Below, in pieces: positions 1 to 64,000 of a stretch of 64,000 nt of DNA. Within the stretch, counting starts at the first letter, position 1. Every line of letters starts with the position of its first letter. Made by a program: the position numbers and the translations under genes. The stretch comes from an uncultured Bdellovibrionales bacterium (GTDB lineage: Bacteria; Bdellovibrionota; Bdellovibrionia; Bdellovibrionales; JAEYZS01). Where the stretch lies: assembly GCA_964469265.1 (NCBI GenBank), contig CAYXYF010000003.1, positions 23,010 to 87,009 of the forward strand. Direction: 5' to 3'. Below the pieces are notes generated by a model that did no database searches, was not told where the DNA came from, and saw only the letters and a list, made by a program, of their open reading frames with translations.

Positions 1-867
1 ATGCAGAAGTGCTGCATATCTTAACTCTCTCATTTGTTGTAATGAAAAAGAAATATCTTTGTAAGATCCGACAGAAATCATATCCACTTTTTCAGCAAGA
101 GAGCAGGTCAAATCCGCAACACGGTCACTGTGACCAGAAGTAGATGGATCCCTTGATTCAATTGCAGTTACTGAAGCCTTAACGAAACTATCAAAAAGCT
201 TTTCAATATCTTGAGTTAATTTTGCGTTTTCAAGAGCAACCGCTGCATGAGATGCAAAAGCTTCCATAAGCTTCACATCATGATCTGAGTAGGGGATAAC
301 GTCATCTATTGAGATCGGAGGTTGCACCATTTTTTTTGTAGGGTCTGATTGTCTTCTAAATGTCTTTGTTTTGTTAACAAGCTGAACAACGCCCACCACA
401 CGACCTTTGTTCGTTTTGATCGGAACTGCTAGAACGGACTTTGTTGTATAGTTTGAGTGCTTGTCAAAATCATAGTTAAAAGTAAAAGGTGTATCTTCAG
501 GTAGGTTATAACAGTCCGCAATCGTAATGGATTCTGTGGATAGGGCGACGTAGCCTGCGATACTTGAGTTATCAATATTAATATAGTTGTTGTGTTCTTT
601 GTTGAACGCTAAGCTCTTATTTAAACTCTTATGGAATTTAAGCTTATGGGTGAACTTCGGTCGTGCTCCCCCCATGCTATCTTGAGGAACTTTCTCAGCT
701 AAATAGATACTTCCACCATCAGACTGGGTATTGTCGATGGCTTCTTCCAATATCATATCTAGAATTTTTTCAGTCTCATGCTCTGAAGACAACGCTTTGC
801 CGACATCCAATAATGCCCGCAATTCATTTCCTTCTGCCTGATCTCTGTTTTTTTTAGAACTTTTCAT
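1..867 (-). CDS. GAF domain + HD-GYP-type phosphohydrolase, N-terminal 289 codons (C-terminus lies beyond window start)
   Basis: Not in the ORF track because it is open at the window edge. My reverse-strand translation from ATG (867-865) reads MKSSKKNRDQAEGNELRALLDVGKALSSEHETEKILDMILEEAIDNTQSDGGSIYL...AVPIKTNKGRVVGVVQLVNK (GAF-like). It continues ...VTAIESRDPSTSGHSDRVADLTCSLAEKV...MRELRYAALLH, which matches the start of HD-GYP domains (HSxRV ... AALLHDIGK). The frame stays open to base 1. Confidence 0.75.
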   Translation of the reverse strand, partial: MKSSKKNRDQAEGNELRALLDVGKALSSEHETEKILDMILEEAIDNTQSDGGSIYLAEKVPQDSMGGARPKFTHKLKFHKSLNKSLAFNKEHNNYINIDNSSIAGYVALSTESITIADCYNLPEDTPFTFNYDFDKHSNYTTKSVLAVPIKTNKGRVVGVVQLVNKTKTFRRQSDPTKKMVQPPISIDDVIPYSDHDVKLMEAFASHAAVALENAKLTQDIEKLFDSFVKASVTAIESRDPSTSGHSDRVADLTCSLAEKVDMISVGSYKDISFSLQQMRELRYAALLH

Positions 868-1071
868 TATTTATTTAACTTTTCGCCTCAGAAAACCTAT
901 CGACTTTATACCCTTAAAACTAAATCGAATTATGAGGAAATCTATGTAGTTTCGATCTCTTCGACAAAAGTGCTGAAAATCTAAGTCTCAAACTGAAACA
1001 GATTCGTTTTGAAAAAATCCCTCTTCACTTTCGTCTTAAGACTTCCGATGAGAAGGGTTCAAGGAGATATT

Positions 1072-1290
1072 ATGGCGAAAGACAACAGAAACAATAATCC
1101 AGCACCAGCGAAAGTTATCGAGTTACCTAAAAAATGTAAAGGCGAAGACTGCACAAAAAAAGACATGAAAGCAGGCTTTTGTTCAGAGCATTTCATGTGG
1201 TTTAAAGAAGGTCTAATGACAAAGCTTGGAGCAAAGGTTCCAGACTTTGATAAGAAAATGCAGGCGATGCAAAGACGTAAGTCCGCATAA
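1072..1290 (+). CDS. small basic Cys/His protein (72 aa), possibly zinc-ribbon-like
   Basis: ORF track gives 1009..1290. I prefer ATG 1072 because AAGGAG lies 6 nt upstream. The sequence contains C-x4-C-x10-C-x2-H (CKGEDCTKKDMKAGFCSEH) and is followed by a strong terminator. Confidence 0.6.
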   Translation: MAKDNRNNNPAPAKVIELPKKCKGEDCTKKDMKAGFCSEHFMWFKEGLMTKLGAKVPDFDKKMQAMQRRKSA

Positions 1291-1316
1291 TATATTTAAC
1301 TTTAAATTTCTACTGG

Positions 1317-1347
1317 GCCCAAAGGGTAAAACCTTTGGGCTTTTTTT
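1317..1347 (+). terminator. Rho-independent terminator after the small Cys/His gene
   Basis: Hairpin GCCCAAAGG-gtaaaa-CCTTTGGGC followed by T7. Confidence 0.8.
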
Positions 1348-1350
1348 ATC

Positions 1351-2055
1351 TTATAAAAGCTCACTAAACAGCGGCCTGAAGATATCCCGTTTGGTCTCAA
1401 TAATGAGTTCAGAGTAATTAACTTCATCAGTAAATTCAATTCTACTATAGTCTCTCATGATGGCTATTGGGCAACTCTCACTGCTTTCACCCATCACCAA
1501 GACTGCAGCAGAGGATAAGCAATCCACAACATTTGTGGTCGACATCGTAATCTTGCGCCCGAAGAGGTCTTCTTTTCCGATGTGGTCTTGAACGCCTTTA
1601 AACCCCCAATGGGCAATCCCAATTCCCGAGACTCCTCTTCTTAGGGGAGTGCACCTTGAATCAGTAAATATCAAACCTAGATTTTTAATATTGTAATGCT
1701 CTCTTAATGAAACTTGAAGTTTTTTTGCTTCTTCATACGGGCTATCGGGCCAAAGGATATATTCTTCATCTTCAGAGTTGGACTCATCAATTCCCGCAGC
1801 TGGAATTAAGATGCCATTCTTAATAGTTAAATAGGTTTGATAGGTTTCACCTAACAATATATCAGCTTCACTTTCGACAAGTTCCCGTTTGCTTATTGTT
1901 CTTTTATCGACCACTTTGTTTTGGGCTAATGATAAGAGTTTTGAAGTAATAAAAAGGATTTCGTTTTCTTTTAGCTCGGGAATATGCTCAATAACAAACG
2001 AGTGAAGATTTTCTTTTTTATGGAATACTCTTGTTTTAATCGCTTCAATCTTCAT
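1351..2055 (-). CDS. CofE-like (F420-0:gamma-glutamyl ligase family) protein
   Basis: 234 aa. From memory, AAGIDESN, FTDSRCTPLRRGVSGIGIAHWGF and SAAVLVMGESSESCPIAIMRD match the conserved CofE/F420-ligase-fold blocks (GIDxSN; TDT-GRpfR-G; vmGq..eg.P). Its ATG overlaps the stop of the upstream SBP gene (ATGA at 2052-2055). Confidence 0.65.
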   Translation of the reverse strand: MKIEAIKTRVFHKKENLHSFVIEHIPELKENEILFITSKLLSLAQNKVVDKRTISKRELVESEADILLGETYQTYLTIKNGILIPAAGIDESNSEDEEYILWPDSPYEEAKKLQVSLREHYNIKNLGLIFTDSRCTPLRRGVSGIGIAHWGFKGVQDHIGKEDLFGRKITMSTTNVVDCLSSAAVLVMGESSESCPIAIMRDYSRIEFTDEVNYSELIIETKRDIFRPLFSELL

Positions 2056-3575
2056 TTTATTTTCCTTAAATTGGATAGATCAAGTTGGTTTAACTCATTA
2101 AACTCAAAGCCTTCAAATTTATCATCTTTTAACATCGTAAAGTGAATAAGTCCCTGAGGGATAATCGCATAGTCTTCCATAAGTATTTGTATTGCATTTT
2201 CGCAGAGGGGAATGGATTCCTTTTTTGATTTACTGTCTGCTAAGTTTTCTAAGATTCCCTCAAACTTCTTGTTATGGTATTTGATATAATTATCTGGGTT
2301 ATCTTTTTGAAAGGATTCAAGAACCGAAAGACAAGTGGGTCGATCCATAATGGTGCCCTTACGAAATAACGCTGGAGCATCATGCGATAGCTCTTGGAGG
2401 TACATGCCTTGCTCGATAGACTCAAGATGAATATCAATGCCTAAATTTTTCTTCCATTGGTTTTGATACCACTCTGCAATCCGAGCTAAATTATCACCCC
2501 CAGCACGACTGAACTTAAAAACAAATTTTTGCTCCAATAAATCTTTTGGAACCTTCGCTAAAGCACGGCGCGCTTCTTTAAGGTCATACGGATAACAAAT
2601 ATCTTTACTGATATAGTTTCTTGTTAAGCCAGCACAACCGAAGCGCCCCACGGCAAACATAATTTTGGTGAGTTGGTCGTAATTTAGGGCAAGCGATAAG
2701 GCTTTTCTAAGATTTTTATCAGACTTAAACTGTTTTCCGAAACCGACGTAATCAAACCTAGAGAATGTAACTTGGAAGAACCCTTCTTTGTCTTTTAATT
2801 TAGGAATAAAAGCCGTGTTGACCTGGTGTAAAAGATTAATTTTACCCGTATCAAATAGGTTCTGAGCTGTTGCACTTTCATCAACATAGAAAATCTCAAC
2901 ATCTGGCCGATCGGGATTGCCTTTTTGATAGTGTTCATTAGGCACAAGATAGGCCTTTGTGTTTGATAAGGATTTGATTTTATAGGGTCCATTTGTAATC
3001 AAGCTTGAAGCACTTTTAAGGTCAGGAAGGTTTCTCCATGGCACAAGCGCTGTGGCAGTGAGACGCTCTATAAACTGAGGGTCTTTTTCTTGAAACTCAA
3101 ATACAAGCTTGTGTTTGGAAGTGGATTTTACGCCTAATTTTTCAGGTTTTATTTTTCCGGAAAGGATTTGTTTCGCGTATTTAAGTCTTAAAAGGTGAGC
3201 ATTCTCGCGCGATTTACTTTTCGGATCAACAAGGTGGCGAAATGCCCTTACATAATCATCGGCAATGACTTGCTGCCCATCACTCCAGCGAACTGTGGGA
3301 TCTAATTCACAGTGAAGCTCTAAGACTTTCCATTCGCATTTCTTAGCGCCCTCAGGGATTACACCATTTTTATTATCATAACGATACAGTCCACGTAGCA
3401 AGTTCCTCAAAAGGTAAGACGTCTCAGCCCCGTAAAGCTGTGCAGGATCAAAACTATGAGGCAACGTAGGCAGATAGAATTTAAATGTCGCATTCTCAGA
3501 ATGAGCCTCAAAGCCGACCAACAATACTGCAACAATCAGGTAGGTTTTTAGTATTAAAGTCTTAATATGATTCAT
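2052..3575 (-). CDS. ABC-type peptide/nickel substrate-binding protein, family 5 (OppA/DppA-like), secreted
   Basis: 507 aa with an N-terminal signal peptide (LIVAVLLVGFEAHS). Length and overall sequence character match SBP_bac_5 proteins. No permease or ATPase genes are adjacent. Confidence 0.65.
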   Translation of the reverse strand: MNHIKTLILKTYLIVAVLLVGFEAHSENATFKFYLPTLPHSFDPAQLYGAETSYLLRNLLRGLYRYDNKNGVIPEGAKKCEWKVLELHCELDPTVRWSDGQQVIADDYVRAFRHLVDPKSKSRENAHLLRLKYAKQILSGKIKPEKLGVKSTSKHKLVFEFQEKDPQFIERLTATALVPWRNLPDLKSASSLITNGPYKIKSLSNTKAYLVPNEHYQKGNPDRPDVEIFYVDESATAQNLFDTGKINLLHQVNTAFIPKLKDKEGFFQVTFSRFDYVGFGKQFKSDKNLRKALSLALNYDQLTKIMFAVGRFGCAGLTRNYISKDICYPYDLKEARRALAKVPKDLLEQKFVFKFSRAGGDNLARIAEWYQNQWKKNLGIDIHLESIEQGMYLQELSHDAPALFRKGTIMDRPTCLSVLESFQKDNPDNYIKYHNKKFEGILENLADSKSKKESIPLCENAIQILMEDYAIIPQGLIHFTMLKDDKFEGFEFNELNQLDLSNLRKIK

Positions 3576-3628
3576 ATTTAGACCGATAACACATTAGAGA
3601 TATTGATGTCACTAAAGGGGAGAGGCAA

Positions 3629-5536
3629 GTGCTCTATTATCGTCGCTATTTAGGAATTTTTATACTTGGCGCCCTTCTTGTGCTCGGCTACCAAAACTGT
3701 GGCACCACAGACGGTATGGGGCTCTTTAATTCTCAATGCCTTGAAGCACATTGCCTTAATAACCCTGACGAATTAAAGCTTAAGCTTGATATGAATTTGG
3801 TTCCTGGCGGCCAACTTAAAATCTCAACAAACCCACCACCTGAAGTAAATAACCTAAGACTCACGGGCGTGTGTAATGACGGGGGGTTTGGTAAAACTCT
3901 TATTAAAGCAAAAATCCTTCAGTGCGTGGGTGGAATCCATTGCAGTATTTTAAAACAACTTATTACAACTTCATGTGCACCAGACGGCAAGTTTGAAATC
4001 TCTACAGCCATCAATAATTTAGCGCCAGGAAATTATCAGCTGCAAATGGAGATTGTAGGTCTGAATGAGTTTAATCATGAAGTCTATGGAAGGTATTCAA
4101 AGGCCGACGCCGTTCCAATGCTGGCACAAAAAACAATTCAAGCTCCAATTCTTGCTAGTTTTAGTGGAACTGATTATTGGGCATCAGACAAAGTTTACCA
4201 GTTTAATAGCTCTACTGAGAGAATCGTACTTGACGGATATATAACAGGGTTTTGTGATTTTAATTCCTCCAACGCTGCAGCTAATGAGATTTCTATTAAA
4301 CTAGGAATTAAAGGATCTAGCACTTATACACTTCTTGCAACAACGGCTTGTAACAAAATAACCTCAGGTACGGTGCAAGCAAACTCACCAAATCGCAAGG
4401 GGCGCTCTGGCTACTTCTCGCATGATACATTTAGCATTTATATGCTTTATAGTGGTGGCACTTTTATGAACTGTGAGCCAGCTGATTACAACTGCATTAA
4501 CAATCCATTTAACCGAATGACAAACCGGCTTGTGCATTTATCTATCAGCCAAAAAGATGTCGCTTTTAATTATGACGTTATGAGCTCTCGTAAGCTGGTA
4601 TTAAACTACCAAGCACCTCATGCTGGGAAGGGGTGGCTTGCCGATATCCTTGTTGAAACCTTAAGACGCGTTAAAAAATCATTTAACTTCTCAAACAGTG
4701 AAGTCACAGGAGCTCTTGACGGAGCACAAAGCGGAACAAACGATTATACTCAAGCGTACAGAATTGTGACTTCAGCGCAGGAATACACGGATCCACTTGT
4801 GACCTCAGGTGAAAACCGATACGGATTTGGCACTAGGTCTTTTATTATTCGTTGGCTATTGGGTGCCACAGAAGATATCTCAGCTAGTATTTATACAAAT
4901 AACGACATTTACTTTATGGGTAGCCAACACACGATTCCGTTTCGAGCCATCGCACAGGGAAGTGGTTGCGGGATCAACGGAGCAGTCAGTAAGCCGATTA
5001 AAGGGGTGACGGGCTCTCAGTATTCTAGCGACGTGGGTGTTCAGCGAATAGCACTTTGCCTAGCGCACAGATACTATAATGGTTTTTGGAACAAGCCTTA
5101 TTCTGAAACCGTAAAAATGGTTCACCAAGGTGTTACGGTCTCTAATGATAATAAAAATTGCTTTTATAACGACGGCCAGCCCATTGCTACAAATACCTGT
5201 AACGATTTACTTGCTTTCCTAGCAGCTGCCACCAAAATGAAAAACAGACATCTTCCTAGTGCAAGTTTTGCTTTAGCATCTGAATCTCAGGTGACTTACT
5301 TTACCAATGGTCTTGCTCAGTATTATGTAAATAAGATTACGACAACCTTAGCTTATAGAAGTGGCAACAATGATAACTCATTTTTTGCTGATCTTTTTGC
5401 CACAGTATATCCTGAAATCACTAGCACAAGTATGCGCCGCAGCCTTTATCCGAATGAATACAACTTTTCGGGTTCGACAATGAAATTTGGCGCAACAAGG
5501 ACAAAGCACCATCCTACAGGTTCATATAATCATTAA
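3629..5536 (+). CDS. hypothetical secreted/lipoprotein, Cys-rich (635 aa)
   Basis: Long ORF with a GTG start preceded by GGGGAGAGG. N-terminal hydrophobic segment ends ...LVLGYQNCG. Many paired Cys residues. No family recognised. Confidence 0.6.
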   Translation: MLYYRRYLGIFILGALLVLGYQNCGTTDGMGLFNSQCLEAHCLNNPDELKLKLDMNLVPGGQLKISTNPPPEVNNLRLTGVCNDGGFGKTLIKAKILQCVGGIHCSILKQLITTSCAPDGKFEISTAINNLAPGNYQLQMEIVGLNEFNHEVYGRYSKADAVPMLAQKTIQAPILASFSGTDYWASDKVYQFNSSTERIVLDGYITGFCDFNSSNAAANEISIKLGIKGSSTYTLLATTACNKITSGTVQANSPNRKGRSGYFSHDTFSIYMLYSGGTFMNCEPADYNCINNPFNRMTNRLVHLSISQKDVAFNYDVMSSRKLVLNYQAPHAGKGWLADILVETLRRVKKSFNFSNSEVTGALDGAQSGTNDYTQAYRIVTSAQEYTDPLVTSGENRYGFGTRSFIIRWLLGATEDISASIYTNNDIYFMGSQHTIPFRAIAQGSGCGINGAVSKPIKGVTGSQYSSDVGVQRIALCLAHRYYNGFWNKPYSETVKMVHQGVTVSNDNKNCFYNDGQPIATNTCNDLLAFLAAATKMKNRHLPSASFALASESQVTYFTNGLAQYYVNKITTTLAYRSGNNDNSFFADLFATVYPEITSTSMRRSLYPNEYNFSGSTMKFGATRTKHHPTGSYNH

Positions 5537-6216
5537 CGAGAAGCTTGAACGGATAGATTCTTGATAGATATCTTTCGTATATACGAAGGTTTCCACTTGG
5601 ACTGAACATTGGAATTGTTTTCAACCATGCGGTTTGTTGAAGCCACCTGACGTATTCGGATTGTTGTGACCACAACTTCGGGTTCTAAAAGATAGTTAAT
5701 AAGTTCGTAAGCAAGTGGTTTGTTTTTCGATTTTTGAGCGATTCCAACACTCTCGATCCATAATTGTGGTTTTTTAGACTTAACATTTTCAATTCCCCAG
5801 TAAAGCGGGATGGTTTGAGTGTTCCCAGAATCAGAATGTAAGTTTTTAAAATCAACTGAGATACGATCAAAACCCTTGACCTTCTTTTTATCAAGAGCGG
5901 CTAAAAGATCGGTAATGTCGTCGGCATGTTCTGAGCGAAATATAATAAGATCAACTGAGTTATCCCAAAGCTTTTCAATAAAATCGCGCAGGTCAGAGTA
6001 TTCAATAATATTTAGTGTGACCCCGAAATCAGCCTCGTAGTGTTCAACAATCTCGCGTGGCAAGGATTGAGCAGGGGCTAAGAAGGTGAGGGACTCGTCG
6101 GAAAATAATTTTGTAGTAGCCTCTCCATAATAAAAAAATCGACCCCATATTGTGCCAACAATAAAAAAGAACAGAAATAAGCCAAGATATCGTTTTTGCC
6201 GGAAGGGTTTTGCCAA
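5533..6216 (-). CDS. membrane-anchored periplasmic solute-binding-like protein (weak PotD/PBP2 resemblance)
   Basis: 227 aa with an N-terminal TM segment (YLGLFLFFFIVGTIWG). IPLYWGIENV and the layout weakly recall polyamine-type binding proteins. It is short for a full SBP. Confidence 0.4.
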   Translation of the reverse strand: MAKPFRQKRYLGLFLFFFIVGTIWGRFFYYGEATTKLFSDESLTFLAPAQSLPREIVEHYEADFGVTLNIIEYSDLRDFIEKLWDNSVDLIIFRSEHADDITDLLAALDKKKVKGFDRISVDFKNLHSDSGNTQTIPLYWGIENVKSKKPQLWIESVGIAQKSKNKPLAYELINYLLEPEVVVTTIRIRQVASTNRMVENNSNVQSKWKPSYIRKISIKNLSVQASR

Positions 6217-6276
6217 AGTTTGGGTGTCCTTATGTTCCTATATTTCGGAACAATGGACACCCTAAATAAGTCTAGA

Positions 6277-7464
6277 TTAGTTTAGTGATGTTGGGTCAAA
6301 GTCGATTTGGATTGCAGCACCCTGTGGAGGTGTTGCTGAGCCGTGGAACACCACAAAGTGATGACCTGAGTCTGCAAGATAAGTCCAACCGTTTGTCGGG
6401 TTATTTGGAATCTCAACAGAGTTTACCTTTACTACGATAGACGATGGTATTGGTTCACGAGAGAGTTTAAATCGAGTCGATAACTCAACAATTTTACTCG
6501 AAATCTCTGAGAGTTTGCTTGAAAAGTTCGTATCACAAATGCTTCCTACGATACCGTCAGTTGCATCGGCTACAGCCATATAACGTGTACCGACTGAAGA
6601 GCTTGGATCTCGTCCAGGGCAGTTTGAGCTTTCCACAACAATACTTGAAATGTTGTACTTTCTATTTCCCGCAGAGCTAAATGTGTACGCATCCATGAAA
6701 TCCATAAAGGCGTTGCGATATGATGTTGTTCCGTAGCTATTTCCGTTTGCTCGTGTCGATTGATCGTCTTCGTCTGCAACAACGATGACTGCCATAAAGG
6801 CATCGTCTCTTCTAAAGTCAGAAAGTACAGTGTGGGTCTCACCGCTATACGCTGGCGCTCCAGACTCATTTCTTCTTAAGACCGCTCTTAAGCTTTGGAA
6901 GCCGCGCTCATAACCATCACCACGAATGCCCACTTTGACGTTGGTTTGAAAGAGTGACAAGACTGTTGCAGGATTCATAGCACTGGTTAATAGATACGTT
7001 CCTGAGCGCGTCTGTGGCTGTCCGACCGATCCGTAAATGTCACCATCTCGGAAGTGAGTAAGGTCACCATAAGTTGCATGGGTGATTGCACAGTCTGCAG
7101 AAGAGTAGTAACGAACATTTGGATTGCCGCTGTTATTGCTACTTCCACAGGTGTTGTGGCGGTAATTAACCTCTCTGATCCAGGCATCAGTTCCTGCAAC
7201 CACCATGTTATAATCGTAACCTTTCGTTACGAAGTCTGACATAAAGGAGTTAAAGTTATCAGCAAGGTTTTGCTGGTAGGGGGCCATTGATCCTGATGAA
7301 TCAATCATCCAAAGGATATCAATCTTATTATTGACTGAAGCCGATTGGTAGAATGTGTCGGAATCCGATAAGATCGAAATATCAGCGCTCTTATCTGCAC
7401 AGGCACCTAATCCTATCGCTAGAAGTGCCAACACATAAAATTTTAACTTATTTACGTACCACAT
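6277..7464 (-). CDS. vWA-domain lipoprotein (paralog 1)
   Basis: Lipobox LAIGLGAC. MIDAS-type motif DILWMIDSSGSM. Block RRDDAFMAVIVVADEDD. About half of the residues are shared with the neighbouring gene. Confidence 0.75.
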   Translation of the reverse strand: MWYVNKLKFYVLALLAIGLGACADKSADISILSDSDTFYQSASVNNKIDILWMIDSSGSMAPYQQNLADNFNSFMSDFVTKGYDYNMVVAGTDAWIREVNYRHNTCGSSNNSGNPNVRYYSSADCAITHATYGDLTHFRDGDIYGSVGQPQTRSGTYLLTSAMNPATVLSLFQTNVKVGIRGDGYERGFQSLRAVLRRNESGAPAYSGETHTVLSDFRRDDAFMAVIVVADEDDQSTRANGNSYGTTSYRNAFMDFMDAYTFSSAGNRKYNISSIVVESSNCPGRDPSSSVGTRYMAVADATDGIVGSICDTNFSSKLSEISSKIVELSTRFKLSREPIPSSIVVKVNSVEIPNNPTNGWTYLADSGHHFVVFHGSATPPQGAAIQIDFDPTSLN

Positions 7465-7541
7465 ATTTCCCCCTGATTAATAAGTTATTTTGTGTCGGAA
7501 CGGATTGTCTCCTTGGATGTATTAACGGTTTAATATCCTAA

Positions 7542-8645
7542 TTAGTTTAGTGTTGTCGGATCAAAAGTGATCTGGATGCTTGCACCTTGAGGTGGAACTG
7601 CGCTTCCGTGGAACACAATGCTGTTATTAGTAGAATTATAAGTCCAGCCATTACTCGTATCTTGCGGAATACTGACCCCGTTTATCACTACAACAATAGA
7701 ACTTACAATTGGAGTTCTATTTAAGCGAAACTGAGTCGATAACTCCGAAATATTTGCTTGGATTGCATTTAAAGTCTCAGAGAAGTTTAAATCACAGATA
7801 CTGCCGATAACACCATTAGTTTGATCTGCAAGCTCAGCATATCTTAGTCCCATGTGTCCACCCGAACTTGGGTTCTGATTAAGGCAAGCTTGGTCAAAGA
7901 TTCCAATCGCATTGACAGAGTATTTTCTGTCTGAAGGATTACTGTACGTGTAGTTATCTAGGAAATTTGTATAAGTTGAAATTGGTCTTAGGTTATGTTC
8001 TTTACATGCATCTGGAAACGGTGATCCAGTGCAACCATTTACTGATGGATTATTTCGTGAAAAGTCTTCTTCGTCAGAAATAATAATAATAGATAAGAAT
8101 GCGTCGTCTCTTCTGAAGTTATGAGGAGCATTAAGAGGTGAGGTGAGGGCTTGAACAATACTATCAAAAGCTCTTTCATCACCACTGCCACTAATACCCA
8201 CCTTTACGTTAGTACTAAATGTATTGATCACATCTGGCGTGTCGTTAGTTATAAGATAAACGCCAGAATTGTCAGCTGGTCCACCAGTATAGACGTTACC
8301 ATCTCTGAACTGGACGTTTCTTTTGAAAGTTGAAGCCGTTTGATTGTACTCATACTGCCAAGCATCTGTTGCTGCCACTGCAATATTGTACTCATAACCT
8401 TTCGTAACGAAGTCTTGAATAAAAGCATTAAAGTTATCTGCGAGGTTTTGTTGCTCTTCAGCCATGGAACCAGATGAGTCCACCATAAAGAGAATATCGA
8501 GTTTATTATTTACAGAAGAAGTTTGATAAAATTCTTGGGTATCAGACAGAATGGAAATGTCTGCGCTTTTGTCTGCACAACTTGTAAGTACAAACATGTA
8601 TGAGATTAGAAAAGCTATTAAGAATGAGTATTTTATCTTTTTCAT
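7542..8645 (-). CDS. vWA-domain lipoprotein (paralog 2)
   Basis: ORF track gives 7542..8771. I place the start at ATG 8645 (MKKIKYSFLIAFLISYMFVLTSC), which yields a signal peptide plus lipobox. The mature N-terminus CADKSADISILSD is identical to paralog 1. MIDAS motif DILFMVDSSGSM. Confidence 0.75.
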   Translation of the reverse strand: MKKIKYSFLIAFLISYMFVLTSCADKSADISILSDTQEFYQTSSVNNKLDILFMVDSSGSMAEEQQNLADNFNAFIQDFVTKGYEYNIAVAATDAWQYEYNQTASTFKRNVQFRDGNVYTGGPADNSGVYLITNDTPDVINTFSTNVKVGISGSGDERAFDSIVQALTSPLNAPHNFRRDDAFLSIIIISDEEDFSRNNPSVNGCTGSPFPDACKEHNLRPISTYTNFLDNYTYSNPSDRKYSVNAIGIFDQACLNQNPSSGGHMGLRYAELADQTNGVIGSICDLNFSETLNAIQANISELSTQFRLNRTPIVSSIVVVINGVSIPQDTSNGWTYNSTNNSIVFHGSAVPPQGASIQITFDPTTLN

Positions 8646-8989
8646 ATGCAGCACTCCAAAAAAACAAAGATTTGTTCTTCGCTTTAAAGGATAATTAGAG
8701 GGAGAGTGCGTACATACAGATTTCTCTATTACCTTATGAAGTATTTTTCGGTACTTTGGTCGAAAACTCAACCAAGGTCATAAACTAGCTATTTGACTGG
8801 GGATTATGAAAGTTGCTCTTTTATGAGACATTCTAAGCTATGGATTTTGCACCGAATCTCATTTTGATATCTTTCGAAAACAATTAAATAATTTTTCAGC
8901 TGACAATTAGATCTTCAGTTTTGAGAGCTTTCCATATCAATATGAAAAGCTACTCATTATTAGATGTTTGAATGTGAGATGACTAGTTT

Positions 8990-10048
8990 TTATTTAGTCT
9001 GAGATACACCGTGGGCACCTGACTCCAGGCGACCGAAAGAGCTCATTTCCATAAAGTATGCGTTGTTTTTAACGTCGCTAATGGAAGTTGCGTTCACATA
9101 GCTCATACCAGATCGGATACCGCCACAGACTTCGTTGATGACATCACTGACGTGTCCTTTAATAGCAACAAAAGTGGATTCGCCCTCTGGAGCCATACCT
9201 TTTGGAAGCTCACCCCTCCAAGAAACTTGAGCAGCCTTGGACGCCATTCCCCGATACATCTTCTGACCTTTTTTAATTTCTCCTGGAGTCTCAATAGTTC
9301 CAGAAAGCATGCTACCCAACATGACCGAGCTTGCGCCAGCTGCAAGAGCCTTGACAATATCTCCTGAGGTCTTGATGCCACCATCGGCGATAACAGGAAT
9401 CCCTTTTGAGTTTGCCGCCTCTGCGCAAAGTGCAACGGCAGTTAACTGAGGAACTCCACAGCCCGTGATAATTCGAGTCGTACACATTGATCCTGGCCCG
9501 ATACCGACTTTGATAGCGTCAGCACCAGCTTCAATGAGATCAAGAGTTCCCTCTGGAGTTGCAATATTACCTGCGATGATTTGAATTTTTTCACCGAAGG
9601 TATCTTTTAAATATTTCACGGTCTCAATCATTTGGATAGAGTGACCGTGAGCAATGTCGACAGTTAGAACATTTGCTCCAGCATCAACCAATGCCTGTGC
9701 ACGCTCTTTATAATCTTGGTTCACACCAATGCTTGCGGCAATGACTTCATGATTAAGAGCTTTAAGTTGTTGGACTTGGCTTATTTGTTCTTCAATAGTC
9801 ATAAAGCGGTGAAGAATACCCACACCACCTAAGTCACTCATGGCCTTTGCCATTTCAAGCTCTGTGATGGTGTCCATGTTTGAACTCATAATAGGAATTT
9901 TGATATTTAAACTTTTTGTGAATCGAGTAGAAAGGTCAGGATCTTTTCGTGATCGGACGTCAGATTTATTTGGAACAAGCAATACGTCATCAAATGTCAG
10001 TGCTTTGTCTCTGTTAGGGATATCTTTCCAAGAAAAACGTAACGCCAT
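8990..10048 (-). CDS. IMP dehydrogenase/GMP reductase family oxidoreductase without CBS pair
   Basis: 352 aa. [20 protein letters not shown] (catalytic Cys loop) and [20 protein letters not shown] are the canonical IMPDH/GMPR TIM-barrel blocks. Confidence 0.85.
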
Positions 10049-10062
10049 TTTTAAACCTCTGT

Positions 10063-10689
10063 TTATAAAGCTTTTAGCTTTTTATAGTAATTGTAAAAAT
10101 ACAAAAATACCGCCGCTTGTAGGACTAACTCTACAATATAGAGCAATGCCCACTCGAGCGGAGCTACAAATAAACTATAATTTATAGCCCCAATTTGTAT
10201 CCCAAACATAAAGATTTGAGTCAAGCACAGCACCCCGAAAAACCTGAGGAAACGCCCTCTAAGCAAGGTTTTAGCTTCTTCTAAAACCTCGATTTCACCT
10301 TTTTGGTATTTTTCATCAAATTGGACAATAAACGGAATCAAATAATACTGAGTGGCTCGGATGATTCCAGGCACGATCAACAAAAAGCCTACTGCGACTC
10401 TTCCCATAGCTCGAAAGGTTTCTATAACCAAATCGCGTAGGTATTTTTTTAAGTAAGGATTAAACTCAATTGGGTTTCCTTTTAGAACATGAAGGGTACG
10501 GCCTAGCGCTAAAAAGACCAGAACGGTTTCAATTAAAGATAGCGAAATTCCTAAAACACCTAAGGTAAGCCTATTAGGGGTGCTTTTTACCTCCATATAG
10601 ATGAATTGTTCAACCAAGGCGAAGGGGAGCGTCACTGCTATTAGGCTCAAAAGAGCGGCCTTTATAAATGTAAAATACTGTACTTTCAT
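10063..10689 (-). CDS. hypothetical polytopic membrane protein
   Basis: 208 aa with several hydrophobic helices. No family recognised. Confidence 0.55.
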   Translation of the reverse strand: MKVQYFTFIKAALLSLIAVTLPFALVEQFIYMEVKSTPNRLTLGVLGISLSLIETVLVFLALGRTLHVLKGNPIEFNPYLKKYLRDLVIETFRAMGRVAVGFLLIVPGIIRATQYYLIPFIVQFDEKYQKGEIEVLEEAKTLLRGRFLRFFGVLCLTQIFMFGIQIGAINYSLFVAPLEWALLYIVELVLQAAVFLYFYNYYKKLKAL

Positions 10690-10928
10690 AGATTTAACCC
10701 CTAATTTACGCCTCTCATCCTCCCAAAAACCCCCTGTCTATACAAATTAAAACTGAGCAAAGCATCGGTAAAAAATACCTCAGAGGTCATTTCAAGCAGA
10801 TGTAATTAGGTAAATCCGCCCGATCGAATTTGAATATTTCGCAACACATTATTAATTTTTGCCAAGTTTTAAACGGGTAACAAACAAGTTCTGAATCCAG
10901 AACACTAAAAAATAGGGAGGCCATTCAA

Positions 10929-11903
10929 ATGGTTAATACAAAAGGATTAGCATTAGTTGCTGCTTTAGCTCTTGCTGTAAACGCAAACGCCGCTGAAGTT
11001 TCAACTGACGCAACAAAAGATATTGCTAGATCAATAAAGGCAACTGCGGGAGCATCATCGCAAGGTACTACTGATGTATCTCGTGCAACTGGCAACACTG
11101 CAAGAAACGCTGGGGCAACCATTTCTAATGGCGCAACTGCAGTTTGGAATGCAATGCTAAGAGTTAGCGATAAAGCAGCTCAAGCTTCTACTAATGCTGG
11201 AAATGCAGTAGTCGACACTGTAAAACAAGGTGCTGCTTCTTCTTCTGAAGCTACAGGTAATGCTGCTAAAGCAACTAAAGGTGCTATTCAAAAAGCTGGT
11301 GTTTCTGTTTCTGAAAATGCAACTACAGTAGGAAATGCTACAAAAGATGCTGCTTCTTACGTTGGTCAAAAAACAAAGAACGCTGGTGTTTCTTCTTCTG
11401 AAGCTACAGGTAACGCTGCTAAAGCAACTAAAGGTGCTATTCAAAAAGCTGGTGTTTCTGTTTCTGAAAATGCAACTACAGTAGGAAATGCTACAAAAGA
11501 TGCTGCTTCTTACGTTGGTCAAAAAACAAAGAACGCTGGTGCTTCTTCTTCTGAAGCTGGTGAGTATATCTCAGTTGCATCTAAAAACGTTGCATTAGCT
11601 CTTTATAACGTTGCACAAGCTAGTGTTGACGGTGCTTCAGTATCTGCAGGACAGGTTTCAGCAGCAACTGGTGCTTCTTCTGACACTGTTTCTGCATCTG
11701 TTACTAGCCAAAGAACACTTTTCGCAAAATATGAAAGAGTTCAACAAGCGGCAGCTTTCGGTGACGAATACGAAATTGAAAGAGAAGTTGAGTCATTCCT
11801 CTACACAGCTAGAGCTTTCACTCAAGATGCTTCTTTTGACCTAAACGCGGCTATCGATGCAGTTCAAGACTTCCAAGCAATGGCTGCATACGCAGGTCTG
11901 TAA
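10929..11903 (+). CDS. secreted Ala/Thr/Ser/Lys-rich repeat protein with 11-residue periodicity
   Basis: RBS GGGAGG. Signal peptide MVNTKGLALVAALALAVNANA. Repeats such as ATGNAAKATKG / AIQKAGVSVSE / NATTVGNATKD / AASYVGQKTKN. Contains a duplicated 51-aa unit. Confidence 0.75.
   Translation: MVNTKGLALVAALALAVNANAAEVSTDATKDIARSIKATAGASSQGTTDVSRATGNTARNAGATISNGATAVWNAMLRVSDKAAQASTNAGNAVVDTVKQGAASSSEATGNAAKATKGAIQKAGVSVSENATTVGNATKDAASYVGQKTKNAGVSSSEATGNAAKATKGAIQKAGVSVSENATTVGNATKDAASYVGQKTKNAGASSSEAGEYISVASKNVALALYNVAQASVDGASVSAGQVSAATGASSDTVSASVTSQRTLFAKYERVQQAAAFGDEYEIEREVESFLYTARAFTQDASFDLNAAIDAVQDFQAMAAYAGL
11238..11559 (+). repeat. 153-bp tandem duplication (2.1 copies, near identical) inside the repeat-protein gene
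   Basis: TCTTCTTCTGAAGCT... recurs at 11238, 11391 and 11544, exactly 153 nt (51 codons) apart. I see one internal difference (ggtaat vs ggtaac) plus the junction codon (gct/gtt/gct). Confidence 0.9.
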
Positions 11904-11972
11904 TTCAAAAATTGCTTAGGCGCTAAAGCTACTTATCTTAAGTGAGTGTAGCTAAAGCCTAATCAAACTTAA

Positions 11973-12000
11973 GAAGGCTTTACTATGTAGGGCCTTTTTT
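11973..12000 (+). terminator. weak candidate terminator after the repeat-protein gene
   Basis: AAGGC-13 nt-GCCTT followed by T6. An alternative hairpin TAAAGCC...GGCTTTA overlaps it. Confidence 0.35.
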
Positions 12001-12099
12001 ATGGTGAATACACTCTGTAAAAATTGCCAATGACGCAGTAATTCATGGGAATTTCCCAGCTGATGAAATATAAATTATCCAACTTTAGTGGGGTAATTT

Positions 12100-14394
12100 A
12101 TGAAGATCTTTTCTGTTCTTTTCATACTTTTTTCATTTAACTTAGCATCCGCAAACTTATTAGTTCTTGATCCTAGCGGGCTACATCCTCAAGCAGTCGA
12201 ACGTATAAACCGATTTATTCAAGATACCGAAAAGATCATTCCAGATTCAATTAAACAGCGGCTTTCAGAATCCCCAATCAAAGTACGATTTGAAATAATT
12301 GATAAAGACAATAAAGTTGTTCTACCTAACTGTTCCAATGTTGTTGATTCCATGGTCGAAGGAAAAGGTGCAATCAGTCAGTACAAAGCAGTTCAAAAAA
12401 GAAAAACCAGTATTCGCTATAACCAACAACTTCACTCATACACTTCAAAAAATGAAATCGTCGTAAATTATGCATTAGTAGACCCGATCCTTCGTGGAAA
12501 GAGTGTTGCTCAGACCTATGACTGTGATCATAAGAATGTATATACTTTGGCTCAAGCATCGGTAATCAACGGCGTTGCACATTTTTTTAATAATTCATTT
12601 GAATCCAGACGTCGAGACCGTCAAACGCTCAAGCTATCCGAAAATCCACAGTATCGGTTTATTGCTGGTTGGAATAATAAAAAGTTAATGTATGCATTTT
12701 GGCCACGAGCTGTTCAGCCCTACGAGTATGCAGGGGATACTGGTGATCATTTTGCCTATAACTTAGAGTTCTTTCTTTTAGACCCAGAGTACGCTTGTAG
12801 AAGACCGCTTCTGCATAATTATATCTCTGGGACTTTAAAAGCTGATCCGCTTGCAAATGTTAGAAACTGTAAAGTGAATACTGAATTATTAATCCCTAAG
12901 TCCCACGCTGACACTGATACGGATCCTGAAACAGGAATTGCTGTACCTGTGACAAGAACACATCTTATTAGCTATGATTTAAACCCAGACCATGTTTATA
13001 ACGTGTACTATATGAGAGCATCTATGGGTGGTGGAATAGGTGGCTTCGGTCACTCTATGTTTAGGATTGTTGTCTGTCCGCCGAATATGAGTGTTTCTGC
13101 GAGTTGCGACAAACTTATTGACCATGACCTTGTCATCAACCCAAGAGCAAACGTGAATCAAATGATGCTAGACGGAGCAAGGGGCTTCTTTGGTGGATAT
13201 CCGTCGCAGTTCTTAGCGAGCTCTCTTTACGATCTCATGGATGAATATGGCGATAACGAACTACGCCACCTATTCAATATGCCTTTAGGATATACCGATG
13301 AACAGGGCCGCTTCGTCGATGTGATGCCAGAAGATCAGAAGCGTCGCTTTATCTATGCTTCCCTTGAAAGTTACTGGGCTTATTATGGGAACTATAAGTT
13401 CGTGTCCAACAACTGCGCTGACGAGGCTATGAGGCTTTATCAAATGTCCTCAACGGATCCTGAAGTCCTTGCGCTGGGAGTTTTAAAACCAAGCGATATT
13501 AATAAAAGACTTAGCCGGCTGGGATACATTGATGAGTCTGAAGTAAGACAATACGAAAAAACACCTGGATTAATTGGAAAGATTTTCGGCGTAGGTAAGA
13601 TTCGGAACCAAAAGCAATATGATGAAAGACGTGCTGCCATTGAAGCTGGCAGATACGAGAGCGCATTAATTTCCAGAGTTTTTCTCATTGAAGATGCGGT
13701 TCGTGAAATTATGGCAATGGAAGGTAGCCCGAACCCTGACTTCAAAGTTGCCAAGAAAGAAATCAAAAGATGGTTAGACCTTGCAACTCCTGATTTTAAA
13801 TGGGAAGGCGAGGAAGTACCAGAGGATCTTAACCAGATCACACCAGAGCAAAGAACTGAAGTCCTTGAAGGGACCTTCTCAGAAATTAGAGCACGATATG
13901 ATCGTCTAATGGCTCAAGCTAAAACCCCTCCAGAGCAGAGAAAAGTCGTACTTCACTTCTACCGAGTAATGTTCCACGTATACAATAAGCGTGCAGCTGA
14001 AGTTGGAACTAAAGCAGTTCAATTGGCTTATGCGATTGCTTATCCCAATAAAGATCGCAAGGTTAAAGAAATGCCAAAAGATATCAACGTGAGCAAAGAG
14101 CAGTGGCAAAAAATCAGAAATGCAACCGACAAATATTCTGAGATTCATAATAAGTTAATGCCGTTTGCCGAATCCTCAGTAAAGCGAGGCTATGGGATTC
14201 CCCTTAAAAGCGACGTTCTACGAGGTGACGAATATATTGCGCTTAAGAACGCTCAAAATGATGCTGTCCAAACAGTGGTTGAATCACTCACAGGGTTATT
14301 GGGGCCAGAGCATATTCTTTTAGCTGCGATTGGGGAATTTCACGACGAACTCTTCCAGTTAAGAGGTGACTTCGCAGGGCAAGCTGCTAAGTAA
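12100..14394 (+). CDS. secreted 764-aa protein, possible DUF4105 (Lnb N-terminal-like) domain
   Basis: Signal peptide MKIFSVLFILFSFNLASA. GGFGHSMFRIVV and YKFVSNNCADEA resemble, from memory, the GH(T/S)xxR and NC motifs of DUF4105. The C-terminal ~300 aa is helical and charged. Confidence 0.6.
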   Translation: MKIFSVLFILFSFNLASANLLVLDPSGLHPQAVERINRFIQDTEKIIPDSIKQRLSESPIKVRFEIIDKDNKVVLPNCSNVVDSMVEGKGAISQYKAVQKRKTSIRYNQQLHSYTSKNEIVVNYALVDPILRGKSVAQTYDCDHKNVYTLAQASVINGVAHFFNNSFESRRRDRQTLKLSENPQYRFIAGWNNKKLMYAFWPRAVQPYEYAGDTGDHFAYNLEFFLLDPEYACRRPLLHNYISGTLKADPLANVRNCKVNTELLIPKSHADTDTDPETGIAVPVTRTHLISYDLNPDHVYNVYYMRASMGGGIGGFGHSMFRIVVCPPNMSVSASCDKLIDHDLVINPRANVNQMMLDGARGFFGGYPSQFLASSLYDLMDEYGDNELRHLFNMPLGYTDEQGRFVDVMPEDQKRRFIYASLESYWAYYGNYKFVSNNCADEAMRLYQMSSTDPEVLALGVLKPSDINKRLSRLGYIDESEVRQYEKTPGLIGKIFGVGKIRNQKQYDERRAAIEAGRYESALISRVFLIEDAVREIMAMEGSPNPDFKVAKKEIKRWLDLATPDFKWEGEEVPEDLNQITPEQRTEVLEGTFSEIRARYDRLMAQAKTPPEQRKVVLHFYRVMFHVYNKRAAEVGTKAVQLAYAIAYPNKDRKVKEMPKDINVSKEQWQKIRNATDKYSEIHNKLMPFAESSVKRGYGIPLKSDVLRGDEYIALKNAQNDAVQTVVESLTGLLGPEHILLAAIGEFHDELFQLRGDFAGQAAK

Positions 14395-14426
14395 ACTGGC
14401 ACCATTGAACTGCAACACCTTGTCAT

Positions 14427-14462
14427 AAGTCACCCTTTCAAAAGAATTGGGTGACTTTTTTT
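14427..14462 (+). terminator. Rho-independent terminator
   Basis: AAGTCACCC-13 nt-GGGTGACTT followed by a T-run. Confidence 0.75.
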
Positions 14463-14533
14463 ATCTAAATCATTAATTTTAAAAATTCGTTTTCCTACCA
14501 ATTATCTAGTATTTGCTAGGTAATTCACTCAAT

Positions 14534-14625
14534 GCCCCGGTGGCGAAATTGGTAGACGCACAGGACTTAAAATCCTGGGCTTCGGTTAAACGGGCGTGTC
14601 AGTTCGACTCTGACCCGGGGCACCA
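14534..14625 (+). tRNA. tRNA-Leu (anticodon TAA), type II with long variable arm, CCA encoded
   Basis: Acceptor GCCCCGG / CCGGGGC-A-CCA. Anticodon stem CAGGA/TCCTG with loop CTTAAAA. T arm GTCAG-TTCGACT-CTGAC. Confidence 0.93.
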
Positions 14626-14627
14626 CC

Positions 14628-14666
14628 TAAAAGGTACGCCGTACCTTTTTGTCTAGCTTCGTGTCA
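14628..14666 (+). repeat. copy A of a conserved terminator-like repeat (24-nt core 14632-14655)
   Basis: Core AGGTACGCCGTACCTTTTTGTCTA is identical in four loci. Hairpin (AAA)AGGTAC-GCC-GTACCT(TTT). Conserved 3' flank GTCTAGcttCGtGTcA. Starts 3 nt after the tRNA-Leu CCA. Confidence 0.9.
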
Positions 14667-14855
14667 TCATTTGAAAATCTGGTGTCTCAATGTCCCCAAA
14701 AAAGTTGGTATCGCAGTTGCAATATACTGTAGATGAAACCCAAAGAGTGGCGAAATGGCGCACTTTGGAAAGATTTTGAGTTTTAGGGAAGAGTTGACCT
14801 GAGGATTTAAAGTCTTCTAACTAAGAACCAACAAAAACAACTAAGGGGGGGAATA

Positions 14856-15581
14856 ATGAAAACTTTTAAAGCCTTGTTGGCAGTGCTAGCACTCTCAACA
14901 ATGATCGCATGTGGTGGTGGAGGTGGTAGCACTTCTACTGGTGGATACTATATGTCTCACTCAGAGGTTGCTAAAGAATTTGTCAGAAGGGTTAACATTG
15001 ATCTTGGCTGGGATGTTTCCCTCGTTAAGACGAACACTCTTCAATATGACTATATCGTTGTCTATGACTATGATTACGGAACTTATGATGCCTATTATAT
15101 CGGGAATTATAATGCCGGAGAAAACCTTTCTAGCTACGTGAACTTCTACAATTACAAATTCTATTACGACCTTGTCCCAGAGAGTGGAAATACATACTAC
15201 GACTGGTACACAGGCATTCGCTTTCAAAAAGCAGCAGCTTCAAGCAAGAACTTAAGTGTTGTTAAAGCTTTCAAGCAAGACCTTGCCATCGTAAAAGCAG
15301 CTGAAAAAGTTCATGCAAAATACGGCTTAAGCGAAGAAAAATCTCTTGAAGTCGCAAGATTTGCTTACAACGTTCAAAGCAAGCCTGAAGGTACTTACAA
15401 AATGGCTGACTTTGATAACTTCACAAAAAGACTCACAGGTTCAACAATCACTGAATTCCAATCTGACCTTAAGAGCGGCAACATCTTATCTCTAAATGAC
15501 AGAATTCAAAAGGCTGCTCAAGAGACTGGAATGGGCCCTGAAAACATGAATAAGCTTATTAAAGATGTCTTCATGAACTAA
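14856..15581 (+). CDS. Tyr-rich lipoprotein, unknown function (241 aa)
   Basis: Strong RBS (AAGGGGGGG). Lipobox LSTMIAC followed by GGGGGS. Tyr/Asp-rich segment YDYIVVYDYDYGTYDAYYIGNY. Confidence 0.7.
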   Translation: MKTFKALLAVLALSTMIACGGGGGSTSTGGYYMSHSEVAKEFVRRVNIDLGWDVSLVKTNTLQYDYIVVYDYDYGTYDAYYIGNYNAGENLSSYVNFYNYKFYYDLVPESGNTYYDWYTGIRFQKAAASSKNLSVVKAFKQDLAIVKAAEKVHAKYGLSEEKSLEVARFAYNVQSKPEGTYKMADFDNFTKRLTGSTITEFQSDLKSGNILSLNDRIQKAAQETGMGPENMNKLIKDVFMN

Positions 15582-15608
15582 TACAATTTAACGAATGTAT
15601 TAGAGAGA

Positions 15609-15637
15609 AAAAGGGAGGTCGACAGCCTCCCTTTTTT
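15609..15637 (+). terminator. Rho-independent terminator
   Basis: AGGGAGG-tcgacag-CCTCCCT followed by T6. Confidence 0.8.
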
Positions 15638-15743
15638 ATATATTCTACGACCGTTTAAGACCTTAGGTTCAACAAAATTTACAACGTATTTTCTTTTGAG
15701 TTCTCATCCTATCAGAACATGCTAAACCCTTATTGGGGTAACC

Positions 15744-18700
15744 ATGCAAAAGTCTTTTTTAATTATTCTAAGCTTACTTATTTCAGCACTCGCATTTGCG
15801 AACTCGGTTAGCGATATCCCAGGGCTTATTCCCCTTAATAACCAAAGACCCGCTGCAAGTGATCTTGTTTATAACGGTAAGCACCTTTTGCCAGATGAAG
15901 CTCGTCAACTTCAGCAATCTGGTAAGATCCCAGATCTTTCGCTTCTTAATCCCGATGAAACCTCAATCCTGTGGAAAGATCAGTACCCGAAGGATATAAC
16001 TTCAAAAGATAAAACAATTGCGCTTGATACATCACGTCCAGTTGAATTTTTGGCTTATAGCCCAGACAGCATTGGCCGTATGGGCTTTACAATCTCTCAA
16101 ACAGACTCCACAGGTCAGTTAAGGGTTTTTAGAGTTCGCCTAGAATCACGCTCACACAATGTGTTACTCCGCAAAAACTTGCTTCGGAAAATTGGATATA
16201 ATGTAGAGCCAATTGTTTGGGCACCGACGCTTGCTTTAAATTTTGAAGATGACTTTACCCGTGATGAATTTGAAAGAGCCATAACTGATAGAACATTCCT
16301 AGATTCCCAACGTTGGGTTGTGAACAAAAACCCAAACCAAATTACAATCCAAGATGCAGTTATTTTTGCTGATGCCGATGACACTTTTTATAACCTCGCC
16401 CGCGGCGACATGACGGGTGAGGTGATCCAAAACCGACGGGTTTTAAACGCTCTACTTGTTCCATTCAATCTGCTAGATGTTTCTGAAAGTGTGAATACTT
16501 TTAGCTGGGTTCCAGGGAAAATATTTAACGAGCAACTTTCCTTGCCTTATGAGGATGCACAAGAGTTTTCGACATCCTATGAGGACGCAAGATGGATTAC
16601 ACGTCGGATCCTTAAGCTTACCCGCGAAGACTTCACTCTAATTGTTCGTGAAGCGCATTACCCAAAAGAGGTTGAAGAAATCTTAATTGAGAAAATTATA
16701 TCGAGAAGAAACTTCTTACGAAAGTTTTTGAATCTTGAAAGCATTGCCTCTGAAATAACCGTCAATACGAACGTTCCAAAACTTGAGAAGCAACACTGGG
16801 CTGGCTACGTTCAAAACTTTGCTTACGGAGACCCAGACTCTCCATTATCTGGCGATGAGATTTTTGCATTCTTTAGATCAAAAGCAACAACGAACCTTAT
16901 CACAAACCTCGTCACAGAATTCAATGCTCGCTTTATTCCACGCACCGACCTGGGATGGAAGCTTTTTGACCACCAACTGGACATCTCTGCAAAACAGTTT
17001 GCGGAGTTTATATCAACAGGAAAAGTTTCAAAGACTCCCTTCGGTTTTTGGTCATTTCCACGCTACGACGGCAATATCATTGCATCTCGCGAAATCGTAA
17101 CGGGTAGCTACCTTGGAACTGATAATTTAGTCCAATTGGCCGACGTTGTAGGATTTAGTGTTGAGGCAGGATGGTATATCGGGGCAGACGGTTTGCCATC
17201 TAAAGTAGGTTTTCAAGGTGGAACAAAAGGTTTTATCAATAGAACCTATGCTCACTTAAAACCAATTAAAAGTATTAAACTTGCTCTCAAAGAACCATTT
17301 AGAAATATTCTCGTACCAAAGTTTAAAGGAAATATCGGGACGCGACTCTCTGAAGTTTTCTCTAAAGATTATCAAGAAATGGAACCTGAGGAGCAGGCTT
17401 TAAAACTTCAAGAGATTGCATCGGACCTTAAACAAAGCTTAAACGTAGGGGAATCCATTATTATTTCGACAACTTTGGGCGCAGGCTTAAGCGCAAGTCC
17501 ATCTGTTGGCCTTACGAGCCGACTTGCTTTAGTTACTGCCTGGAGCGCTAGCCAAAATCTCTTATCAAGAATTCATATCTATCGCAGCGACGAAGACACG
17601 ATTCAAATCTACAAAGATCCTGCCCATATGAATGCAAGATCATTTTATATTGGTCTACAAGCTTATGTTCCATTCTTAACTTATACTCTTACGAACCGCG
17701 CAGGACGTGCAAAAACCAATTTCTATGCTTTAAATATCAATGAAGATCCTGAAGCCAACCCAGTACTTGAAGACAACATCAAAGCCCTTTCAAGAGCGCT
17801 TCTCTTTTCGAAGCTCGATAAACTCAACACTCTTCAAAACCCTTACATAATACAGCATAAATTCCGCGAGAAGTTGTCCCAAGGAAGTTTCTTTGTCTGG
17901 AGATCGACAAAGCAAAACACTTCAGACTTGATTTCAGTACAACATCCAACAGGATATCAAAAAGATTTTGTAAGATACACAACAGGGAAAAGAAAAGGCA
18001 GAAACTACGAAGCCCTTGCCATCGATGTTATCAATAGCCTTTTAAAAGAATACAGCGAAGAAGACATCATGCTGCAATCAAACAATAGTGGAGACCCTGC
18101 AGATTCCATTTACGGAAACTCTGTCTCTCAACATTTTGCTTTTGAATCAGAGATCACATCAGACAATAGCATTCAAGATCCATTTGTGAGCCTTTCTTAT
18201 AGATGGAGAAACTGGAGCATCTCACAAAAAAATATCTTGAATTTAATTACAGATATTAATGGTCGCTTTAAATATGAGTTTTTCCATCCATCCGAGTTCT
18301 TGTCCACGGACAAAATACAACTTAGCACCTTTGGTGTGAGCGCGAATATCTATGAGCGCGGAATTTTATTCCTCTTATCTTTCACTAAAGAGCAGATATC
18401 AGACATTCTAAAAGCCCACGGGTATGATCCCAATTACCGCCCAAAGCCTCCAAGAACAGGGACAAAAATCAGGGACGCTGCTGAAAGAGAAAAAATGCGG
18501 AATGCCCGCTTTCATAGATTGTGTATAAAAATGTTTGAGCAATTCAAAAACGCGTACCACGCAGGTGATGTTGAAGCCACGGTAAAATACATGTCAGAAT
18601 TTGTGACTTTTGCTGAAAAGCTTTTGCCAACCCATGATTTCTATAAGTTATTTGGCGGAGAAGATAATATTTTTGTTCGCTCTCATGTTTATGGCTTCAG

Positions 18701-18854
18701 GGCGGGTGATGAAAAAGAAGATAAGGGTCTTTCTTCGCACACGTTAGGTCGAATCGGAAGTGAGAAAGGCTCTGGTCCTCTTAAAGATATTCAAATGAAG
18801 ATTGGTGTTACTGAGAGCGAATTTTTTATTTATTGGTTGATGAACAGGATATAA
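15744..18854 (+). CDS. secreted 1036-aa protein, unknown function
   Basis: Signal peptide LSLLISALAFA. Uninterrupted long ORF. Its stop is 1 nt before the ATG of the subtilase gene. No family recognised. Confidence 0.7.
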   Translation: MQKSFLIILSLLISALAFANSVSDIPGLIPLNNQRPAASDLVYNGKHLLPDEARQLQQSGKIPDLSLLNPDETSILWKDQYPKDITSKDKTIALDTSRPVEFLAYSPDSIGRMGFTISQTDSTGQLRVFRVRLESRSHNVLLRKNLLRKIGYNVEPIVWAPTLALNFEDDFTRDEFERAITDRTFLDSQRWVVNKNPNQITIQDAVIFADADDTFYNLARGDMTGEVIQNRRVLNALLVPFNLLDVSESVNTFSWVPGKIFNEQLSLPYEDAQEFSTSYEDARWITRRILKLTREDFTLIVREAHYPKEVEEILIEKIISRRNFLRKFLNLESIASEITVNTNVPKLEKQHWAGYVQNFAYGDPDSPLSGDEIFAFFRSKATTNLITNLVTEFNARFIPRTDLGWKLFDHQLDISAKQFAEFISTGKVSKTPFGFWSFPRYDGNIIASREIVTGSYLGTDNLVQLADVVGFSVEAGWYIGADGLPSKVGFQGGTKGFINRTYAHLKPIKSIKLALKEPFRNILVPKFKGNIGTRLSEVFSKDYQEMEPEEQALKLQEIASDLKQSLNVGESIIISTTLGAGLSASPSVGLTSRLALVTAWSASQNLLSRIHIYRSDEDTIQIYKDPAHMNARSFYIGLQAYVPFLTYTLTNRAGRAKTNFYALNINEDPEANPVLEDNIKALSRALLFSKLDKLNTLQNPYIIQHKFREKLSQGSFFVWRSTKQNTSDLISVQHPTGYQKDFVRYTTGKRKGRNYEALAIDVINSLLKEYSEEDIMLQSNNSGDPADSIYGNSVSQHFAFESEITSDNSIQDPFVSLSYRWRNWSISQKNILNLITDINGRFKYEFFHPSEFLSTDKIQLSTFGVSANIYERGILFLLSFTKEQISDILKAHGYDPNYRPKPPRTGTKIRDAAEREKMRNARFHRLCIKMFEQFKNAYHAGDVEATVKYMSEFVTFAEKLLPTHDFYKLFGGEDNIFVRSHVYGFRAGDEKEDKGLSSHTLGRIGSEKGSGPLKDIQMKIGVTESEFFIYWLMNRI

Positions 18855-18855
18855 G

Positions 18856-21609
18856 ATGAAGCTTTTTTTATTCATAACTTTAGTTTCAATGACCGCGTTT
18901 GCTCTTGAGCCTTCAAGAGGAACTCCTGCATCCAATGATACATTTAGCAATTATCAATGGGGACTCTATAACCACGGTCAAACTCTTTACCGAGACATTG
19001 ACGATATTCATCCTGTTACTGTGCAGTCCAAACCTGGCTTTGATATTCAGTGGAAGGAACTCCAAGAGCTTCTTCAAGGGAAAAATCGAAAAACGACCAT
19101 TGTAGCAGTAATTGATTCGGGAATTTCAACAACTCATGAAGATATTAAAGATAATGTCCTAGAGGGATTTAATTTCACAGCACCTAACGAGAAGTTAGAA
19201 AAAAATGTTTTAGATGACGTCGGTCATGGAACTCACGTTGCAGGTATTATCGCATCCCACATATCAAATACTAAAGGAATTGCAGGTGTTGCAGATAATA
19301 TTAAAATCTTACCGTTAAAGGTTTACGGGAACAGAAATGAACCTAGCCTTGCCAATTTTGTTGGTCGAGTTGCTAAGGCCATTGACTATGCCGTTGATCA
19401 GAATGTCGATGTGATCAATCTCAGTCTAGGCTGGCCTCTGGCAATTGATCTAGAGGTTGTGCAAAAGGCAATACAACGTGCAATTGATCGAGATATCACC
19501 GTGGTCGCAGGAGCAGGTAACGATGGCCACGGACTACGGGTAATTCCATGTTCTTACGAAGGTGTCATTTGCGTAGGCTCTACGGGGTTAAGCGGAGATA
19601 TTCCAGGCTTTTCAAACTATGGCGGGCAAGTTGATATCATGGCACCAGGTGAAGAGATTTTAAGCTTATGGCCGCCCATGCTGATGCCGCAAAACTTCGG
19701 TCTACGACAATACAATATCTCATCAGGAACAAGTCAATCAGCCCCATTTGTGAGTGCCGCAGCTGCAATTTTAAGATCCTTATTTAAGAATATTTCGGCC
19801 GATGAAATCAAAGCTAGGCTTTTTGCGTCGACCAAAAATGATCTTACTTGGGATCAAAAGTATGCATTAAATGGTTTATTACAAATTGCTAATGCTATTA
19901 AAATAAAACCGCAACCTGTGGTGCGGCCGATTTTAAAAAACTTGGACCAGGTTTTTGTAAATGCCAATACAAAAGAATTTAAATTTACCTTACCTATTAA
20001 AAATTACTGGAACTCTGCTGCGCAAGTCACGATTCGTCTCATACCCAACAGCTCTAATGTCTCTTTTAAACAATCCTCATTCCAACTCGGAACACTTAAT
20101 AAAAGCAAAAGGGCTACTTTAAGTATTTCTGGTTACGCTAAAGATTTATCAGAGAATAACAAACTGACTTTCACAGTTGAGGTCATCACCAATGGCATAA
20201 CTTCAAAGTATCAGCATCAAAGCACACTTGCTCTAAAGACAGAGCATCTCACTGAGATGCTTCGTTTTGCGAACGTTTCTGAACTCCTATCTGTAAGAGA
20301 CTATGACACTGAAGACCTAGATGCGGAATTTTACTCTCAAACTCAAGCGGATGAGGGGCTGACGATTTCTTTATACCGACTGGACGGCTCTCAGTTAAAA
20401 GTGTCTGGAACCTATTTTATTAAAAACGGATATCTGCTGTTTCCGAATGTCGGGTTTGTAAGACGTGATCTAAACAATGACGGAATCCCAGAATACTTTG
20501 TGACCGCTATAATCAAAATTGGAGATGAAATGAGTATTAAGCATTTCATTTTTAATCAAAACTTAAGGCTACAAGAGGGTGAACGCTCCATCTGGAACTT
20601 TGTCGACCAGGGAATTCTACTGAATCAACAAAGTTTGCATTTTGTAGATTGGAACTCAGAGACTTTCGGACCTACGGCGCTTCCGATATTTTGGTCCCAA
20701 GGACAAATTCCTGAAGCCGACTTAAACCCTGATCCTTTTGACCGAATTACACAGGTGAACAAGGGGATTTATTATTTTATGCCCACACTAAAGGAAGGCA
20801 AAGTTGAGCTCAAAACGAGACTTTTAACCAACGAATCTCGGATGGGCAAAATCAGAAAGCAAATCAATGCTCAATTTGATGAGGAAATTAGTTTATTAAA
20901 CTTTGATATTTTTGGTTCATATGTTGAAGTGTTTTTTAGTAGTGGGGTGGCTGCGAATCTCAAATATTATTTGGCGACGTTTGACATGAATAGCGATGAT
21001 ATTGCAATCAAAGCGTTTGATCTTCCGCCAGTGGATTTGCGCTTCCATATGGTGAGATCACTTGGAGACCACCAAGTCAGCTTTTTTGGAATTTATAAAA
21101 ACGATACGGCAAGGCTTTTTATCTTAGACACTCGAACAGCTAGGGTTCAAGACTACAAGCTCATATCCAACAGTGCTCAGAATGGAATTGTATCGCTCTT
21201 AAATGTCCACGAAGACTCCAACTCTATCAGCGCATTAGTTGAGGGCGTTGAAAGCTTTATCCTTTATACTATCGATAAAGCAACGGGGAGCGTGAAAACA
21301 TCCATTGATCCCATCAATCGTTTTAGCTATCTCCCAGGCCAATTCTTCACCGATATGCTGTTTCCAGTGAAGGTGATAGGTACAAAGGGTGCAGTTTATG
21401 TGGATTCCTCTAACATAAACTCAAGAAACGTTCACACCAGCACCGCTACAGACGGAATGATTAAAACGCCAATCAAATGGAGCCTAGAACTTGCAGAAGG
21501 CTGTAAATCTCTCACTCCAAGAAAACTCTACGCCAAGGATCAAAACATCTCCTATATATTCCTCTGCCAAGAAGGCGAAAACCACACCCTAAAAACCTAC
21601 CAACTCTAA
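18856..21609 (+). CDS. subtilisin-like serine protease (peptidase S8) with ~560-aa C-terminal extension
   Basis: Catalytic triad blocks VAVIDSGI (Asp), HGTHVAGIIA (His) and SGTSQSAPFVSAAAA (Ser). Signal peptide present. The C-terminal region contains DLNNDGIPEYF (FG-GAP/Ca-binding-like). Confidence 0.88.
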   Translation: MKLFLFITLVSMTAFALEPSRGTPASNDTFSNYQWGLYNHGQTLYRDIDDIHPVTVQSKPGFDIQWKELQELLQGKNRKTTIVAVIDSGISTTHEDIKDNVLEGFNFTAPNEKLEKNVLDDVGHGTHVAGIIASHISNTKGIAGVADNIKILPLKVYGNRNEPSLANFVGRVAKAIDYAVDQNVDVINLSLGWPLAIDLEVVQKAIQRAIDRDITVVAGAGNDGHGLRVIPCSYEGVICVGSTGLSGDIPGFSNYGGQVDIMAPGEEILSLWPPMLMPQNFGLRQYNISSGTSQSAPFVSAAAAILRSLFKNISADEIKARLFASTKNDLTWDQKYALNGLLQIANAIKIKPQPVVRPILKNLDQVFVNANTKEFKFTLPIKNYWNSAAQVTIRLIPNSSNVSFKQSSFQLGTLNKSKRATLSISGYAKDLSENNKLTFTVEVITNGITSKYQHQSTLALKTEHLTEMLRFANVSELLSVRDYDTEDLDAEFYSQTQADEGLTISLYRLDGSQLKVSGTYFIKNGYLLFPNVGFVRRDLNNDGIPEYFVTAIIKIGDEMSIKHFIFNQNLRLQEGERSIWNFVDQGILLNQQSLHFVDWNSETFGPTALPIFWSQGQIPEADLNPDPFDRITQVNKGIYYFMPTLKEGKVELKTRLLTNESRMGKIRKQINAQFDEEISLLNFDIFGSYVEVFFSSGVAANLKYYLATFDMNSDDIAIKAFDLPPVDLRFHMVRSLGDHQVSFFGIYKNDTARLFILDTRTARVQDYKLISNSAQNGIVSLLNVHEDSNSISALVEGVESFILYTIDKATGSVKTSIDPINRFSYLPGQFFTDMLFPVKVIGTKGAVYVDSSNINSRNVHTSTATDGMIKTPIKWSLELAEGCKSLTPRKLYAKDQNISYIFLCQEGENHTLKTYQL

Positions 21610-21645
21610 GAGGTACGCCGTACCTTTTTGTCTATCCGCGCGTCA
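21607..21645 (+). repeat. copy B of the terminator-like repeat (core 21611-21634)
   Basis: Identical 24-nt core. The upstream conserved TAA (21607-21609) is the subtilase stop codon. The 3' flank GTCTATccgCGcGTcA runs into the stop of the convergent gene at 21643. Confidence 0.9.
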
Positions 21646-22287
21646 TTTAAGCTCCCTTTTTAGCAGCTGCGAAACAAAAGGGAAGGCCGTACCTTTTATG
21701 ATTTTTTGGGCTTCTTTTTCGGATAGTTCGTTGGCTTCTTTTACTAGGTCTTCAAAGATTGTTTCCGTCGCGCCTATCGCAAGTGATGGGAAGCTTGAGT
21801 CTTCTATTTCGCCGCAGGCAATAATATCAAAATTTTGCCATAGTGGCCTCATCGCTTTTTCGTAGGTCCGCGCAAGGTACTTGCCTTGGAGATCGACCGC
21901 CTCTTTGAGTTGCTTGGTAGAAAGGGGAGAGTCCATTTTTAAAGTTTCCAAAATCTCAGTGGATTCTGGCATCCAATTTTTTTGTTCTTTTGTTCGTGAG
22001 AGTTTATAGGCAGCTTTAAAAAACTCTCTTGAAAAGAACGTAGCCCTGCCGAAAAGCCATTTACTATAAACGACCTCTTTTGAACTTGAGAGTTCTGCGC
22101 GCAAGTGCCAAAGCTTTGCAACGCGGTCATCTCCATACTCATCCCATTCCCACCGCATTTCGCTCCGTGGATAGAGAACTTTCCAAATGGAGTTGTACTC
22201 TGGTTTTCCTTTGATTGGAAATACCAACAACATTCCGTGTTCATTAATGGCATTGATAGCTTTAGTTTTAGCGTTCAGCTTTTTCAT
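21643..22287 (-). CDS. hypothetical cytoplasmic protein (214 aa), possible winged-helix fold
   Basis: ORF 8 nt downstream of the MBL hydrolase gene on the same strand. No signal peptide. No confident family. Confidence 0.55.
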   Translation of the reverse strand: MKKLNAKTKAINAINEHGMLLVFPIKGKPEYNSIWKVLYPRSEMRWEWDEYGDDRVAKLWHLRAELSSSKEVVYSKWLFGRATFFSREFFKAAYKLSRTKEQKNWMPESTEILETLKMDSPLSTKQLKEAVDLQGKYLARTYEKAMRPLWQNFDIIACGEIEDSSFPSLAIGATETIFEDLVKEANELSEKEAQKIIKGTAFPFVSQLLKRELK

Positions 22288-22295
22288 AATAACCC

Positions 22296-23120
22296 TTAAG
22301 GATTGCTATTAACTGGTGTGCTCTGCGGAAATATATCGACTTTGTTCCAATGTCTTTTTGGAATATGTTTTTGTAAAATCGTTTTTGCATACTCAACGGA
22401 ATATCGACTTGAAAGGTGAGTGAAGACAATCTTTTCGCCTTTAAATTCATCTAGCCTATCGATGACTTCATAAAGGTGAATATGTCCCCATTTGCGAGCA
22501 TCGTCTACGGACTTTTTCGTATCCCAATAGGTCACTTCCATAAATAAAACTCTACTATTTAGAACCTCAGAGTTTGCTTTCCAAAAATCCATAGTTGTGT
22601 CTCCTGTGTACGAAAAAATCGGTAACGAAATTTCTTCCGTCAGTTCTTCGCCACGGCTTTTGATATCTAAAATTTCTTTCTGAGACAAATTTGCAAATTC
22701 TTGTTTTAATTTGTGTCGAGTTTCAAAAATCGTATAACCTACAGAAGGAATTCTGTGGAAAGTTTTAAAAGGTTTAAAGTAATGATTATTGCCTAATCCG
22801 TACTTAATACCTGGTTCAACAGGCAAAAATTCAAATGTATATTCATGACCATCAATTTTAAACCACTCCTTCATCACATTCTTTAGCGGCTCAACCATAA
22901 CCTCAGGCATATAAAATGTTGCAGGCGGTGCTTTAATTAGCGCTTTTTGTGAAATGATATAAGGAATCCCTGCCGCATGATCCATGTGCGCATGAGTTAT
23001 TAAGAAAGTTTTTGGACGAGCTAACGGCTGAATGCCTTGAGCCACATCAATTGTTACTTTAAGTTCTGGAAGATAGAGACTTGTGCCAATACCTGCAGCG
23101 GACACGCCCTGCACATGCAC
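22296..23120 (-). CDS. MBL-fold metallo-hydrolase (RNase Z/ElaC-like)
   Basis: THAHMDHAAG matches the HxHxDH metallo-beta-lactamase motif. GTG start preceded by GGAAGGA. Confidence 0.7.
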   Translation of the reverse strand: MHVQGVSAAGIGTSLYLPELKVTIDVAQGIQPLARPKTFLITHAHMDHAAGIPYIISQKALIKAPPATFYMPEVMVEPLKNVMKEWFKIDGHEYTFEFLPVEPGIKYGLGNNHYFKPFKTFHRIPSVGYTIFETRHKLKQEFANLSQKEILDIKSRGEELTEEISLPIFSYTGDTTMDFWKANSEVLNSRVLFMEVTYWDTKKSVDDARKWGHIHLYEVIDRLDEFKGEKIVFTHLSSRYSVEYAKTILQKHIPKRHWNKVDIFPQSTPVNSNP

Positions 23121-23234
23121 ATCGCAATCCTTCCAATCGCTATATTTAAAGTAATGAGAATAAATAGCTCACCTCCGAATTCCTTAAACTATATCAGCAT
23201 TTAGAGAGAAAAGTTAGGCGCCGGAAAATTTACA

Positions 23235-23261
23235 TAAAAAAAGACACTCCGAAGAGTGTCC
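23235..23261 (-). terminator. Rho-independent terminator (second hairpin downstream of the POT gene)
   Basis: Minus-strand reading GGACACTC-ttcg-GAGTGTC followed by T7-8. Confidence 0.7.
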
Positions 23262-23266
23262 TTTTA

Positions 23267-23305
23267 TAACGCGGTTCTAGACAAAAAGGTACGGCGTACC
23301 TTTTA
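23267..23305 (-). repeat. copy C of the terminator-like repeat, inverted orientation (core 23278-23301)
   Basis: The reverse complement of 23278-23301 equals the 24-nt core. The conserved TAA is the POT transporter stop codon (23303-23305). Confidence 0.9.
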
Positions 23306-24667
23306 GAGGTTTCCGATGGCGCGTCTTAGTGGCTTGTTTAAGATAAAGAAGATAATCCCTGTTCCGATACCTAATGCTGCAAGCATCATGAAGAAGCTAT
23401 CATGGGTCATCTTTGTGTAGAATGTTCCAAGGAAGCCAGTCATGTAGTTTCCAAAGAAACTAGACATAAACCACATACCCATCATTGTAGAAACGATCGG
23501 TTTTGGAGAGACCTTTGTGACAAGGGATAAACCAATTGGTGATAAGAAGAGTTCACCCATTGTGAATGTCCAAGTTGTAGCCATTAGCCAGAACACACTT
23601 CCACGTTGATCAGCCGGCACCACGAGAGCTGCTGCAATCATAATGATGTAAGCAGCACCACAAAGCACACAACCAATACCCATCTTTGTGACAGAGCTTG
23701 GCTCTTTACCGTGCTTGTTCTGCCAGCCCCAAACCATCGCTAAAAGTGGAGCAAAGATAAATATAAATGCTGGGTTAAAGGATTGATACCAAGTGGACGG
23801 AATATTGATCCCGAAGAAAGTCCAATTTGTTTTATCCGTTGCCCAAAGCTGAAGGGTGTTTCCTTGCTGTTCAAAAATCGCCCAGAAAGTAATATTTAAG
23901 AAGCAAAGGACACCGAGGGCCCACACTCTTTGCCACTCATCTTTTGTTAATGGACGTTTTTCTACTTGCTCATCTTTTACGATCACGTCATGCGGGACAA
24001 GATCACTACCTAACCAGTAAGTGATCAACCCGATGATCATGCCGACACCTGCGGCACCGAAGCCCCAGTGCCATCCGACCATTTCACCTAAAGTTCCACA
24101 AACAATAGGAGAAAAGAAAGCACCTAAATTAATTCCCATATAGAAAATTGTAAATGCACGGTCACGTCTTGGGTCACCGTCGGGATAGAGGTTACCAACT
24201 TGAGTTGAAATATTAGGTTTAAATGCTCCGTTACCCAAAACAATGAATAAAAGAGCTAAAAGGAACATTTGCTCTGATGCCATTAAGAAGTGGCCAATGG
24301 CCATCAAAATACCACCGAGATAAACAGTCCGATACTGTCCCAAAACTTTATCTGCTAAGAGACCACCAAAAAATGGAGTGAGATAAACAAGTCCCGTATA
24401 GATTCCATAAATCTGAGAACTCATTTGCTGAACGTTCATATCACCAAACACACTAATAAGGACGCCCTCTAAAGCCGTGTAGCCCAAAACCGTCTTTGCA
24501 CGCTCTGGTTCAAACAAAAGATACTTTGTCATGTATAGAACAAGAAGTGCTCTCATCCCGTAGTAAGAGAAACGCTCCCACATCTCGGTGAAGAACAAGA
24601 CGAACAAACCTGCTGGGTGCCCTAAATACTCTTTACCAGACAATTTCTTGGTGACGTAACTTTTCAT
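23303..24667 (-). CDS. proton-dependent oligopeptide transporter (POT/PTR2 family)
   Basis: 454 aa, polytopic. ERFSYYGMRALLVLYM and FGGLLADKVLG match the PTR2 signature regions. Confidence 0.88.
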   Translation of the reverse strand: MKSYVTKKLSGKEYLGHPAGLFVLFFTEMWERFSYYGMRALLVLYMTKYLLFEPERAKTVLGYTALEGVLISVFGDMNVQQMSSQIYGIYTGLVYLTPFFGGLLADKVLGQYRTVYLGGILMAIGHFLMASEQMFLLALLFIVLGNGAFKPNISTQVGNLYPDGDPRRDRAFTIFYMGINLGAFFSPIVCGTLGEMVGWHWGFGAAGVGMIIGLITYWLGSDLVPHDVIVKDEQVEKRPLTKDEWQRVWALGVLCFLNITFWAIFEQQGNTLQLWATDKTNWTFFGINIPSTWYQSFNPAFIFIFAPLLAMVWGWQNKHGKEPSSVTKMGIGCVLCGAAYIIMIAAALVVPADQRGSVFWLMATTWTFTMGELFLSPIGLSLVTKVSPKPIVSTMMGMWFMSSFFGNYMTGFLGTFYTKMTHDSFFMMLAALGIGTGIIFFILNKPLRRAIGNL

Positions 24668-24838
24668 AGTAAATTCCTTCTCTTAGGATTGGTTGCAAAG
24701 AATCTTGATTAATCCTCTTTGCGCTCTCTATCAACAAAACATTCGGGTACTGCGTAATGTCAAATAATATTTATACGTTTATGTTTGCCTTAGATAAGTG
24801 AATTTTAGATTCTCACTAAGAATATCTAAGGGGGAACA

Positions 24839-25798
24839 ATGAAATTATTAATGCTTTTAATAGCTGTTACTTTAACAGCTCCAGCTAATGCCAATGCCCA
24901 TTGGGGAAATTGGCCAGAACAAATCTACAATTCACTCAGCAAAAATGTGCCGATGCTATCTGGCCTCGATGCACGCTATCAAATTGGTCCAGAGTGGGGG
25001 AAAAAAGTAGTCACAAAAGAGTCACTGAAAAATCAAAATGAGGCATTTCAAATCGCCGCAATTCAAACTGCAAAATTTTCGTTGATGTTTGGTTCGGGGA
25101 CAGCTTTTTATCTTGGTAAATTTAATGGTGAGCACGTGATGGCATCAAACTACCACGTTATTTCTTCTGAAAGCAGTTGTCGAGCTGGACGGGCTACTTT
25201 CACAATGCTCAATAAAACCTTTAAATGTAAGAGGTTTTTAGGCTCATGGTCTGACGTTGATTTTGCCCTTATTACAATTGAGGTACCTGCAGCACAAGAG
25301 CATCTTCTGGAAGGTAAAGGAAGAAACATGGCGTTTCATACCGTGCCTTATAAGGGGCAAAAGCTTTTAACTATTGGTCATGGGACTGCTAATAATCCAA
25401 AGCAAATTCTTGTAGCAAACCAAGATGACGACTGCATAGTTTACTCAGAAACAAATGACATTCGCTTCATGGCAGATCCTGATGATCTCAACCCAGGAGA
25501 TTATGAGGTTTGGTCTTTTGCAAACGGTTGCGATGTATCCCATGGTGATTCTGGCTCGGCGATGGTAGATCGCGTGACGGGCGATATTGTTGGAATTATT
25601 TGGACGGGGAGAGTTCCTAAGGACAAAAAAGTTCAAGACCCTCAGTACCTTGATGAGATTTATTCAACAAACAGTGAAGATGTTTGGAAGCAACTTTCTT
25701 ACGCAGCTCCGTCTGTAAAAATCAAAGAGGTTCTTATGGAAGCCTCACATGGAATGGATATTGACACCAGAGAGACTATCAGACAAATTCTACAATAA
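24839..25798 (+). CDS. secreted trypsin-like serine protease (S1 family)
   Basis: Signal peptide present. Triad candidates ASNYHVI (His), DFALITI (Asp) and HGDSGSAMV (Ser). Confidence 0.65.
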   Translation: MKLLMLLIAVTLTAPANANAHWGNWPEQIYNSLSKNVPMLSGLDARYQIGPEWGKKVVTKESLKNQNEAFQIAAIQTAKFSLMFGSGTAFYLGKFNGEHVMASNYHVISSESSCRAGRATFTMLNKTFKCKRFLGSWSDVDFALITIEVPAAQEHLLEGKGRNMAFHTVPYKGQKLLTIGHGTANNPKQILVANQDDDCIVYSETNDIRFMADPDDLNPGDYEVWSFANGCDVSHGDSGSAMVDRVTGDIVGIIWTGRVPKDKKVQDPQYLDEIYSTNSEDVWKQLSYAAPSVKIKEVLMEASHGMDIDTRETIRQILQ

Positions 25799-26919
25799 TG
25801 TCCGACACAAAAAATATTCTCAGCCTTTGCTTATCGCCCTCAGAAGGAGGGCTTGAGCTTTATTCTGTAACAGTCGCCGACTTTTTTAAAAAAGAAGGCT
25901 ACACCGCGTTTGTTGGTTGTCGACCAAGAAAATTTATTGAAAAAAAGGCGAAGGAAGCCAACCTGAAAGTCATAACCTTTTCAGGACGCGACTACTACTC
26001 TCGAAAAAACAATAAACAGCTTAAAAAATTTATTAAAGACAATAATATCGACGTCATCTTTATTAATCGCCTTAAGGACCTTTGGCTGACATACTTTCTG
26101 AAAAAGAAATTTCCTCACGTCAGAGTCATTGGCTTCACACAAATGTTTGTAGATTATCCGAAAAAAGGAATGTTCCATCGGATGATTTACGGAAGCCTTG
26201 ATCATCTCATCACGCTCACAAACATTCAGAAAGAACATCTGTTGCAAATGCTCCCAGTGCCACCCGAAAAATACGTTGTGATTCCGAATGGTGTGGATAC
26301 TTCGAAGTTCCAACCTGAACCTCAGGATTCAGATCTTCGAAGAAAAACGAGAACTTCCCTAGGCGTTGAGGGCGGTAATGAAATTCTGGTGGGCTTAATT
26401 GGTCGCTTTGACCGTCAAAAGGGCCAAATGGAGTTTATAGAAGCCGTTAAAAATCTTAAAGATAAACACAGCAACGTAAAGTATGTTTTGGTCGGTGCAG
26501 ATACTTACGGTGAAGAACCACTTCAAAAGAAAATTTTAAGTGAAATTATCTCAAATAACTTAAACTCAGTTATCCAAGTTCGTGGATTTTCAAATGAAGT
26601 GCAAAATATTATGAAGGCTTTAGATGTGTTTATCATGCCATCTTACAAAGAGACCTTCGGCATAGTTTTAATTGAAGCCATGGCCTGCGAAAAAATTTGT
26701 ATAGCGACCAATACAGGTGGTCCCGTTGAAATCTTAGATAACGGCAAGTATGGCTTATTGATTGAACCTAAATCCGCTGCTGCCATCGAAGAAGGCATTA
26801 CGGAGGTTGTAAACAACTTATCGAATTACCGAGAAAAAGCAAAGCTTGCGCGTAAAAGAGTCGAAGAGCGCTACCAATTAAAGGATGTCTTTCAAAAGAT
26901 TAAAGAGCTTACGGTATAA
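25798..26919 (+). CDS. glycosyltransferase family 4 (GT-B)
   Basis: 373 aa. The C-terminal block PSYKETFGIVLIEAMACEKICIATNTGGPVEIL is the typical GT4 E-x7-E region. The start overlaps the upstream stop (TAATG). Confidence 0.8.
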   Translation: MSDTKNILSLCLSPSEGGLELYSVTVADFFKKEGYTAFVGCRPRKFIEKKAKEANLKVITFSGRDYYSRKNNKQLKKFIKDNNIDVIFINRLKDLWLTYFLKKKFPHVRVIGFTQMFVDYPKKGMFHRMIYGSLDHLITLTNIQKEHLLQMLPVPPEKYVVIPNGVDTSKFQPEPQDSDLRRKTRTSLGVEGGNEILVGLIGRFDRQKGQMEFIEAVKNLKDKHSNVKYVLVGADTYGEEPLQKKILSEIISNNLNSVIQVRGFSNEVQNIMKALDVFIMPSYKETFGIVLIEAMACEKICIATNTGGPVEILDNGKYGLLIEPKSAAAIEEGITEVVNNLSNYREKAKLARKRVEERYQLKDVFQKIKELTV

Positions 26920-26923
26920 GAAG

Positions 26924-27514
26924 TTAAAACTGATAACCGACGCCTAAAAGAATATTGGTCATCTTGGCTTCGGCGTCCTGAGTTCCACCAAAATATTGAT
27001 CCATTCGAACCTCAGCATTTAAAAACCATCTTTTGTGAAGCTGATAATCTAGCCCTGCAAAAAAACCATACCCAATGTAATTGGTCGTTAACACAATCAC
27101 AAACTCTCGCTGCCGTACTGCAAATCCAATGTATGGACGCCATAGCTGCGATATTTCAACAGAGAGTGGACCTACTTCAGTTCTTTTATAGCCTGCGTAT
27201 GTCACAGGGTAATACTTAATGGCCGCATCAATACCAATCGAAGTATCACCACCGAATCCGTCAGACTTTAAGTAATTATAGGACGCACTGGCTGCAACGC
27301 TATCTAAGAAGCAGTATTCCACTCCGAAAGAAAAAGCGCCAAAACCTGAAACCGACCCTGAACGTGCATTCGAGGTCGCAGAAAAGTCATAGGTACCAGC
27401 TTGAAACAAAAATCGCGCTTCACGCTCAAGGGAGTCGCCATAAGCCAAACGACTCAAGCACAATACGACCAATAGTACTGCAATGTTATGCGGCTTTAAC
27501 CTTAGTTGAATCAT
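26924..27514 (-). CDS. small outer-membrane beta-barrel protein
   Basis: 196 aa with a signal peptide ending AYG. Alternating hydrophobic pattern and a C-terminal GVGYQF (terminal aromatic). Last gene of the MotAB operon. Confidence 0.55.
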   Translation of the reverse strand: MIQLRLKPHNIAVLLVVLCLSRLAYGDSLEREARFLFQAGTYDFSATSNARSGSVSGFGAFSFGVEYCFLDSVAASASYNYLKSDGFGGDTSIGIDAAIKYYPVTYAGYKRTEVGPLSVEISQLWRPYIGFAVRQREFVIVLTTNYIGYGFFAGLDYQLHKRWFLNAEVRMDQYFGGTQDAEAKMTNILLGVGYQF

Positions 27515-29219
27515 CTTTGTTGTCTTTACCTTGTTGTTTCATAGGGGTTGAGTTTCTGAAGTAAGATTTAATAATGGCCTTTCTAATAGACCGAACACGA
27601 TGCTTATCTAATGTTTCATAATTAATTTCTGAAATGTACTCCTCAATAACAAACTTCAATCTATCTGAGAAAGCGTCCAGCATCGAGCGGCAATCCGATT
27701 GCTCACATCCTGCTAAAATTGACGCCCAGTCTTTTGCGTTAATATCACCACCCATAAGCTTTTTAACCTCTTTTGGAGCTTCAAAAACTTTATAAAACGG
27801 GAAGCGATCAGATTTGATTTTTGAATCATTTGGTAGGACCATATAAAAGTCTTTTTCATCTCTTGGCGATGCAACCTCAAGATATTTCACTAAATCGAGG
27901 TCAGCAAAAAACGTCTGAATTTCAGATTCTACACGGAGAGGCTTTACTTCTAATGCCTTCTTTAACAACTTATCAACAAGGTCTTCTTTTAAGACCGATA
28001 ATTTCTTTTTACTATCTAAAAGCGTTGCCCATTGACCTGGGTAAAGATTTTTTGCAACGCTCAATGCATGGGAGCGGGGGAGTAAGTGCAACAGAGGTTC
28101 TGCATCCTGAATCGAAACTCCATTTAATACCGTTGCTAATTCCTTTTCATTAAGGCGTCCAAAAATAATACCTGTCTCTTTGTTTCTGGAGCTTTTTGTT
28201 TTATCATCGTCATTAAAATGCCATCTTAATCTCAATCGATCAATTTCGCTTAAAATTTTAATCGATGCAGGCGTTAACGGTGCAGGGGAAGCTAAAGCCG
28301 TAAACCACCAATCGCCCCAGCCGAATTTATAAAGCGATTTTATCGAAGCCTGATCGAGCTCAGCAAGGATTGCTCCCATTTCCGTAGGATTATCCCGACC
28401 TTGTTGCTCAAGGAAACTTAAAAAACGCGCATCAGGGCTTTTAAACATCTCAGCGTTTCTTTGTAATAACTCTAAAGCACTTTTTCGGATTTCAATAAGA
28501 TTGGATCCTAAAGAAAGTTCTTTGTCGTCGGTGGACTCTACTCTATCCGCAACTGACGAGGGTTGAGATAAATCAGCTGCAATATTTAGAGCGCTGTTGG
28601 CAAATTCTTGGGTGCTTTTTCCAATTTCAGAAATCGGTTGTGCAAGTCCTTTAACCAACGACTTAACACTGGCTTTTGATAACCACCAGAAAACTCCCGC
28701 CGTTGCAAGAATGGACGCTAACACTGAGAATGCAATCCATAGACGTTGAGCGCGTTTTTCTGCCATATTGAAAGGCACTTTTGCAATTTCAATAATGTCT
28801 GCATTGGCGTCAAGTTTAAGTTGTTTTGCAATATTTTCCTGAAGGTCTTTTAATTCCATATCTCCAACGGATGAATCAATTTGTATACGAATGGCAACTT
28901 TTTCAAGTAAACCGATGAGGGTTCCAAGGGGAATGTCGGTGCGGTTCCATACTGATATTTCTTCTTCCTCTTCGACTTCAAGATAAGGTAATTGAACAAT
29001 AGCATTATCACCACGACGAATTTCTTTTTTACGAGAATGGTCTTTGTTTCGGTCACCGGCATCAATTTGCACAAAGACCGTAAACGGTGTTTCAGGAAAT
29101 CGTGTTTTTAAAAGGCTTGAAACTTTATCTATGTAGTACTGCTCAATTTCTGGGATCCGCGACCCATAAGCTGTCACAGAGATTGCCGCTAGAATACATA
29201 TAATTAATAAGCGTTTCAT
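27486..29219 (-). CDS. 577-aa bitopic membrane protein: short periplasmic N-domain, TM, large cytoplasmic helical domain with FliG_C-like end
   Basis: Its ATG overlaps the MotB stop (ATGA at 29216-29219). N-terminal hydrophobic segment, then TM RLWIAFSVLASILATAGVFWWL near residue 170. The C-terminal ILAGCEQSDCRSMLDAFSDRLKFVIEEY...HRVRSIRKAIIKSY aligns without gaps to my recollection of FliG C-domain ALKGAEQPLREKFLRNMSQRAADILRDDL...EQKAILLIVRRL. The domain call is inference. Confidence 0.6.
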   Translation of the reverse strand: MKRLLIICILAAISVTAYGSRIPEIEQYYIDKVSSLLKTRFPETPFTVFVQIDAGDRNKDHSRKKEIRRGDNAIVQLPYLEVEEEEEISVWNRTDIPLGTLIGLLEKVAIRIQIDSSVGDMELKDLQENIAKQLKLDANADIIEIAKVPFNMAEKRAQRLWIAFSVLASILATAGVFWWLSKASVKSLVKGLAQPISEIGKSTQEFANSALNIAADLSQPSSVADRVESTDDKELSLGSNLIEIRKSALELLQRNAEMFKSPDARFLSFLEQQGRDNPTEMGAILAELDQASIKSLYKFGWGDWWFTALASPAPLTPASIKILSEIDRLRLRWHFNDDDKTKSSRNKETGIIFGRLNEKELATVLNGVSIQDAEPLLHLLPRSHALSVAKNLYPGQWATLLDSKKKLSVLKEDLVDKLLKKALEVKPLRVESEIQTFFADLDLVKYLEVASPRDEKDFYMVLPNDSKIKSDRFPFYKVFEAPKEVKKLMGGDINAKDWASILAGCEQSDCRSMLDAFSDRLKFVIEEYISEINYETLDKHRVRSIRKAIIKSYFRNSTPMKQQGKDNKDDSTKVKAA

Positions 29220-29953
29220 TGTGTCACTTCCTTCGAACTTGCAGGCTCTCTATCGAGGCCGCGTTCTGTGTTATCCAATGGTTCTATTACAAGAACAATT
29301 TTTCTATCGTATTTTCTAATCTCACTATCTGTAATTGCTTTGCCTTTATCTGTTTCTCCGTATCCACCAATTCTTAAAAGGTGGTAGGGGATACCTTCAC
29401 TATTGAGTAGGCGGAGCGCAGAAATTGCACGCAAAGCCGAAAGTTCAAGGTTATCTTTGTAAATGCGGTTGGACTTAATCTTTACAGGCTTATTGTCTGT
29501 ATAACCTCGAACAACAATTCTCATCTTTCCTGTAAAGTTCTTTAAAACATAACCTGCTTTTTTAAGCATTTTTTCTCCGTCATCCGTCAGAACAAAAGAT
29601 CCGGGAGTAAAAAACGAAACCTTGGGAAACTCAACGATAAGCTTGTTCCCCTGAGTTACCGTTTTTAACCCTGAAATTTCATCAAACTCCATGAGTTCTG
29701 AAGTCGGAAAACGATCTTGTTTTCCCCATGTTAAATCTGGCGTGGGGAACGAAAAGTGATTAAATTCCTGCTTTAAGGCTTTATCGACAATTTTAATCTC
29801 ACTTGATGTTTTAGAAACACTAAAGAACAAGACGAAAAACGCAAGTAGCAAAGTCACCATATCACCGTAACTGATAGCCCAGTTACTGTTATGGTCTCCT
29901 TCTGGAGCTTGCTTTTCTCTTCGTTTTTTAAATTCTTGTTCTCTTGATGTCAT
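29216..29953 (-). CDS. motB: MotB-type stator protein with OmpA-like peptidoglycan-binding domain
   Basis: WAISYGDMVTLLLAFFVLFF contains the conserved channel Asp in the Y-x-D context. C-terminal LSALRAISALRLL...GYGE matches the OmpA/MotB domain. Confidence 0.85.
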   Translation of the reverse strand: MTSREQEFKKRREKQAPEGDHNSNWAISYGDMVTLLLAFFVLFFSVSKTSSEIKIVDKALKQEFNHFSFPTPDLTWGKQDRFPTSELMEFDEISGLKTVTQGNKLIVEFPKVSFFTPGSFVLTDDGEKMLKKAGYVLKNFTGKMRIVVRGYTDNKPVKIKSNRIYKDNLELSALRAISALRLLNSEGIPYHLLRIGGYGETDKGKAITDSEIRKYDRKIVLVIEPLDNTERGLDREPASSKEVTQ

Positions 29954-29956
29954 ATA

Positions 29957-30754
29957 CTACGCTACACCTTTAACTCCACCTGTAACTCCCAAGATATCCT
30001 TTCTCTTAAGAGGCGGCAGGTAAGAATTAAGCATTTCTTGCGTCACCATAGGAGACCTTCTGTCATATATCATCATTAAGCCCTCGAGCATAAGTTCTCG
30101 GTGGTTCATGTTTGTATGTGACTTATTAAATAAGTTCTCACTCATTGGGACTAAAACAAAGTTCGTTAGTATCAGTCCGTAAAAAGTTGCAACAAGGGCA
30201 AGCGCCATTTCAAGACCGATGGAACCAGCGTCAGCTCCTTGCGATACTGCTCGCATAACAGAGACCAGACCCAAAACTGTACCGACCAGACCGAATGCTG
30301 GAGGATATTTTGAAATTGTTCTTAAGAGTGCACCGTAGGATTCTTCACGCTCACGATCACGCAACATCCTCTCTTGCATAATATTTTGCAGATCTTCTTT
30401 TGAAAAGCCCGCTAATATAAGTTCAATTCCGTCTCTTAAGAATGGATTATAGTTTTTATCCTCAGCAGCTTCGATTAAAACTTTCTTTGATTTATGAGCC
30501 GATGCCGCGAGTTTAATAATCTGCGGAACAGTCTCTTCGTTTTCTTCAGGATTCTTCTTTGCGATTCGGATGAAAGCTTTCATCATCTTGACCAGATCTT
30601 TTATTGGGTATGTGATCAAGGCCGCACAAAGAGTACCGCCAAATACAATTAATATAGCAACAGTATCAAAGTAGTATGTAGTGTCCATTTTGAGCACATA
30701 CATACCCGTTCTCAATAATACGATGGCTAATATAAAACCAAATAGATGTGACAT
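29957..30754 (-). CDS. motA: MotA/PomA-type proton (ion) channel stator protein
   Basis: 265 aa with four TM segments. YPPAFGLVGTVLGL and ALVATFYGLILTNFVLVPM are typical of the MotA/TolQ/ExbB family. Size and loop length fit MotA/PomA. Confidence 0.85.
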   Translation of the reverse strand: MSHLFGFILAIVLLRTGMYVLKMDTTYYFDTVAILIVFGGTLCAALITYPIKDLVKMMKAFIRIAKKNPEENEETVPQIIKLAASAHKSKKVLIEAAEDKNYNPFLRDGIELILAGFSKEDLQNIMQERMLRDREREESYGALLRTISKYPPAFGLVGTVLGLVSVMRAVSQGADAGSIGLEMALALVATFYGLILTNFVLVPMSENLFNKSHTNMNHRELMLEGLMMIYDRRSPMVTQEMLNSYLPPLKRKDILGVTGGVKGVA

Positions 30755-30763
30755 AACCTTCCT

Positions 30764-31375
30764 TTAAATTCTTCCATTTTGAATTCGATCAAGAATACGT
30801 TTAGTAACTTGATCATTAGGATTAATTGCTAAAGACTTCTGATAACTCTCAAGAGCCTTATCAATTCTTTTTTGTAAGTAATAAATATTGCCTAACAGAT
30901 TCCAGCCAGCAGAAAGTTTCGGGTAGCGAGTCACAAGGGCAGTGGCAAGGCTTTCAGCTCTGTTATAGTCTCCCTTGACAGTAGCTGCTTGAATTTCAGC
31001 ACTCATTCCCGAAACATCATTTAGATATTTGTAAGCATTGGCATCTTGATACGCCTCTTTCCAGTTGGCTTCAGGTGTTAAGGTGATAGAGATATTTCCA
31101 ACCTCCTGAAACATTTTTGACTCTATATATATTTGATCTTTTAAAAAGCCCGCTTTATCGACGGTGAGGCGCCACATATTGTTCGGAAGTTTTTTTAGTA
31201 TCTCATTATTGAACTCAAGTGGCGTTTGTCCTAACTTTTCTTCACGACCAGAATTATCAGTGGCAAAAACATCTGCGCCTTGTGGTTCAGAAACGAGTAT
31301 CATTTTTGTCGTTGTACAGCCAGAACTTAATAAAATTAAATTTATTAAAATAGTAATTTTTAAACTGCAATTCAT
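30764..31375 (-). CDS. lipoprotein with PEGA domain and TPR repeats
   Basis: Lipobox LLSSGC. SEPQGADVFATDNSGREEKLGQTPLEF matches the PEGA motif. The C-terminal AGWNLLGNIYYLQKRIDKALESYQKSLAINPND is TPR-like. Confidence 0.7.
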   Translation of the reverse strand: MNCSLKITILINLILLSSGCTTTKMILVSEPQGADVFATDNSGREEKLGQTPLEFNNEILKKLPNNMWRLTVDKAGFLKDQIYIESKMFQEVGNISITLTPEANWKEAYQDANAYKYLNDVSGMSAEIQAATVKGDYNRAESLATALVTRYPKLSAGWNLLGNIYYLQKRIDKALESYQKSLAINPNDQVTKRILDRIQNGRI

Positions 31376-31531
31376 GCTTTACACCTTTTTCTTAGTGTCT
31401 CTTTATCGGGCGCTTCTTAATAATTTCTTTGCAAATACTCTGGACTGAAATCAAATCTGGACGATTGTCCTCGTCAATTATCAAAAAATCTTAACTGTTA
31501 AAGCAGAAACTTAATAAAACTTAAAAATTAA

Positions 31532-31546
31532 ATCGGGATGCCCGAT
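31532..31546. promoter_or_regulatory. 6-3-6 palindrome in the divergent intergenic region (possible operator)
   Basis: ATCGGG-ATG-CCCGAT, about 27 nt upstream of the TTG start of the NHL gene and 157 nt upstream of the MotAB operon start. Confidence 0.25.
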
Positions 31547-31572
31547 AACTGTATCAGGAGAGGTAAACTGCT

Positions 31573-34500
31573 TTGGTTTTTCATCGCAATATATCAAAAA
31601 CAATAATCTGCTTGTCGCTATTATTAGCGTCTTGCAGTGGCGGTAATGGCGGATTTAGTGGACTGGTAGGTGGTGATCTATCAGATGTCACCGAATTAAC
31701 TATTACGGCAACAACTCCTTCAGGTAATGATTTAGTCATTCAAATTGGTGGGTCGCAAGCCTTTACGGTCTTAGCCGTGGCACCGCCGCCAGCGTCGGTT
31801 TCTTATTCATTTGAACTTAATGGCACTACTGTTTCCAATATCAATGCGTATACGTTAACGGGTACTGCCCTCAACGTTGGAAATCATATAGTCACGGCCA
31901 AAGCTACTGATGGCATTTCAACAAAGTCAAAGTCTTGGAACATTAAAGTCAATGGACCTCCTGAGATTACAAGTGCTTATTCCACACCACCTAAAGTCGC
32001 GGTGGGTTCTGTCTTAAATTTAACCGTCACTGGAACGGATCCCAATAATGATCCTCTTACATATGATTGGAAACTCAATGGAGCCACAAACGCACATCTT
32101 GTCGGAACCAACAACACGGCCGTGTTAACAGCAGCCCCATCCTTATTAGTTGGCGGATTTGCTGGGCCAATTACTATTAATGTTACAGCTACGGATGATT
32201 CTGGCGGAACCACAACGCATAATTTTACGGCAGAAATAAATGCTTTCAACCAAAGCTGTAACGAACTCGAACAATATGAAATGTGTACCTATGTTGGGAT
32301 TCCGACATTAGGAGATGGCTATAATCCCATTGATCCCAACACTTCCTCTACCATTAAAATGGGCCCGATAGCGCTGGCACTCGATAGTAGAAATAATAAT
32401 CTTTTTATCGCGGACTGGAACCATAACCTCGTCTGGTACTGGAACAAAACTGCAAACCCTGTTGAACTGCTACAGTTTGAGGGAGCAAATGCAATTCCCG
32501 CAAATACAGTTAAGGTCATTGCTGGAACAGGAGAGGCCGCACCAGAAGCTGGTGATTACTCCCTTAATGTTGGTGTTCATGGACCACGAGGTATGTATTA
32601 CGATGCCGCTACTGACAGATTATATATTTCTGAATACAACGCTCATAGAGTAAAACTTGTCGCAAGTAATGGCGTCACAAGTTACATGCTAGGTGTGGGT
32701 AGTGGGAACATCGATGGAACGACGGTGACGGCGCACACCTGCAATAATCCATCAGGAATGGCATACTATAATGGAGAGCTATATGTCGCTTGTTACGGGC
32801 ACCACCGTGTAAAAGCTTGGGATTTAACGACGAACTTAGTTCGAACTGTTTACGGCCACGATAATTCAAATGCTGGAAACGCCACAAACTTCAGAAATGA
32901 TCGAAGCACGCCACTCATTCCACAAAATTATAGTGCAGGAACCGAGGACGGCAAAGCTTATGCTGCTTGTACGAGTAATTGCGGTTATAGAAGCCCATAC
33001 GGAATCTACGTTGATTCTACTGGTCTTTACGTTACGCACCCTACGGACAATTATGTTCGTTATTGCAACTTTAGCGGAGCACCAAGAACGGTGCTCGGCA
33101 TGACAATTGGTAACAACTTCTGTCGAAGCATTATCGGCACTGGAAGCGCGTCGTACGGGGCAGATGGTATAGCCACGACTTCGGCCTTTAGAGATCCACG
33201 CGCAATCATAGTTGATAATAATAAGATATTGGTAACCTCTGTTAATAATAGCGACAGAATCATCCTTATTAATAATACGGGAGCGGCGATCCCAGGTTCT
33301 GAATATGGCGTTGCAATTCCAACTAACCAGTTTGCAGTAATAACTGCGACAGGTGGGACTTATTCTGAGGGTAACAACGCAATCGCAAAAAGCTATAATC
33401 AACCTTATGACATTATCAAAGATCCAGAAGGAACTAATTCTTATATCATAGCAGACTACAACAATAGGCGTGTTCGCAAAGCCGACTACGGAAACAATTT
33501 CACAACATCATTAGTAGGCTCGGGAAGGCTACGAGCCGATAACATTGGAGACTCAGGGCTTGCCAATGAATTTTATATGTCGTCACCGTCAGGGTTAGTG
33601 TACGACAATCAGGCCTCCGTCAATGCCCTATTTGTAGTGGACTCTGTTAACGACAGACTTCTTAAAGTCGACCAATACGGAAATGTAACAACGGCTGCTG
33701 GAGGTGGAAGCCTTCTGCCAACGTCAGTAACTGGCGCGCAACCTCCTAATTCTATCCTCTTTAACGCCAATATTGTTGCATATACAGGGATTGCTATGTT
33801 TAAAGATTTCTCTTTTATTCTAAACAACACAGTATACGGTCACTTGCAAGTTTGGAACCGAACAACTTCAGCAAAAGCATATCTTAACTCAACGACCACG
33901 GGAGCAAACCGAGTTAATCAATTAGCGGGCGATTTTAATAACTACGATAGCAGTACCGCAAACCAATATGACGACAACTTAACAGACCCAATGTTAGTTT
34001 CTCTTTATAACCCCTCTGGAGTAGCCATCTCGGAAAACACGGATGGAACCACAGAAGTCTTCGTTGTAGATCAATACCGACATTGCATCAGACGAGTATT
34101 TGAATCAGGATCAAACGTCTACGGAATGGATACCGTCGTCGGTGAGTGCAAAGACGGAAATTCCCCGAGTAATACAGGCGCACAGGGTGGCTACGTCTCT
34201 GGTGATAATGAGTCTCCAAGCTCTCATATTTTATACCGTCCAATGGATGTCATAACCCACTTCCCAACGGATCAAGACATTACTGACGGCGGAGGCACGG
34301 TTGGCGATAATAACGGTAAAGGCAACCTTATTATCAGTGATTACAACAACCATAGAATCAGATATTGGAACCGCGCTGGTACCTCCGTTCAGTTCGCAGG
34401 AACGACAATAGCAAATAATAGTATTGTAACAATCGGATGTGCTGCAGGAGCTAGTAATACATCAGAACATATCTTTGCAGTTGGAGCGCAGTGTAGTTAT

Positions 34501-34797
34501 CCAGTCGCTTTTGCGATGAACAATGAGTACCTTTGCTATTCACAAGCGGGGAAGCATAATGTACGCTGCATTTACTTAACGGGCGCCAATGAAGGTCGAG
34601 TGTTTACAGTAGCTGGTTCTCCACAAAATAATAACATTGGCGTGTCTGGAGTACCGTATAACTATAGTCTAGAGGGTCTACCAGCAACTTCACAAAGGAT
34701 GTCATCACCAGGTGGACTTGCATTTGATCCAAACGGGGACTTGTATATTTCTGATCAAAATAACAGTTTGATTAGAAAAGTAAAGATGTCACCTTAA
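31573..34797 (+). CDS. 1074-aa lipoprotein with two Ig-like domains and multiple NHL-type beta-propeller repeats
   Basis: TTG start after GGAGAGG. Lipobox LLLASC. Ig-like segments include TDPNNDPLTYDWKLNG. Recurrent NHL-like motifs: DWNHNLVWYWN, EYNAHRVKLV, DYNNRRVRKAD, DSVNDRLLKVD, DQYRHCIRRV, DYNNHRIRYWN, DQNNSLIRKV. Confidence 0.8.
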   Translation: MVFHRNISKTIICLSLLLASCSGGNGGFSGLVGGDLSDVTELTITATTPSGNDLVIQIGGSQAFTVLAVAPPPASVSYSFELNGTTVSNINAYTLTGTALNVGNHIVTAKATDGISTKSKSWNIKVNGPPEITSAYSTPPKVAVGSVLNLTVTGTDPNNDPLTYDWKLNGATNAHLVGTNNTAVLTAAPSLLVGGFAGPITINVTATDDSGGTTTHNFTAEINAFNQSCNELEQYEMCTYVGIPTLGDGYNPIDPNTSSTIKMGPIALALDSRNNNLFIADWNHNLVWYWNKTANPVELLQFEGANAIPANTVKVIAGTGEAAPEAGDYSLNVGVHGPRGMYYDAATDRLYISEYNAHRVKLVASNGVTSYMLGVGSGNIDGTTVTAHTCNNPSGMAYYNGELYVACYGHHRVKAWDLTTNLVRTVYGHDNSNAGNATNFRNDRSTPLIPQNYSAGTEDGKAYAACTSNCGYRSPYGIYVDSTGLYVTHPTDNYVRYCNFSGAPRTVLGMTIGNNFCRSIIGTGSASYGADGIATTSAFRDPRAIIVDNNKILVTSVNNSDRIILINNTGAAIPGSEYGVAIPTNQFAVITATGGTYSEGNNAIAKSYNQPYDIIKDPEGTNSYIIADYNNRRVRKADYGNNFTTSLVGSGRLRADNIGDSGLANEFYMSSPSGLVYDNQASVNALFVVDSVNDRLLKVDQYGNVTTAAGGGSLLPTSVTGAQPPNSILFNANIVAYTGIAMFKDFSFILNNTVYGHLQVWNRTTSAKAYLNSTTTGANRVNQLAGDFNNYDSSTANQYDDNLTDPMLVSLYNPSGVAISENTDGTTEVFVVDQYRHCIRRVFESGSNVYGMDTVVGECKDGNSPSNTGAQGGYVSGDNESPSSHILYRPMDVITHFPTDQDITDGGGTVGDNNGKGNLIISDYNNHRIRYWNRAGTSVQFAGTTIANNSIVTIGCAAGASNTSEHIFAVGAQCSYPVAFAMNNEYLCYSQAGKHNVRCIYLTGANEGRVFTVAGSPQNNNIGVSGVPYNYSLEGLPATSQRMSSPGGLAFDPNGDLYISDQNNSLIRKVKMSP

Positions 34798-35549
34798 GAC
34801 ATCATGTGATAGCCGCTATCCACATAGATAATCTCACCAGTGATATGACGAGAACGATCGCTACAAAGAAAGGCGGCAAGATCGCCAACACTCTCTTGGC
34901 TGATATTTTCTTTAAGCGGAACTTTATCTTCTGCTGCCTTTAACATGGTCCTAAAGTCTCTAATTCCAACGGCCGCCAGTGTTTTAACAGGCCCAGCAGA
35001 AATCGCATTGACACGAATCTTTTCAGGTCCAACATCATAGGCAAGGTACCTTACGCTTGCTTCAAGTGCAGCCTTTGCCACGCCCATAACATTGTAGTTT
35101 GGAACAACTCTTTGTGCGCCTAAATAAGAAAGCGTCACGATGGACCCGCCTTTTTTCATAAGGCTGTGCGCGTGTTTTGTACAAGTAATCAGAGAGTAAG
35201 CACTAATATCCATTGCAAGCTTGAATCCCTCACGTGAAGTATTCATAAAGCGTCCCTCTAGGTCTTCCTTATTTGCAAACGCAACAGAGTGAACAAGGGC
35301 ATCTAAAGAATCCCACTTTTTTGAAAGTTCTGTAAAAAACTTTTGGATTTCTTGATCTGAAGAAACATCACACGGATAAATAAAGGAAGCGTTTAAAGAT
35401 TCTGCCAAAGGACGAACCCGGGACTCCATCTTGTCGTTAACATAATTGAATGCGAGCTCATAACCGTCTTTATGAAGAGCTTGGGCAATTCCCCAACCTA
35501 AACTTCTTTCATTGGCCACACCTAAAACGACCGCTCTTTTTGCCATCAC
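34794..35549 (-). CDS. fabI: enoyl-[acyl-carrier-protein] reductase (NADH), FabI
   Basis: GVANERSLGWGIAQAL, the SYLGAQRVVPNYNVMGVAKAALE block (Tyr/Lys) and INAISAGPVKTLA are classic FabI blocks. Confidence 0.9.
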   Translation of the reverse strand: MMAKRAVVLGVANERSLGWGIAQALHKDGYELAFNYVNDKMESRVRPLAESLNASFIYPCDVSSDQEIQKFFTELSKKWDSLDALVHSVAFANKEDLEGRFMNTSREGFKLAMDISAYSLITCTKHAHSLMKKGGSIVTLSYLGAQRVVPNYNVMGVAKAALEASVRYLAYDVGPEKIRVNAISAGPVKTLAAVGIRDFRTMLKAAEDKVPLKENISQESVGDLAAFLCSDRSRHITGEIIYVDSGYHMMS

Positions 35550-35577
35550 AAACCTTCCTTTTTAAAAATGTTAGGTC

Positions 35578-36315
35578 TTAAAATGTTTCGTCGTTTCGCA
35601 GAAATCTCCATTTTCCTTCAGGGAGATCATCTAACAAAACATTGCCTACTCGTAATCTTAATAGACTCAAAACATTAAGATCAACAAGTTCGCACATCCG
35701 TCGCACTTGACGCTTTCGGCCCTCAGATAGGGTAAAGACCAAGAAATCTTCCCGAGTCTGCCGAATTTTAGCTTGCTTTAAAGGCTTTCCGTCCAAAGAC
35801 AGGCCATATGAAAGACGCTGAATCTTCTCTGGAGTCACATCGCCTTGGACACGCACAAGATATTCTTTTTCAATTTTAGAGTCTTCGCCAATGAGTTTTT
35901 TAGCGACGGTTCCGTTTTGTGTAAATACAAGAAGCCCCCGCGAATCAATATCTAAGCGCCCCGCAGGTGCTAACCCATCAAAGTGTGATCGCTTTAACGG
36001 CATGCTATTATCGAATTGGTTTTCTTCTTTTATGAGAACAACAGCGGGTTGATGATCGTCTTCAGGTTGACCTGACACATATCCCACTGGTTTATTTAAA
36101 ATTATTGTGACTTTATTGGATTGTTGCTTTTGAGCTTGCTGCAGCAATTCGATTTTTTGGTTTTCAGTCACCTTAAAGCCAAGTTCACTAACAACCTTAC
36201 CATCAACTTTCACTAAACCCTTAGCAATGTACTCGTCGGCCTCACGACGGGAACATAAACCCTTCATGGCCATAGCTTTATTGAGCCTTATTTTTGGAGA
36301 TTCATCAGTACTCAT
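35578..36315 (-). CDS. pseudouridine synthase, RsuA/RluB/RluF family, with S4 domain
   Basis: S4-like RLNKAMAMKGLCSRREADEYIAKGLVKVDGKVV. Catalytic block GRLDIDSRGLLVFTQNG. KRQVRRM near the C-terminus. Confidence 0.85.
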   Translation of the reverse strand: MSTDESPKIRLNKAMAMKGLCSRREADEYIAKGLVKVDGKVVSELGFKVTENQKIELLQQAQKQQSNKVTIILNKPVGYVSGQPEDDHQPAVVLIKEENQFDNSMPLKRSHFDGLAPAGRLDIDSRGLLVFTQNGTVAKKLIGEDSKIEKEYLVRVQGDVTPEKIQRLSYGLSLDGKPLKQAKIRQTREDFLVFTLSEGRKRQVRRMCELVDLNVLSLLRLRVGNVLLDDLPEGKWRFLRNDETF

Positions 36316-36445
36316 GGATATTTATACTATGCATTATCGGTGCTACTAATCAACTCCTAAATTATATATTTTATTGATCTTAAAGGGGCTTAGACCTAAC
36401 TTTAATTTTTAGATATTTTAATGGATTTCAACGAGGATGTAATAC

Positions 36446-37117
36446 GTGAAAGATATTCCACAGCACATAAGCATTTCAGAACGAATAGCCGACCAAATAC
36501 ACAAAAACAGAACGCCAATCCTAGGTTTTATTGTTTTAATACTTGTTAGTATTGCGAGCTACTCCATTTACCACCACTATCAGGAAAAATATGAAGCCGA
36601 AGCTCAGGTGGCATTGTTTGATGCCGAACGCTTAATGAATGCTCACCTTAGCATGGGTGAGTTTGCAAAAGAAAATGCAACAAACATTGATACCACTCAA
36701 CTGGAAGAAAAACTCCAATCCATTATTAACGAGTTTCCAAAAACCAAAGCCAGAATGCAGGCTTCTATTTTACTCTCTGAGGTCTATCTTCAAAAAGACG
36801 ATACGGCTAAAGCGATTGCTACGCTTGAGCATAGCTTTGAATACTTCAAAGGAGATTTGCTCGATACCTTAGTGGGACTTAAATTGACAAGCTACTATGA
36901 AAGAAACAAACAATGTGACAAGGCACTTCCAGTTCTTGAAACACTGACTAAAACTGACATTCAGGAATTTAAACCAGAAACACTTTTGAGACAGGGGTTG
37001 TGTCAAGAACTTCTGGGTAACACTGAAAATGCAAAACAGTCTTTTCAGAAGCTAGCTACGGAGTATGGAGACACTGTTCAAGGACAGCAGGCACAAAAAT
37101 ATCTTAAGGTAATGTAG
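36446..37117 (+). CDS. YfgM-like membrane-anchored TPR protein
   Basis: GTG start, N-terminal TM (ILGFIVLILVSIASYSIY) and TPR-like helices. Sits directly upstream of bamB, as yfgM does in E. coli. Confidence 0.55.
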   Translation: MKDIPQHISISERIADQIHKNRTPILGFIVLILVSIASYSIYHHYQEKYEAEAQVALFDAERLMNAHLSMGEFAKENATNIDTTQLEEKLQSIINEFPKTKARMQASILLSEVYLQKDDTAKAIATLEHSFEYFKGDLLDTLVGLKLTSYYERNKQCDKALPVLETLTKTDIQEFKPETLLRQGLCQELLGNTENAKQSFQKLATEYGDTVQGQQAQKYLKVM

Positions 37118-37120
37118 GGA

Positions 37121-38272
37121 ATGCCCATGAACAAGTTCATCCTGATTTTTTCTGTCGTATTATTAGCTGGTGCTTGTTCAACATTGAAGCCTCAGCAAGC
37201 ATTAATCCTAGAGACCAATGTCAACTGGGTACGCTCCACTTTAGCGTCCGAATACCTTGGCGCAAAACTAATTCATTCGATGAAACCAACAATTGTTGAT
37301 GGTGTTATCTATCAAGGTAACTCTGCAGACGGTTTTGTTGCCATCGATCAAAAGTCTGGACGTATCTTATGGCGCCGAAATATTAAAAACGGGGCAAGCT
37401 CTGGTGCATCCGTTGCTAAAGGCAATGTTTACTTCGGCGGAAACGACGGACAATTCTACGCTCTTAAAACATCTAACGGAAAAATCGTATGGACTTTTCC
37501 AACTCAAGCCGAAAGTTTAAACGCACCTACGATTGACGGGGATTCCATTTACTTTCTCTCTGGGAATGGAACGCTTTATTCTTTAGACTTAACAACTGGG
37601 AAAATGAATTGGTCTTATGTTCAAAGAGATAACGCAAGTATTCGCCTGAGAGCAACAGCAGCTCCTGTCATTGACGGCAATATGCTTTATGTTGGCTTTA
37701 GTGATGGAACATTTGCGACCTTTGATAAGGCCAAGGGCTTTTTAAAATGGGAGAGAAGCCTGGCTAGCCCTGAAGACAGATTTAAAGACATCGGCGCAAC
37801 AGCAATTATCGACGGCAATAACATCTATGTCTCCACTTATGACGGGAGTCTGTTTTCTATCAACAAAACCAATGGCAATATTAACTGGAAGACAGAAGAG
37901 GGTAGTGCTGCCGCCGTAACTATTCATGGGGATCGCATTTATTTTTCAACCAGTTCACGAAAAGTCCAAGCTCTTGATAAACAAACTGGCAAAGAAATTT
38001 GGTCCTACGATATTCAAAAAGATGGAGTTGCAACGCAAGCTAGCTATCATAAAGAAATGTTAGTGTTTGGAACCTCTGATGGGCCAATTCATATTATTTC
38101 TGCCAACAATGGTCGCTTTCTCAGATCTTTTGCTACGGGCTGGGGAGTGTCTGCACCAATTACACTGGATGCATCTAGTGATAACATATATGTCATGTCC
38201 AATTATGGAAACATCTACTCCATCAATCTCAAGTGGCAGAGACCTCAGCAACAATGGCCTTGGGAAAAATAA
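37121..38272 (+). CDS. bamB: outer membrane protein assembly factor BamB (PQQ-like beta-propeller lipoprotein)
   Basis: Lipobox LLAGAC. Repeated GxVY.G..DG.lYAld..tGk..W blades (e.g. GNVYFGGNDGQFYALKTSNGKIVW, DSIYFLSGNGTLYSLDLTTGKMNW). Confidence 0.85.
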   Translation: MPMNKFILIFSVVLLAGACSTLKPQQALILETNVNWVRSTLASEYLGAKLIHSMKPTIVDGVIYQGNSADGFVAIDQKSGRILWRRNIKNGASSGASVAKGNVYFGGNDGQFYALKTSNGKIVWTFPTQAESLNAPTIDGDSIYFLSGNGTLYSLDLTTGKMNWSYVQRDNASIRLRATAAPVIDGNMLYVGFSDGTFATFDKAKGFLKWERSLASPEDRFKDIGATAIIDGNNIYVSTYDGSLFSINKTNGNINWKTEEGSAAAVTIHGDRIYFSTSSRKVQALDKQTGKEIWSYDIQKDGVATQASYHKEMLVFGTSDGPIHIISANNGRFLRSFATGWGVSAPITLDASSDNIYVMSNYGNIYSINLKWQRPQQQWPWEK

Positions 38273-38290
38273 ACCAAGCAGGAGAGCTTT

Positions 38291-38662
38291 ATGAAATTAA
38301 TAATGATAGCCATCAGCGTACTTGCCTTAAACGCGTCCGCTTGTAGCTCAAAGCCGTGTCGAGAGGTGAGTATGGAAGGCGTTCCTGCTGAGATTCAGGC
38401 TAAAACCGAATCCAAAAACATATTGGTTTATAAATATGATGGGTCGAAGCAATGCGGTGAAGGACAAGAGATATCACTTGAGGCCATGAGCAAGCAACTT
38501 CGTGGAGTGAAGGTGATTTCGATGAGTAAAAAGCATGACGGTATGATGCGCATCCAAGTTTGTGGTACACCAACTGGCCACGCCAACGTTTATGAAATAT
38601 CAGATAATGATTTAGAAAAAGCAAAGTCATTTGGGTTCCAGCTTTGGAACTTTAAAAACTAG
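38291..38662 (+). CDS. small lipoprotein, unknown function (123 aa)
   Basis: Lipobox LNASAC with a good RBS (AGGAGAG). Confidence 0.6.
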   Translation: MKLIMIAISVLALNASACSSKPCREVSMEGVPAEIQAKTESKNILVYKYDGSKQCGEGQEISLEAMSKQLRGVKVISMSKKHDGMMRIQVCGTPTGHANVYEISDNDLEKAKSFGFQLWNFKN

Positions 38663-38673
38663 GAGATTTGCAA

Positions 38674-39036
38674 ATGAGAGATATTGGACTTTTAATTTTA
38701 AGATTGGGGTTTGGTGGAGTGATGTTGACTCATGGCTTACCGAAGTTAATGAACTTCAACGAATACGCCCAACAGTTTCCAGCATTATTTGGAGTCCCTC
38801 CTAAAGTGAATCTCAGCCTTGCAATAGGGGCTGAAGTATTTTGTTCCCTTCTTGTAATTATTGGCTTTAAAACCAAGTATGTTACGCTTCCTTTGGTTGC
38901 AACAATGTTCACAGCATTCTTTATTATTCATGCCGCAGATCCGTTTCAAGTTAAAGAACTTGCGCTTTTGTATATGATGGCATTCATAACGCTATTTTTC
39001 ACAGGCGCAGGGAAATACTCAGTTGATAAGGAGTAG
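38674..39036 (+). CDS. DoxX family membrane protein
   Basis: LLILRLGFGGVMLTHGLPKL and a four-TM layout typical of DoxX. I prefer ATG 38674 (AGGAG 8 nt upstream) to the TTG at 38668. Confidence 0.75.
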   Translation: MRDIGLLILRLGFGGVMLTHGLPKLMNFNEYAQQFPALFGVPPKVNLSLAIGAEVFCSLLVIIGFKTKYVTLPLVATMFTAFFIIHAADPFQVKELALLYMMAFITLFFTGAGKYSVDKE

Positions 39037-39049
39037 AAAGTAAACAGCA

Positions 39050-40036
39050 ATGATTACTATCAACCAGGAGCTTGCAGAATTTAAAAAACTCCCAGAACTT
39101 TTTAGAAATGCTGGGTACTTTGTCACAAAAAAAGATGAGTATGCCTTTGTTGTATCATCTGACGAGTATCCAAAGCCTAAAAAGGTTACTTACACTGAAC
39201 CAGTTCAACACAAAAAGTATGATCTTTTTCTCTCGGCCTTAGTTCACGGAAATGAAACTGGGGGGCTTCGCGTTTTAAATTGGTTTGGAAGAAAAATAAT
39301 TGCTGATAAAATTAAAATTCCACATTCGTTCTTTTTTTGTTTAGGAAATGTGGAAGCCGCACAAAAAGGCGTTCGCTTCGTTGAACGTGATCTTAATCGC
39401 TCGTTTTTGTCGGTGAGCTCTGAGCTTTATGAAGAGAAGCTCGCAAAAAGAATCGAAGGTTACGTTAAAGACTGTGCCTTTTGCATTGACCTTCATCAAA
39501 CCAATGAAGCGTCTGTAACTCCATTTATGATCTTTATCTACACAGCCCAAAAGTTAGCTTTTGCACGGCACATGGATAGTGAGATTCCAATAATAACCTC
39601 AACATCTGGACGGCATAAGGATGGTTCTACGCTTGATTTTTACTGTTATAAAAACAATATTATCAGTACGACCTTAGAACTCGGAAAAGCAGGCTTTGAT
39701 GATATCCAAGCTGAATACGGAGTGAGGTATCTTTTAAAATATCTAGAGAAATCAGATCTCACAAAAGAAGTTCCATTTAAAAATATTTTTCGAATTGCAG
39801 AATCTATTTATTGGTTTGATGAGAGAATCATTTTAAACCCAGGGTTAATCAATTTTACTGCCATCAACAAGGGCGATGTCGTGGGCAAAAAAGCTGAGAT
39901 CGATTATCCATCGCCACATGACGGGGTGATATTGTTTCCTAAATACGGAAAGATAGCAGAAAACACCAAAGAGGTTTTCACCGTGGCTAAACCCATTTCA
40001 GATCCTGAGGAGCTGAAAAAAGAGCCTCAACCGTAG
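39050..40036 (+). CDS. succinylglutamate desuccinylase/aspartoacylase (AstE/AspA) family zinc hydrolase
   Basis: LSALVHGNETGG (His/Glu zinc ligands), ERDLNRSF and CIDLHQT are the family blocks. Confidence 0.75.
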   Translation: MITINQELAEFKKLPELFRNAGYFVTKKDEYAFVVSSDEYPKPKKVTYTEPVQHKKYDLFLSALVHGNETGGLRVLNWFGRKIIADKIKIPHSFFFCLGNVEAAQKGVRFVERDLNRSFLSVSSELYEEKLAKRIEGYVKDCAFCIDLHQTNEASVTPFMIFIYTAQKLAFARHMDSEIPIITSTSGRHKDGSTLDFYCYKNNIISTTLELGKAGFDDIQAEYGVRYLLKYLEKSDLTKEVPFKNIFRIAESIYWFDERIILNPGLINFTAINKGDVVGKKAEIDYPSPHDGVILFPKYGKIAENTKEVFTVAKPISDPEELKKEPQP

Positions 40037-40130
40037 GCATGCATCGTCTCTGATAAGTTATATTATGTTACACAATGGGTAGAGTTATCTTATTGATTAC
40101 ACCAACCTTAAGGTGTAACTTATCATTTAT

Positions 40131-40325
40131 ATGGGACTTTTATCACTTATTTTCGGCAAAAAACCTAAGGTTATCTTCACAGACGACGGTCGTGTTGTTC
40201 ATAAACATCCTGAAAAGAAATGGGAAGATTGGAAAAACAGATTCCGTCAAAATCCAGATTACAACTGGCGCAGTCATTCAGGGACTAAAGGCGTTCCTCA
40301 ATCAAAACCGAAGAAGCCAGAATAA
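40131..40325 (+). CDS. small basic Trp/Lys-rich protein (64 aa)
   Basis: ATG ORF with protein-like composition (KHPEKKWEDWKNRFRQNPDYNWRSH). The RBS is weak. It competes with a less plausible overlapping 98-aa ORF. Confidence 0.4.
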   Translation: MGLLSLIFGKKPKVIFTDDGRVVHKHPEKKWEDWKNRFRQNPDYNWRSHSGTKGVPQSKPKKPE

Positions 40326-40340
40326 TTCAAACGAGGTACC

Positions 40341-41135
40341 GTGGACAGAAAAGTTCGTGTCATTTCATTAGTACCCTCATGGACAGAAACACTTCTTGAG
40401 TGCGGTATTAATGTTATCGGACGAACACGCTTCTGTATCCATCCCGCAGAAGAAATCGAACATATCCCTGTGGTTGGCGGCACCAAAGAGGTCAACTGGG
40501 ATAAAGTTAAAGGTCTTGAAGCCGACTTCGTCCTCTTAGACAAAGAAGAAAACACCATAGAAATGGCTGAGCAATGTCCATGTCCAATGATAGTTACCCA
40601 CGTTAAATCTATCGAAGATGTTGCCAAAGAATTAATTTCCTTAAGTGAAAAGCTCAGTAACGAAAAACTCTTTAATCTTGCAGGAAGATGGGACGCAATT
40701 ATAAAGACTCCAAACTTCACCGTGAGAGATCTTAATCTTTTACCAGGGTTTGTGCAGTGGGTGCGAAAACCACGCTCTAAGATCAAAGACATTATCTATG
40801 TGATTTGGAAGAATCCATGGATGAGCATTAACCAAGAAACTTTTATTTATTCTGTTTTAGAGAAAATAGGCCTTAAGAAATACATGGTCGAGTTTGATCA
40901 AAAATACCCAGAGTTTTTCTTAGAAGATTATGACAATGAGGGCACTCTACTTTTGCTTTCGACAGAACCTTATCCGTTTCATAAAAAGATAAATGATTTA
41001 AAGTCACTCCCCTTTCCGTCAATGATCGTTGATGGGGAGTGTTTTAGTTGGTTTGGATTAAGATCTTTAAAGTTTTTAGAAGCACAAAGCGAATCTTCAA
41101 AACCCAAAGATAGAGTCTTTAAGATTCGCTTCTAA
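40341..41135 (+). CDS. periplasmic-binding-protein type 2 fold (BtuF/helical-backbone metal receptor-like), no obvious signal peptide
   Basis: GTG start. RVISLVPSWTETLLECGINVIGRTRFC...IPVVGGTKEVNWDKVKGLEADFVLLDKEEN resembles cobalamin/siderophore-type binding proteins. Confidence 0.55.
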   Translation: MDRKVRVISLVPSWTETLLECGINVIGRTRFCIHPAEEIEHIPVVGGTKEVNWDKVKGLEADFVLLDKEENTIEMAEQCPCPMIVTHVKSIEDVAKELISLSEKLSNEKLFNLAGRWDAIIKTPNFTVRDLNLLPGFVQWVRKPRSKIKDIIYVIWKNPWMSINQETFIYSVLEKIGLKKYMVEFDQKYPEFFLEDYDNEGTLLLLSTEPYPFHKKINDLKSLPFPSMIVDGECFSWFGLRSLKFLEAQSESSKPKDRVFKIRF

Positions 41136-41139
41136 GATA

Positions 41140-42930
41140 TTATTGAGGCTGTACTATTAATCCTAAGCGTTCTGCTTTATCAACAGTATTTCTGTGGACC
41201 TTCTCTCTGGATGTATTTCCTTTTTCAATAGAGATGAACTTATTAATAACATAATCGCTAGATTCATTTCTGTTCTTAAAGTTTCCTCTCCATGTATATA
41301 TCATGCTCATGTTGTCATCGAGTTGCTTGTTCCAAGTAACTACTAACCGCTGACCGACGTCTGGGAAATTCGCAACCATATAATCATCACGGCAGACTTC
41401 AATTGTTCCGTAACCTTTACGGTTGTCGATTTTGATACGTCTTGCATCTTGTTGAACATCAATACCAATTGCAGTCGTATTTTGATTATTTTTACCAACG
41501 ATGGAGCCGCGATATTCATTATCGTGAGTTGCAACTGCCTCTACCCATGTTGTTTTAAACTTACTACTTACACTCTTATTGACAAGATCACGATCTACGA
41601 ACAACTGATGAGAGCTGTACTCGTTAACTGGATCGAGAATGAACTTGTGCATTTCTTCAAGATCAAGACATTTATCAACGTTAACAGTAGGCTTTGTTGC
41701 CACTGGTGCTGCCGCAACTTCATCAGCAGAGTTTAAGGGTTGTTGAGCCACAGCCCCTTCGTTGGAACTAATCGGTGCCGTGCTTACCACTCCAGAAGTT
41801 CTTCCAACGGATTGAATCGGTTGCTCTGTTCCAACTGCTACAGTTCCACATTTTTTCAGAGACTCAACATATTCAAAGTAAGTCATGTTGTAGTTTCTTG
41901 AATGTCTGGTAGCTCCTTTTGCCTTACATTCTATGTTTCCACGCTGAACTTCTCGCTCAAAAGGAGTTTTACCAGAACTATCTTTATTAAAATCAAAGTC
42001 TTTTAATGCTCTTCGAGTTGTGCCACGAACTGCTGATCTATTATCAGCTCTTTTAAGTCGGCAATCGTTCCACGGCTCACCTTCCTCAGTTGTGCAAGTC
42101 ACTTGTTGTTGAGGAGCTGCAACTGGCGGTCTGTAGACTGGAGTATTGTCGCGCTCACCTTTGACAATAACTCTATCTAATTCAGTCACTCGATCAGATA
42201 CTGGCCTAGTAGATTGCGGACAATTGTAAGGAGCCAATACACGGTACTCTTCTACAGTGTACGTATAGTTTGTCTCAGAATCAGAAGCATTCGGAAGTTT
42301 ACAGATAAGATTATTTGAACTTCCTTTTTTATTTACGTTTCTATTTTTACAGTCCCTGTTTACGTTTGTGCAATCATAGGTATTACCTGGTGATGGTGCA
42401 GGTGCTGGAGTTGGATCCACTGGCGGGATATAATCACCGTCACCGTCTTCGACAACATCCTTACCTAAGCTTGAATCTCTTTTTGTATCTTTATATCTAA
42501 ATGGTTTTGTATAACCAACTTGGCCACCAAAGCATCCACCCGTTGTATAAAAACATCCAGTGCGAACCTGCGGAACACAATAGTTAAATTGAACCGCATA
42601 GTTTTGGCAGTACTGCAAGAAGGCTTGCTTAACAGCATATGGGTTTTGACAGAATCCAGCTCCATCTCTTGCTAACCAACCACAATAAGATAATAGGTCA
42701 GGAAACATTTGATTGGCCTGACAACCTTGCGGGATTGGATAACCTGGGTTTGAAGGATAGTAGCCTTGATAAGGGTTAGAGTTATAACCATTTCCATAAA
42801 TCTCATTGGTCGTTAAACCATAAGGATTATGGCCATATCCATAAGGCTGGGATCCACCGTCTTTTTTCTTACTACAAGCGACAAAAACTGTTACCGCCAG
42901 AAGACATATAATTAGGTTTAAGACTTTCAT
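41140..42930 (-). CDS. 596-aa lipoprotein with N/Y/P/G-rich and Cys-rich N-terminal region
   Basis: ORF track extends to 43059. I start at ATG 42930 (GGAGAAG RBS), giving MKVLNLIICLLAVTVFVAC (lipobox). The longer form would read through repeat copy D. Confidence 0.7.
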   Translation of the reverse strand: MKVLNLIICLLAVTVFVACSKKKDGGSQPYGYGHNPYGLTTNEIYGNGYNSNPYQGYYPSNPGYPIPQGCQANQMFPDLLSYCGWLARDGAGFCQNPYAVKQAFLQYCQNYAVQFNYCVPQVRTGCFYTTGGCFGGQVGYTKPFRYKDTKRDSSLGKDVVEDGDGDYIPPVDPTPAPAPSPGNTYDCTNVNRDCKNRNVNKKGSSNNLICKLPNASDSETNYTYTVEEYRVLAPYNCPQSTRPVSDRVTELDRVIVKGERDNTPVYRPPVAAPQQQVTCTTEEGEPWNDCRLKRADNRSAVRGTTRRALKDFDFNKDSSGKTPFEREVQRGNIECKAKGATRHSRNYNMTYFEYVESLKKCGTVAVGTEQPIQSVGRTSGVVSTAPISSNEGAVAQQPLNSADEVAAAPVATKPTVNVDKCLDLEEMHKFILDPVNEYSSHQLFVDRDLVNKSVSSKFKTTWVEAVATHDNEYRGSIVGKNNQNTTAIGIDVQQDARRIKIDNRKGYGTIEVCRDDYMVANFPDVGQRLVVTWNKQLDDNMSMIYTWRGNFKNRNESSDYVINKFISIEKGNTSREKVHRNTVDKAERLGLIVQPQ

Positions 42931-42984
42931 GGAGCTCTTCTCCTGTTTAATTGCATTTGAGTCCGTCATGTAACTATTACATAG

Positions 42985-43022
42985 CAAGAGGTACGCCGTA
43001 CCTTTTTGTCTAGCGCCGTGCC
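42985..43022 (+). repeat. copy D of the terminator-like repeat (core 42989-43012), not at the 3' end of any annotated gene
   Basis: Identical 24-nt core with 3' flank GTCTAGcgcCGtGcc. Lies about 60 nt upstream of, and antisense to, the lipoprotein start at 42930. Confidence 0.9.
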
Positions 43023-43565
43023 AAAAATGAGGGGACCAAAAAAATGGGAGAAAAGCCAATGAATTTAACTAATTACAGTTATTTAGCCTAAAAACCAACC
43101 CTCAAAATGGGGATTCCTATGGGCGGGTAAACGACAGAAGTAGGTTAATCGTAGGTTCTATATTTTCTAATCCATAATTTGAACAATTAGAGGTTTATTA
43201 ATAGTTATTATACTTAATTGGCGATAACCCTCACCAATCGCATTCTTCTCATAAGTTCCATCAGTAAAACTGAAAACGTATATTCGTCCTTCACCAATTG
43301 CTAATTTTACCAATTCATCTGTATCGAATTTAATAGAATCTTCAACAGCACCTTTGATTATCAAAAAATGTACAACGAAAATGACATCAGTTTTAAAAAT
43401 TGCCGTCAACGACGAAATATTTCAAAGCCAAGCCACAGCTATCAGATTAGTGACTTATTCAAAGAGAAGTTTTGACGCGAACTTACTTCCGGCATCGGAA
43501 GTGGGTAAAGACCTTGTTCATTTTTGCTATAGCCCTAATAATATATAGATACTGGGAGATTTAAG

Positions 43566-44093
43566 ATGCGGTTATTGTGGATTGATTTAGAAATGACTGG
43601 CCTTGATGTTGAGAAGGAAGTCATTATTGAATGTGCTGCGATAGTGACTAATGAAAAGTTCGAAGAGCTTGGGACTTATCATGCGGTTTTAAAGCAGCCT
43701 CAGAGCTATCTTGATGGCATGGATGAATGGAATACTCGAACACACAAGGAAACCGGCCTGTTAGAGAAAATACCTCAAGGAAAAGATCCATCTGTTGTTG
43801 AAAAAGAACTTATTGCTTTCGCACAAGAACATTTCGGCGCTGATAAGTTAATTATAGCTGGAAACTCCATCGGTCACGATAAGCTTTTTTTAAATCGCTA
43901 CTTCAAAGAGTTTTCAAAACACCTTCACTACCGAATGCTTGATGTGACCTCTTGGAAGCTTGTCTTTCGAGACATTTTAAAAGTTAAACACCAAAAAAAG
44001 AACACTCACCGCGCCCTCGATGACATTCGAGAAAGCATTGATGAGTTAAAGTTTTACTTGAAGTTTATAGATCTTGAAAAAGCTCCAAAATAA
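43566..44093 (+). CDS. orn: oligoribonuclease
   Basis: LLWIDLEMTGLD (DEDDh Exo I), GNSIGHDKLFL and HRALDDIRESI are canonical Orn motifs. Confidence 0.9.
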   Translation: MRLLWIDLEMTGLDVEKEVIIECAAIVTNEKFEELGTYHAVLKQPQSYLDGMDEWNTRTHKETGLLEKIPQGKDPSVVEKELIAFAQEHFGADKLIIAGNSIGHDKLFLNRYFKEFSKHLHYRMLDVTSWKLVFRDILKVKHQKKNTHRALDDIRESIDELKFYLKFIDLEKAPK

Positions 44094-44095
44094 CC

Positions 44096-44755
44096 ATGTT
44101 TAGACTTCTCCTGAGTATCCTAACCGTAACAAACTTCGCGCACGCGGGTGTCTGCCCCTCTGAAAAAAACCAAAATGTAAAGGTCATCAAGGCCCTATAC
44201 GAAGCCGTTCAACCAACTTGCATCCAGCGAGAGGCCAAACACTTTAAAAACACCAAGGTCTCTGAAGTCATCTCACGGCTCACCGAGGACATCTCCAATG
44301 ACGAGCTTTTTATCAGGCTCATTTTCGCTGAAAGTCTTGCTTCTAATTGCAACTTAAACGACGACCAAATTTTTGAGTCGATTGCGTGGACACTAAAAAA
44401 TCGTGTGGATCGAAAGTCTACTTATGGCAATGGTACAGATCGCGGCGTTGTATTAAAGCCTAACCAGTTTAACTCAAGCACTGGCAATTGTGATGTCGCC
44501 AAAAGAACAGAGTTTCTCTGTCCGACAAGCTTTAAAGGTTGGGAGAGGGCTTGGATCAACGCCACAAAAGCATGGGAGAAGACTAAGTCTCTAGAAAACC
44601 CAATGCCATCTGTAAGACACTATTTTTTTCCCACTCACTTTGATAACTCCAAGACTTGCAAAAGATGGAAGGGCATACAGCCAGACTGGTCCACAAACGA
44701 AAACACAGTCTCCAAAATCGGAAACTGCGCTACTTTTCACAACGTAGATGAATAA
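44096..44755 (+). CDS. secreted cell-wall hydrolase family protein (SleB/CwlJ-like, Hydrolase_2)
   Basis: Signal peptide present. RLIFAESLASN...ESIAWTLKNRV...VVLKPNQFNS follows the pattern of the family (yaEa...a.vilNRv...QF). Confidence 0.5.
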   Translation: MFRLLLSILTVTNFAHAGVCPSEKNQNVKVIKALYEAVQPTCIQREAKHFKNTKVSEVISRLTEDISNDELFIRLIFAESLASNCNLNDDQIFESIAWTLKNRVDRKSTYGNGTDRGVVLKPNQFNSSTGNCDVAKRTEFLCPTSFKGWERAWINATKAWEKTKSLENPMPSVRHYFFPTHFDNSKTCKRWKGIQPDWSTNENTVSKIGNCATFHNVDE

Positions 44756-44763
44756 AAACCGTT

Positions 44764-46137
44764 TTAGTATCGGTAGTGTTCTGGTTTATATGGTCCACTC
44801 TTATTAAGACCCAAGTATTGTGCTTGCTTATCGCTGAGCTCAGTTAAGCTTACGCCCAATTTACCCAAGTGAAGTTTTGCAACCTTCTCGTCGAGTTCTT
44901 TCGGAAGTCTGTAGACTCGAACCTCTTTGTACTTTTCACGGTTATTAAAGAGTTCCATTTGAGCTAAAACTTGGTTTGTAAATGAGTTACTCATTACAAA
45001 CGAGGGGTGACCAGTTCCACAACCCAAGTTTACTAGACGACCCTCAGCCAATACGATCACATAGCGACCATCTTTAAAGAGGTGCTTGTCCACCTGAGGC
45101 TTAATAACATCCTTAGTTGTATTTTTATTTAACCAAGCCATATCGATTTCAATATCAAAGTGACCAATGTTGCAAACAATTGCACCAGACTTCATCGCAT
45201 TAAAATGTCTGTCTGTGATGATATCGCAGCAGCCCGTAGCTGTAACAAAGATGTCGGCTTCTGCACAAGCTTGTTCCATCGTAACGACTTCATAGCCATC
45301 CATTGAGGCCTGAAGCGCACAGATTGGATCAATTTCTGTGATCAAAACACGCGATCCATAACCTTTCATCGATTGAGCACAACCTTTTCCAACATCGCCA
45401 TAACCTGCAACAACGACAACTTTACCAGCAAGCATAACGTCAGTTGCTCTTTTAATTCCGTCAGCCAGAGACTCTCGGCAACCATAAAGGTTATCGAACT
45501 TTGATTTTGTTACTGAGTCATTGATGTTAATTGCTGGAACCTTAAGCTTCCCTTGTTGGTGAAGTTTTTCAAGATTATGAACGCCAGTTGTTGTCTCTTC
45601 AGACAGACCGATAATTTTGGCCATGATTTCTGCAAAGCGTGGCTCGTGCATCATATTTGTTAAATCACCGCCGTCATCAAGAATCATATTAAAGCCTTCA
45701 GGCCCCCATCCAGTGATAGTTTGCTCGATGCACCAGTTAAACTCTTCTTCAGTCTCCCCTTTCCATGCAAAAACAGGGATTCCAGCAGCAGCGATCGCAC
45801 AGGCAGCGTGATCTTGCGTTGAAAAGATATTGCAAGATGACCATCTGATGTCAGCTCCTAATTTCTTAAGAGTTTCAATCAAAACCGCTGTTTGAATCGT
45901 CATATGAAGACAACCCGCAATCTTTGCGCCCTTAAGTGGTTGCTGTTTTCCATACTCTTCAACTAAAGCCATTAAGCCCGGCATTTCAGTTTCAGCAATT
46001 TCAATCTCTTTTCTTCCCCACTCAGCAAGTTCTTTAAAAACTTTGGGGTTCTCCATTGCCTCTTTGCAGACTCTGTAGTCTGGCGTTTTATTTTTCGTCA
46101 CAGGTACTCCTTTTAGAGCGGTGGCAGTATCTAACAT
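44764..46137 (-). CDS. ahcY: adenosylhomocysteinase
   Basis: 457 aa. [18 protein letters not shown], the NAD-binding [15 protein letters not shown] and [10 protein letters not shown] are diagnostic. Confidence 0.93.
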
Positions 46138-46156
46138 TACATTCTCTCCATTGGTT

Positions 46157-46930
46157 TTAATATTGCGTTAATATCTCATAGCCCGTGTCTGTGATCAACA
46201 CTGTGTGCTCAAATTGTGCGGACAACGCACCGTCACCCGTTTTATAGTACTTTATTGTCGATCCAGGTATATCCAACTCAATAAGCTCAGACTCTGTTTC
46301 ATTGATCATGGGCTCAACAGTAATACAGGTAAAAGGTTTTAAGATTTCACCGCGACCTTTTTTCCCAAATGCAGGCACAAATGGATCAAGATGAAAGTTT
46401 TTTCCGATTCCATGGCCACCGATCTCTTTAACAACCGAATACCCAGCCCTTGTTGTATATTTATATGTTTCAAAGCCGATATCGCCCGTGTAGCCGTTCG
46501 GAGTGATAGCATCAATTCCTTTATGCATTGCTTGTTCCGCAGCGTCTGTGAGCCGTTTAGCTCTATCCGAAACATTCCCCACCATATAGGTTCTGGAAGT
46601 ATCCCCATAAAAACCATCCAGCAATGCCGTAACATCAATGTTCACAATATCGCCGTCTTTTAAAACTGTTTCATCAGGATACCCATGACAGATCACATCG
46701 TTAATTGATGTGCAACTTGCCCACTTGTATCCGAAATAATCAATGGTGGCTGGAACGGCATTATGGGTTCGCATAAAGTCGTCGACGATTTTATCGATCT
46801 CTATGGTCTTTATGCCAGCCTTCACATAAGGGATAATGTGATCCAGAGTGCGAGCAGCTAACTCGCAGGACTTCTTCATTTTCTTTATTTCGTCCATTGT
46901 TAGGACTTGAGGTCTTCTATCGTAATTCAT
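46157..46930 (-). CDS. map: type I methionine aminopeptidase
   Basis: [24 protein letters not shown] and FTVEPM(I), EHTVLIT metal-ligand blocks. Confidence 0.92.
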
Positions 46931-46967
46931 TGAGAAAGTCTTATGTTACTCAAAGCAAAAAGACAAT

Positions 46968-46999
46968 AAAAAACCCGTATAGGACATCCTATACGGGTT
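46968..46999 (-). terminator. Rho-independent terminator after the SWIB gene
   Basis: ACCCGTATAGG-acat-CCTATACGGGT, followed on the minus strand by a T-run. Confidence 0.75.
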
Positions 47000-47039
47000 T
47001 CTAAATCTATTACGTGTTACCGTAAGATTTTTCTAAAAC

Positions 47040-47468
47040 TTATTTCAAGTGCTTAGAAACGAACTTAGTCATTTCAAACATAGAAACTTGGTTCTTTCCG
47101 AAGATAGGCTTAAGTTTGCTATCAGCGTTGATGTTTCTTCTGTTTTTAGAATCTTGAAGGTTGTTCTTTCTGATGTAAGCCCAAAGCTTCTTCACAACTT
47201 CAGTTCTTGGAATCGGCTTAGCACCTACTACTTCAGCAAGAGCTGCTGATGGAGTTAGAGGTCTCATGAAAGCTGCATTAGGCTTTCTTTTAGTTTTAGT
47301 CTTCTTCTTCTTTGGAGCGGCTTTTTTAGTCGCTTTCTTAGTAGCTTTTTTAGTCGCTTTTTTCTTAGTAGCTTTCTTAGCGGCTTTTTTAGTAGCTTTC
47401 TTCTTTGTAGCTTTCTTAGTTGCCTTCTTAGTAGCTTTTTTCTTAGTAGCTTTCTTCTTCTTTGCCAT
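47040..47468 (-). CDS. SWIB/MDM2-domain protein with N-terminal lysine-rich histone-H1-like tail
   Basis: I start at ATG 47468 (GGAGGA 7 nt upstream). The tail has about 60 aa of KKATKK repeats. The C-terminal FMRPLTPSAALAEVVGAKPIPRTEVVKKLWAYIRKNNLQDSKNRRNINADSKLKPIFG...MFEMTKFVSKHL closely resembles, from memory, bacterial/chlamydial SWIB proteins. Confidence 0.85.
   Translation of the reverse strand: MAKKKKATKKKATKKATKKATKKKATKKAAKKATKKKATKKATKKATKKAAPKKKKTKTKRKPNAAFMRPLTPSAALAEVVGAKPIPRTEVVKKLWAYIRKNNLQDSKNRRNINADSKLKPIFGKNQVSMFEMTKFVSKHLK
47285..47462 (-). repeat. coding low-complexity repeat (AAG/AAA-GCN-ACN units encoding KKAT)
   Basis: Plus strand shows reiterated gctttcttagta / gcttttttagtc units. 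It translates to KKATKKATKK... on the minus strand. Confidence 0.85.
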
Positions 47469-47685
47469 TTGTGTTTCCTCCATAAATGGTTGGTTTATTT
47501 TGTTCGTGCAAGATAATCATAGCTATTTGTAAGGCTTTGTCCAAAGAAAAATTTAAAAATAATCATTTTTTTTAAAGGGGTCCCAGACGAGGGTTCAACA
47601 AAATATGCTCAAGCCCCCTCTGAAAATTGAAGTTTCATAAGACCGATGACGACTATATATAGTGTTTTCCCCTCGAAAAGTGAGG

Positions 47686-48183
47686 TTATTTGCGTTGATT
47701 TGCTCTCGAAAATAGCAGAAGTAGCCTCTCGTACGCCTCTGACAAACGGTAGAAATCAGCATAAACTTCCTTCTGTTTAGTCAAAGTGACACCGCTGTTT
47801 CTATCGGGATGAAGCTCAAATGCTAGTCTTCGATAGTCCTTTTTAAGGTCTAAGACCGACATACTAAGGAACATTCGAGCTCCTTTTTGAAAGAAAAACT
47901 CCGCCGATTGCACATCCCTACAGTCCGAAAACCTAGACACAAAAACTTCGAACCGTTGACGTTCCTTCTTAAGCTGCTGGGCAAGGATTTCCTCTCGAGA
48001 TTTCTGATATGAAGAATAACTTGTCTTTTCTACGGTAAAGAAAAATGACTGAGAAAGTGGAGTTGAGTTGATCCATCTTAAGAGATCAGGACTAATTGTT
48101 GATTCTGAAAAACCATGAACTTGCGAAGATTGATCGACCTGTTTTTTAAGCTTTTCATCTAAGATTTTTTGAAACAAACTCAT
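47686..48183 (-). CDS. J-domain protein (C-terminal DnaJ-like domain)
   Basis: DYRRLAFELHPDRN contains the HPD motif. It is followed by YADFYRLSEAYERL, typical of J-domain helix III. Confidence 0.6.
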   Translation of the reverse strand: MSLFQKILDEKLKKQVDQSSQVHGFSESTISPDLLRWINSTPLSQSFFFTVEKTSYSSYQKSREEILAQQLKKERQRFEVFVSRFSDCRDVQSAEFFFQKGARMFLSMSVLDLKKDYRRLAFELHPDRNSGVTLTKQKEVYADFYRLSEAYERLLLLFSRANQRK

Positions 48184-48272
48184 GATATTTTTTCGGCATA
48201 TCAGGAGTGAGGTATAAGGCCAGATTAACTTTTTCCTTGTATTAAAAACAAAAGTATTTCAATCTGTTAGGT

Positions 48273-48491
48273 ATGAGCCGCAACCCGATAAACAACCAGA
48301 TGCCAACAAATCTTAAGGACACATTGCTACAGCTTGAAGGCACCCTCAATGAATGGGAAAACATCGCTCCTGAAGATCAAGAAGCAGTCCAGCTCACCAA
48401 AGAAAAAGAAGTTTTAGAAAACGAACTTCAAAAAAAAGCTCGGGTTATCTTAGATAAGTTAAAAGATCAGATAGAAGAGCTATCTGAATAA
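48273..48491 (+). CDS. small acidic coiled-coil protein (72 aa)
   Basis: ATG ORF with a Glu/Lys/Leu heptad-like sequence. Located 13 nt upstream of hemH. Confidence 0.45.
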   Translation: MSRNPINNQMPTNLKDTLLQLEGTLNEWENIAPEDQEAVQLTKEKEVLENELQKKARVILDKLKDQIEELSE

Positions 48492-48504
48492 TACTGGAGA
48501 CCCT

Positions 48505-49512
48505 ATGAACGGTCTACTTCTCGTCAACCTCGGTAGTCCAACTCACCCCACAGTTCCTGCAATCCGCCGTTATCTTAGAGAGTTTCTTATGGACCCTTAC
48601 GTGCTCGATATGCCCTATCTCTCGCGCGCAGCACTTGTATATGGATTGATCCTACCCTTCAGGCCACACAAGACTCTTGCGAGCTATAAGGCGATCTGGA
48701 CGGATGAAGGTTCCCCCTTAATTGTGGAGAGCATCGAACTCAAAAAAGCTCTTCAAGCTCATTTTGATAAAAACAACATCAAGACCTTTGTTGAAATCGG
48801 CATGCGGTACCAAGACCCTACCCTTGAACAAGCCCTAGACTCCTTTAAGGCTAAAAATATTAAAAACATAAAGGTTATCCCCCTTTATCCACAGTATGCG
48901 CTCTCTGCAACAACGACCGCCATTGAAAAACTTAAAAGTCTCAACACTCAAAAATTTAACTCGTTCTTTGAACTCACATTTATTAAAGACTTTTTTAACG
49001 ATACCCGCTTTATCCAACCGCTGATTGAAACCACGCAAAAACACCTCGCAGGTGTAGAATACGACCACCTGCTCATAAGCTTTCATGGGATTCCGAAAAG
49101 CCAGCTCGGTGCCGTCGTAAACTCCACGAAGTGCAATTTCGGTGGTGGATGTTGTGATAAGGTGGATACCAACAATAGGGATTGTTATCGGGCGCAGTGC
49201 TTTGAGACAGCAAGGCTACTTGCGCAAGGCTTAAATCTTTCAAAGGACAAATGGTCCATCGGCTTTCAGTCCAGACTTACGAAGGGATGGATTGAGCCAT
49301 TCACTGACAAGATTCTAGATGATCTCCCCCGTCAGGGCATTAAAAAACTTGCGGTGGTATGTCCTTCGTTTATTTCAGATTGCCTAGAAACATTAGAGGA
49401 AATTAATATTAGGGAGCGCGAGCGTTTCTTAAAAGCTGGTGGCGAGCACTATCATTACATTCCATGCGTCAATCATTCCCCAAGTTGGGTGAAGGCGCTA
49501 GGGGAGTTCTAA
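48505..49512 (+). CDS. hemH: ferrochelatase
   Basis: LLVNLGSPTHPT..IRRYLREFLMDP, PLYPQYA, ISFHGIP and SDCLETLEEI are canonical HemH blocks. Confidence 0.9.
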   Translation: MNGLLLVNLGSPTHPTVPAIRRYLREFLMDPYVLDMPYLSRAALVYGLILPFRPHKTLASYKAIWTDEGSPLIVESIELKKALQAHFDKNNIKTFVEIGMRYQDPTLEQALDSFKAKNIKNIKVIPLYPQYALSATTTAIEKLKSLNTQKFNSFFELTFIKDFFNDTRFIQPLIETTQKHLAGVEYDHLLISFHGIPKSQLGAVVNSTKCNFGGGCCDKVDTNNRDCYRAQCFETARLLAQGLNLSKDKWSIGFQSRLTKGWIEPFTDKILDDLPRQGIKKLAVVCPSFISDCLETLEEINIRERERFLKAGGEHYHYIPCVNHSPSWVKALGEF

Positions 49513-50339
49513 TGGCTGGAACAAAAAAACGAAAATATAAACGCACGGACACACCTTCTAAAAAACGTAAAAAATACGACGACCCCCTCAAAACAACATC
49601 AGACTTAAAAGGTATTTTCGGTTTACTGGAAGGTATCTTAAGAAAATTTCGAAGCGTAAGTTTTGTCTTAATGTTAGCCCCAATGGTTGTCATCTACCTT
49701 GTTTGCATTGGAATGGCTCTCACACCTGGGGTTTTTATTTTTAAAGTCGCATACCCTCAAATAGAGTCTGTTGATTTCATGGTGCAAGTACCTTTGTTGG
49801 GACTTTGTTTTGCCGCAGGGTTAATATGTTTTTGGCTCTCCCTTATTCTTGTGATCCCTTTGTTTAACTTGCCTTTACTCCCCCTTATTAAGCCTCAAAA
49901 AGGAACTTGGTACTCTTTAAACGTCATCCCTTGGTACTATCACAATGGCTTAACACAACTTGCACGATACCTTGCTTTAGACTTCATGACCCCCACACCT
50001 ATTAACATCATGTTTTATAAATTAATGGGAATGAAAATTGGAAAAGGTGTTGTCATCAATACCTCTAACATCTCCGATCCTTGCCTTATCCGACTTGATG
50101 ACTATGTCACCATCGGTGGATCAGCAACACTCTTTGCTCATTACGGAATGAAGGGTTATTTAATCGTTGACCGAGTGCATATCAAAAGCGGAGCAACCAT
50201 TGGCCTTAAAGCAAGTGTTATGGGAGACGTGATCATTGGAAAAAACGTTATGGTCACCCCCCACACGGTCATCTTACCCAAGTCCCGTATTGCTGATGGT
50301 TCTATGGTCGGAGTGACCACGAAAAGCCCCTCAAACTAA
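49512..50339 (+). CDS. membrane protein with C-terminal hexapeptide-repeat (left-handed beta-helix) domain
   Basis: I start at the ATG overlapping the hemH stop (TAATG at 49510-49514). Basic N-terminus, two or three TM helices, then IGKGVVINTSNI...VTIGGSATL...IKSGATIGLKASVMGDVIIGKNVMV. Confidence 0.6.
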   Translation: MAGTKKRKYKRTDTPSKKRKKYDDPLKTTSDLKGIFGLLEGILRKFRSVSFVLMLAPMVVIYLVCIGMALTPGVFIFKVAYPQIESVDFMVQVPLLGLCFAAGLICFWLSLILVIPLFNLPLLPLIKPQKGTWYSLNVIPWYYHNGLTQLARYLALDFMTPTPINIMFYKLMGMKIGKGVVINTSNISDPCLIRLDDYVTIGGSATLFAHYGMKGYLIVDRVHIKSGATIGLKASVMGDVIIGKNVMVTPHTVILPKSRIADGSMVGVTTKSPSN

Positions 50340-50352
50340 CATCTTTAAAACT

Positions 50353-50667
50353 TCAGCTTTTGCTTCCGCCGTGACAGGCTGGAGATTGGAATTTTGAGGG
50401 ATCTTCTTTTGCAAATTCGGAAGGTGTTAGGAGTCTCATCGTTAGAGCATGGACACCGCTCTTTAACTCATCTGAAAGTAAGTCATATATGAGGCGCTGC
50501 CTCTGTACCCGACTTTGACCTTCAAACTTTTCACTCACCAATACTAACCGAAAATGGGTTTCAGAATTTTTGGGGACCGAATGATTGTGGCTTTCGTTAA
50601 CGACTTCTGAAAACTGCGGATTTAAAGCGCTAATTTTCTTTTGAATCTGAGTTTCAACTTGTCCCAT
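50353..50667 (-). CDS. BolA family protein
   Basis: 104 aa. NESHNHSVP..ETHFRLVLVSEKFEG.SRVQRQRLIY..L..E...GVHALTM matches the BolA pattern. Confidence 0.75.
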   Translation of the reverse strand: MGQVETQIQKKISALNPQFSEVVNESHNHSVPKNSETHFRLVLVSEKFEGQSRVQRQRLIYDLLSDELKSGVHALTMRLLTPSEFAKEDPSKFQSPACHGGSKS

Positions 50668-50705
50668 AAAATCTTATGTAACAGAGATTTTCGTAGAACT
50701 CAATC

Positions 50706-51752
50706 TTAATGAAACAAAGATCCACAGCGCCCGAAGTTGCCTCGGATGAATTCAGGCTTTGCATGCAAAAAGAGATTATTCTTATTGCTGTAAGGCTCTA
50801 AGTTATAGACCTGTTCCAGCTGGGAGTTTTTGAATTTGTATAAATAACCCCAGTTTGCTGTCCTAGACTTTTCATGAAAGTAAGCAAAGGTTTTATAAAT
50901 CACGGCAATGGCCATATCCGATAGTCCTGCAGCTATTAGGAAAGTCGAAATATCAAAAGAGTTGTTCAATATGTTTTCAAAATTAAGAGCAACACCAATT
51001 GCTACAGCTATTCCTATAAAAACTGGATTCTTTAAATTCTGCAAAGCTTGCTCAAAATGAAATCTGCTCTCATACCCCACGGAAACCATTTCTTGGTAGG
51101 AGCCAAATAAAGTTCCGTTTTTAATCTTAAAAAAACTCATTAATGTTTTTGCGCGCTTCTGAGAGATCCAAAGATCACTACACATAGTGAGACAAGACTC
51201 TAACATCACAAATGCATTATTACTAAACCGCCCTACAAGCGGATCAAAAATGTAACGAAACTGCTTATCGACATTCTTTTCACCAAAGGTACTGAGGTAT
51301 CTAAATATGGTCGATGTTTCCGCCGTGCGAGTTTCAGTATCTTTGCTCTCTTGAGTTTCACGGTGACTAAAGTCAGTGTTTCCATGATCCATTAAAATAA
51401 GATGAGATATCTCATGGTGGGGTTTTAATTGTTCGATGAGTTGGTTTCTAATGCCTTCACGGACACCCTTCATCACGTTGGGAGCAATTACTCTTCCCCA
51501 CGTGTAGGGAATGCTTTGAGTGGCATGAATAAAATCATGGTCAGGCAAGAGGTTCCTTACAAATCGCTCAAGGGATTGCACATCTGCTTCAGTGAAGGCC
51601 GCATGGTCAAGAATAGAGACAACAACGACAGTCTTTGTTTTAGTTTCGTTGTTTAATGACGTGTCACGGGCGCTGGCCTTAGGGCTCAACGCCTGTAACA
51701 CAATTAGTACCCCCAAAATGTTTAAAAACATTCCCTCAAACCATTTTCCCAC
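50706..51752 (-). CDS. hypothetical membrane-associated protein (348 aa)
   Basis: N-terminal signal/TM segment and two C-terminal hydrophobic helices. No family recognised. Confidence 0.55.
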   Translation of the reverse strand: MGKWFEGMFLNILGVLIVLQALSPKASARDTSLNNETKTKTVVVVSILDHAAFTEADVQSLERFVRNLLPDHDFIHATQSIPYTWGRVIAPNVMKGVREGIRNQLIEQLKPHHEISHLILMDHGNTDFSHRETQESKDTETRTAETSTIFRYLSTFGEKNVDKQFRYIFDPLVGRFSNNAFVMLESCLTMCSDLWISQKRAKTLMSFFKIKNGTLFGSYQEMVSVGYESRFHFEQALQNLKNPVFIGIAVAIGVALNFENILNNSFDISTFLIAAGLSDMAIAVIYKTFAYFHEKSRTANWGYLYKFKNSQLEQVYNLEPYSNKNNLFLHAKPEFIRGNFGRCGSLFH

Positions 51753-51836
51753 GATGGAAGGAGATTAGAAAAACTCAGGATAAATTTGGATATCAAAGTG
51801 ATGAAACAAAAGGTTTACACACTAAGAATTATGAAA

Positions 51837-53867
51837 TTAGTTCTTAGTTGCGTCTGTTGATTGTTCGCCGAGCTGTTTTATAAGATCTGAGAGCATTTTC
51901 TTGCGTTGGTTGGCTGCCAATGGACGATGCCCATTCTCATATTTTTTAAAAAATTTCGGATTAGCCTCTTCTAGAAACCTTGATGGGATACGTCCTAACC
52001 AACGGCCATTGACCTGACGTTTTTGTGAGTAAGTCAGGACAAGATGATGTTGCGCCCGAGTAATACCAACATAAAACAAACGTCGTTCCTCGGCTATATC
52101 TGTACCCAATCTTTTGTGCGGAAGTATATCTTCTTCTACACCAATTAAGATCACACATGGAAACTCTAAACCCTTGCAAGCGTGCAAAGTCATAAGCTGC
52201 ACTTTATCGACTTCGCCTGATTCTTCTTCTTGGTCTCGGAGGTCAAGACTCATAATAAACTCATCAAAAGTTTTAAAGTCTCGTTTGCGTTTTTCGATAA
52301 ACCGATTCATCCATCGCGCGTAAGCTTCAACAAGATTCCAACGCTTTTGACCAGTGACTGCGTCTTTTGAAATTTCATTGAGATAATGACGGTAACCGAT
52401 TTGTTCGAGAGTCTTTAACAATACCTCGCCTGGCGTAACATCTCTGTTATTGACCATCTGATCTTTGAGATTTTTCAGAATACTATAAAGGGAGTCAATG
52501 GTGGCCCCTGCCTTTGGATTGACATCACAAAGGGCCCAGTTCTTGGCACAACTGTAAAACGGAGTATTTAAGGCTTTTGATTTTTCAACTATTTTTTCAA
52601 TAGTAACTTCGCCAAGCCCTCTTGATGGGGTATTAAAAATCCTTCGAAAATCAACATCATTGGGTTTAAATGCACACTTCACATAGCTGTGTACATCTTT
52701 GACTTCTTTACGCTCTAAAAAACTTGTTCCACCCGATATTTTATAAGGAATTTGATTCTCTCTTAAAGAAGACTCAAGCATTGCTCCCTGTGCATTTGCG
52801 CGAAACAACACAGCGATATCATTATAGCGGTACTCTTTATCTTTAAAACCTTTTACTTCTCGGATGACGCCTTCAACTTCTTCCATATCGAGTTCAAAGC
52901 GAAACACCTCTGGAATAGCACCGACTGCAACAGTCTCGTTATTTGGATTATACAAAACTTTGCCATGGCGTTTATCATTTTTTGAAATGACATCGTTTGC
53001 GAGATTTAGAATTTGAGTTGTGGAGCGATAGTTTTTTTCAAGCCGAACAACAAGGCAATCCTTTTGCCGTTTTGGAAAATCCAAAATATTTTGAACCTGC
53101 GCTCCTCGCCAGCCATAGATGGATTGATCATCGTCACCAACGACCACCAAGTTCCCAGTCTTTTTTGCTAAAAGATTTACGAGCTTCATCTGTGCAATGT
53201 TTGTGTCTTGAAACTCATCAACCATGATTTGTTGCCAATGATTTTGCTCGGTCTTTAAAATTTCAGGGTGCTCGTTAAATAAATCAATCACCTTTAAGAT
53301 TAAATCATCAAAGTCCACAACACCTAAAAGTTCTTTTTTGCGCATATATTTTGGCAAAAGCCACTCGGTTGTTACATCGTACTCTTGATCTGTTTTTGCA
53401 GACTTCTGACTAAGCTCCCGCCAACGTGACATTTGACTTAAAAGCATGTCCGTATCAAACTTGTCTTTTTTATAGAGGTTATAGTTTCTTAAAATTTCTC
53501 GAACAACACCGTTGGCGTCTTGCTGATCGAGAATGCCGAAATACTTGGGCAGATTGGCCTCTTTATAATATTTCCTTAATGTCCGCACCCCAAAAGAATG
53601 AAACGTTCCCGTCCATAGTTTTCTAACGGACTTTGAATTTCCCAAACGCTTTTCAACCCGAAGGCCAAGTTCCCTCGCTGCTTTATTTGTGAATGTCAGT
53701 ACGCAAATGTTCTCAGGGCTTGCAATTTTCTCTGCGATCAAGCGGCCTGTGCGGGCAACCAATGTTGTGGTCTTTCCAGAGCCCGCGCCTGCCAGAACCA
53801 GCATAGGACCGTAATTGTGTGCGACCGCAAGTCTTTGTTCATCATTAAGTCCGTCATACCAACTCAC
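51837..53867 (-). CDS. ATP-dependent DNA helicase, UvrD/Rep/PcrA (SF1A) family
   Basis: Walker A GAGSGKTTTL, motif II VDEFQDTN, GDDDQSIYGWRGA, NYRST, the LMTLHACKGLEF motif and LFYVGITRA. Confidence 0.9.
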   Translation of the reverse strand: MSWYDGLNDEQRLAVAHNYGPMLVLAGAGSGKTTTLVARTGRLIAEKIASPENICVLTFTNKAARELGLRVEKRLGNSKSVRKLWTGTFHSFGVRTLRKYYKEANLPKYFGILDQQDANGVVREILRNYNLYKKDKFDTDMLLSQMSRWRELSQKSAKTDQEYDVTTEWLLPKYMRKKELLGVVDFDDLILKVIDLFNEHPEILKTEQNHWQQIMVDEFQDTNIAQMKLVNLLAKKTGNLVVVGDDDQSIYGWRGAQVQNILDFPKRQKDCLVVRLEKNYRSTTQILNLANDVISKNDKRHGKVLYNPNNETVAVGAIPEVFRFELDMEEVEGVIREVKGFKDKEYRYNDIAVLFRANAQGAMLESSLRENQIPYKISGGTSFLERKEVKDVHSYVKCAFKPNDVDFRRIFNTPSRGLGEVTIEKIVEKSKALNTPFYSCAKNWALCDVNPKAGATIDSLYSILKNLKDQMVNNRDVTPGEVLLKTLEQIGYRHYLNEISKDAVTGQKRWNLVEAYARWMNRFIEKRKRDFKTFDEFIMSLDLRDQEEESGEVDKVQLMTLHACKGLEFPCVILIGVEEDILPHKRLGTDIAEERRLFYVGITRAQHHLVLTYSQKRQVNGRWLGRIPSRFLEEANPKFFKKYENGHRPLAANQRKKMLSDLIKQLGEQSTDATKN

Positions 53868-53882
53868 AACACTGCCACCTTT

Positions 53883-54755
53883 TTATCTGACGGGTCTAAC
53901 TTTTTTATAAATTGTAATCGGATCCCCGACATTTGAATTAATAATTTCGACGGCCGAGATATAAAGACTGCTGTTTTTAGTTTCGAGTCTCTTCTGTATT
54001 CTCCGAATATCTTTTTCGCTTTTTGGCTCGAACGTTTCAACGGCCTTATGATTTTTATAAAAATATCTATCAACCTTAGGTCTTTCTAAATACATTGACC
54101 ACTTCTTTGAATTGATTGCACAAGAATATGTCACGCTATTGGAATAGCTATGGAGCGGAGTGTATGTTGTTATGACTTCAAACTGTCCAAAGCAAGGGTG
54201 GAGCCTAAGCGCCCTAGAATGCCATTGGGTGACGCCGTAGAGCTTTTTAACATTCGTATACCAAAGTCCAAACGCTTTTGTTAGAAAACCTAAGTTTTTA
54301 AATTTTTTATCTTTAGGTAAAAGCGGATTCACAGAGGCTAAGTTGTGAGCCATCCACGTTCGGTGCTCGGCTGTTGGAATAATAATAAACATCGAAATTG
54401 GTGTCCACTCGTGATGGGAGCGCACTTTTAGTGTTTTTCTCATCTTCGGAGATAAAGCCTTAGATCTGATGGCGTATCCACAAATAATTCCAGGCAAAAC
54501 TCCGCAATCATAAAATACCCACGGCGGAGTGACCATCTCATGTTGTCCGAAAGCGGAGGCATCAAGATTCATTATCGCATATCCAAAGTCCGCTTCATCC
54601 ACTCGCAATGGATCTTTTGTGATATAATTATGCTTAAACCATGGAAAGTCATGGACACTGCCAGGCCTTGCAGGACGATTCTCTTTACGTGCGTACACAT
54701 AGGGACGGATGTCTTTACTGGATAGCCAATCAGGCTTTAAAGATTTATTAGCCAC
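53883..54755 (-). CDS. hypothetical cytoplasmic protein (290 aa)
   Basis: Uninterrupted ORF wedged between fumC (1-nt gap) and the helicase (15-nt gap). Trp/His-rich. No family recognised. Confidence 0.6.
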   Translation of the reverse strand: MANKSLKPDWLSSKDIRPYVYARKENRPARPGSVHDFPWFKHNYITKDPLRVDEADFGYAIMNLDASAFGQHEMVTPPWVFYDCGVLPGIICGYAIRSKALSPKMRKTLKVRSHHEWTPISMFIIIPTAEHRTWMAHNLASVNPLLPKDKKFKNLGFLTKAFGLWYTNVKKLYGVTQWHSRALRLHPCFGQFEVITTYTPLHSYSNSVTYSCAINSKKWSMYLERPKVDRYFYKNHKAVETFEPKSEKDIRRIQKRLETKNSSLYISAVEIINSNVGDPITIYKKVRPVR

Positions 54756-54756
54756 A

Positions 54757-56145
54757 CTATTCCTGCGGCCCTATCATCTGCTCGGGACGAACTGCTTCGT
54801 TAAATTCTTTTTCTGACATTAGCCCCAACTTGACTGCTTCTTCTTTAAGGGTTGTACCATTGGTATAAGCAGCCTTAGCAATCTTTGCAGCATTGTCATA
54901 ACCAATATGCGGATTTAATGCCGTCACTAACATTAGAGAATTTTCTAAGTGCTTTTTGATTTGAGCAGTGTTTGCTTCAATCCCATCAAGACAGTTTTTT
55001 CTAAACGAATTCATCCCGTCTGCAAGCAGGCGAATGGAATTTAAAACATTAAACACGATAAGGGGTTTAAAAACATTCAGCTCAAGATGTCCTTGAAGCC
55101 CCCCTGCCGTTACCGCGGCATCATTACCGATAACTTGAGCACAAACCATTGTTAAGGACTCACACTGAGTAGGATTTACTTTTCCTGGCATAATGGAGCT
55201 GCCAGGTTCATTTGCAGGCAGGTTGAGTTCTGCAAATCCAGACCGTGGACCACTACCGAGCAACCGAATGTCATTTGCAATTTTCATAAATGAACAAGCA
55301 ACGGTTTTTAAACTACCGCTTAATTCAACTAAGGCGTCATGTGCTGCAAGGGACTCAAACTTGTTTGGGCTGCTCACAAATGGAAGTTTTGTCTCGGCTG
55401 AGATTTCTTGACATACAGTTTCCGAAAACTTGGGATGAGTGTTTAATCCAGTGCCCACCGCAGTCCCACCGATTGCAAGTTCATAGATAAATGGTAAATT
55501 TTGTTGAACACGCTTAATGCTATTCTTAACTTGCGTGAGGTAGCCTGAAAATTCTTGGCCTAGGGTTAATGGCGTTGCATCCATTAAGTGCGTGCGACCA
55601 ATTTTTATAATTTGATCAAACTCGTTTGTTTTCTTCTCAAGACTTTTCTCAAACTGTTCAAGTGCTGGAATCAGTTTGTGCTGGATTTGTTCAGCCACTG
55701 CAATATGCATTGCAGTCGGAAATGTATCATTTGATGATTGCGCTTTATTGACGTCATCGTTGGGGTGAATTTTTTTTGAGCCCAGTTTTTCACCCATAAG
55801 TTCAGTGGCTCTATTAGAGATAACTTCATTACTATTCATGTTGGTTTGAGTTCCACTTCCCGTTTGCCAAACCACCAAGGGAAAGTGCTCATCGAGCTGA
55901 CCTGCAATAACTTCATCAGCCGCTTGTTGAATAAACTTTGCTTTGCTCTCATCTAAGAGTTTTAGTTTAGCATTGGCTCTTGCCGCTGCTTTCTTTAGAA
56001 TCCCTAAAGCACGAATCATTTCTCTTGGAAAGTGATCATCTCCGATTTCAAAGTTCTGTAAAGAACGCTGCGTTTGTGCCCCCCAGTATTTATCGCTTGG
56101 TACTTGGATTTCACCCATAGAATCGGTTTCTACTCTAAAGCTCAT
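54757..56145 (-). CDS. fumC: class II fumarate hydratase
   Basis: [15 protein letters not shown] signature, [10 protein letters not shown] and overall FumC-like sequence. Confidence 0.95.
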
Positions 56146-56221
56146 ATTTTTCTCCAGATAAAAGATATTCCTACTCTAATAACCCCCTAGGGAGGTGACA
56201 ATCTAAAAAGTTAAATATAGA

Positions 56222-56701
56222 ATGAGCGTCATTATGAAATATTGGCTTATGAAATCAGAACCCGAGGTATATTCTCTTTCAGACCTCAAGAGAGATAAAA
56301 CCACCCTGTGGGAAGGCGTGCGCAATTATCAAGCAAGAAACTTTATGATGAAGGATATGCAGGTCGGAGACCGCGTTCTTTTTTATCATTCCAATGCAGC
56401 TCCCCCAGGGATTGCAGGCCTCGCCAAGGTTAGTAAAGATGCCGTTCCTGATCCTTTACAATTTAAAAAAAACAGCGAGTATTATGATGAAAAAGCAACA
56501 AAAGAAAAACCTCGTTGGTACTGTGTTGAGGTAAAGTTTGATAAAGAATTTGATGATTTTATTTCGCTCGACGACATTAGAAAAGATCCGAAGCTCTCAG
56601 AGATGATGGTCATACAAAAAGGCTCTCGCTTGTCCGTCCAACCTGTAAGCGAAAAAGATTTTAATCACATTGTGAAAAAAGCCAGCAAGGGAGGAAAGTA
56701 A
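56222..56701 (+). CDS. EVE (PUA-like) domain protein
   Basis: MKYWLMKSEPEVYS...WEGVRNYQARNFM..M..GD.VLFYHS is typical of the EVE domain. The start may be ATG 56234. Confidence 0.75.
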   Translation: MSVIMKYWLMKSEPEVYSLSDLKRDKTTLWEGVRNYQARNFMMKDMQVGDRVLFYHSNAAPPGIAGLAKVSKDAVPDPLQFKKNSEYYDEKATKEKPRWYCVEVKFDKEFDDFISLDDIRKDPKLSEMMVIQKGSRLSVQPVSEKDFNHIVKKASKGGK

Positions 56702-56702
56702 A

Positions 56703-56954
56703 ATGGCAAAAGTTGTAATCTACACTAAAAATAATTGCGTGTTTTGTGATCGTGCTAAGAGTTTACTCAACTCAAAAAACGTTGCCTTTGAGGAACACAA
56801 CTTAGAAGGCAAATCCGATGAGCTCAGAGTCCTTATGGAAAAAACAGGAATGCGTACAGTTCCGCAAATCTTCATCAATGATGAATTGGTCGGCGGATTT
56901 GATGATCTCAATGCTTTAGAAAAAGAAGGCAAACTCAACGACCTGTTGAAGTAA
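56703..56954 (+). CDS. grxC: glutaredoxin 3-like (active site CVFC)
   Basis: VVIYTKNNCVFCDRAKSLL...TVPQIFINDELVGGFDDLNALEKEGKL parallels E. coli Grx3 along its full length. Confidence 0.85.
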   Translation: MAKVVIYTKNNCVFCDRAKSLLNSKNVAFEEHNLEGKSDELRVLMEKTGMRTVPQIFINDELVGGFDDLNALEKEGKLNDLLK

Positions 56955-56976
56955 TCACTTCAACAATGAAGAAAAT

Positions 56977-57021
56977 ATGGGGAAATGGTGTGAATAAAAT
57001 TCCGCAAGGCCCCATTTTTTT
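56977..57021 (+). terminator. weak candidate terminator for grxC
   Basis: ATGGGG...CCCCAT with a large loop, followed by T7. Confidence 0.3.
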
Positions 57022-57160
57022 CACCAGTTTTTCCGATATTTCCCTCACTGACATTAATTATATTCATAGCTCGAAGGCTCAATTCGTTTATATTGCCATT
57101 CAATTCAATTTATGACCATTTCCCAAAGCATTACTTATGCTGAGAATAAAATCTTTCAAT

Positions 57161-57189
57161 TTGAAATTATGAGGATTTTTTCATAAAAC
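57161..57189 (+). promoter_or_regulatory. candidate sigma70-type promoter for the unannotated RNA
   Basis: TTGAAA, 17 nt spacer, TAAAAC. Would place the transcription start near 57196. Confidence 0.25.
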
Positions 57190-57195
57190 ATAGTT

Positions 57196-57400
57196 GTTCC
57201 GAGGGGTCGGAACATTTGGTTGGTTTAGCATAAGTGCAAGACGTAAAGTCGATCAATCATGGGGACGAGAGGAGAGGAGAGGTAACCGGGGGGACAGTTC
57301 ACAAAAGATCGTGCAGGAATATACGATCTGAACTGCGGTTAGGGGTTAACAGATCAACACACGGGCCTTCTGCCTAATCAACAGAAGGCCCATTTTTTTT
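57196..57400 (+). ncRNA. candidate structured, GGA-rich small RNA (~200 nt), family not recognised
   Basis: No ORF present. 5' hairpin GTTCCGA-gggg-TCGGAAC (57196-57213). Purine block GGGGACGAGAGGAGAGGAGAGG (57261-57282). Long composite stem-loop TAACCG...CAGTTC..AGATCGT-GCAGGAATAT-ACGATCT-GAACTG-CGGTTA (57283-57341). Strong plus-strand terminator at 57363-57400, although the next gene is on the opposite strand. Confidence 0.5.
57363..57400 (+). terminator. Rho-independent terminator (plus-strand specific)
   Basis: GGGCCTTCTG-cctaatcaa-CAGAAGGCCC followed by A and T8. The opposite strand lacks a T-run. Confidence 0.85.
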
Positions 57401-57417
57401 GCCTACCGTTTTTAAAA

Positions 57418-57903
57418 TTATTTTTTCACGCGAAAGATTTTGATTTCCACGCGGCGGTTGACCGCAGCGTCTTGATCGTCTGTAAGGGGCTCTGTAGAAG
57501 CTAGCCAAGACGTCTGCACCTTACTGCGCTTTATACCAGCGTCTTTCATGGTACTTCGCACAGCTAAAGCTCGTTCCTTAGAGAGATCAAGATTAAGGTC
57601 ATCGGTCCCCGTTTGGTCGCTATGCCCGACGATTTGGATTCGCTGGTACTGCTTTTGATTTTTTTTGATCTCGAAAATAAGATCATCAAGGGATTTTCTA
57701 TCTTGCGCCTTTAATTCTGAAGAATTGGGATCAAAAGTAAAAATAAGAGTGCTCACCTCAAACATTTCAACGTTTTCTTGGCTTCCCATTTCGTAAACAT
57801 CTTGCAATGACAATGGCTTTTCAACGCGCCGAGGTCTCTCCTCCTTCGGAGAGTACGCACAAGCTGCAACTAATAAACTCAATAAAAGCCCTTTAAAAAC
57901 CAT
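57418..57903 (-). CDS. OmpA-family peptidoglycan-associated lipoprotein
   Basis: Lipobox LLVAAC. OmpA-like C-domain GHSDQTGTDDLNLDLSKERALAV...NRRVEIKI. Confidence 0.8.
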   Translation of the reverse strand: MVFKGLLLSLLVAACAYSPKEERPRRVEKPLSLQDVYEMGSQENVEMFEVSTLIFTFDPNSSELKAQDRKSLDDLIFEIKKNQKQYQRIQIVGHSDQTGTDDLNLDLSKERALAVRSTMKDAGIKRSKVQTSWLASTEPLTDDQDAAVNRRVEIKIFRVKK

Positions 57904-57977
57904 GGAAAGTACTTTATAGCCGCAAAATTATTTGTCAACTCAACGAATATCATCTATTACTCAGTGCTTATCAATGC

Positions 57978-58054
57978 GCGCCCTTAGCTCAGTTGGTTAG
58001 AGTACTACCTTGACATGGTAGGGGTCAGTGGTTCGAGTCCACTAGGGCGCACCA
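57978..58054 (+). tRNA. tRNA-Val (anticodon GAC), CCA encoded
   Basis: Acceptor GCGCCCT / AGGGCGC-A-CCA. Anticodon stem CTACC/GGTAG with loop TTGACAT. T arm AGTGG-TTCGAGT-CCACT. Confidence 0.93.
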
Positions 58055-58093
58055 TTTTCATACAAACGCACTTCTTTGGTCGGCTTAGCTCTT

Positions 58094-59518
58094 TCAGAGG
58101 GGAAGGGTGATTTCGAAAGTTGTGGGTTCGCCTTTTAAGCAGCGGATTTGGCCTTTGTGCTGATCTATAATGTTTTTTGAGATACACAAGCCAAGCCCTG
58201 TTCCGTTTTGCTCTTTTGTTGTAAAGAAGGGTTCAAATATTTTGGCTTGGACCTCTTCCGTGATAGCAGGGCCATTATCGATTACACTGACTGTGAGCTG
58301 ATCTTTTTGTACGTCGGCAGCGATCTTAATCCATCTCTCTCTTTTTTCTCGAGTACTTTCAAGAGATTCAACCGAATTGCTAATGAGATTGAGTAAAACT
58401 TGTGAAAGCTGGCTTCCTCGCGTTGTGATTTCAACATGTGGTATTTCATCTATTATAATTCGAATGCCCAAGTCCTTTAATCGCTCATGACAAAGCTCTA
58501 AAGTGTCGTCAATAATTTCCTGGAGTAGTAATGTTTGTAACTCTCCACCGCCATCCTCTTTGCTATAAGACTTTAAAGAGTTTATTGTCTTTGCAATTCT
58601 TTCTGAGGTTTTTTTGATTCGATGGAGATCTTCCTTTATTTCCTCGGTCGTAGCTCTGCCATCTTCGATCTTTGTGAGTAAGTACTCTGCTTTTCCGAGG
58701 ATCAAAGACAAGGGATTATTAATCTCATGGGCAATATTTGCAGCCATTTCTCCTAAAGCTGCCATCTTTGAACTATTAATTCCCAGTGCCCTGTGAGTGT
58801 CGAGCTCTTTTTGTTTGATAAATTGTTCTGTAATATCGTGTATGGTCCCGTAAATTTCTTTAGAATTCTTAAACTGGCTCACCCGCCCCAAGCAGCGGAC
58901 GTACTTTTTAACGCCCTTCTCACTAACAAACGGAAGCTCAATGGAATAGCTCTCCCCGTGTGATATGAGTCGATCAACTTTTTTTCTCAGAATATCCCGT
59001 CCTGGCTGCGGAAAGTTAAGGAAGGCTCTTTCAAAATCAATCGGTGTGCCTAAAGGAAGATCATAAATCTCATAAATTCCTTTACTACCTACGCTTTCAC
59101 CAGCGTCAATGTTACTTCTAAAGGAGCCAATTCTTACAGTCTCTTGGATAGCATTGAAAAAGTTGTCTTGTTCTTTAAAATACGTGTAATCCCTCGCTAA
59201 GCTGTACAGCTGTCCGTCTTGAAGAAAAACTCCGTCCCATTGCAGCCAGATATAGTCGCCGTTTTTTTTCCGGTAGCGATTGATGAAAAGTTTTTCGTAA
59301 TGCCCGTCTTGGTAGTGATCTTGAATCGCCTTTTTACTCGGCTCAATATCATCAGGATGCAAAAACTCTTCAAAGCGGCGTCCGATAAGTTCATCTGCGC
59401 TCCAACCCAAAATGTTGGTCCACTCGCTTCCAACTTTTACGAACCTGCCTTCCTCATCGAAGAGACAAATCAATTGACCGCTGACTTTATAAATATTTTC
59501 GTAATCAAGGGGTTCCAT
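58094..59518 (-). CDS. cytoplasmic PAS-domain sensor histidine kinase (no adjacent response regulator)
   Basis: PAS-like N-terminal halves. H-box AANIAHEINNPL. N/G boxes LLNLISNSVES, DNGPAI and GTGLGLCISK. Confidence 0.85.
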   Translation of the reverse strand: MEPLDYENIYKVSGQLICLFDEEGRFVKVGSEWTNILGWSADELIGRRFEEFLHPDDIEPSKKAIQDHYQDGHYEKLFINRYRKKNGDYIWLQWDGVFLQDGQLYSLARDYTYFKEQDNFFNAIQETVRIGSFRSNIDAGESVGSKGIYEIYDLPLGTPIDFERAFLNFPQPGRDILRKKVDRLISHGESYSIELPFVSEKGVKKYVRCLGRVSQFKNSKEIYGTIHDITEQFIKQKELDTHRALGINSSKMAALGEMAANIAHEINNPLSLILGKAEYLLTKIEDGRATTEEIKEDLHRIKKTSERIAKTINSLKSYSKEDGGGELQTLLLQEIIDDTLELCHERLKDLGIRIIIDEIPHVEITTRGSQLSQVLLNLISNSVESLESTREKRERWIKIAADVQKDQLTVSVIDNGPAITEEVQAKIFEPFFTTKEQNGTGLGLCISKNIIDQHKGQIRCLKGEPTTFEITLPL

Positions 59519-59545
59519 AAATAACTCTTTTATTTGGTGATAAAC

Positions 59546-60094
59546 CTAACTTCTAAAAACTAGGTATTTAAAGGCAACCAGTCTGGATACCCGTTCTCGA
59601 ATAAACAAATAACTATTCTGTGAAAATGTAAAATCCGCAAAGAAACTTTTTGCTTCAAGACCTAGTAACCGGCTAAACATTAATGACCTTCTCATGTGAA
59701 ACTGATTTGTGATTACCAATAATCTTGCGTCGTTATAATTTTTCTTTATGTACATAAAAGAATCCCATGTCTTTAGGGATTCGTGATCGAGTAAAACTTG
59801 GGCGCCAGGAATTTTTGACTGCACGTAACCCGACATTGCAGTGATTTCGTTTTTATTTTTTTCATCCCCTGTGAGAAGGATTGGAACGTCTGGAAAAGAG
59901 AAGTGAGCTCGAATAGCAGCCTCTAGTCGGTCATTTAACAAGGGTTCGTCCACCTTATCACCCGAACCTAAAACTACGATAAGGTCTGGCATATCAAAAT
60001 CGAATTCTTTGCCAAGAGCTAAAACTACGCCTTCAGCAACCACGAAGACCACCAGCAGCCAAACTACTATACTTAAATACATCTTTTTTCCCAC
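59546..60094 (-). CDS. DUF218 (YdcF/SanA/ElyC) family membrane-anchored protein
   Basis: N-terminal TM, then VVLGSGD...ILLTGDE...VITNQFHMRRS, the typical DUF218 pattern. Confidence 0.7.
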   Translation of the reverse strand: MGKKMYLSIVVWLLVVFVVAEGVVLALGKEFDFDMPDLIVVLGSGDKVDEPLLNDRLEAAIRAHFSFPDVPILLTGDEKNKNEITAMSGYVQSKIPGAQVLLDHESLKTWDSFMYIKKNYNDARLLVITNQFHMRRSLMFSRLLGLEAKSFFADFTFSQNSYLFIRERVSRLVAFKYLVFRS

Positions 60095-60125
60095 ACCAGA
60101 ACTCGTCTATGAAGTTAAGAGGCTT

Positions 60126-61052
60126 TTAGTACATTTCAACGCGGTCGTTTTCTCTAAAATCCGCCCCCGAATGAACTACCCCAATGGCTCCATCTTTACC
60201 GAAGTAACTCACAATTTCAATCGTTCCTTTCATTCGACCTTCCGCGCGGCCAATGAAATTTCCAGTCTGTGGGTCAAATATATCTTGGCCCTGATCTAAA
60301 ACCTTTAATAAATCCCCGACCTGCACGCCAGACACGCGCCCTGCATTGATGTAAATCTTTTCTCCACGCACAACCGCGATACGGCCTGACCACGTCAGCT
60401 TGCGCATTGCCGAAATGAGTCCTGGGATCAACCCCTCAAAGGCAACTTGAGCTGCTTCATTGACAAGGGCTGGATCTTCTTCCAAGGCAAGATTTGAATA
60501 ACCACGTTCTGCAAAACGTGTTGTTGAGGCTTCGACTTTTGCGGTCCGAACTTGGTTAAAAATTTCTTTTTTACCATCTATGGCGTAAGCACGGATACGA
60601 ACAGTGGCTTCAACAATAGCTTTGACTTTTCTCATGATGCCGACATCATCACCAACTTTCTTCGTTTTAATATCGATGACTTGGCCTTCAACAATTCCAT
60701 TTACTCCTAACCCATGGGCTCCAAGAGCTACCTTCTCCATATCGTATTCATAACTCTGTTCAAAATCTGCTTTCAGAGAATCAAGATCGCCAGGGTAATC
60801 AGAATTTTTTAAAACAATAAACTCACCCGTTCTTAAAAGATCCGTCACAAAGCTACGGCGAGCAGAGTTCATAATGACCTGTGATTTTTGGTTTTTAGAA
60901 TCAATGAACGGCAACACGAAAACACGCTTCATGGGCTCGTTGGATTTCCGAGCTTGAACAGGAACATTCCGTTCCAAAGTGTTTGTTCGCTGCGGAAGTG
61001 TACACGATGTTAAGATAAAGGCTGGTAAGAGCGATAAGATGAGAGTTTTCAT
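60126..61052 (-). CDS. lipoprotein, CsgG/LpoB-like N-domain and FlgT_C-like C-terminal barrel (tentative)
   Basis: Lipobox FILTSC. KRVFVLPFIDSKN and GVNGIVEGQVIDI recall CsgG/LpoB-type lipoproteins. The C-terminal GRIAVVRGEKIYINAGRVSGVQVGDLLKV...DPQTGNFIG pattern recalls FlgT-C-like domains. Both calls are from memory only. Confidence 0.55.
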   Translation of the reverse strand: MKTLILSLLPAFILTSCTLPQRTNTLERNVPVQARKSNEPMKRVFVLPFIDSKNQKSQVIMNSARRSFVTDLLRTGEFIVLKNSDYPGDLDSLKADFEQSYEYDMEKVALGAHGLGVNGIVEGQVIDIKTKKVGDDVGIMRKVKAIVEATVRIRAYAIDGKKEIFNQVRTAKVEASTTRFAERGYSNLALEEDPALVNEAAQVAFEGLIPGLISAMRKLTWSGRIAVVRGEKIYINAGRVSGVQVGDLLKVLDQGQDIFDPQTGNFIGRAEGRMKGTIEIVSYFGKDGAIGVVHSGADFRENDRVEMY

Positions 61053-61117
61053 ACTATTAGAGTATCAATCATCCCACTGAAAAATGAAGGCCAAAACTGT
61101 GTTTCAATAACCTTAGT

Positions 61118-62299
61118 CTAGTCTTTAATTGTAACGTCAATCGTACGCGACGAAGCAGACGCATCGACCTTAAAGCCCGGATACTTTAAGCGCTCAATTC
61201 TTTTTGAAAGGTCTGAGATGTTTCCTGCGTAATCAACGTCATAGATTCTTCGGTGGCTTTCAATTGACCTTTCTGAAAGGTAACGAATACTTCCGATGGA
61301 TTTTAAGAGTGTTGATTTAAATCCTTCAAGGTTCTTATAAGACATATTACCCCGAACGGCGAGCTGGATCATGGACGATTCCATAATGCCTTTTCTCATC
61401 GCCCCCTCAAGCTGGGATTTTAAATCATCGGCGACTTCCGCAAAGATCTTATCTGCACCTTGGCTTAAGACACTTGCCAACTCACCAGAGTCCAATTCCA
61501 CCTCTCGAGAACTCTCAGCAACCACAGTACCCTGTGAGGAGAATATTCCCTGAAGTTTTATGTTTATCCGGTAAGCTGTTGAAACTTTTTTTGAAGTCGC
61601 AATATCAATTTGCCCTCTGATAACTAGAGGAAACTTAAAGTAACTTTCTAAGAATTGATAATCGTCTTTACGGTAATAATCTTTTTGGAAATGCCCAGGT
61701 AAAGAGTTTTTAAAGTTCCAGTCAACGGGATCGATGACATAAAAATTCAACCCTTTAAGAGATCCGCGTAAGGCGTTGTTAAACTTCTTATTGAGCTCTC
61801 GAATAACAGAATCGTTTAAATCTTCATTCACCCACCATTTATGCGTCTTTGCTCGGACCTGATCAACGACGGTTATAAAGGGCAATACAACGCCCGAGTC
61901 AAATTTAGAAGATAACACCCCTGTTTTTTCAAGCATTTGGCGCAAATTCTGCGGAGACACCTTTAAGTTCACAGCAACCTTAAACTCTTTTCCTTTTTGC
62001 TCTAAAACCTCAGCCTTAACGACGGGAGCAAATTTCCCAGAATCTTTTTGTGCTTGAATATTGATGATGTTCTTTTTGGCTTTAAAATCTTTTTCGCCAA
62101 TGAGGTCGATGGCAAATCTTTCCACCACCTTTTCAATGGCCAACTGAACTGATTTTTCACGTGCTTGAGACGGAGTGTCTGCTGTGAGCTGGATTTCTTC
62201 ATCAATATCGGCAAATTCTGAATACTGGGAGTAAGCTTGCGGTAAAAAAGAAAAATTATGTAACAGAAATGCGGTTACCACTAGAGTGAAGAATTTCAT
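61118..62299 (-). CDS. secreted 393-aa protein, unknown function
   Basis: Signal peptide FLLHNFSFLPQAYS. Sits 65 nt upstream of the lipoprotein gene on the same strand. No confident family. Confidence 0.6.
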   Translation of the reverse strand: MKFFTLVVTAFLLHNFSFLPQAYSQYSEFADIDEEIQLTADTPSQAREKSVQLAIEKVVERFAIDLIGEKDFKAKKNIINIQAQKDSGKFAPVVKAEVLEQKGKEFKVAVNLKVSPQNLRQMLEKTGVLSSKFDSGVVLPFITVVDQVRAKTHKWWVNEDLNDSVIRELNKKFNNALRGSLKGLNFYVIDPVDWNFKNSLPGHFQKDYYRKDDYQFLESYFKFPLVIRGQIDIATSKKVSTAYRINIKLQGIFSSQGTVVAESSREVELDSGELASVLSQGADKIFAEVADDLKSQLEGAMRKGIMESSMIQLAVRGNMSYKNLEGFKSTLLKSIGSIRYLSERSIESHRRIYDVDYAGNISDLSKRIERLKYPGFKVDASASSRTIDVTIKD

Positions 62300-62335
62300 A
62301 TGGTCCTCTTATTAGGTAGATCTTTAAAACTCTTA

Positions 62336-63013
62336 TTAAATGCTAGCTTTTAAGCCTAGCTTATTCAAGAGATTTGAAAAATCCATATCTGGTTTCGTCG
62401 TGACCAAGACATTCTCCTTTGTTTGTGGATCCACAAATGCAATGGAAATGGCGCAAAGAAGCGCTCTATCTATCCCATATTCACTCTGAAAATAATCATT
62501 GTTCCAGCTATTGCCATAGGTCTGATCGCCAACGATGGGGCACTTAATCATTTTTAGATGACGACGAATCTGATGATAACGTCCCGTTTCGGGCGAGGCT
62601 TTGACAAGAGAATAATGACGAGTCTCTCCCCGCGCGATCATCTCTATGCTTTCGAGAGTAGATATATTCGTCACCGCAACTTCGGTGAGTTTTTGTTTGT
62701 GTTTTTTAAGCGGTTGATCCACTCGCAGTTCTTCAGGAGCCTGTCCATGAACAAAGGCAAGATAGGTCTTTTCAACTTTCTTTTCTTTGAACAACGTTGC
62801 AAGTTGGTTCGCTTTCTGTTGGTTGAAAGCATAGATCAGAACACCGCAAGTGGATTTATCGATTCGATGAATCGGAAAAACTTTTTGACCTAATTGCTGT
62901 TGCAGATGGAACTGTGCACTCACCTTCTGATCGGCTTTTGTGTCGGCATAAACCACCATTCCTGCTGGCTTATGGACAATACAATAGGTCTTAGTTTTTT
63001 TCAGAATCTTCAT
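62336..63013 (-). CDS. RluA-family pseudouridine synthase (no S4 domain)
   Basis: HRIDKSTCGVLIYA (catalytic Asp block) and GRYHQIRRHL motif. Its start overlaps the dnaE stop by 1 nt. Confidence 0.85.
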   Translation of the reverse strand: MKILKKTKTYCIVHKPAGMVVYADTKADQKVSAQFHLQQQLGQKVFPIHRIDKSTCGVLIYAFNQQKANQLATLFKEKKVEKTYLAFVHGQAPEELRVDQPLKKHKQKLTEVAVTNISTLESIEMIARGETRHYSLVKASPETGRYHQIRRHLKMIKCPIVGDQTYGNSWNNDYFQSEYGIDRALLCAISIAFVDPQTKENVLVTTKPDMDFSNLLNKLGLKASI

Positions 63014-64000
63014 TACATTATATGAATAAAACTCGTATCAGAGTACTTGGAGTTTAATTCCTCAAAGAACCCTTGAGTCAATTCCACACCTTCAATGTCT
63101 TCAACTTCAAACATCACTTTTTTACTCAAATCATCGAGATGACATTCAAAGTACACTCGAGATTTACCTGGATGTCGTTTAAAGATTTGTTTTAACACAT
63201 TAACATCAAGCTCTTGAGCTTTGAGCGCGATTTTAATTTGTGAGGTTTTCTTCATTCGTTCTTCTAAGGTAAAGACTTCTTCTGCTATCAGCTTTACGCT
63301 ATCTTCATTCCGCTCGACGACAGCTTCGATAACAATTGGAACATCAGACTTGATTAAAGCCTCAGCTACCGCATACCGATCTGGAAAACAAACCACCTCA
63401 ATAGGAGAAGAAAGATCTTCTAAAGTCAAGATGGCCATTCTTGTTCCTTTGCGGGTAATGATCTCGCGGCTTGCAGAAACAATCCCGCCCACAGTCACTT
63501 TCTTTTTATGTTCGACGGTTTCAAGTTGCGATATTTCGTGGGTTGCAATTTTATTAAGGACATTCTCAAGTCCATGAAGGGGATGTTCACTTAAATAAAA
63601 CCCTAGTACTTCTTTCTCACAGTTTAAACGAACAGACTTTGCCCACGGCTCAACTTCTGGAAGCTCGATGGTGTTTTCTTCAGAACTTTCTTCAATAAGA
63701 TTAAATAGGCTCGATTGACCAACTTCCTTGTCGACACGGTCTACTTCCGCCCGCTCAATATACTTTTCGAACCCAGAATATAGCCTTGCACGATGAATTT
63801 CAAAACTATCAAAGGCTCCGCCTTTTATTAAACTTTCAACAACTTTCTTATTCACCCGTCGCAAGTCCACGCTCATAAAGAAATCTTCAACGGATTCAAA
63901 CTTTTTATCTTCTTTAAGTTCTCTGGCTTCAAGAATGGCTTCTACTGCGGATTGTCCAACACCCTTGATGGCACCGAGGCCGAAATAAACATCTTTATCA
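63013..64000 (-). CDS. dnaE: DNA polymerase III alpha subunit, C-terminal part (gene continues past window end)
   Basis: The ORF-track M at 63876 is internal. The frame stays open to the window edge, and my translation of 63877-63999 gives DKDVYFGLGAIKGVGQSAVEAILEARELKEDKKFESVEDFF, the DnaE HhH region. It is followed by an OB-fold-like segment (VTVGGIVSASREIITRKGTRMAILTLEDLSSPIEVVCF). Confidence 0.9.
   Translation of the reverse strand, partial: DKDVYFGLGAIKGVGQSAVEAILEARELKEDKKFESVEDFFMSVDLRRVNKKVVESLIKGGAFDSFEIHRARLYSGFEKYIERAEVDRVDKEVGQSSLFNLIEESSEENTIELPEVEPWAKSVRLNCEKEVLGFYLSEHPLHGLENVLNKIATHEISQLETVEHKKKVTVGGIVSASREIITRKGTRMAILTLEDLSSPIEVVCFPDRYAVAEALIKSDVPIVIEAVVERNEDSVKLIAEEVFTLEERMKKTSQIKIALKAQELDVNVLKQIFKRHPGKSRVYFECHLDDLSKKVMFEVEDIEGVELTQGFFEELNSKYSDTSFIHIM

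Follow-up and report, generated by a model that had tools for sequence, protein, structure and literature searches.

REPs are dispersed, high-copy sequences, typically present in more than 100 copies per genome. The closest described relatives of the repeat analysed here are the REP/REPIN and RAYT (TnpArep) 'REPtrons' of the Gammaproteobacteria (E. coli, Pseudomonas and Stenotrophomonas), which resemble it in having a short palindrome repeated many times outside genes. In three tested REP systems, a GT(A/G)G head plays a central part in recognition or cleavage (PMC8266576), and no RAYT homologues were found outside the proteobacterial groups near the gamma branch (Nunvar 2010); the host here belongs to the Bdellovibrionota. 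We conclude that the repeat is probably a REP family cognate to a clade of RAYT in the Bdellovibrionota, selfish or domesticated, and terminator-like in character.

The window (the whole 64-kb stretch of DNA analysed) contains four copies of the 24-mer AGGTACGCCGTACCTTTTTGTCTA, each without mismatches, at 14632-14655 (+), 21611-21634 (+), 23278-23301 (-) and 42989-43012 (+), exactly as the sequence-only reading had reported. Allowing up to three mismatches, no fifth match was found in the 64 kb. The number expected by chance is 0, and 100 shuffles gave 0 matches. All four copies are intergenic singlets, and the relevant features are as follows:

14534..14625, + strand: tRNA-Leu(taa), directly preceding REP copy 1
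14632..14666, + strand: REP copy 1, with the hairpin AGGTAC-GCC-GTACCT at 14632-14646, the T-run to 14650 and the flank GTCTAGCTTCGTGTCA at 14651-14666
21611..21645, + strand: REP copy 2, with the hairpin at 21611-21625, the T-run to 21629 and the flank GTCTATCCGCGCGTCA
21685-21697, + strand: half-copy GGCCGTACCTTTT, comprising the 3' arm and T-run, 60 nt downstream of REP copy 2
23235..23262, - strand: a separate strong canonical terminator, AAAAGGACACTC-TTCG-GAGTGTCTTTTTTT, not part of the repeat
23267..23301, - strand: REP copy 3, with the hairpin at 23301-23287, the T-run to 23283 and the flank GTCTAGAACCGCGTTA
42989..43023, + strand: REP copy 4, with the hairpin at 42989-43003, the T-run to 43007 and the flank GTCTAGCGCCGTGCCA

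Three of the four copies (1-3) lie directly behind a gene or tRNA and are correctly placed for termination. Copy 1 starts 6 nt past the CCA end of tRNA-Leu(taa) and is the only terminator-like structure directly 3' of this tRNA, whose transcript would run into it. Copy 2 starts 1 nt past the TAA stop codon of an S8 peptidase gene (18856..21609, +), and at its other end the TCA at 21643-21645 is, read on the opposite strand, the stop codon of a convergent ORF (21643..22287, -). Slippage duplicates of CGCCGTACCTTTTT, similar to the half-copy that follows copy 2, occur at three other loci (L040, L090 and L027). Copy 3 starts 1 nt past the TAA stop codon of a POT transporter gene (23303..24667, -), but is not the sole terminator of this gene, because the strong terminator at 23235..23262 follows 17 nt downstream in the same orientation. 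Copy 4 is antisense to the divergent gene 41140..42930 (-) and lies 58 nt upstream of its likeliest start codon (ATG at 42928-42930, preceded by GGAG); it is therefore not positioned as the terminator of a co-oriented gene.

The hairpin is a perfect 15-nt palindrome with a stem of 6 bp and a loop of 3 nt, and the conserved unit around it measures ∼35 nt. Conservation beyond the hairpin, which the sequence-only reading had claimed, was borne out by alignment of the four window copies: ..AA(A/G) directly precedes the AGG of the stem, and GTCTA(G/T)..(C)CG(Y)G(Y)(Y)A follows on the 3' side. We scanned the collection with the 19-nt hairpin and T-run, retrieving exact 19-mers only, and the 3' flank, although absent from this query, recurs across loci as G-nnn-TGC-nnn-GC-r-T-n-A (conserved positions G19, T23 G24 C25, G29 C30 R31 T32 and A34). 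The first 7 nt of this flank are near-invariant within a genome and different between genomes. The 3' flank shows concerted evolution, with copies at orthologous sites carrying the host genome's own version. The orientation of the loop is always coupled to the T-run and flank. On the 5' side, the stem is preceded by Y-T/C-A-R-R or by remnants of stop codons or ribosome-binding sites; no GT(A/G)G head, and no GTAG, is found immediately 5' of the palindrome in the loci aligned. Only GGTAC within the stem resembles such a head. The conserved accessory module is located 3' of the hairpin rather than 5' of it as a head, and might serve as a guide or cleavage determinant in place of GTAG.

Among the matches listed, the 19-mer is present at more than 110 loci (at least) in ∼27 genomes, essentially all of them from the Bdellovibrionota (Bdellovibrio, Bdellovibrionales, Pseudobdellovibrionaceae and Bacteriovoracaceae). 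The motif is thus neither confined to the four sites in the window nor stripped of its flank in the wider alignment. The exact 15-19-nt core spans Bdellovibrio to Bacteriovorax, with the conservation of the core being partly a selection effect because the scan fetched exact 19-mers only. The density is four copies in the 64-kb window (∼1 per 16 kb) and, in 822 kb from relatives, ∼26 copies besides those that seeded the loci (∼1 per 30 kb), from which we extrapolate to roughly 100-250 copies per genome. The repeat sequence was absent from the text of the published papers searched.

The copies turn over. Presence/absence polymorphism in relatives, one of the checks proposed from the sequence alone, was seen: copies are present, absent or decayed at orthologous sites (L028/L071, L063/L091 and L010/L012), and relatives at 83-85% protein identity lack a copy behind the POT gene. 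In several species, other copies have persisted at orthologous sites. Most copies are singlets, not REPIN doublets; inverted doublets with the arrangement hairpin-T5-17 nt-A5-hairpin' occur in B. bacteriovorus kdesi (L076, L086 and L092) and at L043, and L001 contains a cluster of copies. We found neither terminal inverted repeats nor target-site duplications, the features of a cut-and-paste MITE, and the junctions share no common sequence or duplication, the empty orthologous sites being too diverged to fix the exact ends of the repeat. At the left, the repeat abuts a stop codon, whose register varies, or a ribosome-binding site or start codon. The earlier first choice, a REP/MITE-like element doubling as a terminator, is supported, with the qualification that the terminator role could apply to ∼58 of 118 copies only.

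The same ∼58 of 118 copies lie behind a co-oriented gene, while ∼40 (about one third) are antisense, pointing at a divergent gene whose start codon is 2-40 nt away. As for the distances to stop codons, which the sequence-only reading had suggested recording along with orientation, ∼40 copies begin no further than -2 to +2 nt from one. Others follow tRNAs, and one lies within a prkA-yeaH-spoVR gene cluster. In the window and the relatives examined, the copies are strictly extragenic, with none inside a gene, and their orientation relative to genes is near random. Their neighbour genes are functionally unrelated, with no common function or regulon. Extended by A/U pairs, the hairpin folds with -8 kcal/mol (z = -3.5) and is followed by T5, although the stem is weak, with three G-C pairs. 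A strong canonical terminator lies no more than 100 nt downstream in 11 of 115 cases, REP copy 3 included. These cases, the weak stem, the antisense copies and the copy within the prkA-yeaH-spoVR cluster count against a terminator role. Because of the built-in T-tract, the sense-oriented copies are plausible weak intrinsic terminators, and this role would be possible for about half of the copies only.

A search with E. coli RayT identified ORFs at three loci of relatives (L010, L012 and L040), each with a copy of the repeat on either side, the two in inverted orientation. Against Pfam Y1_Tnp (cut-off 23), the ORFs reach 25.8-29.8 bits. The two tested against the NCBIfam model REP_Tyr_transpos (NF047646), L010 and L040, score 72.9 and 56.8 bits, the better score being just below the equivalog cut-off of 80, and reach only 16-18 bits with the IS200 model. 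In the alignment with RayT, the HUH histidines and the YxYxNP tyrosines match, and the only PDB match is E. coli TnpArep (4ER8, E = 5.9e-9). The protein comprises 212 residues and has a C-terminal extension of ∼70 residues. The RAYT/IS200-like gene sought elsewhere was found in relatives and not in the 64-kb window, where the RayT search gave none (best E = 0.34); the window's own genome presumably encodes one.

As an independent test, metagenome loci were fetched by the transposase protein alone. In all eight homologues with at least 52% identity, the hairpin lies within 200 nt of the gene (on both sides in six), and these homologues carry the core GGTACGCCGTACC. This core is absent from the 28 homologues at 36-47% identity, except for a diverged variant in L133. 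When 14 of these distant homologues were checked, 13 proved to be bordered by inverted repeats different in sequence but similar in style (for example GGTAGGGCCTTCCTTTTT, AAAAGGTGCC... and AAAGGTGTCCGTCACCTTTTGG); L123, also from this group, has only an 11-nt flanking match. On one contig, a second paralogue carries a different repeat (L113 versus L120). A REP/RAYT pair would be expected to show just such tight pairing of the repeat with one RAYT clade, with different hairpins in other clades. The earlier suggestion that a REP-associated transposase recognises the site gains support from the inverted copies around the RAYT-like gene. L010, L012, L113 and L114 share synteny at the RAYT locus, consistent with vertical inheritance.

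In the mechanism we favour, the single-stranded hairpin AGGTAC-GCC-GTACCT and its 3' flank would be the substrate of a vertically inherited RAYT (HUH/Y1, IS200 superfamily), whose gene would be present in one or a few copies elsewhere in the genome. Cutting and joining by RAYT beside the hairpin would spread or homogenise the copies. The hairpin would then be kept clade-wide, the adjoining 7 nt would be genome-specific, and copies would be gained and lost at orthologous sites. Catalysis by RAYT on the hairpin, and mobility of the repeat, are inferred by homology. A sense copy behind a gene or tRNA, with its T5, would give an RNA hairpin of ∼9 bp followed by U5. Sense copies, such as copies 1-3 of the window, would most likely act as weak-to-moderate intrinsic terminators or 3'-end stabilisers, and antisense copies, such as copy 4, would be mere hairpins located in a 5' leader or between genes. 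We also propose, tentatively and with more doubt than conviction, that a RAYT-type enzyme maintains a REP with a built-in U-tract, the pair supplying portable terminators or 3'-end hairpins genome-wide, flush against stop codons and tRNA ends. If true, the dual constraint of enzyme recognition and RNA function would explain the fixed 15-19-nt core and the drifting 7 nt.

Several observations run counter to a REP/RAYT pair: the 64-kb window contains no RAYT gene, the GT(A/G)G head of classical RAYT-associated REPs is missing, the better NCBIfam score stays just below the equivalog cut-off, singlets outnumber REPIN doublets, and the core is conserved far deeper than is usual for REPs. With conservation this deep, an additional host function could constrain the sequence. 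The alternative that survives best takes this further, proposing a non-mobile host cis-element, bound as RNA or DNA by a conserved factor of the Bdellovibrionota (for example one for termination, mRNA stability or the nucleoid) and kept by purifying selection at gene boundaries, with the RAYT linkage secondary. It would account for the identical core across very distant lineages, for the hairpin side nearly always adjoining a gene boundary (the ∼40 copies at stop codons and the ∼40 near start codons) and for the copies kept at orthologous sites in several species; even the genome-own flanks at orthologous sites could be produced by a co-evolving factor. We nevertheless consider it improbable. 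No candidate factor was found, the neighbour genes lack a common function, and the near-random orientation relative to genes argues against a single RNA-level role. Gain, loss or decay at orthologous sites and the specific association with one RAYT clade, where other clades have other hairpins, also speak against it.

Two further proposals are both very unlikely. The first, already raised by the sequence-only reading, is a DNA-uptake-type sequence residing in terminators and marking self DNA. The Neisseria DUS and Pasteurellaceae USS are short signals shared across a family, in versions that differ between lineages; they often form terminator-like inverted pairs and occur at a density of ∼1 per kb, with many copies inside genes. 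The repeat shares the clade-wide distribution, the lineage-specific versions, the terminator-like setting and the occasional inverted pairs, but differs in its 10-30 times lower density (∼1 per 16-30 kb), its strictly extragenic copies, its 35-nt hairpin-based unit and its specific linkage to a transposase gene, and we know of no uptake bias in the organisms that bear it. The second is an operator of a dimeric transcription factor. A perfect 6+3+6 palindrome, AGGTAC-N3-GTACCT, lying 2-40 nt upstream of a start codon in about one third of copies, would suit such a role, and a LexA box TTAC-N3-GTAA, which the repeat core TAC-N3-GTA resembles, is reported for B. bacteriovorus. Against this, a symmetric operator would not be expected to have its loop orientation coupled to a T-run and flank, half of the copies follow stop codons or occupy the gap between convergent genes, the genes beside the copies have unrelated functions, and there is the linkage of the family to RAYT. 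Finally, that these are ordinary intrinsic terminators, alike by convergence or local duplication alone, is refuted and has almost no probability left: the hairpin with T5, its fold and the position of three of the four window copies fit, but identity of 24/24 nt at four unlinked sites against an expectation of 0, the spread of the 19-mer, the conserved flank past the T-run and the antisense third of copies do not, and the other window terminators (14427, 15607 and 23243) have stronger stems that are, as noted earlier, unrelated.

Among known systems, the repeat resembles intrinsic terminators in its hairpin and T-run, in the upstream A residues that often lengthen the stem, and in its position behind stop codons and tRNA genes; it differs in being identical at unlinked sites, in its conserved flank, in its antisense copies, and in a weak stem that a strong terminator sometimes follows. 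By analogy, it is also like the ends of IS200/IS605 elements and derived MITEs, where a subterminal hairpin serves a Y1 transposase acting on single-stranded DNA, terminal inverted repeats of the cut-and-paste type are lacking, and a neighbouring short sequence may be the guide or cleavage site (PMC8266576). In contrast to these elements, the transposase scores far higher with the RAYT model than with that for IS200 (72.9 versus 16.2 bits), its gene occupies one syntenic locus rather than multiple IS copies, and the dispersed units are ∼35 nt long and carry no gene. Compared with REPtrons, the Bdellovibrionota repeat lacks the head 5' of its stem, has an extra conserved module 3' of the hairpin (T5 followed by the G-nnn-TGC flank), has a shorter stem (6 bp), has a core conserved across a whole phylum-level clade, and has a built-in T-tract, whereas most E. 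coli REPs have no poly-U tract (bioRxiv 10.64898/2026.03.23.713779). Its transposase in relatives is longer than E. coli RayT (165 residues) and falls slightly short of the NCBIfam equivalog cut-off. The perfect stem with a 3-nt loop is also found in the group 3 REP of S. maltophilia (PMC8266576). As in REPtrons, a cognate Y1/HUH transposase gene lies between two inverted copies of the repeat in relatives, hairpins differ from one transposase lineage to the next, the gene keeps a syntenic position, and inverted doublets occur.

The sequence-only reading had described four perfect copies of a 24-nt hairpin element, AGGTACGCCGTACCTTTTTGTCTA, and all four were confirmed with 0 mismatches. No extra match to AGGTACGCCGTACCTTTTTGTCTA was present in the window at ≤3 mismatches, and 100 shuffles of the window gave 0 matches. 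The full copies, together with a half-copy, are distributed as follows.

Copies of the repeat in the window
14632 (+): AGGTACGCCGTACCTTTTTGTCTA copy 1, starting 6 nt past the CCA end of tRNA-Leu(taa)
21611 (+): AGGTACGCCGTACCTTTTTGTCTA copy 2, starting 1 nt past the stop codon of the S8 peptidase gene
21685-21697 (+): half-copy GGCCGTACCTTTT, adjoining a full copy
23278 (-): AGGTACGCCGTACCTTTTTGTCTA copy 3, starting 1 nt past the stop codon of the POT transporter gene
42989 (+): AGGTACGCCGTACCTTTTTGTCTA copy 4, antisense to gene 41140..42930 (-), 58 nt upstream of its likely start

Conservation had also been claimed to extend past the hairpin and T-run, and aligning the four copies with their flanks bore this out, with ..AA(A/G) on the 5′ side and GTCTA(G/T)nn(n)CG(Y)G(Y)(Y)A on the 3′ side. 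An ORF called mechanically at 41140-43059 (-), with a TTG start at 43059, overlaps copy 4; the true start of this gene is likely the ATG at 42928-42930, which has GGAG in front, and the ~596-aa product of gene 41140..42930 (-) has no Pfam match.

We searched a species-representative genome collection with the 19-nt hairpin and T-run, omitting the flank to avoid circularity. Among the matches listed, this 19-mer occurred at ≥110 loci in ~27 genomes, with labels that are essentially all Bdellovibrio, Bdellovibrionales, Pseudobdellovibrionaceae, Bacteriovoracaceae or Bacteriovorax; the copy number of the repeat per genome is extrapolated. It had been allowed that the motif might be limited to the four sites, or its flank conservation lost on wider comparison; instead, the loci are clade-wide and the flank is kept. 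The window is syntenic with Bdellovibrio loci, to which its proteins are 40-72% identical, and therefore derives from a divergent lineage within that phylum; on sequence comparison, the synteny, protein identity and motif distribution together place it in Bdellovibrionota. Three loci (L022, L041 and L051) from a MAG labelled ‘Bacillota bacterium MAG290’ (JBLMWG) carry the same repeat, with contigs near-identical around it to those of the Bdellovibrio MAG JBJTMR (e.g. L041 vs L060), and the ‘Bacillota’ label probably reflects a mistake in binning or taxonomy. The 19-mer had 0 matches in viral contigs, the full 24-mer of the window had 0 in metagenomes, and Rfam gave no family for the repeat (gathering thresholds across the whole window; E ≤ 1 around copy 1). 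In the searchable literature, we found neither the hairpin sequence nor a description of this Bdellovibrionota repeat family, nothing relevant linked Bdellovibrio to terminators, palindromes, REPs, RAYTs or uptake, and Bdellovibrio is absent from the supplements of REP surveys that the analysis covered.

The 3′ flank, which lay outside the query, is conserved across 113 copies at G19, T23 G24 C25, G29 C30 R31 T32 and A34, with the window flank GTCTAGC..CG.GT.A being one version of this clade-wide pattern. Flank positions 19-25 are near-invariant inside one genome and different between genomes (gtctagc in the window; cggatgc, gcgatgc, gccacgc, gcattgc/gaattgc, ggagtgc and gaaatgc elsewhere). 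At orthologous sites, the flank is each genome's own version, and the copies therefore evolve in concert. The flank motif is missing in the remotest lineages (Bacteriovorax, CAILEP, JAIELP and locus L085), which carry the core on longer A/T-extended palindromes. A second hairpin in the flank (TGC-nnn-GCR) was rejected, with a pairing frequency equal to that of column shuffles and no covariation above base-composition expectation to support it; the flank at one locus (L114) is a perfect hairpin, CCGGATGC-AGT-GCATCCGG. The flank version ‘cggatgc ggc g’ (L008, L036, L053 and others), the one that forms the L114 hairpin, is identical to the 11-mer CGGATGCGGCG located in the E. coli K-12 REPs flanking rayT (L112; GCCGGATGCGGCGTGAACGCC...), a match that may have arisen by chance or through deep homology of the REP arm.

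Across 822 kb of loci there are 116 exact copies and ~20 near-copies, the variants lying mostly in the 5′ arm. Slippage duplicates of CGCCGTACCTTTTT were found among loci of relatives, and next to full copies the 3′ arm and T-run are partly duplicated in tandem (CGCCGTACCTTTTT or GTACCTTTTT) at the following positions.

Partial duplications beside full copies
21685-21697 (+): window
3902-3920: L040
2511-2544: L090
1335: L027

At L012 a copy has collapsed to AAAAAGGTACC (GGTACC), with 7 nt lost between two GTAC repeats; this copy and the partial duplications look like slippage products.

The hairpin side of the unit is nearly always at a functional boundary. For approximately 58 of 118 copies this boundary is the stop codon of an ORF in the same orientation, ~40 of those at -2 to +2 nt and with the stop codons in variable register; ~40 of 118 abut a divergent gene start 2-40 nt off, and the remainder adjoin the end of a tRNA or a different terminator. 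Copies therefore show only a weak orientation bias with respect to genes, and replication-strand bias was not significant (55 vs 38 loci, p = 0.10). Presence/absence polymorphism, which had been proposed as a check, was observed at orthologous sites, with the repeat present, absent or decayed in intergenic regions. In the prkA-yeaH-spoVR cluster, L028 and L071 differ in the junction that is occupied: one has its copy behind the yeaH stop, the other ahead of the yeaH start, and empty junctions of this cluster measure only 1-13 nt. The copy at L063 corresponds to a 26-nt spacer at the same place in L091, and relatives with a POT protein 83-85% identical to that of the window have no copy behind the POT gene. 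In these relatives (L193-L196), a 193-194-aa gene with no Pfam match sits between the POT and metallo-beta-lactamase-fold genes; it is missing in the window (22296-24667), the interval there being taken up by the REP copy together with a terminator.

Searching the repeat-carrying loci with translated E. coli rayT produced matches to ORFs in L010, L012 and L040. These encode 212-aa proteins above the Pfam Y1_Tnp cut-off, with the HUH histidines and YxYxNP tyrosines common to RayT. On the NCBIfam REP-associated tyrosine transposase model, the L010 and L040 proteins scored 72.9 and 56.8 bits, below the 80-bit equivalog cut-off, and these two, the only ones scanned, reached 16-18 bits on IS200, far under their REP-associated tyrosine transposase scores. 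The only PDB hit of the L010 protein was E. coli TnpArep (4ER8). Two inverted repeat copies flank each RAYT-like gene, oriented so that T-run and flank point towards it; a gene between two inverted REPs is the diagnostic arrangement for RAYTs (PMC2817692). The 64-kb window contains no RAYT gene.

These three loci had been chosen via the repeat, and the link was retested from the protein by a metagenome scan with the three-protein alignment, which gave 80 loci. All eight homologues at ≥52% identity have GGTACGCCGTACC (≤2 mismatches) at ≤200 nt from the gene, on both sides in 6/8. The 28 homologues at 36-47% identity are without the core, save for a diverged variant, GGTACCACGTACC, flanking L133, and 13 of the 14 examined have their own inverted repeats, many in a comparable style of A-run, GGT-type hairpin and T-run; L123 gave an 11-nt match only among the flanking-repeat checks. 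Distant homologues with their own inverted repeats include L119/L148, L120, L122, L129, L132, L135, L140 and L143, and examples of such repeats are GGTAGGGCCTTCCTTTTT, AAAAGGTGCCTGCCATCTTTTTGGG and AAAGGTGTCCGTCACCTTTTGG. The paralogues L113 and L120 share a single 707-kb contig, and their repeats differ. In four genomes the RAYT gene occupies a syntenic position, with an HD-domain gene on one side and a duplicated 282-aa gene on the other, which fits a vertically inherited, domesticated gene.

We interpret the repeat family as the cognate REP of a Bdellovibrionota RAYT clade. By homology with studied systems (PMC8266576), the RAYT would recognise the repeat hairpin as single-stranded DNA and may drive the spread or homogenisation of copies. 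Hairpin recognition and enzyme-driven spread or homogenisation would explain why the core is conserved, why flanks are specific to a genome and why copies turn over at orthologous sites.

The sequence-only reading had favoured a REP-like element that doubles as a terminator, of which the REP family stands, with its RAYT link, and the terminator role holds for part of the copies at best. Sense-oriented copies, including window copies 1-3, are plausible intrinsic terminators or 3′ stabilisers because of their T-tract. The A/U-extended core has an RNA folding energy of ~-8 kcal/mol, weaker than the window's other terminators. Copy 3 is followed, 17 nt downstream, by a strong canonical terminator at window 23235-23262 (-), in the same orientation and behind the same POT gene; this terminator, AAAAGGACACTC-TTCG-GAGTGTCTTTTTTT, is bidirectional and has a UUCG tetraloop. 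A canonical terminator follows the repeat in 11/115 cases. Liang, Rudd and Deutscher reportedly found in 2015 that many E. coli REPs lie ≤ ~15 nt from stop codons and affect translation, which provides precedent for the flush placement of the repeat at stops. The antisense third of copies cannot function as terminators for the neighbouring gene, so the doubling is at best partial. A regulon reading was rejected, as the genes beside antisense copies are, by eye, unrelated housekeeping genes (pgpA-, tsaA- and thyA-like genes and those for an HD-domain protein, proline iminopeptidase and an ECF sigma factor). When the hairpin and flank were compared by eye, on position counts, with sigma-70, sigma-54, sigma-28 and ECF promoters, neither the spacings nor the key bases agreed.

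To our knowledge, work on REP/RAYT systems has been confined almost entirely to Gammaproteobacteria, and the host role of REPs is still debated. A REP family cognate to a RAYT in predatory Bdellovibrionota extends the system to this group. Its missing GTAG head and conserved 3′ module, a T-tract through which a terminator role becomes directly testable, deep core conservation and a concerted flank together form a convenient natural experiment where transposase and host selection are separable. Such repeats can mislead terminator, sRNA and motif predictions, and should be masked or annotated in Bdellovibrio genomes.

Compared with known systems, conservation of the repeat core reaches much deeper than REPs usually show; the exact-match scan inflates its apparent extent. 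E. coli REPs are mostly without a poly-U tract (bioRxiv 10.64898/2026.03.23.713779), whereas the Bdellovibrionota repeat has a T-tract. The Bdellovibrionota RAYT-like protein differs from RayT in having a C-terminal extension. Classical REPs have a GT(A/G)G head, thought central to recognition, whereas the Bdellovibrionota repeat has no such head and carries a conserved 3′ module in its place.

Follow-up and report, generated by a model that had tools for sequence, protein, structure and literature searches.

An intergenic unit between grxC and an OmpA-like gene

The whole stretch of DNA analysed here, the 64-kb window, holds grxC and the gene for an OmpA-like lipoprotein on the two sides of a gap (Table 1) that the original prediction had described as lacking a credible ORF. 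This description was upheld, since none of the gap's ORFs is kept as an ORF in relatives. Judged by its flanking proteins, the window belongs to Bdellovibrionales. The EVE-domain protein, whose gene directly precedes grxC, shows 70–72% identity to homologs from Bdellovibrio spp., and fumC 70–73% identity to its homologs; at 90% identity the flanking proteins are singletons, with no close relative among GTDB species representatives. As had also been proposed, grxC possesses its own weak intrinsic terminator, which separates it from the RNA gene described below, and a hairpin plus a T-run occurs at the equivalent place in the related contigs L085 and L089.

Table 1. Features of the grxC–OmpA-like locus, in window coordinates
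Feature	Position	Strand	Description
grxC	56703-56954	+	5' side of the gap
Gap	56955-57417		463 bp; grxC on one side, OmpA-like gene on the other
grxC terminator	~56977-57022	+	weak, intrinsic; imperfect GGGG...CCCC hairpin, then U7; fold -19 kcal/mol, z -2.0
Upstream element	57124-57138	+	CAAAG-N5-CTTAT; centre ~65 nt before the predicted start; from the alignment of 7 contigs
Promoter block (putative)	57146-57189	+	invariant ATAAAATCTTTC.ATTTG, including the -35; aligns in 7/7 contigs
-35 (putative)	57161-57166	+	TTGAAA; inside the promoter block
-10 (putative)	57184-57189	+	TAAAAC; 17-nt spacer from the -35
Predicted transcript	roughly 57194-57197 to 57400	+	~205 nt
P1, 5' hairpin	57195-57214	+	UGUUCCGA-GGGG-UCGGAACA; perfect 8 bp, GGGG tetraloop (G tract A)
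P2 domain	57217-57259	+	UGGUUGGU pairs with AUCAAUCA; 8 bp, 2 G-U; encloses two small hairpins
Linker	57260-57282	+	UGGGGACGAGAGGAGAGGAGAGG; unpaired (probability 0.7-0.85), purine-rich; three GGA
G tract B	57261-57264	+	within the linker
P3, composite stem-loop	57283-57341	+	UAACCG/CGGUUA, CAGUUCA/UGAACUG, GAUCGUG/UACGAUC
G tract C	57288-57293	+	within P3
P3 apical loop	57314-57321	+	CAGGAAUA; carries GGA
G tract D	57342-57345	+	within UUAGGGGUUAAC; identical in L086, GAGGG in L085
Terminator	57363-57400	+	RNA 3' end; 10-bp GC-rich stem, 9-nt loop, A, U8
Terminator stem, 5' arm	57363-57372	+	GGGCCTTCTG
Terminator stem, 3' arm	57382-57391	+	CAGAAGGCCC
T8	57393-57400	+	after A
OmpA-like gene	57418-57903	-	OmpA-domain lipoprotein (PF00691); convergent; conserved neighbour; stop codon 17 nt from the U tract of the RNA

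Sequence between the grxC terminator and the promoter is unconserved. The promoter itself (TTGAAA-17-TAAAAC), which the original prediction had called plausible, gained support from its position in a block conserved in all of the related contigs, and it appears to be of a sigma-70-like type. A promoter of its own, apart from that of grxC, is thereby suggested for the RNA, with both promoter and start assigned from consensus match and conservation only; a consensus promoter scan passed over TAAAAC, in which the final T of the -10 is absent. A FliA promoter was ruled out, because the Bdellovibrio type (TTAAG-N16-CCGATA) requires a CCGATA that is absent here. The CAAAG-N5-CTTAT element further upstream is a possible activator site. 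GacA/UvrY-type upstream activating sequences have the form TGTAAG-N6-CTTACA, from which this element differs in spacing, the AAG/CTT core alone being in common. Within the window, neither the promoter block nor the upstream element recurred above chance, whereas a regulon would be expected to show such further copies.

Conservation and structure of the RNA in relatives

Metagenomic contigs of relatives were reached through GrxC homologs of 70–76% identity. They share the order fumC(-), EVE-domain gene, grxC, a gap of 355–492 bp and OmpA-like gene(-), and the tRNA-Val gene that follows the OmpA-like gene is also present in L085 and L086. Full-length homologs of the RNA numbered three, from the window, L086 and L085, the first two being close to each other (81–87%), and partial copies of the gap were found in L087, L088, L089 and L090. 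In a three-way alignment, identity amounted to 77–87% in the promoter (the 55 bp before the 5' hairpin), 80–87% in P1-P2 (the 5' domain), 57–81% in the middle of the RNA and 62–87% in the terminator segment, and to 36–48% past the T tract; over its first ~185 bp the gap is essentially unalignable, with 51–57% in a global alignment. Third codon positions of grxC showed 45–55% identity among the homologs. An 18-nt P1 core (GTTCCGAGGGGTCGGAAC) was shared without change by 7 of 7 contigs, and T8 directly followed the terminator hairpin in the three full-length homologs. Conservation in relatives, named earlier as a check on the prediction, was thus found together with that of the promoter and terminator. 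Judging from the alignments, the conservation footprint is that of a gene from promoter to terminator, not that of a grxC 3' UTR, and the element is conserved in relatives in which neutral sites have reached saturation.

A sister lineage (L097; GrxC 64% identity) contains the EVE-domain gene, grxC and a DUF218 gene without the gap, and the contigs of another lineage (L091-L096) present a different context. Searches with nhmmer and a P1-P2 covariance model detected the RNA in none of more than 40 other Bdellovibrionales loci, and no second copy in the window. Comparison of the gap, by blastn and nhmmer, with 80 GTDB loci retrieved by way of the EVE-domain protein did not yield any homolog; these loci partly keep the synteny (fumC, EVE), without the OmpA-like gene or the RNA. 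Likewise, the P1-P2 covariance model recovered nothing beyond the already known contigs from 58 sources, a metagenome scan with the OmpA-like protein returned distant, irrelevant matches only, and the P1 core had no match in viral contigs. Within a narrow clade of uncultured Bdellovibrionales, the gene is conserved as one unit with its neighbours (grxC, RNA, OmpA-like(-), tRNA-Val).

RNAalifold and single-sequence folds concurred in P1, P2, an unpaired linker, P3 and the terminator, reproducing both the 5' hairpin and the composite stem-loop of the original prediction. P1 is present in one copy in the window, and the sequence of P2 is nearly invariant among homologs. There are five hairpin loops in all (GGGG, UAAG, GUAAA, CCUAAUCAA and the P3 loop). 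Conservation of the linker in L085 and L086 is limited to UGGGG and GAGnGGUrA, and L085 contains an unrelated 13-bp hairpin at the position of P3. The terminator had been described as strong on the plus strand only, and the minus-strand tail (GUGUGUUGAUCUG) does make a poor terminator; the hairpin was missed by a terminator scan, because its 9-nt loop exceeds the 8-nt loop limit of the tool.

Folding z-scores for the plus strand were -3.5 (window), -2.3 (L086) and -5.3 (L085). In the alignment of the three sequences, 93.7% of cells were paired as compared with 88.7% in shuffles (0 of 500 reached the observed value), and eight pairs were changed on both sides, a number reached by one of 500 shuffles, with 0–3 in slid controls. 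Counting by hand in correctly registered helices gave two compensatory pairs in P3a, one in P3b and two in the terminator, and three compensatory pairs in P3 separate the window from L086. The covariation check proposed with the original prediction therefore came out in its favour for the stem-loop and the terminator, whose pairing is kept via compensatory changes in these three sequences. Covariation is confined to P3 and the terminator and, coming from three sequences of which two are close, is suggestive; pairing in P1 and P2 is neither supported nor contradicted, because these two elements never vary.

Taken from its sequence features, the element is a conserved, structured, non-coding plus-strand unit delimited by promoter and terminator, and previously undescribed.

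G tracts, GGA motifs and alternative readings

The RNA contains 64 G versus 38 C. Its six overlapping GGGG place it in the top ~0.1% of plus-strand windows, and 0 minus-strand windows reach six. GGGG is conserved at four sites, mostly unpaired, within the tracts GAGGGGU (P1 loop), AAUCRUGGGG, GUWAA..GGGGA and GUUAGRGGGU. We tentatively favour, with a confidence slightly short of even, a stand-alone plus-strand RNA gene whose product is a clade-specific trans-acting sRNA working through exposed G-rich segments. We infer that it would act in trans as a regulatory sRNA, with the four conserved, mostly unpaired G tracts and the UUGGUUGG segment as its putative working parts. By analogy, the G tracts would most likely pair with C/U-rich sequences in mRNAs or with C-rich sRNAs, and the function is probably other than that of a classical multi-GGA CsrA sponge. 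The invariant P1 stem suggests an extra sequence-specific constraint, which might be, for example, a protein or operator site just past the start. It is equally conceivable that the G tracts bind a protein instead of pairing.

Base-pairing sRNAs commonly have seeds rich in C/U and not in G, a norm that counts against reading the G tracts as pairing sites. Duplex prediction with the translation starts of the neighbouring grxC and OmpA-like genes returned duplexes that were unrealistically long and not consistently better than those of shuffles, and revealed no target. An intramolecular G-quadruplex of the four G tracts was rejected by reasoning, as its loops would measure ~54, 23 and 48 nt and one tract lies in a closed tetraloop.

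Instead of pairing, the RNA might titrate a protein, its exposed GGA or G-rich motifs sequestering CsrA or another binder of SD-like sequences, a reading that we regard as unlikely. The six GGA reported originally within ~110 nt were counted correctly, and the other two full-length homologs have four each, in RNAs of 208–217 nt (1.9–2.9 GGA per 100 nt). The epithet 'rich in GGA' did not survive: composition-matched shuffles lead to an expectation of 5.5 ± 2.0 for the window (5.4 and 4.8 for the other two), so that the observed six are no more than chance, and at least six GGA occur in 4–5% of all 213-nt windows of the 64 kb. CsrB, RsmY and RsmZ carry roughly 5–7 GGA per 100 nt, and the density found here is below that figure. 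Nevertheless, 3–5 largely unpaired GGA are kept in each homolog, and repetition of G-rich sites is a trait of multi-site protein binders more than of single-seed RNAs. AGGAAU occupies an apical loop in all three, that of P3 in the window and L086, while L085 has it in an extension of its terminator hairpin. The GGAG purine block of the original prediction contains 2, 1 and 0 GGA in the three homologs. Most GGA positions, including this block, appear to be unconserved; UGGGGA of the window reads UGGGGU in L086, and GGGGA of tract C is kept in the three. The top conserved motif is GGGG, not GGA, and conservation is best in P1 with its GGGG loop, in the P2 stem and in the G tracts.

GGA occurs in only one of the five hairpin loops here, as opposed to four apical loops in the fold of APsRNA1 from B. 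bacteriovorus, a predicted structure that could represent what an Rsm-like RNA of this order looks like. No Csr/Rsm model of Rfam matched the window, L085 or L086. Bdellovibrionota do encode a functional CsrA, about whose regulation little is known (PMC13443453). A search for csrA, fliW and hfq covered the 64-kb window, where none was found, and is uninformative for the whole genome. Of the original proposal, a CsrA/Rsm-type sponge or a novel sRNA, it is the novel sRNA that is well supported, with a conserved promoter and terminator, compensatory changes, no conserved ORF and no Rfam match; the sponge finds no support in these tests and fits poorly, with GGA at the level of composition and in one of five loops. 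A broader version, in which GGGG tracts and the AGGAAU loop would form a multi-site decoy sequestering a global post-transcriptional regulator in a predatory lineage, seems to us rather doubtful; candidate partners are the FliW-type CsrA of Bdellovibrionota, a G-tract-binding protein or a set of C-rich sRNAs. To our knowledge, a CsrA decoy, if true, would be the first sRNA antagonist of CsrA outside Gammaproteobacteria.

It is quite improbable that function resides in the minus strand, where the OmpA-like mRNA would have a long, C-rich 3' UTR, or would give rise to an sRNA, with CCCC and CU-rich loops that pair with Shine-Dalgarno sequences in an RsaE/RoxS-like manner, even though C-rich loops are a known type of seed. 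Folding is no worse on the minus strand (z-score -5.5) than on the plus strand (-3.5), so that the strand cannot be told from folding energy alone. The plus-strand helices, however, contain 10 G-U pairs and zero A-C mismatches, and on the minus strand these pairs become A-C mismatches, with the loss of P2, which does not form there. The minus-strand copy of P1 followed by ACUAUGUUUU was flagged as weakly terminator-like, but the U run lies 6–9 nt from the stem and is missing in L090 and L087. Transcription of the OmpA-like gene may read through the terminator hairpin, which is without a U tract on the minus strand; this reading leaves unexplained, though, both the invariant promoter-like block and the well-placed plus-strand T8. 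Together, the G-U pairs, the T8 after the hairpin and the promoter-like block upstream point to the plus strand.

We consider very unlikely a cis-acting convergent module, which would exert transcriptional interference on the OmpA-like gene or be antisense to its read-through transcripts, and give as little credence to its variant, an orphan riboswitch-like attenuator gating antisense transcription over that gene. The RNA and the OmpA-like gene stay side by side while other neighbours vary, and only 17 nt lie between the U tract and the OmpA-like stop codon, but a T8 terminator of this strength speaks for efficient termination. The layout, with its 5' domain conserved and its 3' part variable, does resemble an aptamer plus expression platform; against this, inspection of the three sequences revealed no conserved anti-terminator pairing, P3 sits between the 5' domain and the terminator, and no riboswitch family of Rfam matches, the next gene being convergent and not co-directional.

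That the locus is not an RNA gene at all is highly improbable: P1 is an invariant, perfect 8+8 palindrome, as befits a DNA-level element (a palindromic operator or regulatory region), and a mini-ORF of 6–8 codons starts from AUG/GUG before tract B in all three homologs (MGTRGEER in the window, MGLKEEW in L086, VGKREW in L085), as would a tiny peptide gene, but conservation extends over ~260 bp with structure-preserving double substitutions, the mini-ORF is without a Shine-Dalgarno sequence and starts inside the P2 stem, its peptides vary in length and sequence, and no longer ORF is common to the homologs, with nothing shared with L085 and with the 'similar peptides' of the window and L086, in several frames of both strands, due to nucleotide identity.

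Comparison with known RNAs

The Rfam check suggested originally gave no family: Rfam 15 did not match the RNA at the gathering score over the whole window, nor at E up to 10 (positions 56900-57480), and the homologs in L085 and L086 were likewise without a match up to an E of 1. The element matches none of 6S, SRP/4.5S, RNase P and tmRNA, as had been noted originally; according to Rfam and ARAGORN the window contains tRNAs only, without a tmRNA near the locus. A literature search for the P1 sequence string returned nothing relevant.

Post-transcriptional control is very poorly known in Bdellovibrio-like predators, for which the published sRNAs come from one strain and have no assigned function. 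The present RNA adds a new and clearly bounded sRNA family, for which a putative promoter, structure, terminator and a conserved G-tract signature are defined. At present it is one more lineage-specific sRNA of an uncultured clade, of use in annotation and as a seed for Rfam, and to a specialist such an sRNA is not surprising here unless a decoy function is demonstrated. If it were a true decoy for CsrA or C-rich sRNAs, sponge-type regulation would be extended to a new phylum.

With CsrB, CsrC, RsmX, RsmY and RsmZ the RNA shares the character of a stand-alone intergenic sRNA (100–370 nt) that ends in an intrinsic terminator, as well as the presence of several unpaired GGA and of one A(N)GGA in an apical loop. 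Unlike them, it has a GGA density 2–3 times lower, no array of GGA-loop hairpins and no GacA-type upstream activating sequence, to which CAAAG-N5-CTTAT is only loosely similar.

Closer in taxonomy are the attack-phase sRNAs APsRNA1-7 and merRNA of Bdellovibrio bacteriovorus (Karunker et al. 2013, PMC3627812), which are likewise intergenic, lineage-restricted, from the same order and with no assigned function; APsRNA1 is also similar in size (~207 nt). None of these eight sequences, taken from the supplement of that paper, showed homology to the RNA by nhmmer or blastn. The promoter here is not of the FliA type found for several attack-phase sRNAs, and Rfam indicated no c-di-GMP riboswitch.

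In Staphylococcus aureus, the G tracks of RsaI (RsaOG) pair with C-rich motifs of other sRNAs (bioRxiv 10.1101/278127). Both RNAs have GGGG in or near the first hairpin and a highly conserved 5' hairpin domain, although they belong to different phyla and have no sequence or structural homology. RsaI has two G tracts as compared with the four of the present RNA, and also a long CU-rich unpaired seed for mRNAs; here no such seed occurs, the linker being rich in purines. With these differences, RsaI would be its closest functional analogy.

Gene order and its conservation

The place of the tRNA-Val(GAC) gene beyond the OmpA-like gene is the same in the window and in L085 and L086, the two metagenomic contigs with full-length homologs of the intergenic gap; therefore, grxC, the sRNA gene, the OmpA-like gene (minus strand) and tRNA-Val form a conserved block. 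At the corresponding locus of the sister-lineage contig L097 (908-1686), neither the sRNA nor the OmpA-like gene was found, and grxC (product 64% identical) directly overlaps a DUF218 gene, with zero gap. Because the DUF218 gene of the window lies instead about 2.6 kb away and on the opposite strand, the sRNA/OmpA-like/tRNA segment looks like a clade-specific insertion or rearrangement. The contig CALQIT020000019.1, labelled 'MAG: Streptomyces griseus', carries Bdellovibrio-like fumC (71% identical) and EVE (57%) genes, and is likely mis-binned.

Features of the sRNA locus and of its apparently interrupted copy
Feature	Source	Position	Strand	Remarks
CAAAG-N5-CTTAT element	Window	57124-57138		About 65 nt upstream of predicted RNA start; kept in 7/7 contigs
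OmpA-like gene promoter, TTGACA-N16/17-TATAAA type	Window	57904-57945	Minus	Strong
tRNA-Val(GAC)	Window	57978-58054		After OmpA-like gene
Transposase fragment rve_3	L087	From 807	Minus	HTH_32 further along

An apparently interrupted copy of the RNA gene

In the partial copy of one metagenomic relative, L087 (701-1154; also L088), the promoter, the 5' hairpin P1 and the beginning of the next stem domain, P2, are all intact, and the sequence diverges from there on. An IS element seems to have cut the RNA gene short, which suggests either that the population concerned can do without the gene or that the assembly is chimeric.

Upstream signals

The CAAAG-N5-CTTAT element, which reads CAAAC for CAAAG in one of the seven contigs, loosely resembles a GacA/UvrY box, although its spacing differs; a search across the window revealed no excess of additional copies. 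On the other side of the RNA gene, the ATG of the OmpA-like gene lies only about 7-10 nt past the end of the -10, a distance that is equally short downstream of the equivalent promoters of L085 and L086, and no Shine-Dalgarno sequence precedes it in any of the three. The OmpA-like mRNA is therefore probably leaderless, or almost so.

Comparison with APsRNA1

APsRNA1 is an attack-phase sRNA of Bdellovibrio bacteriovorus HD100 (499,375-499,581; sequence in the supplement of PMC3627812), with 7 GGA in its 206 nt and a folding z of -4.7. Passages of that paper and its supplement file 1 give no function for the attack-phase sRNAs and do not mention an Rsm/CsrB-like architecture. In the predicted fold of APsRNA1, GGA stands in the apical loops of four hairpins (AUGGAC, AUGGAA, GGA and AGG/GGA), an architecture like that of the CsrA-sequestering Rsm/CsrB RNAs.
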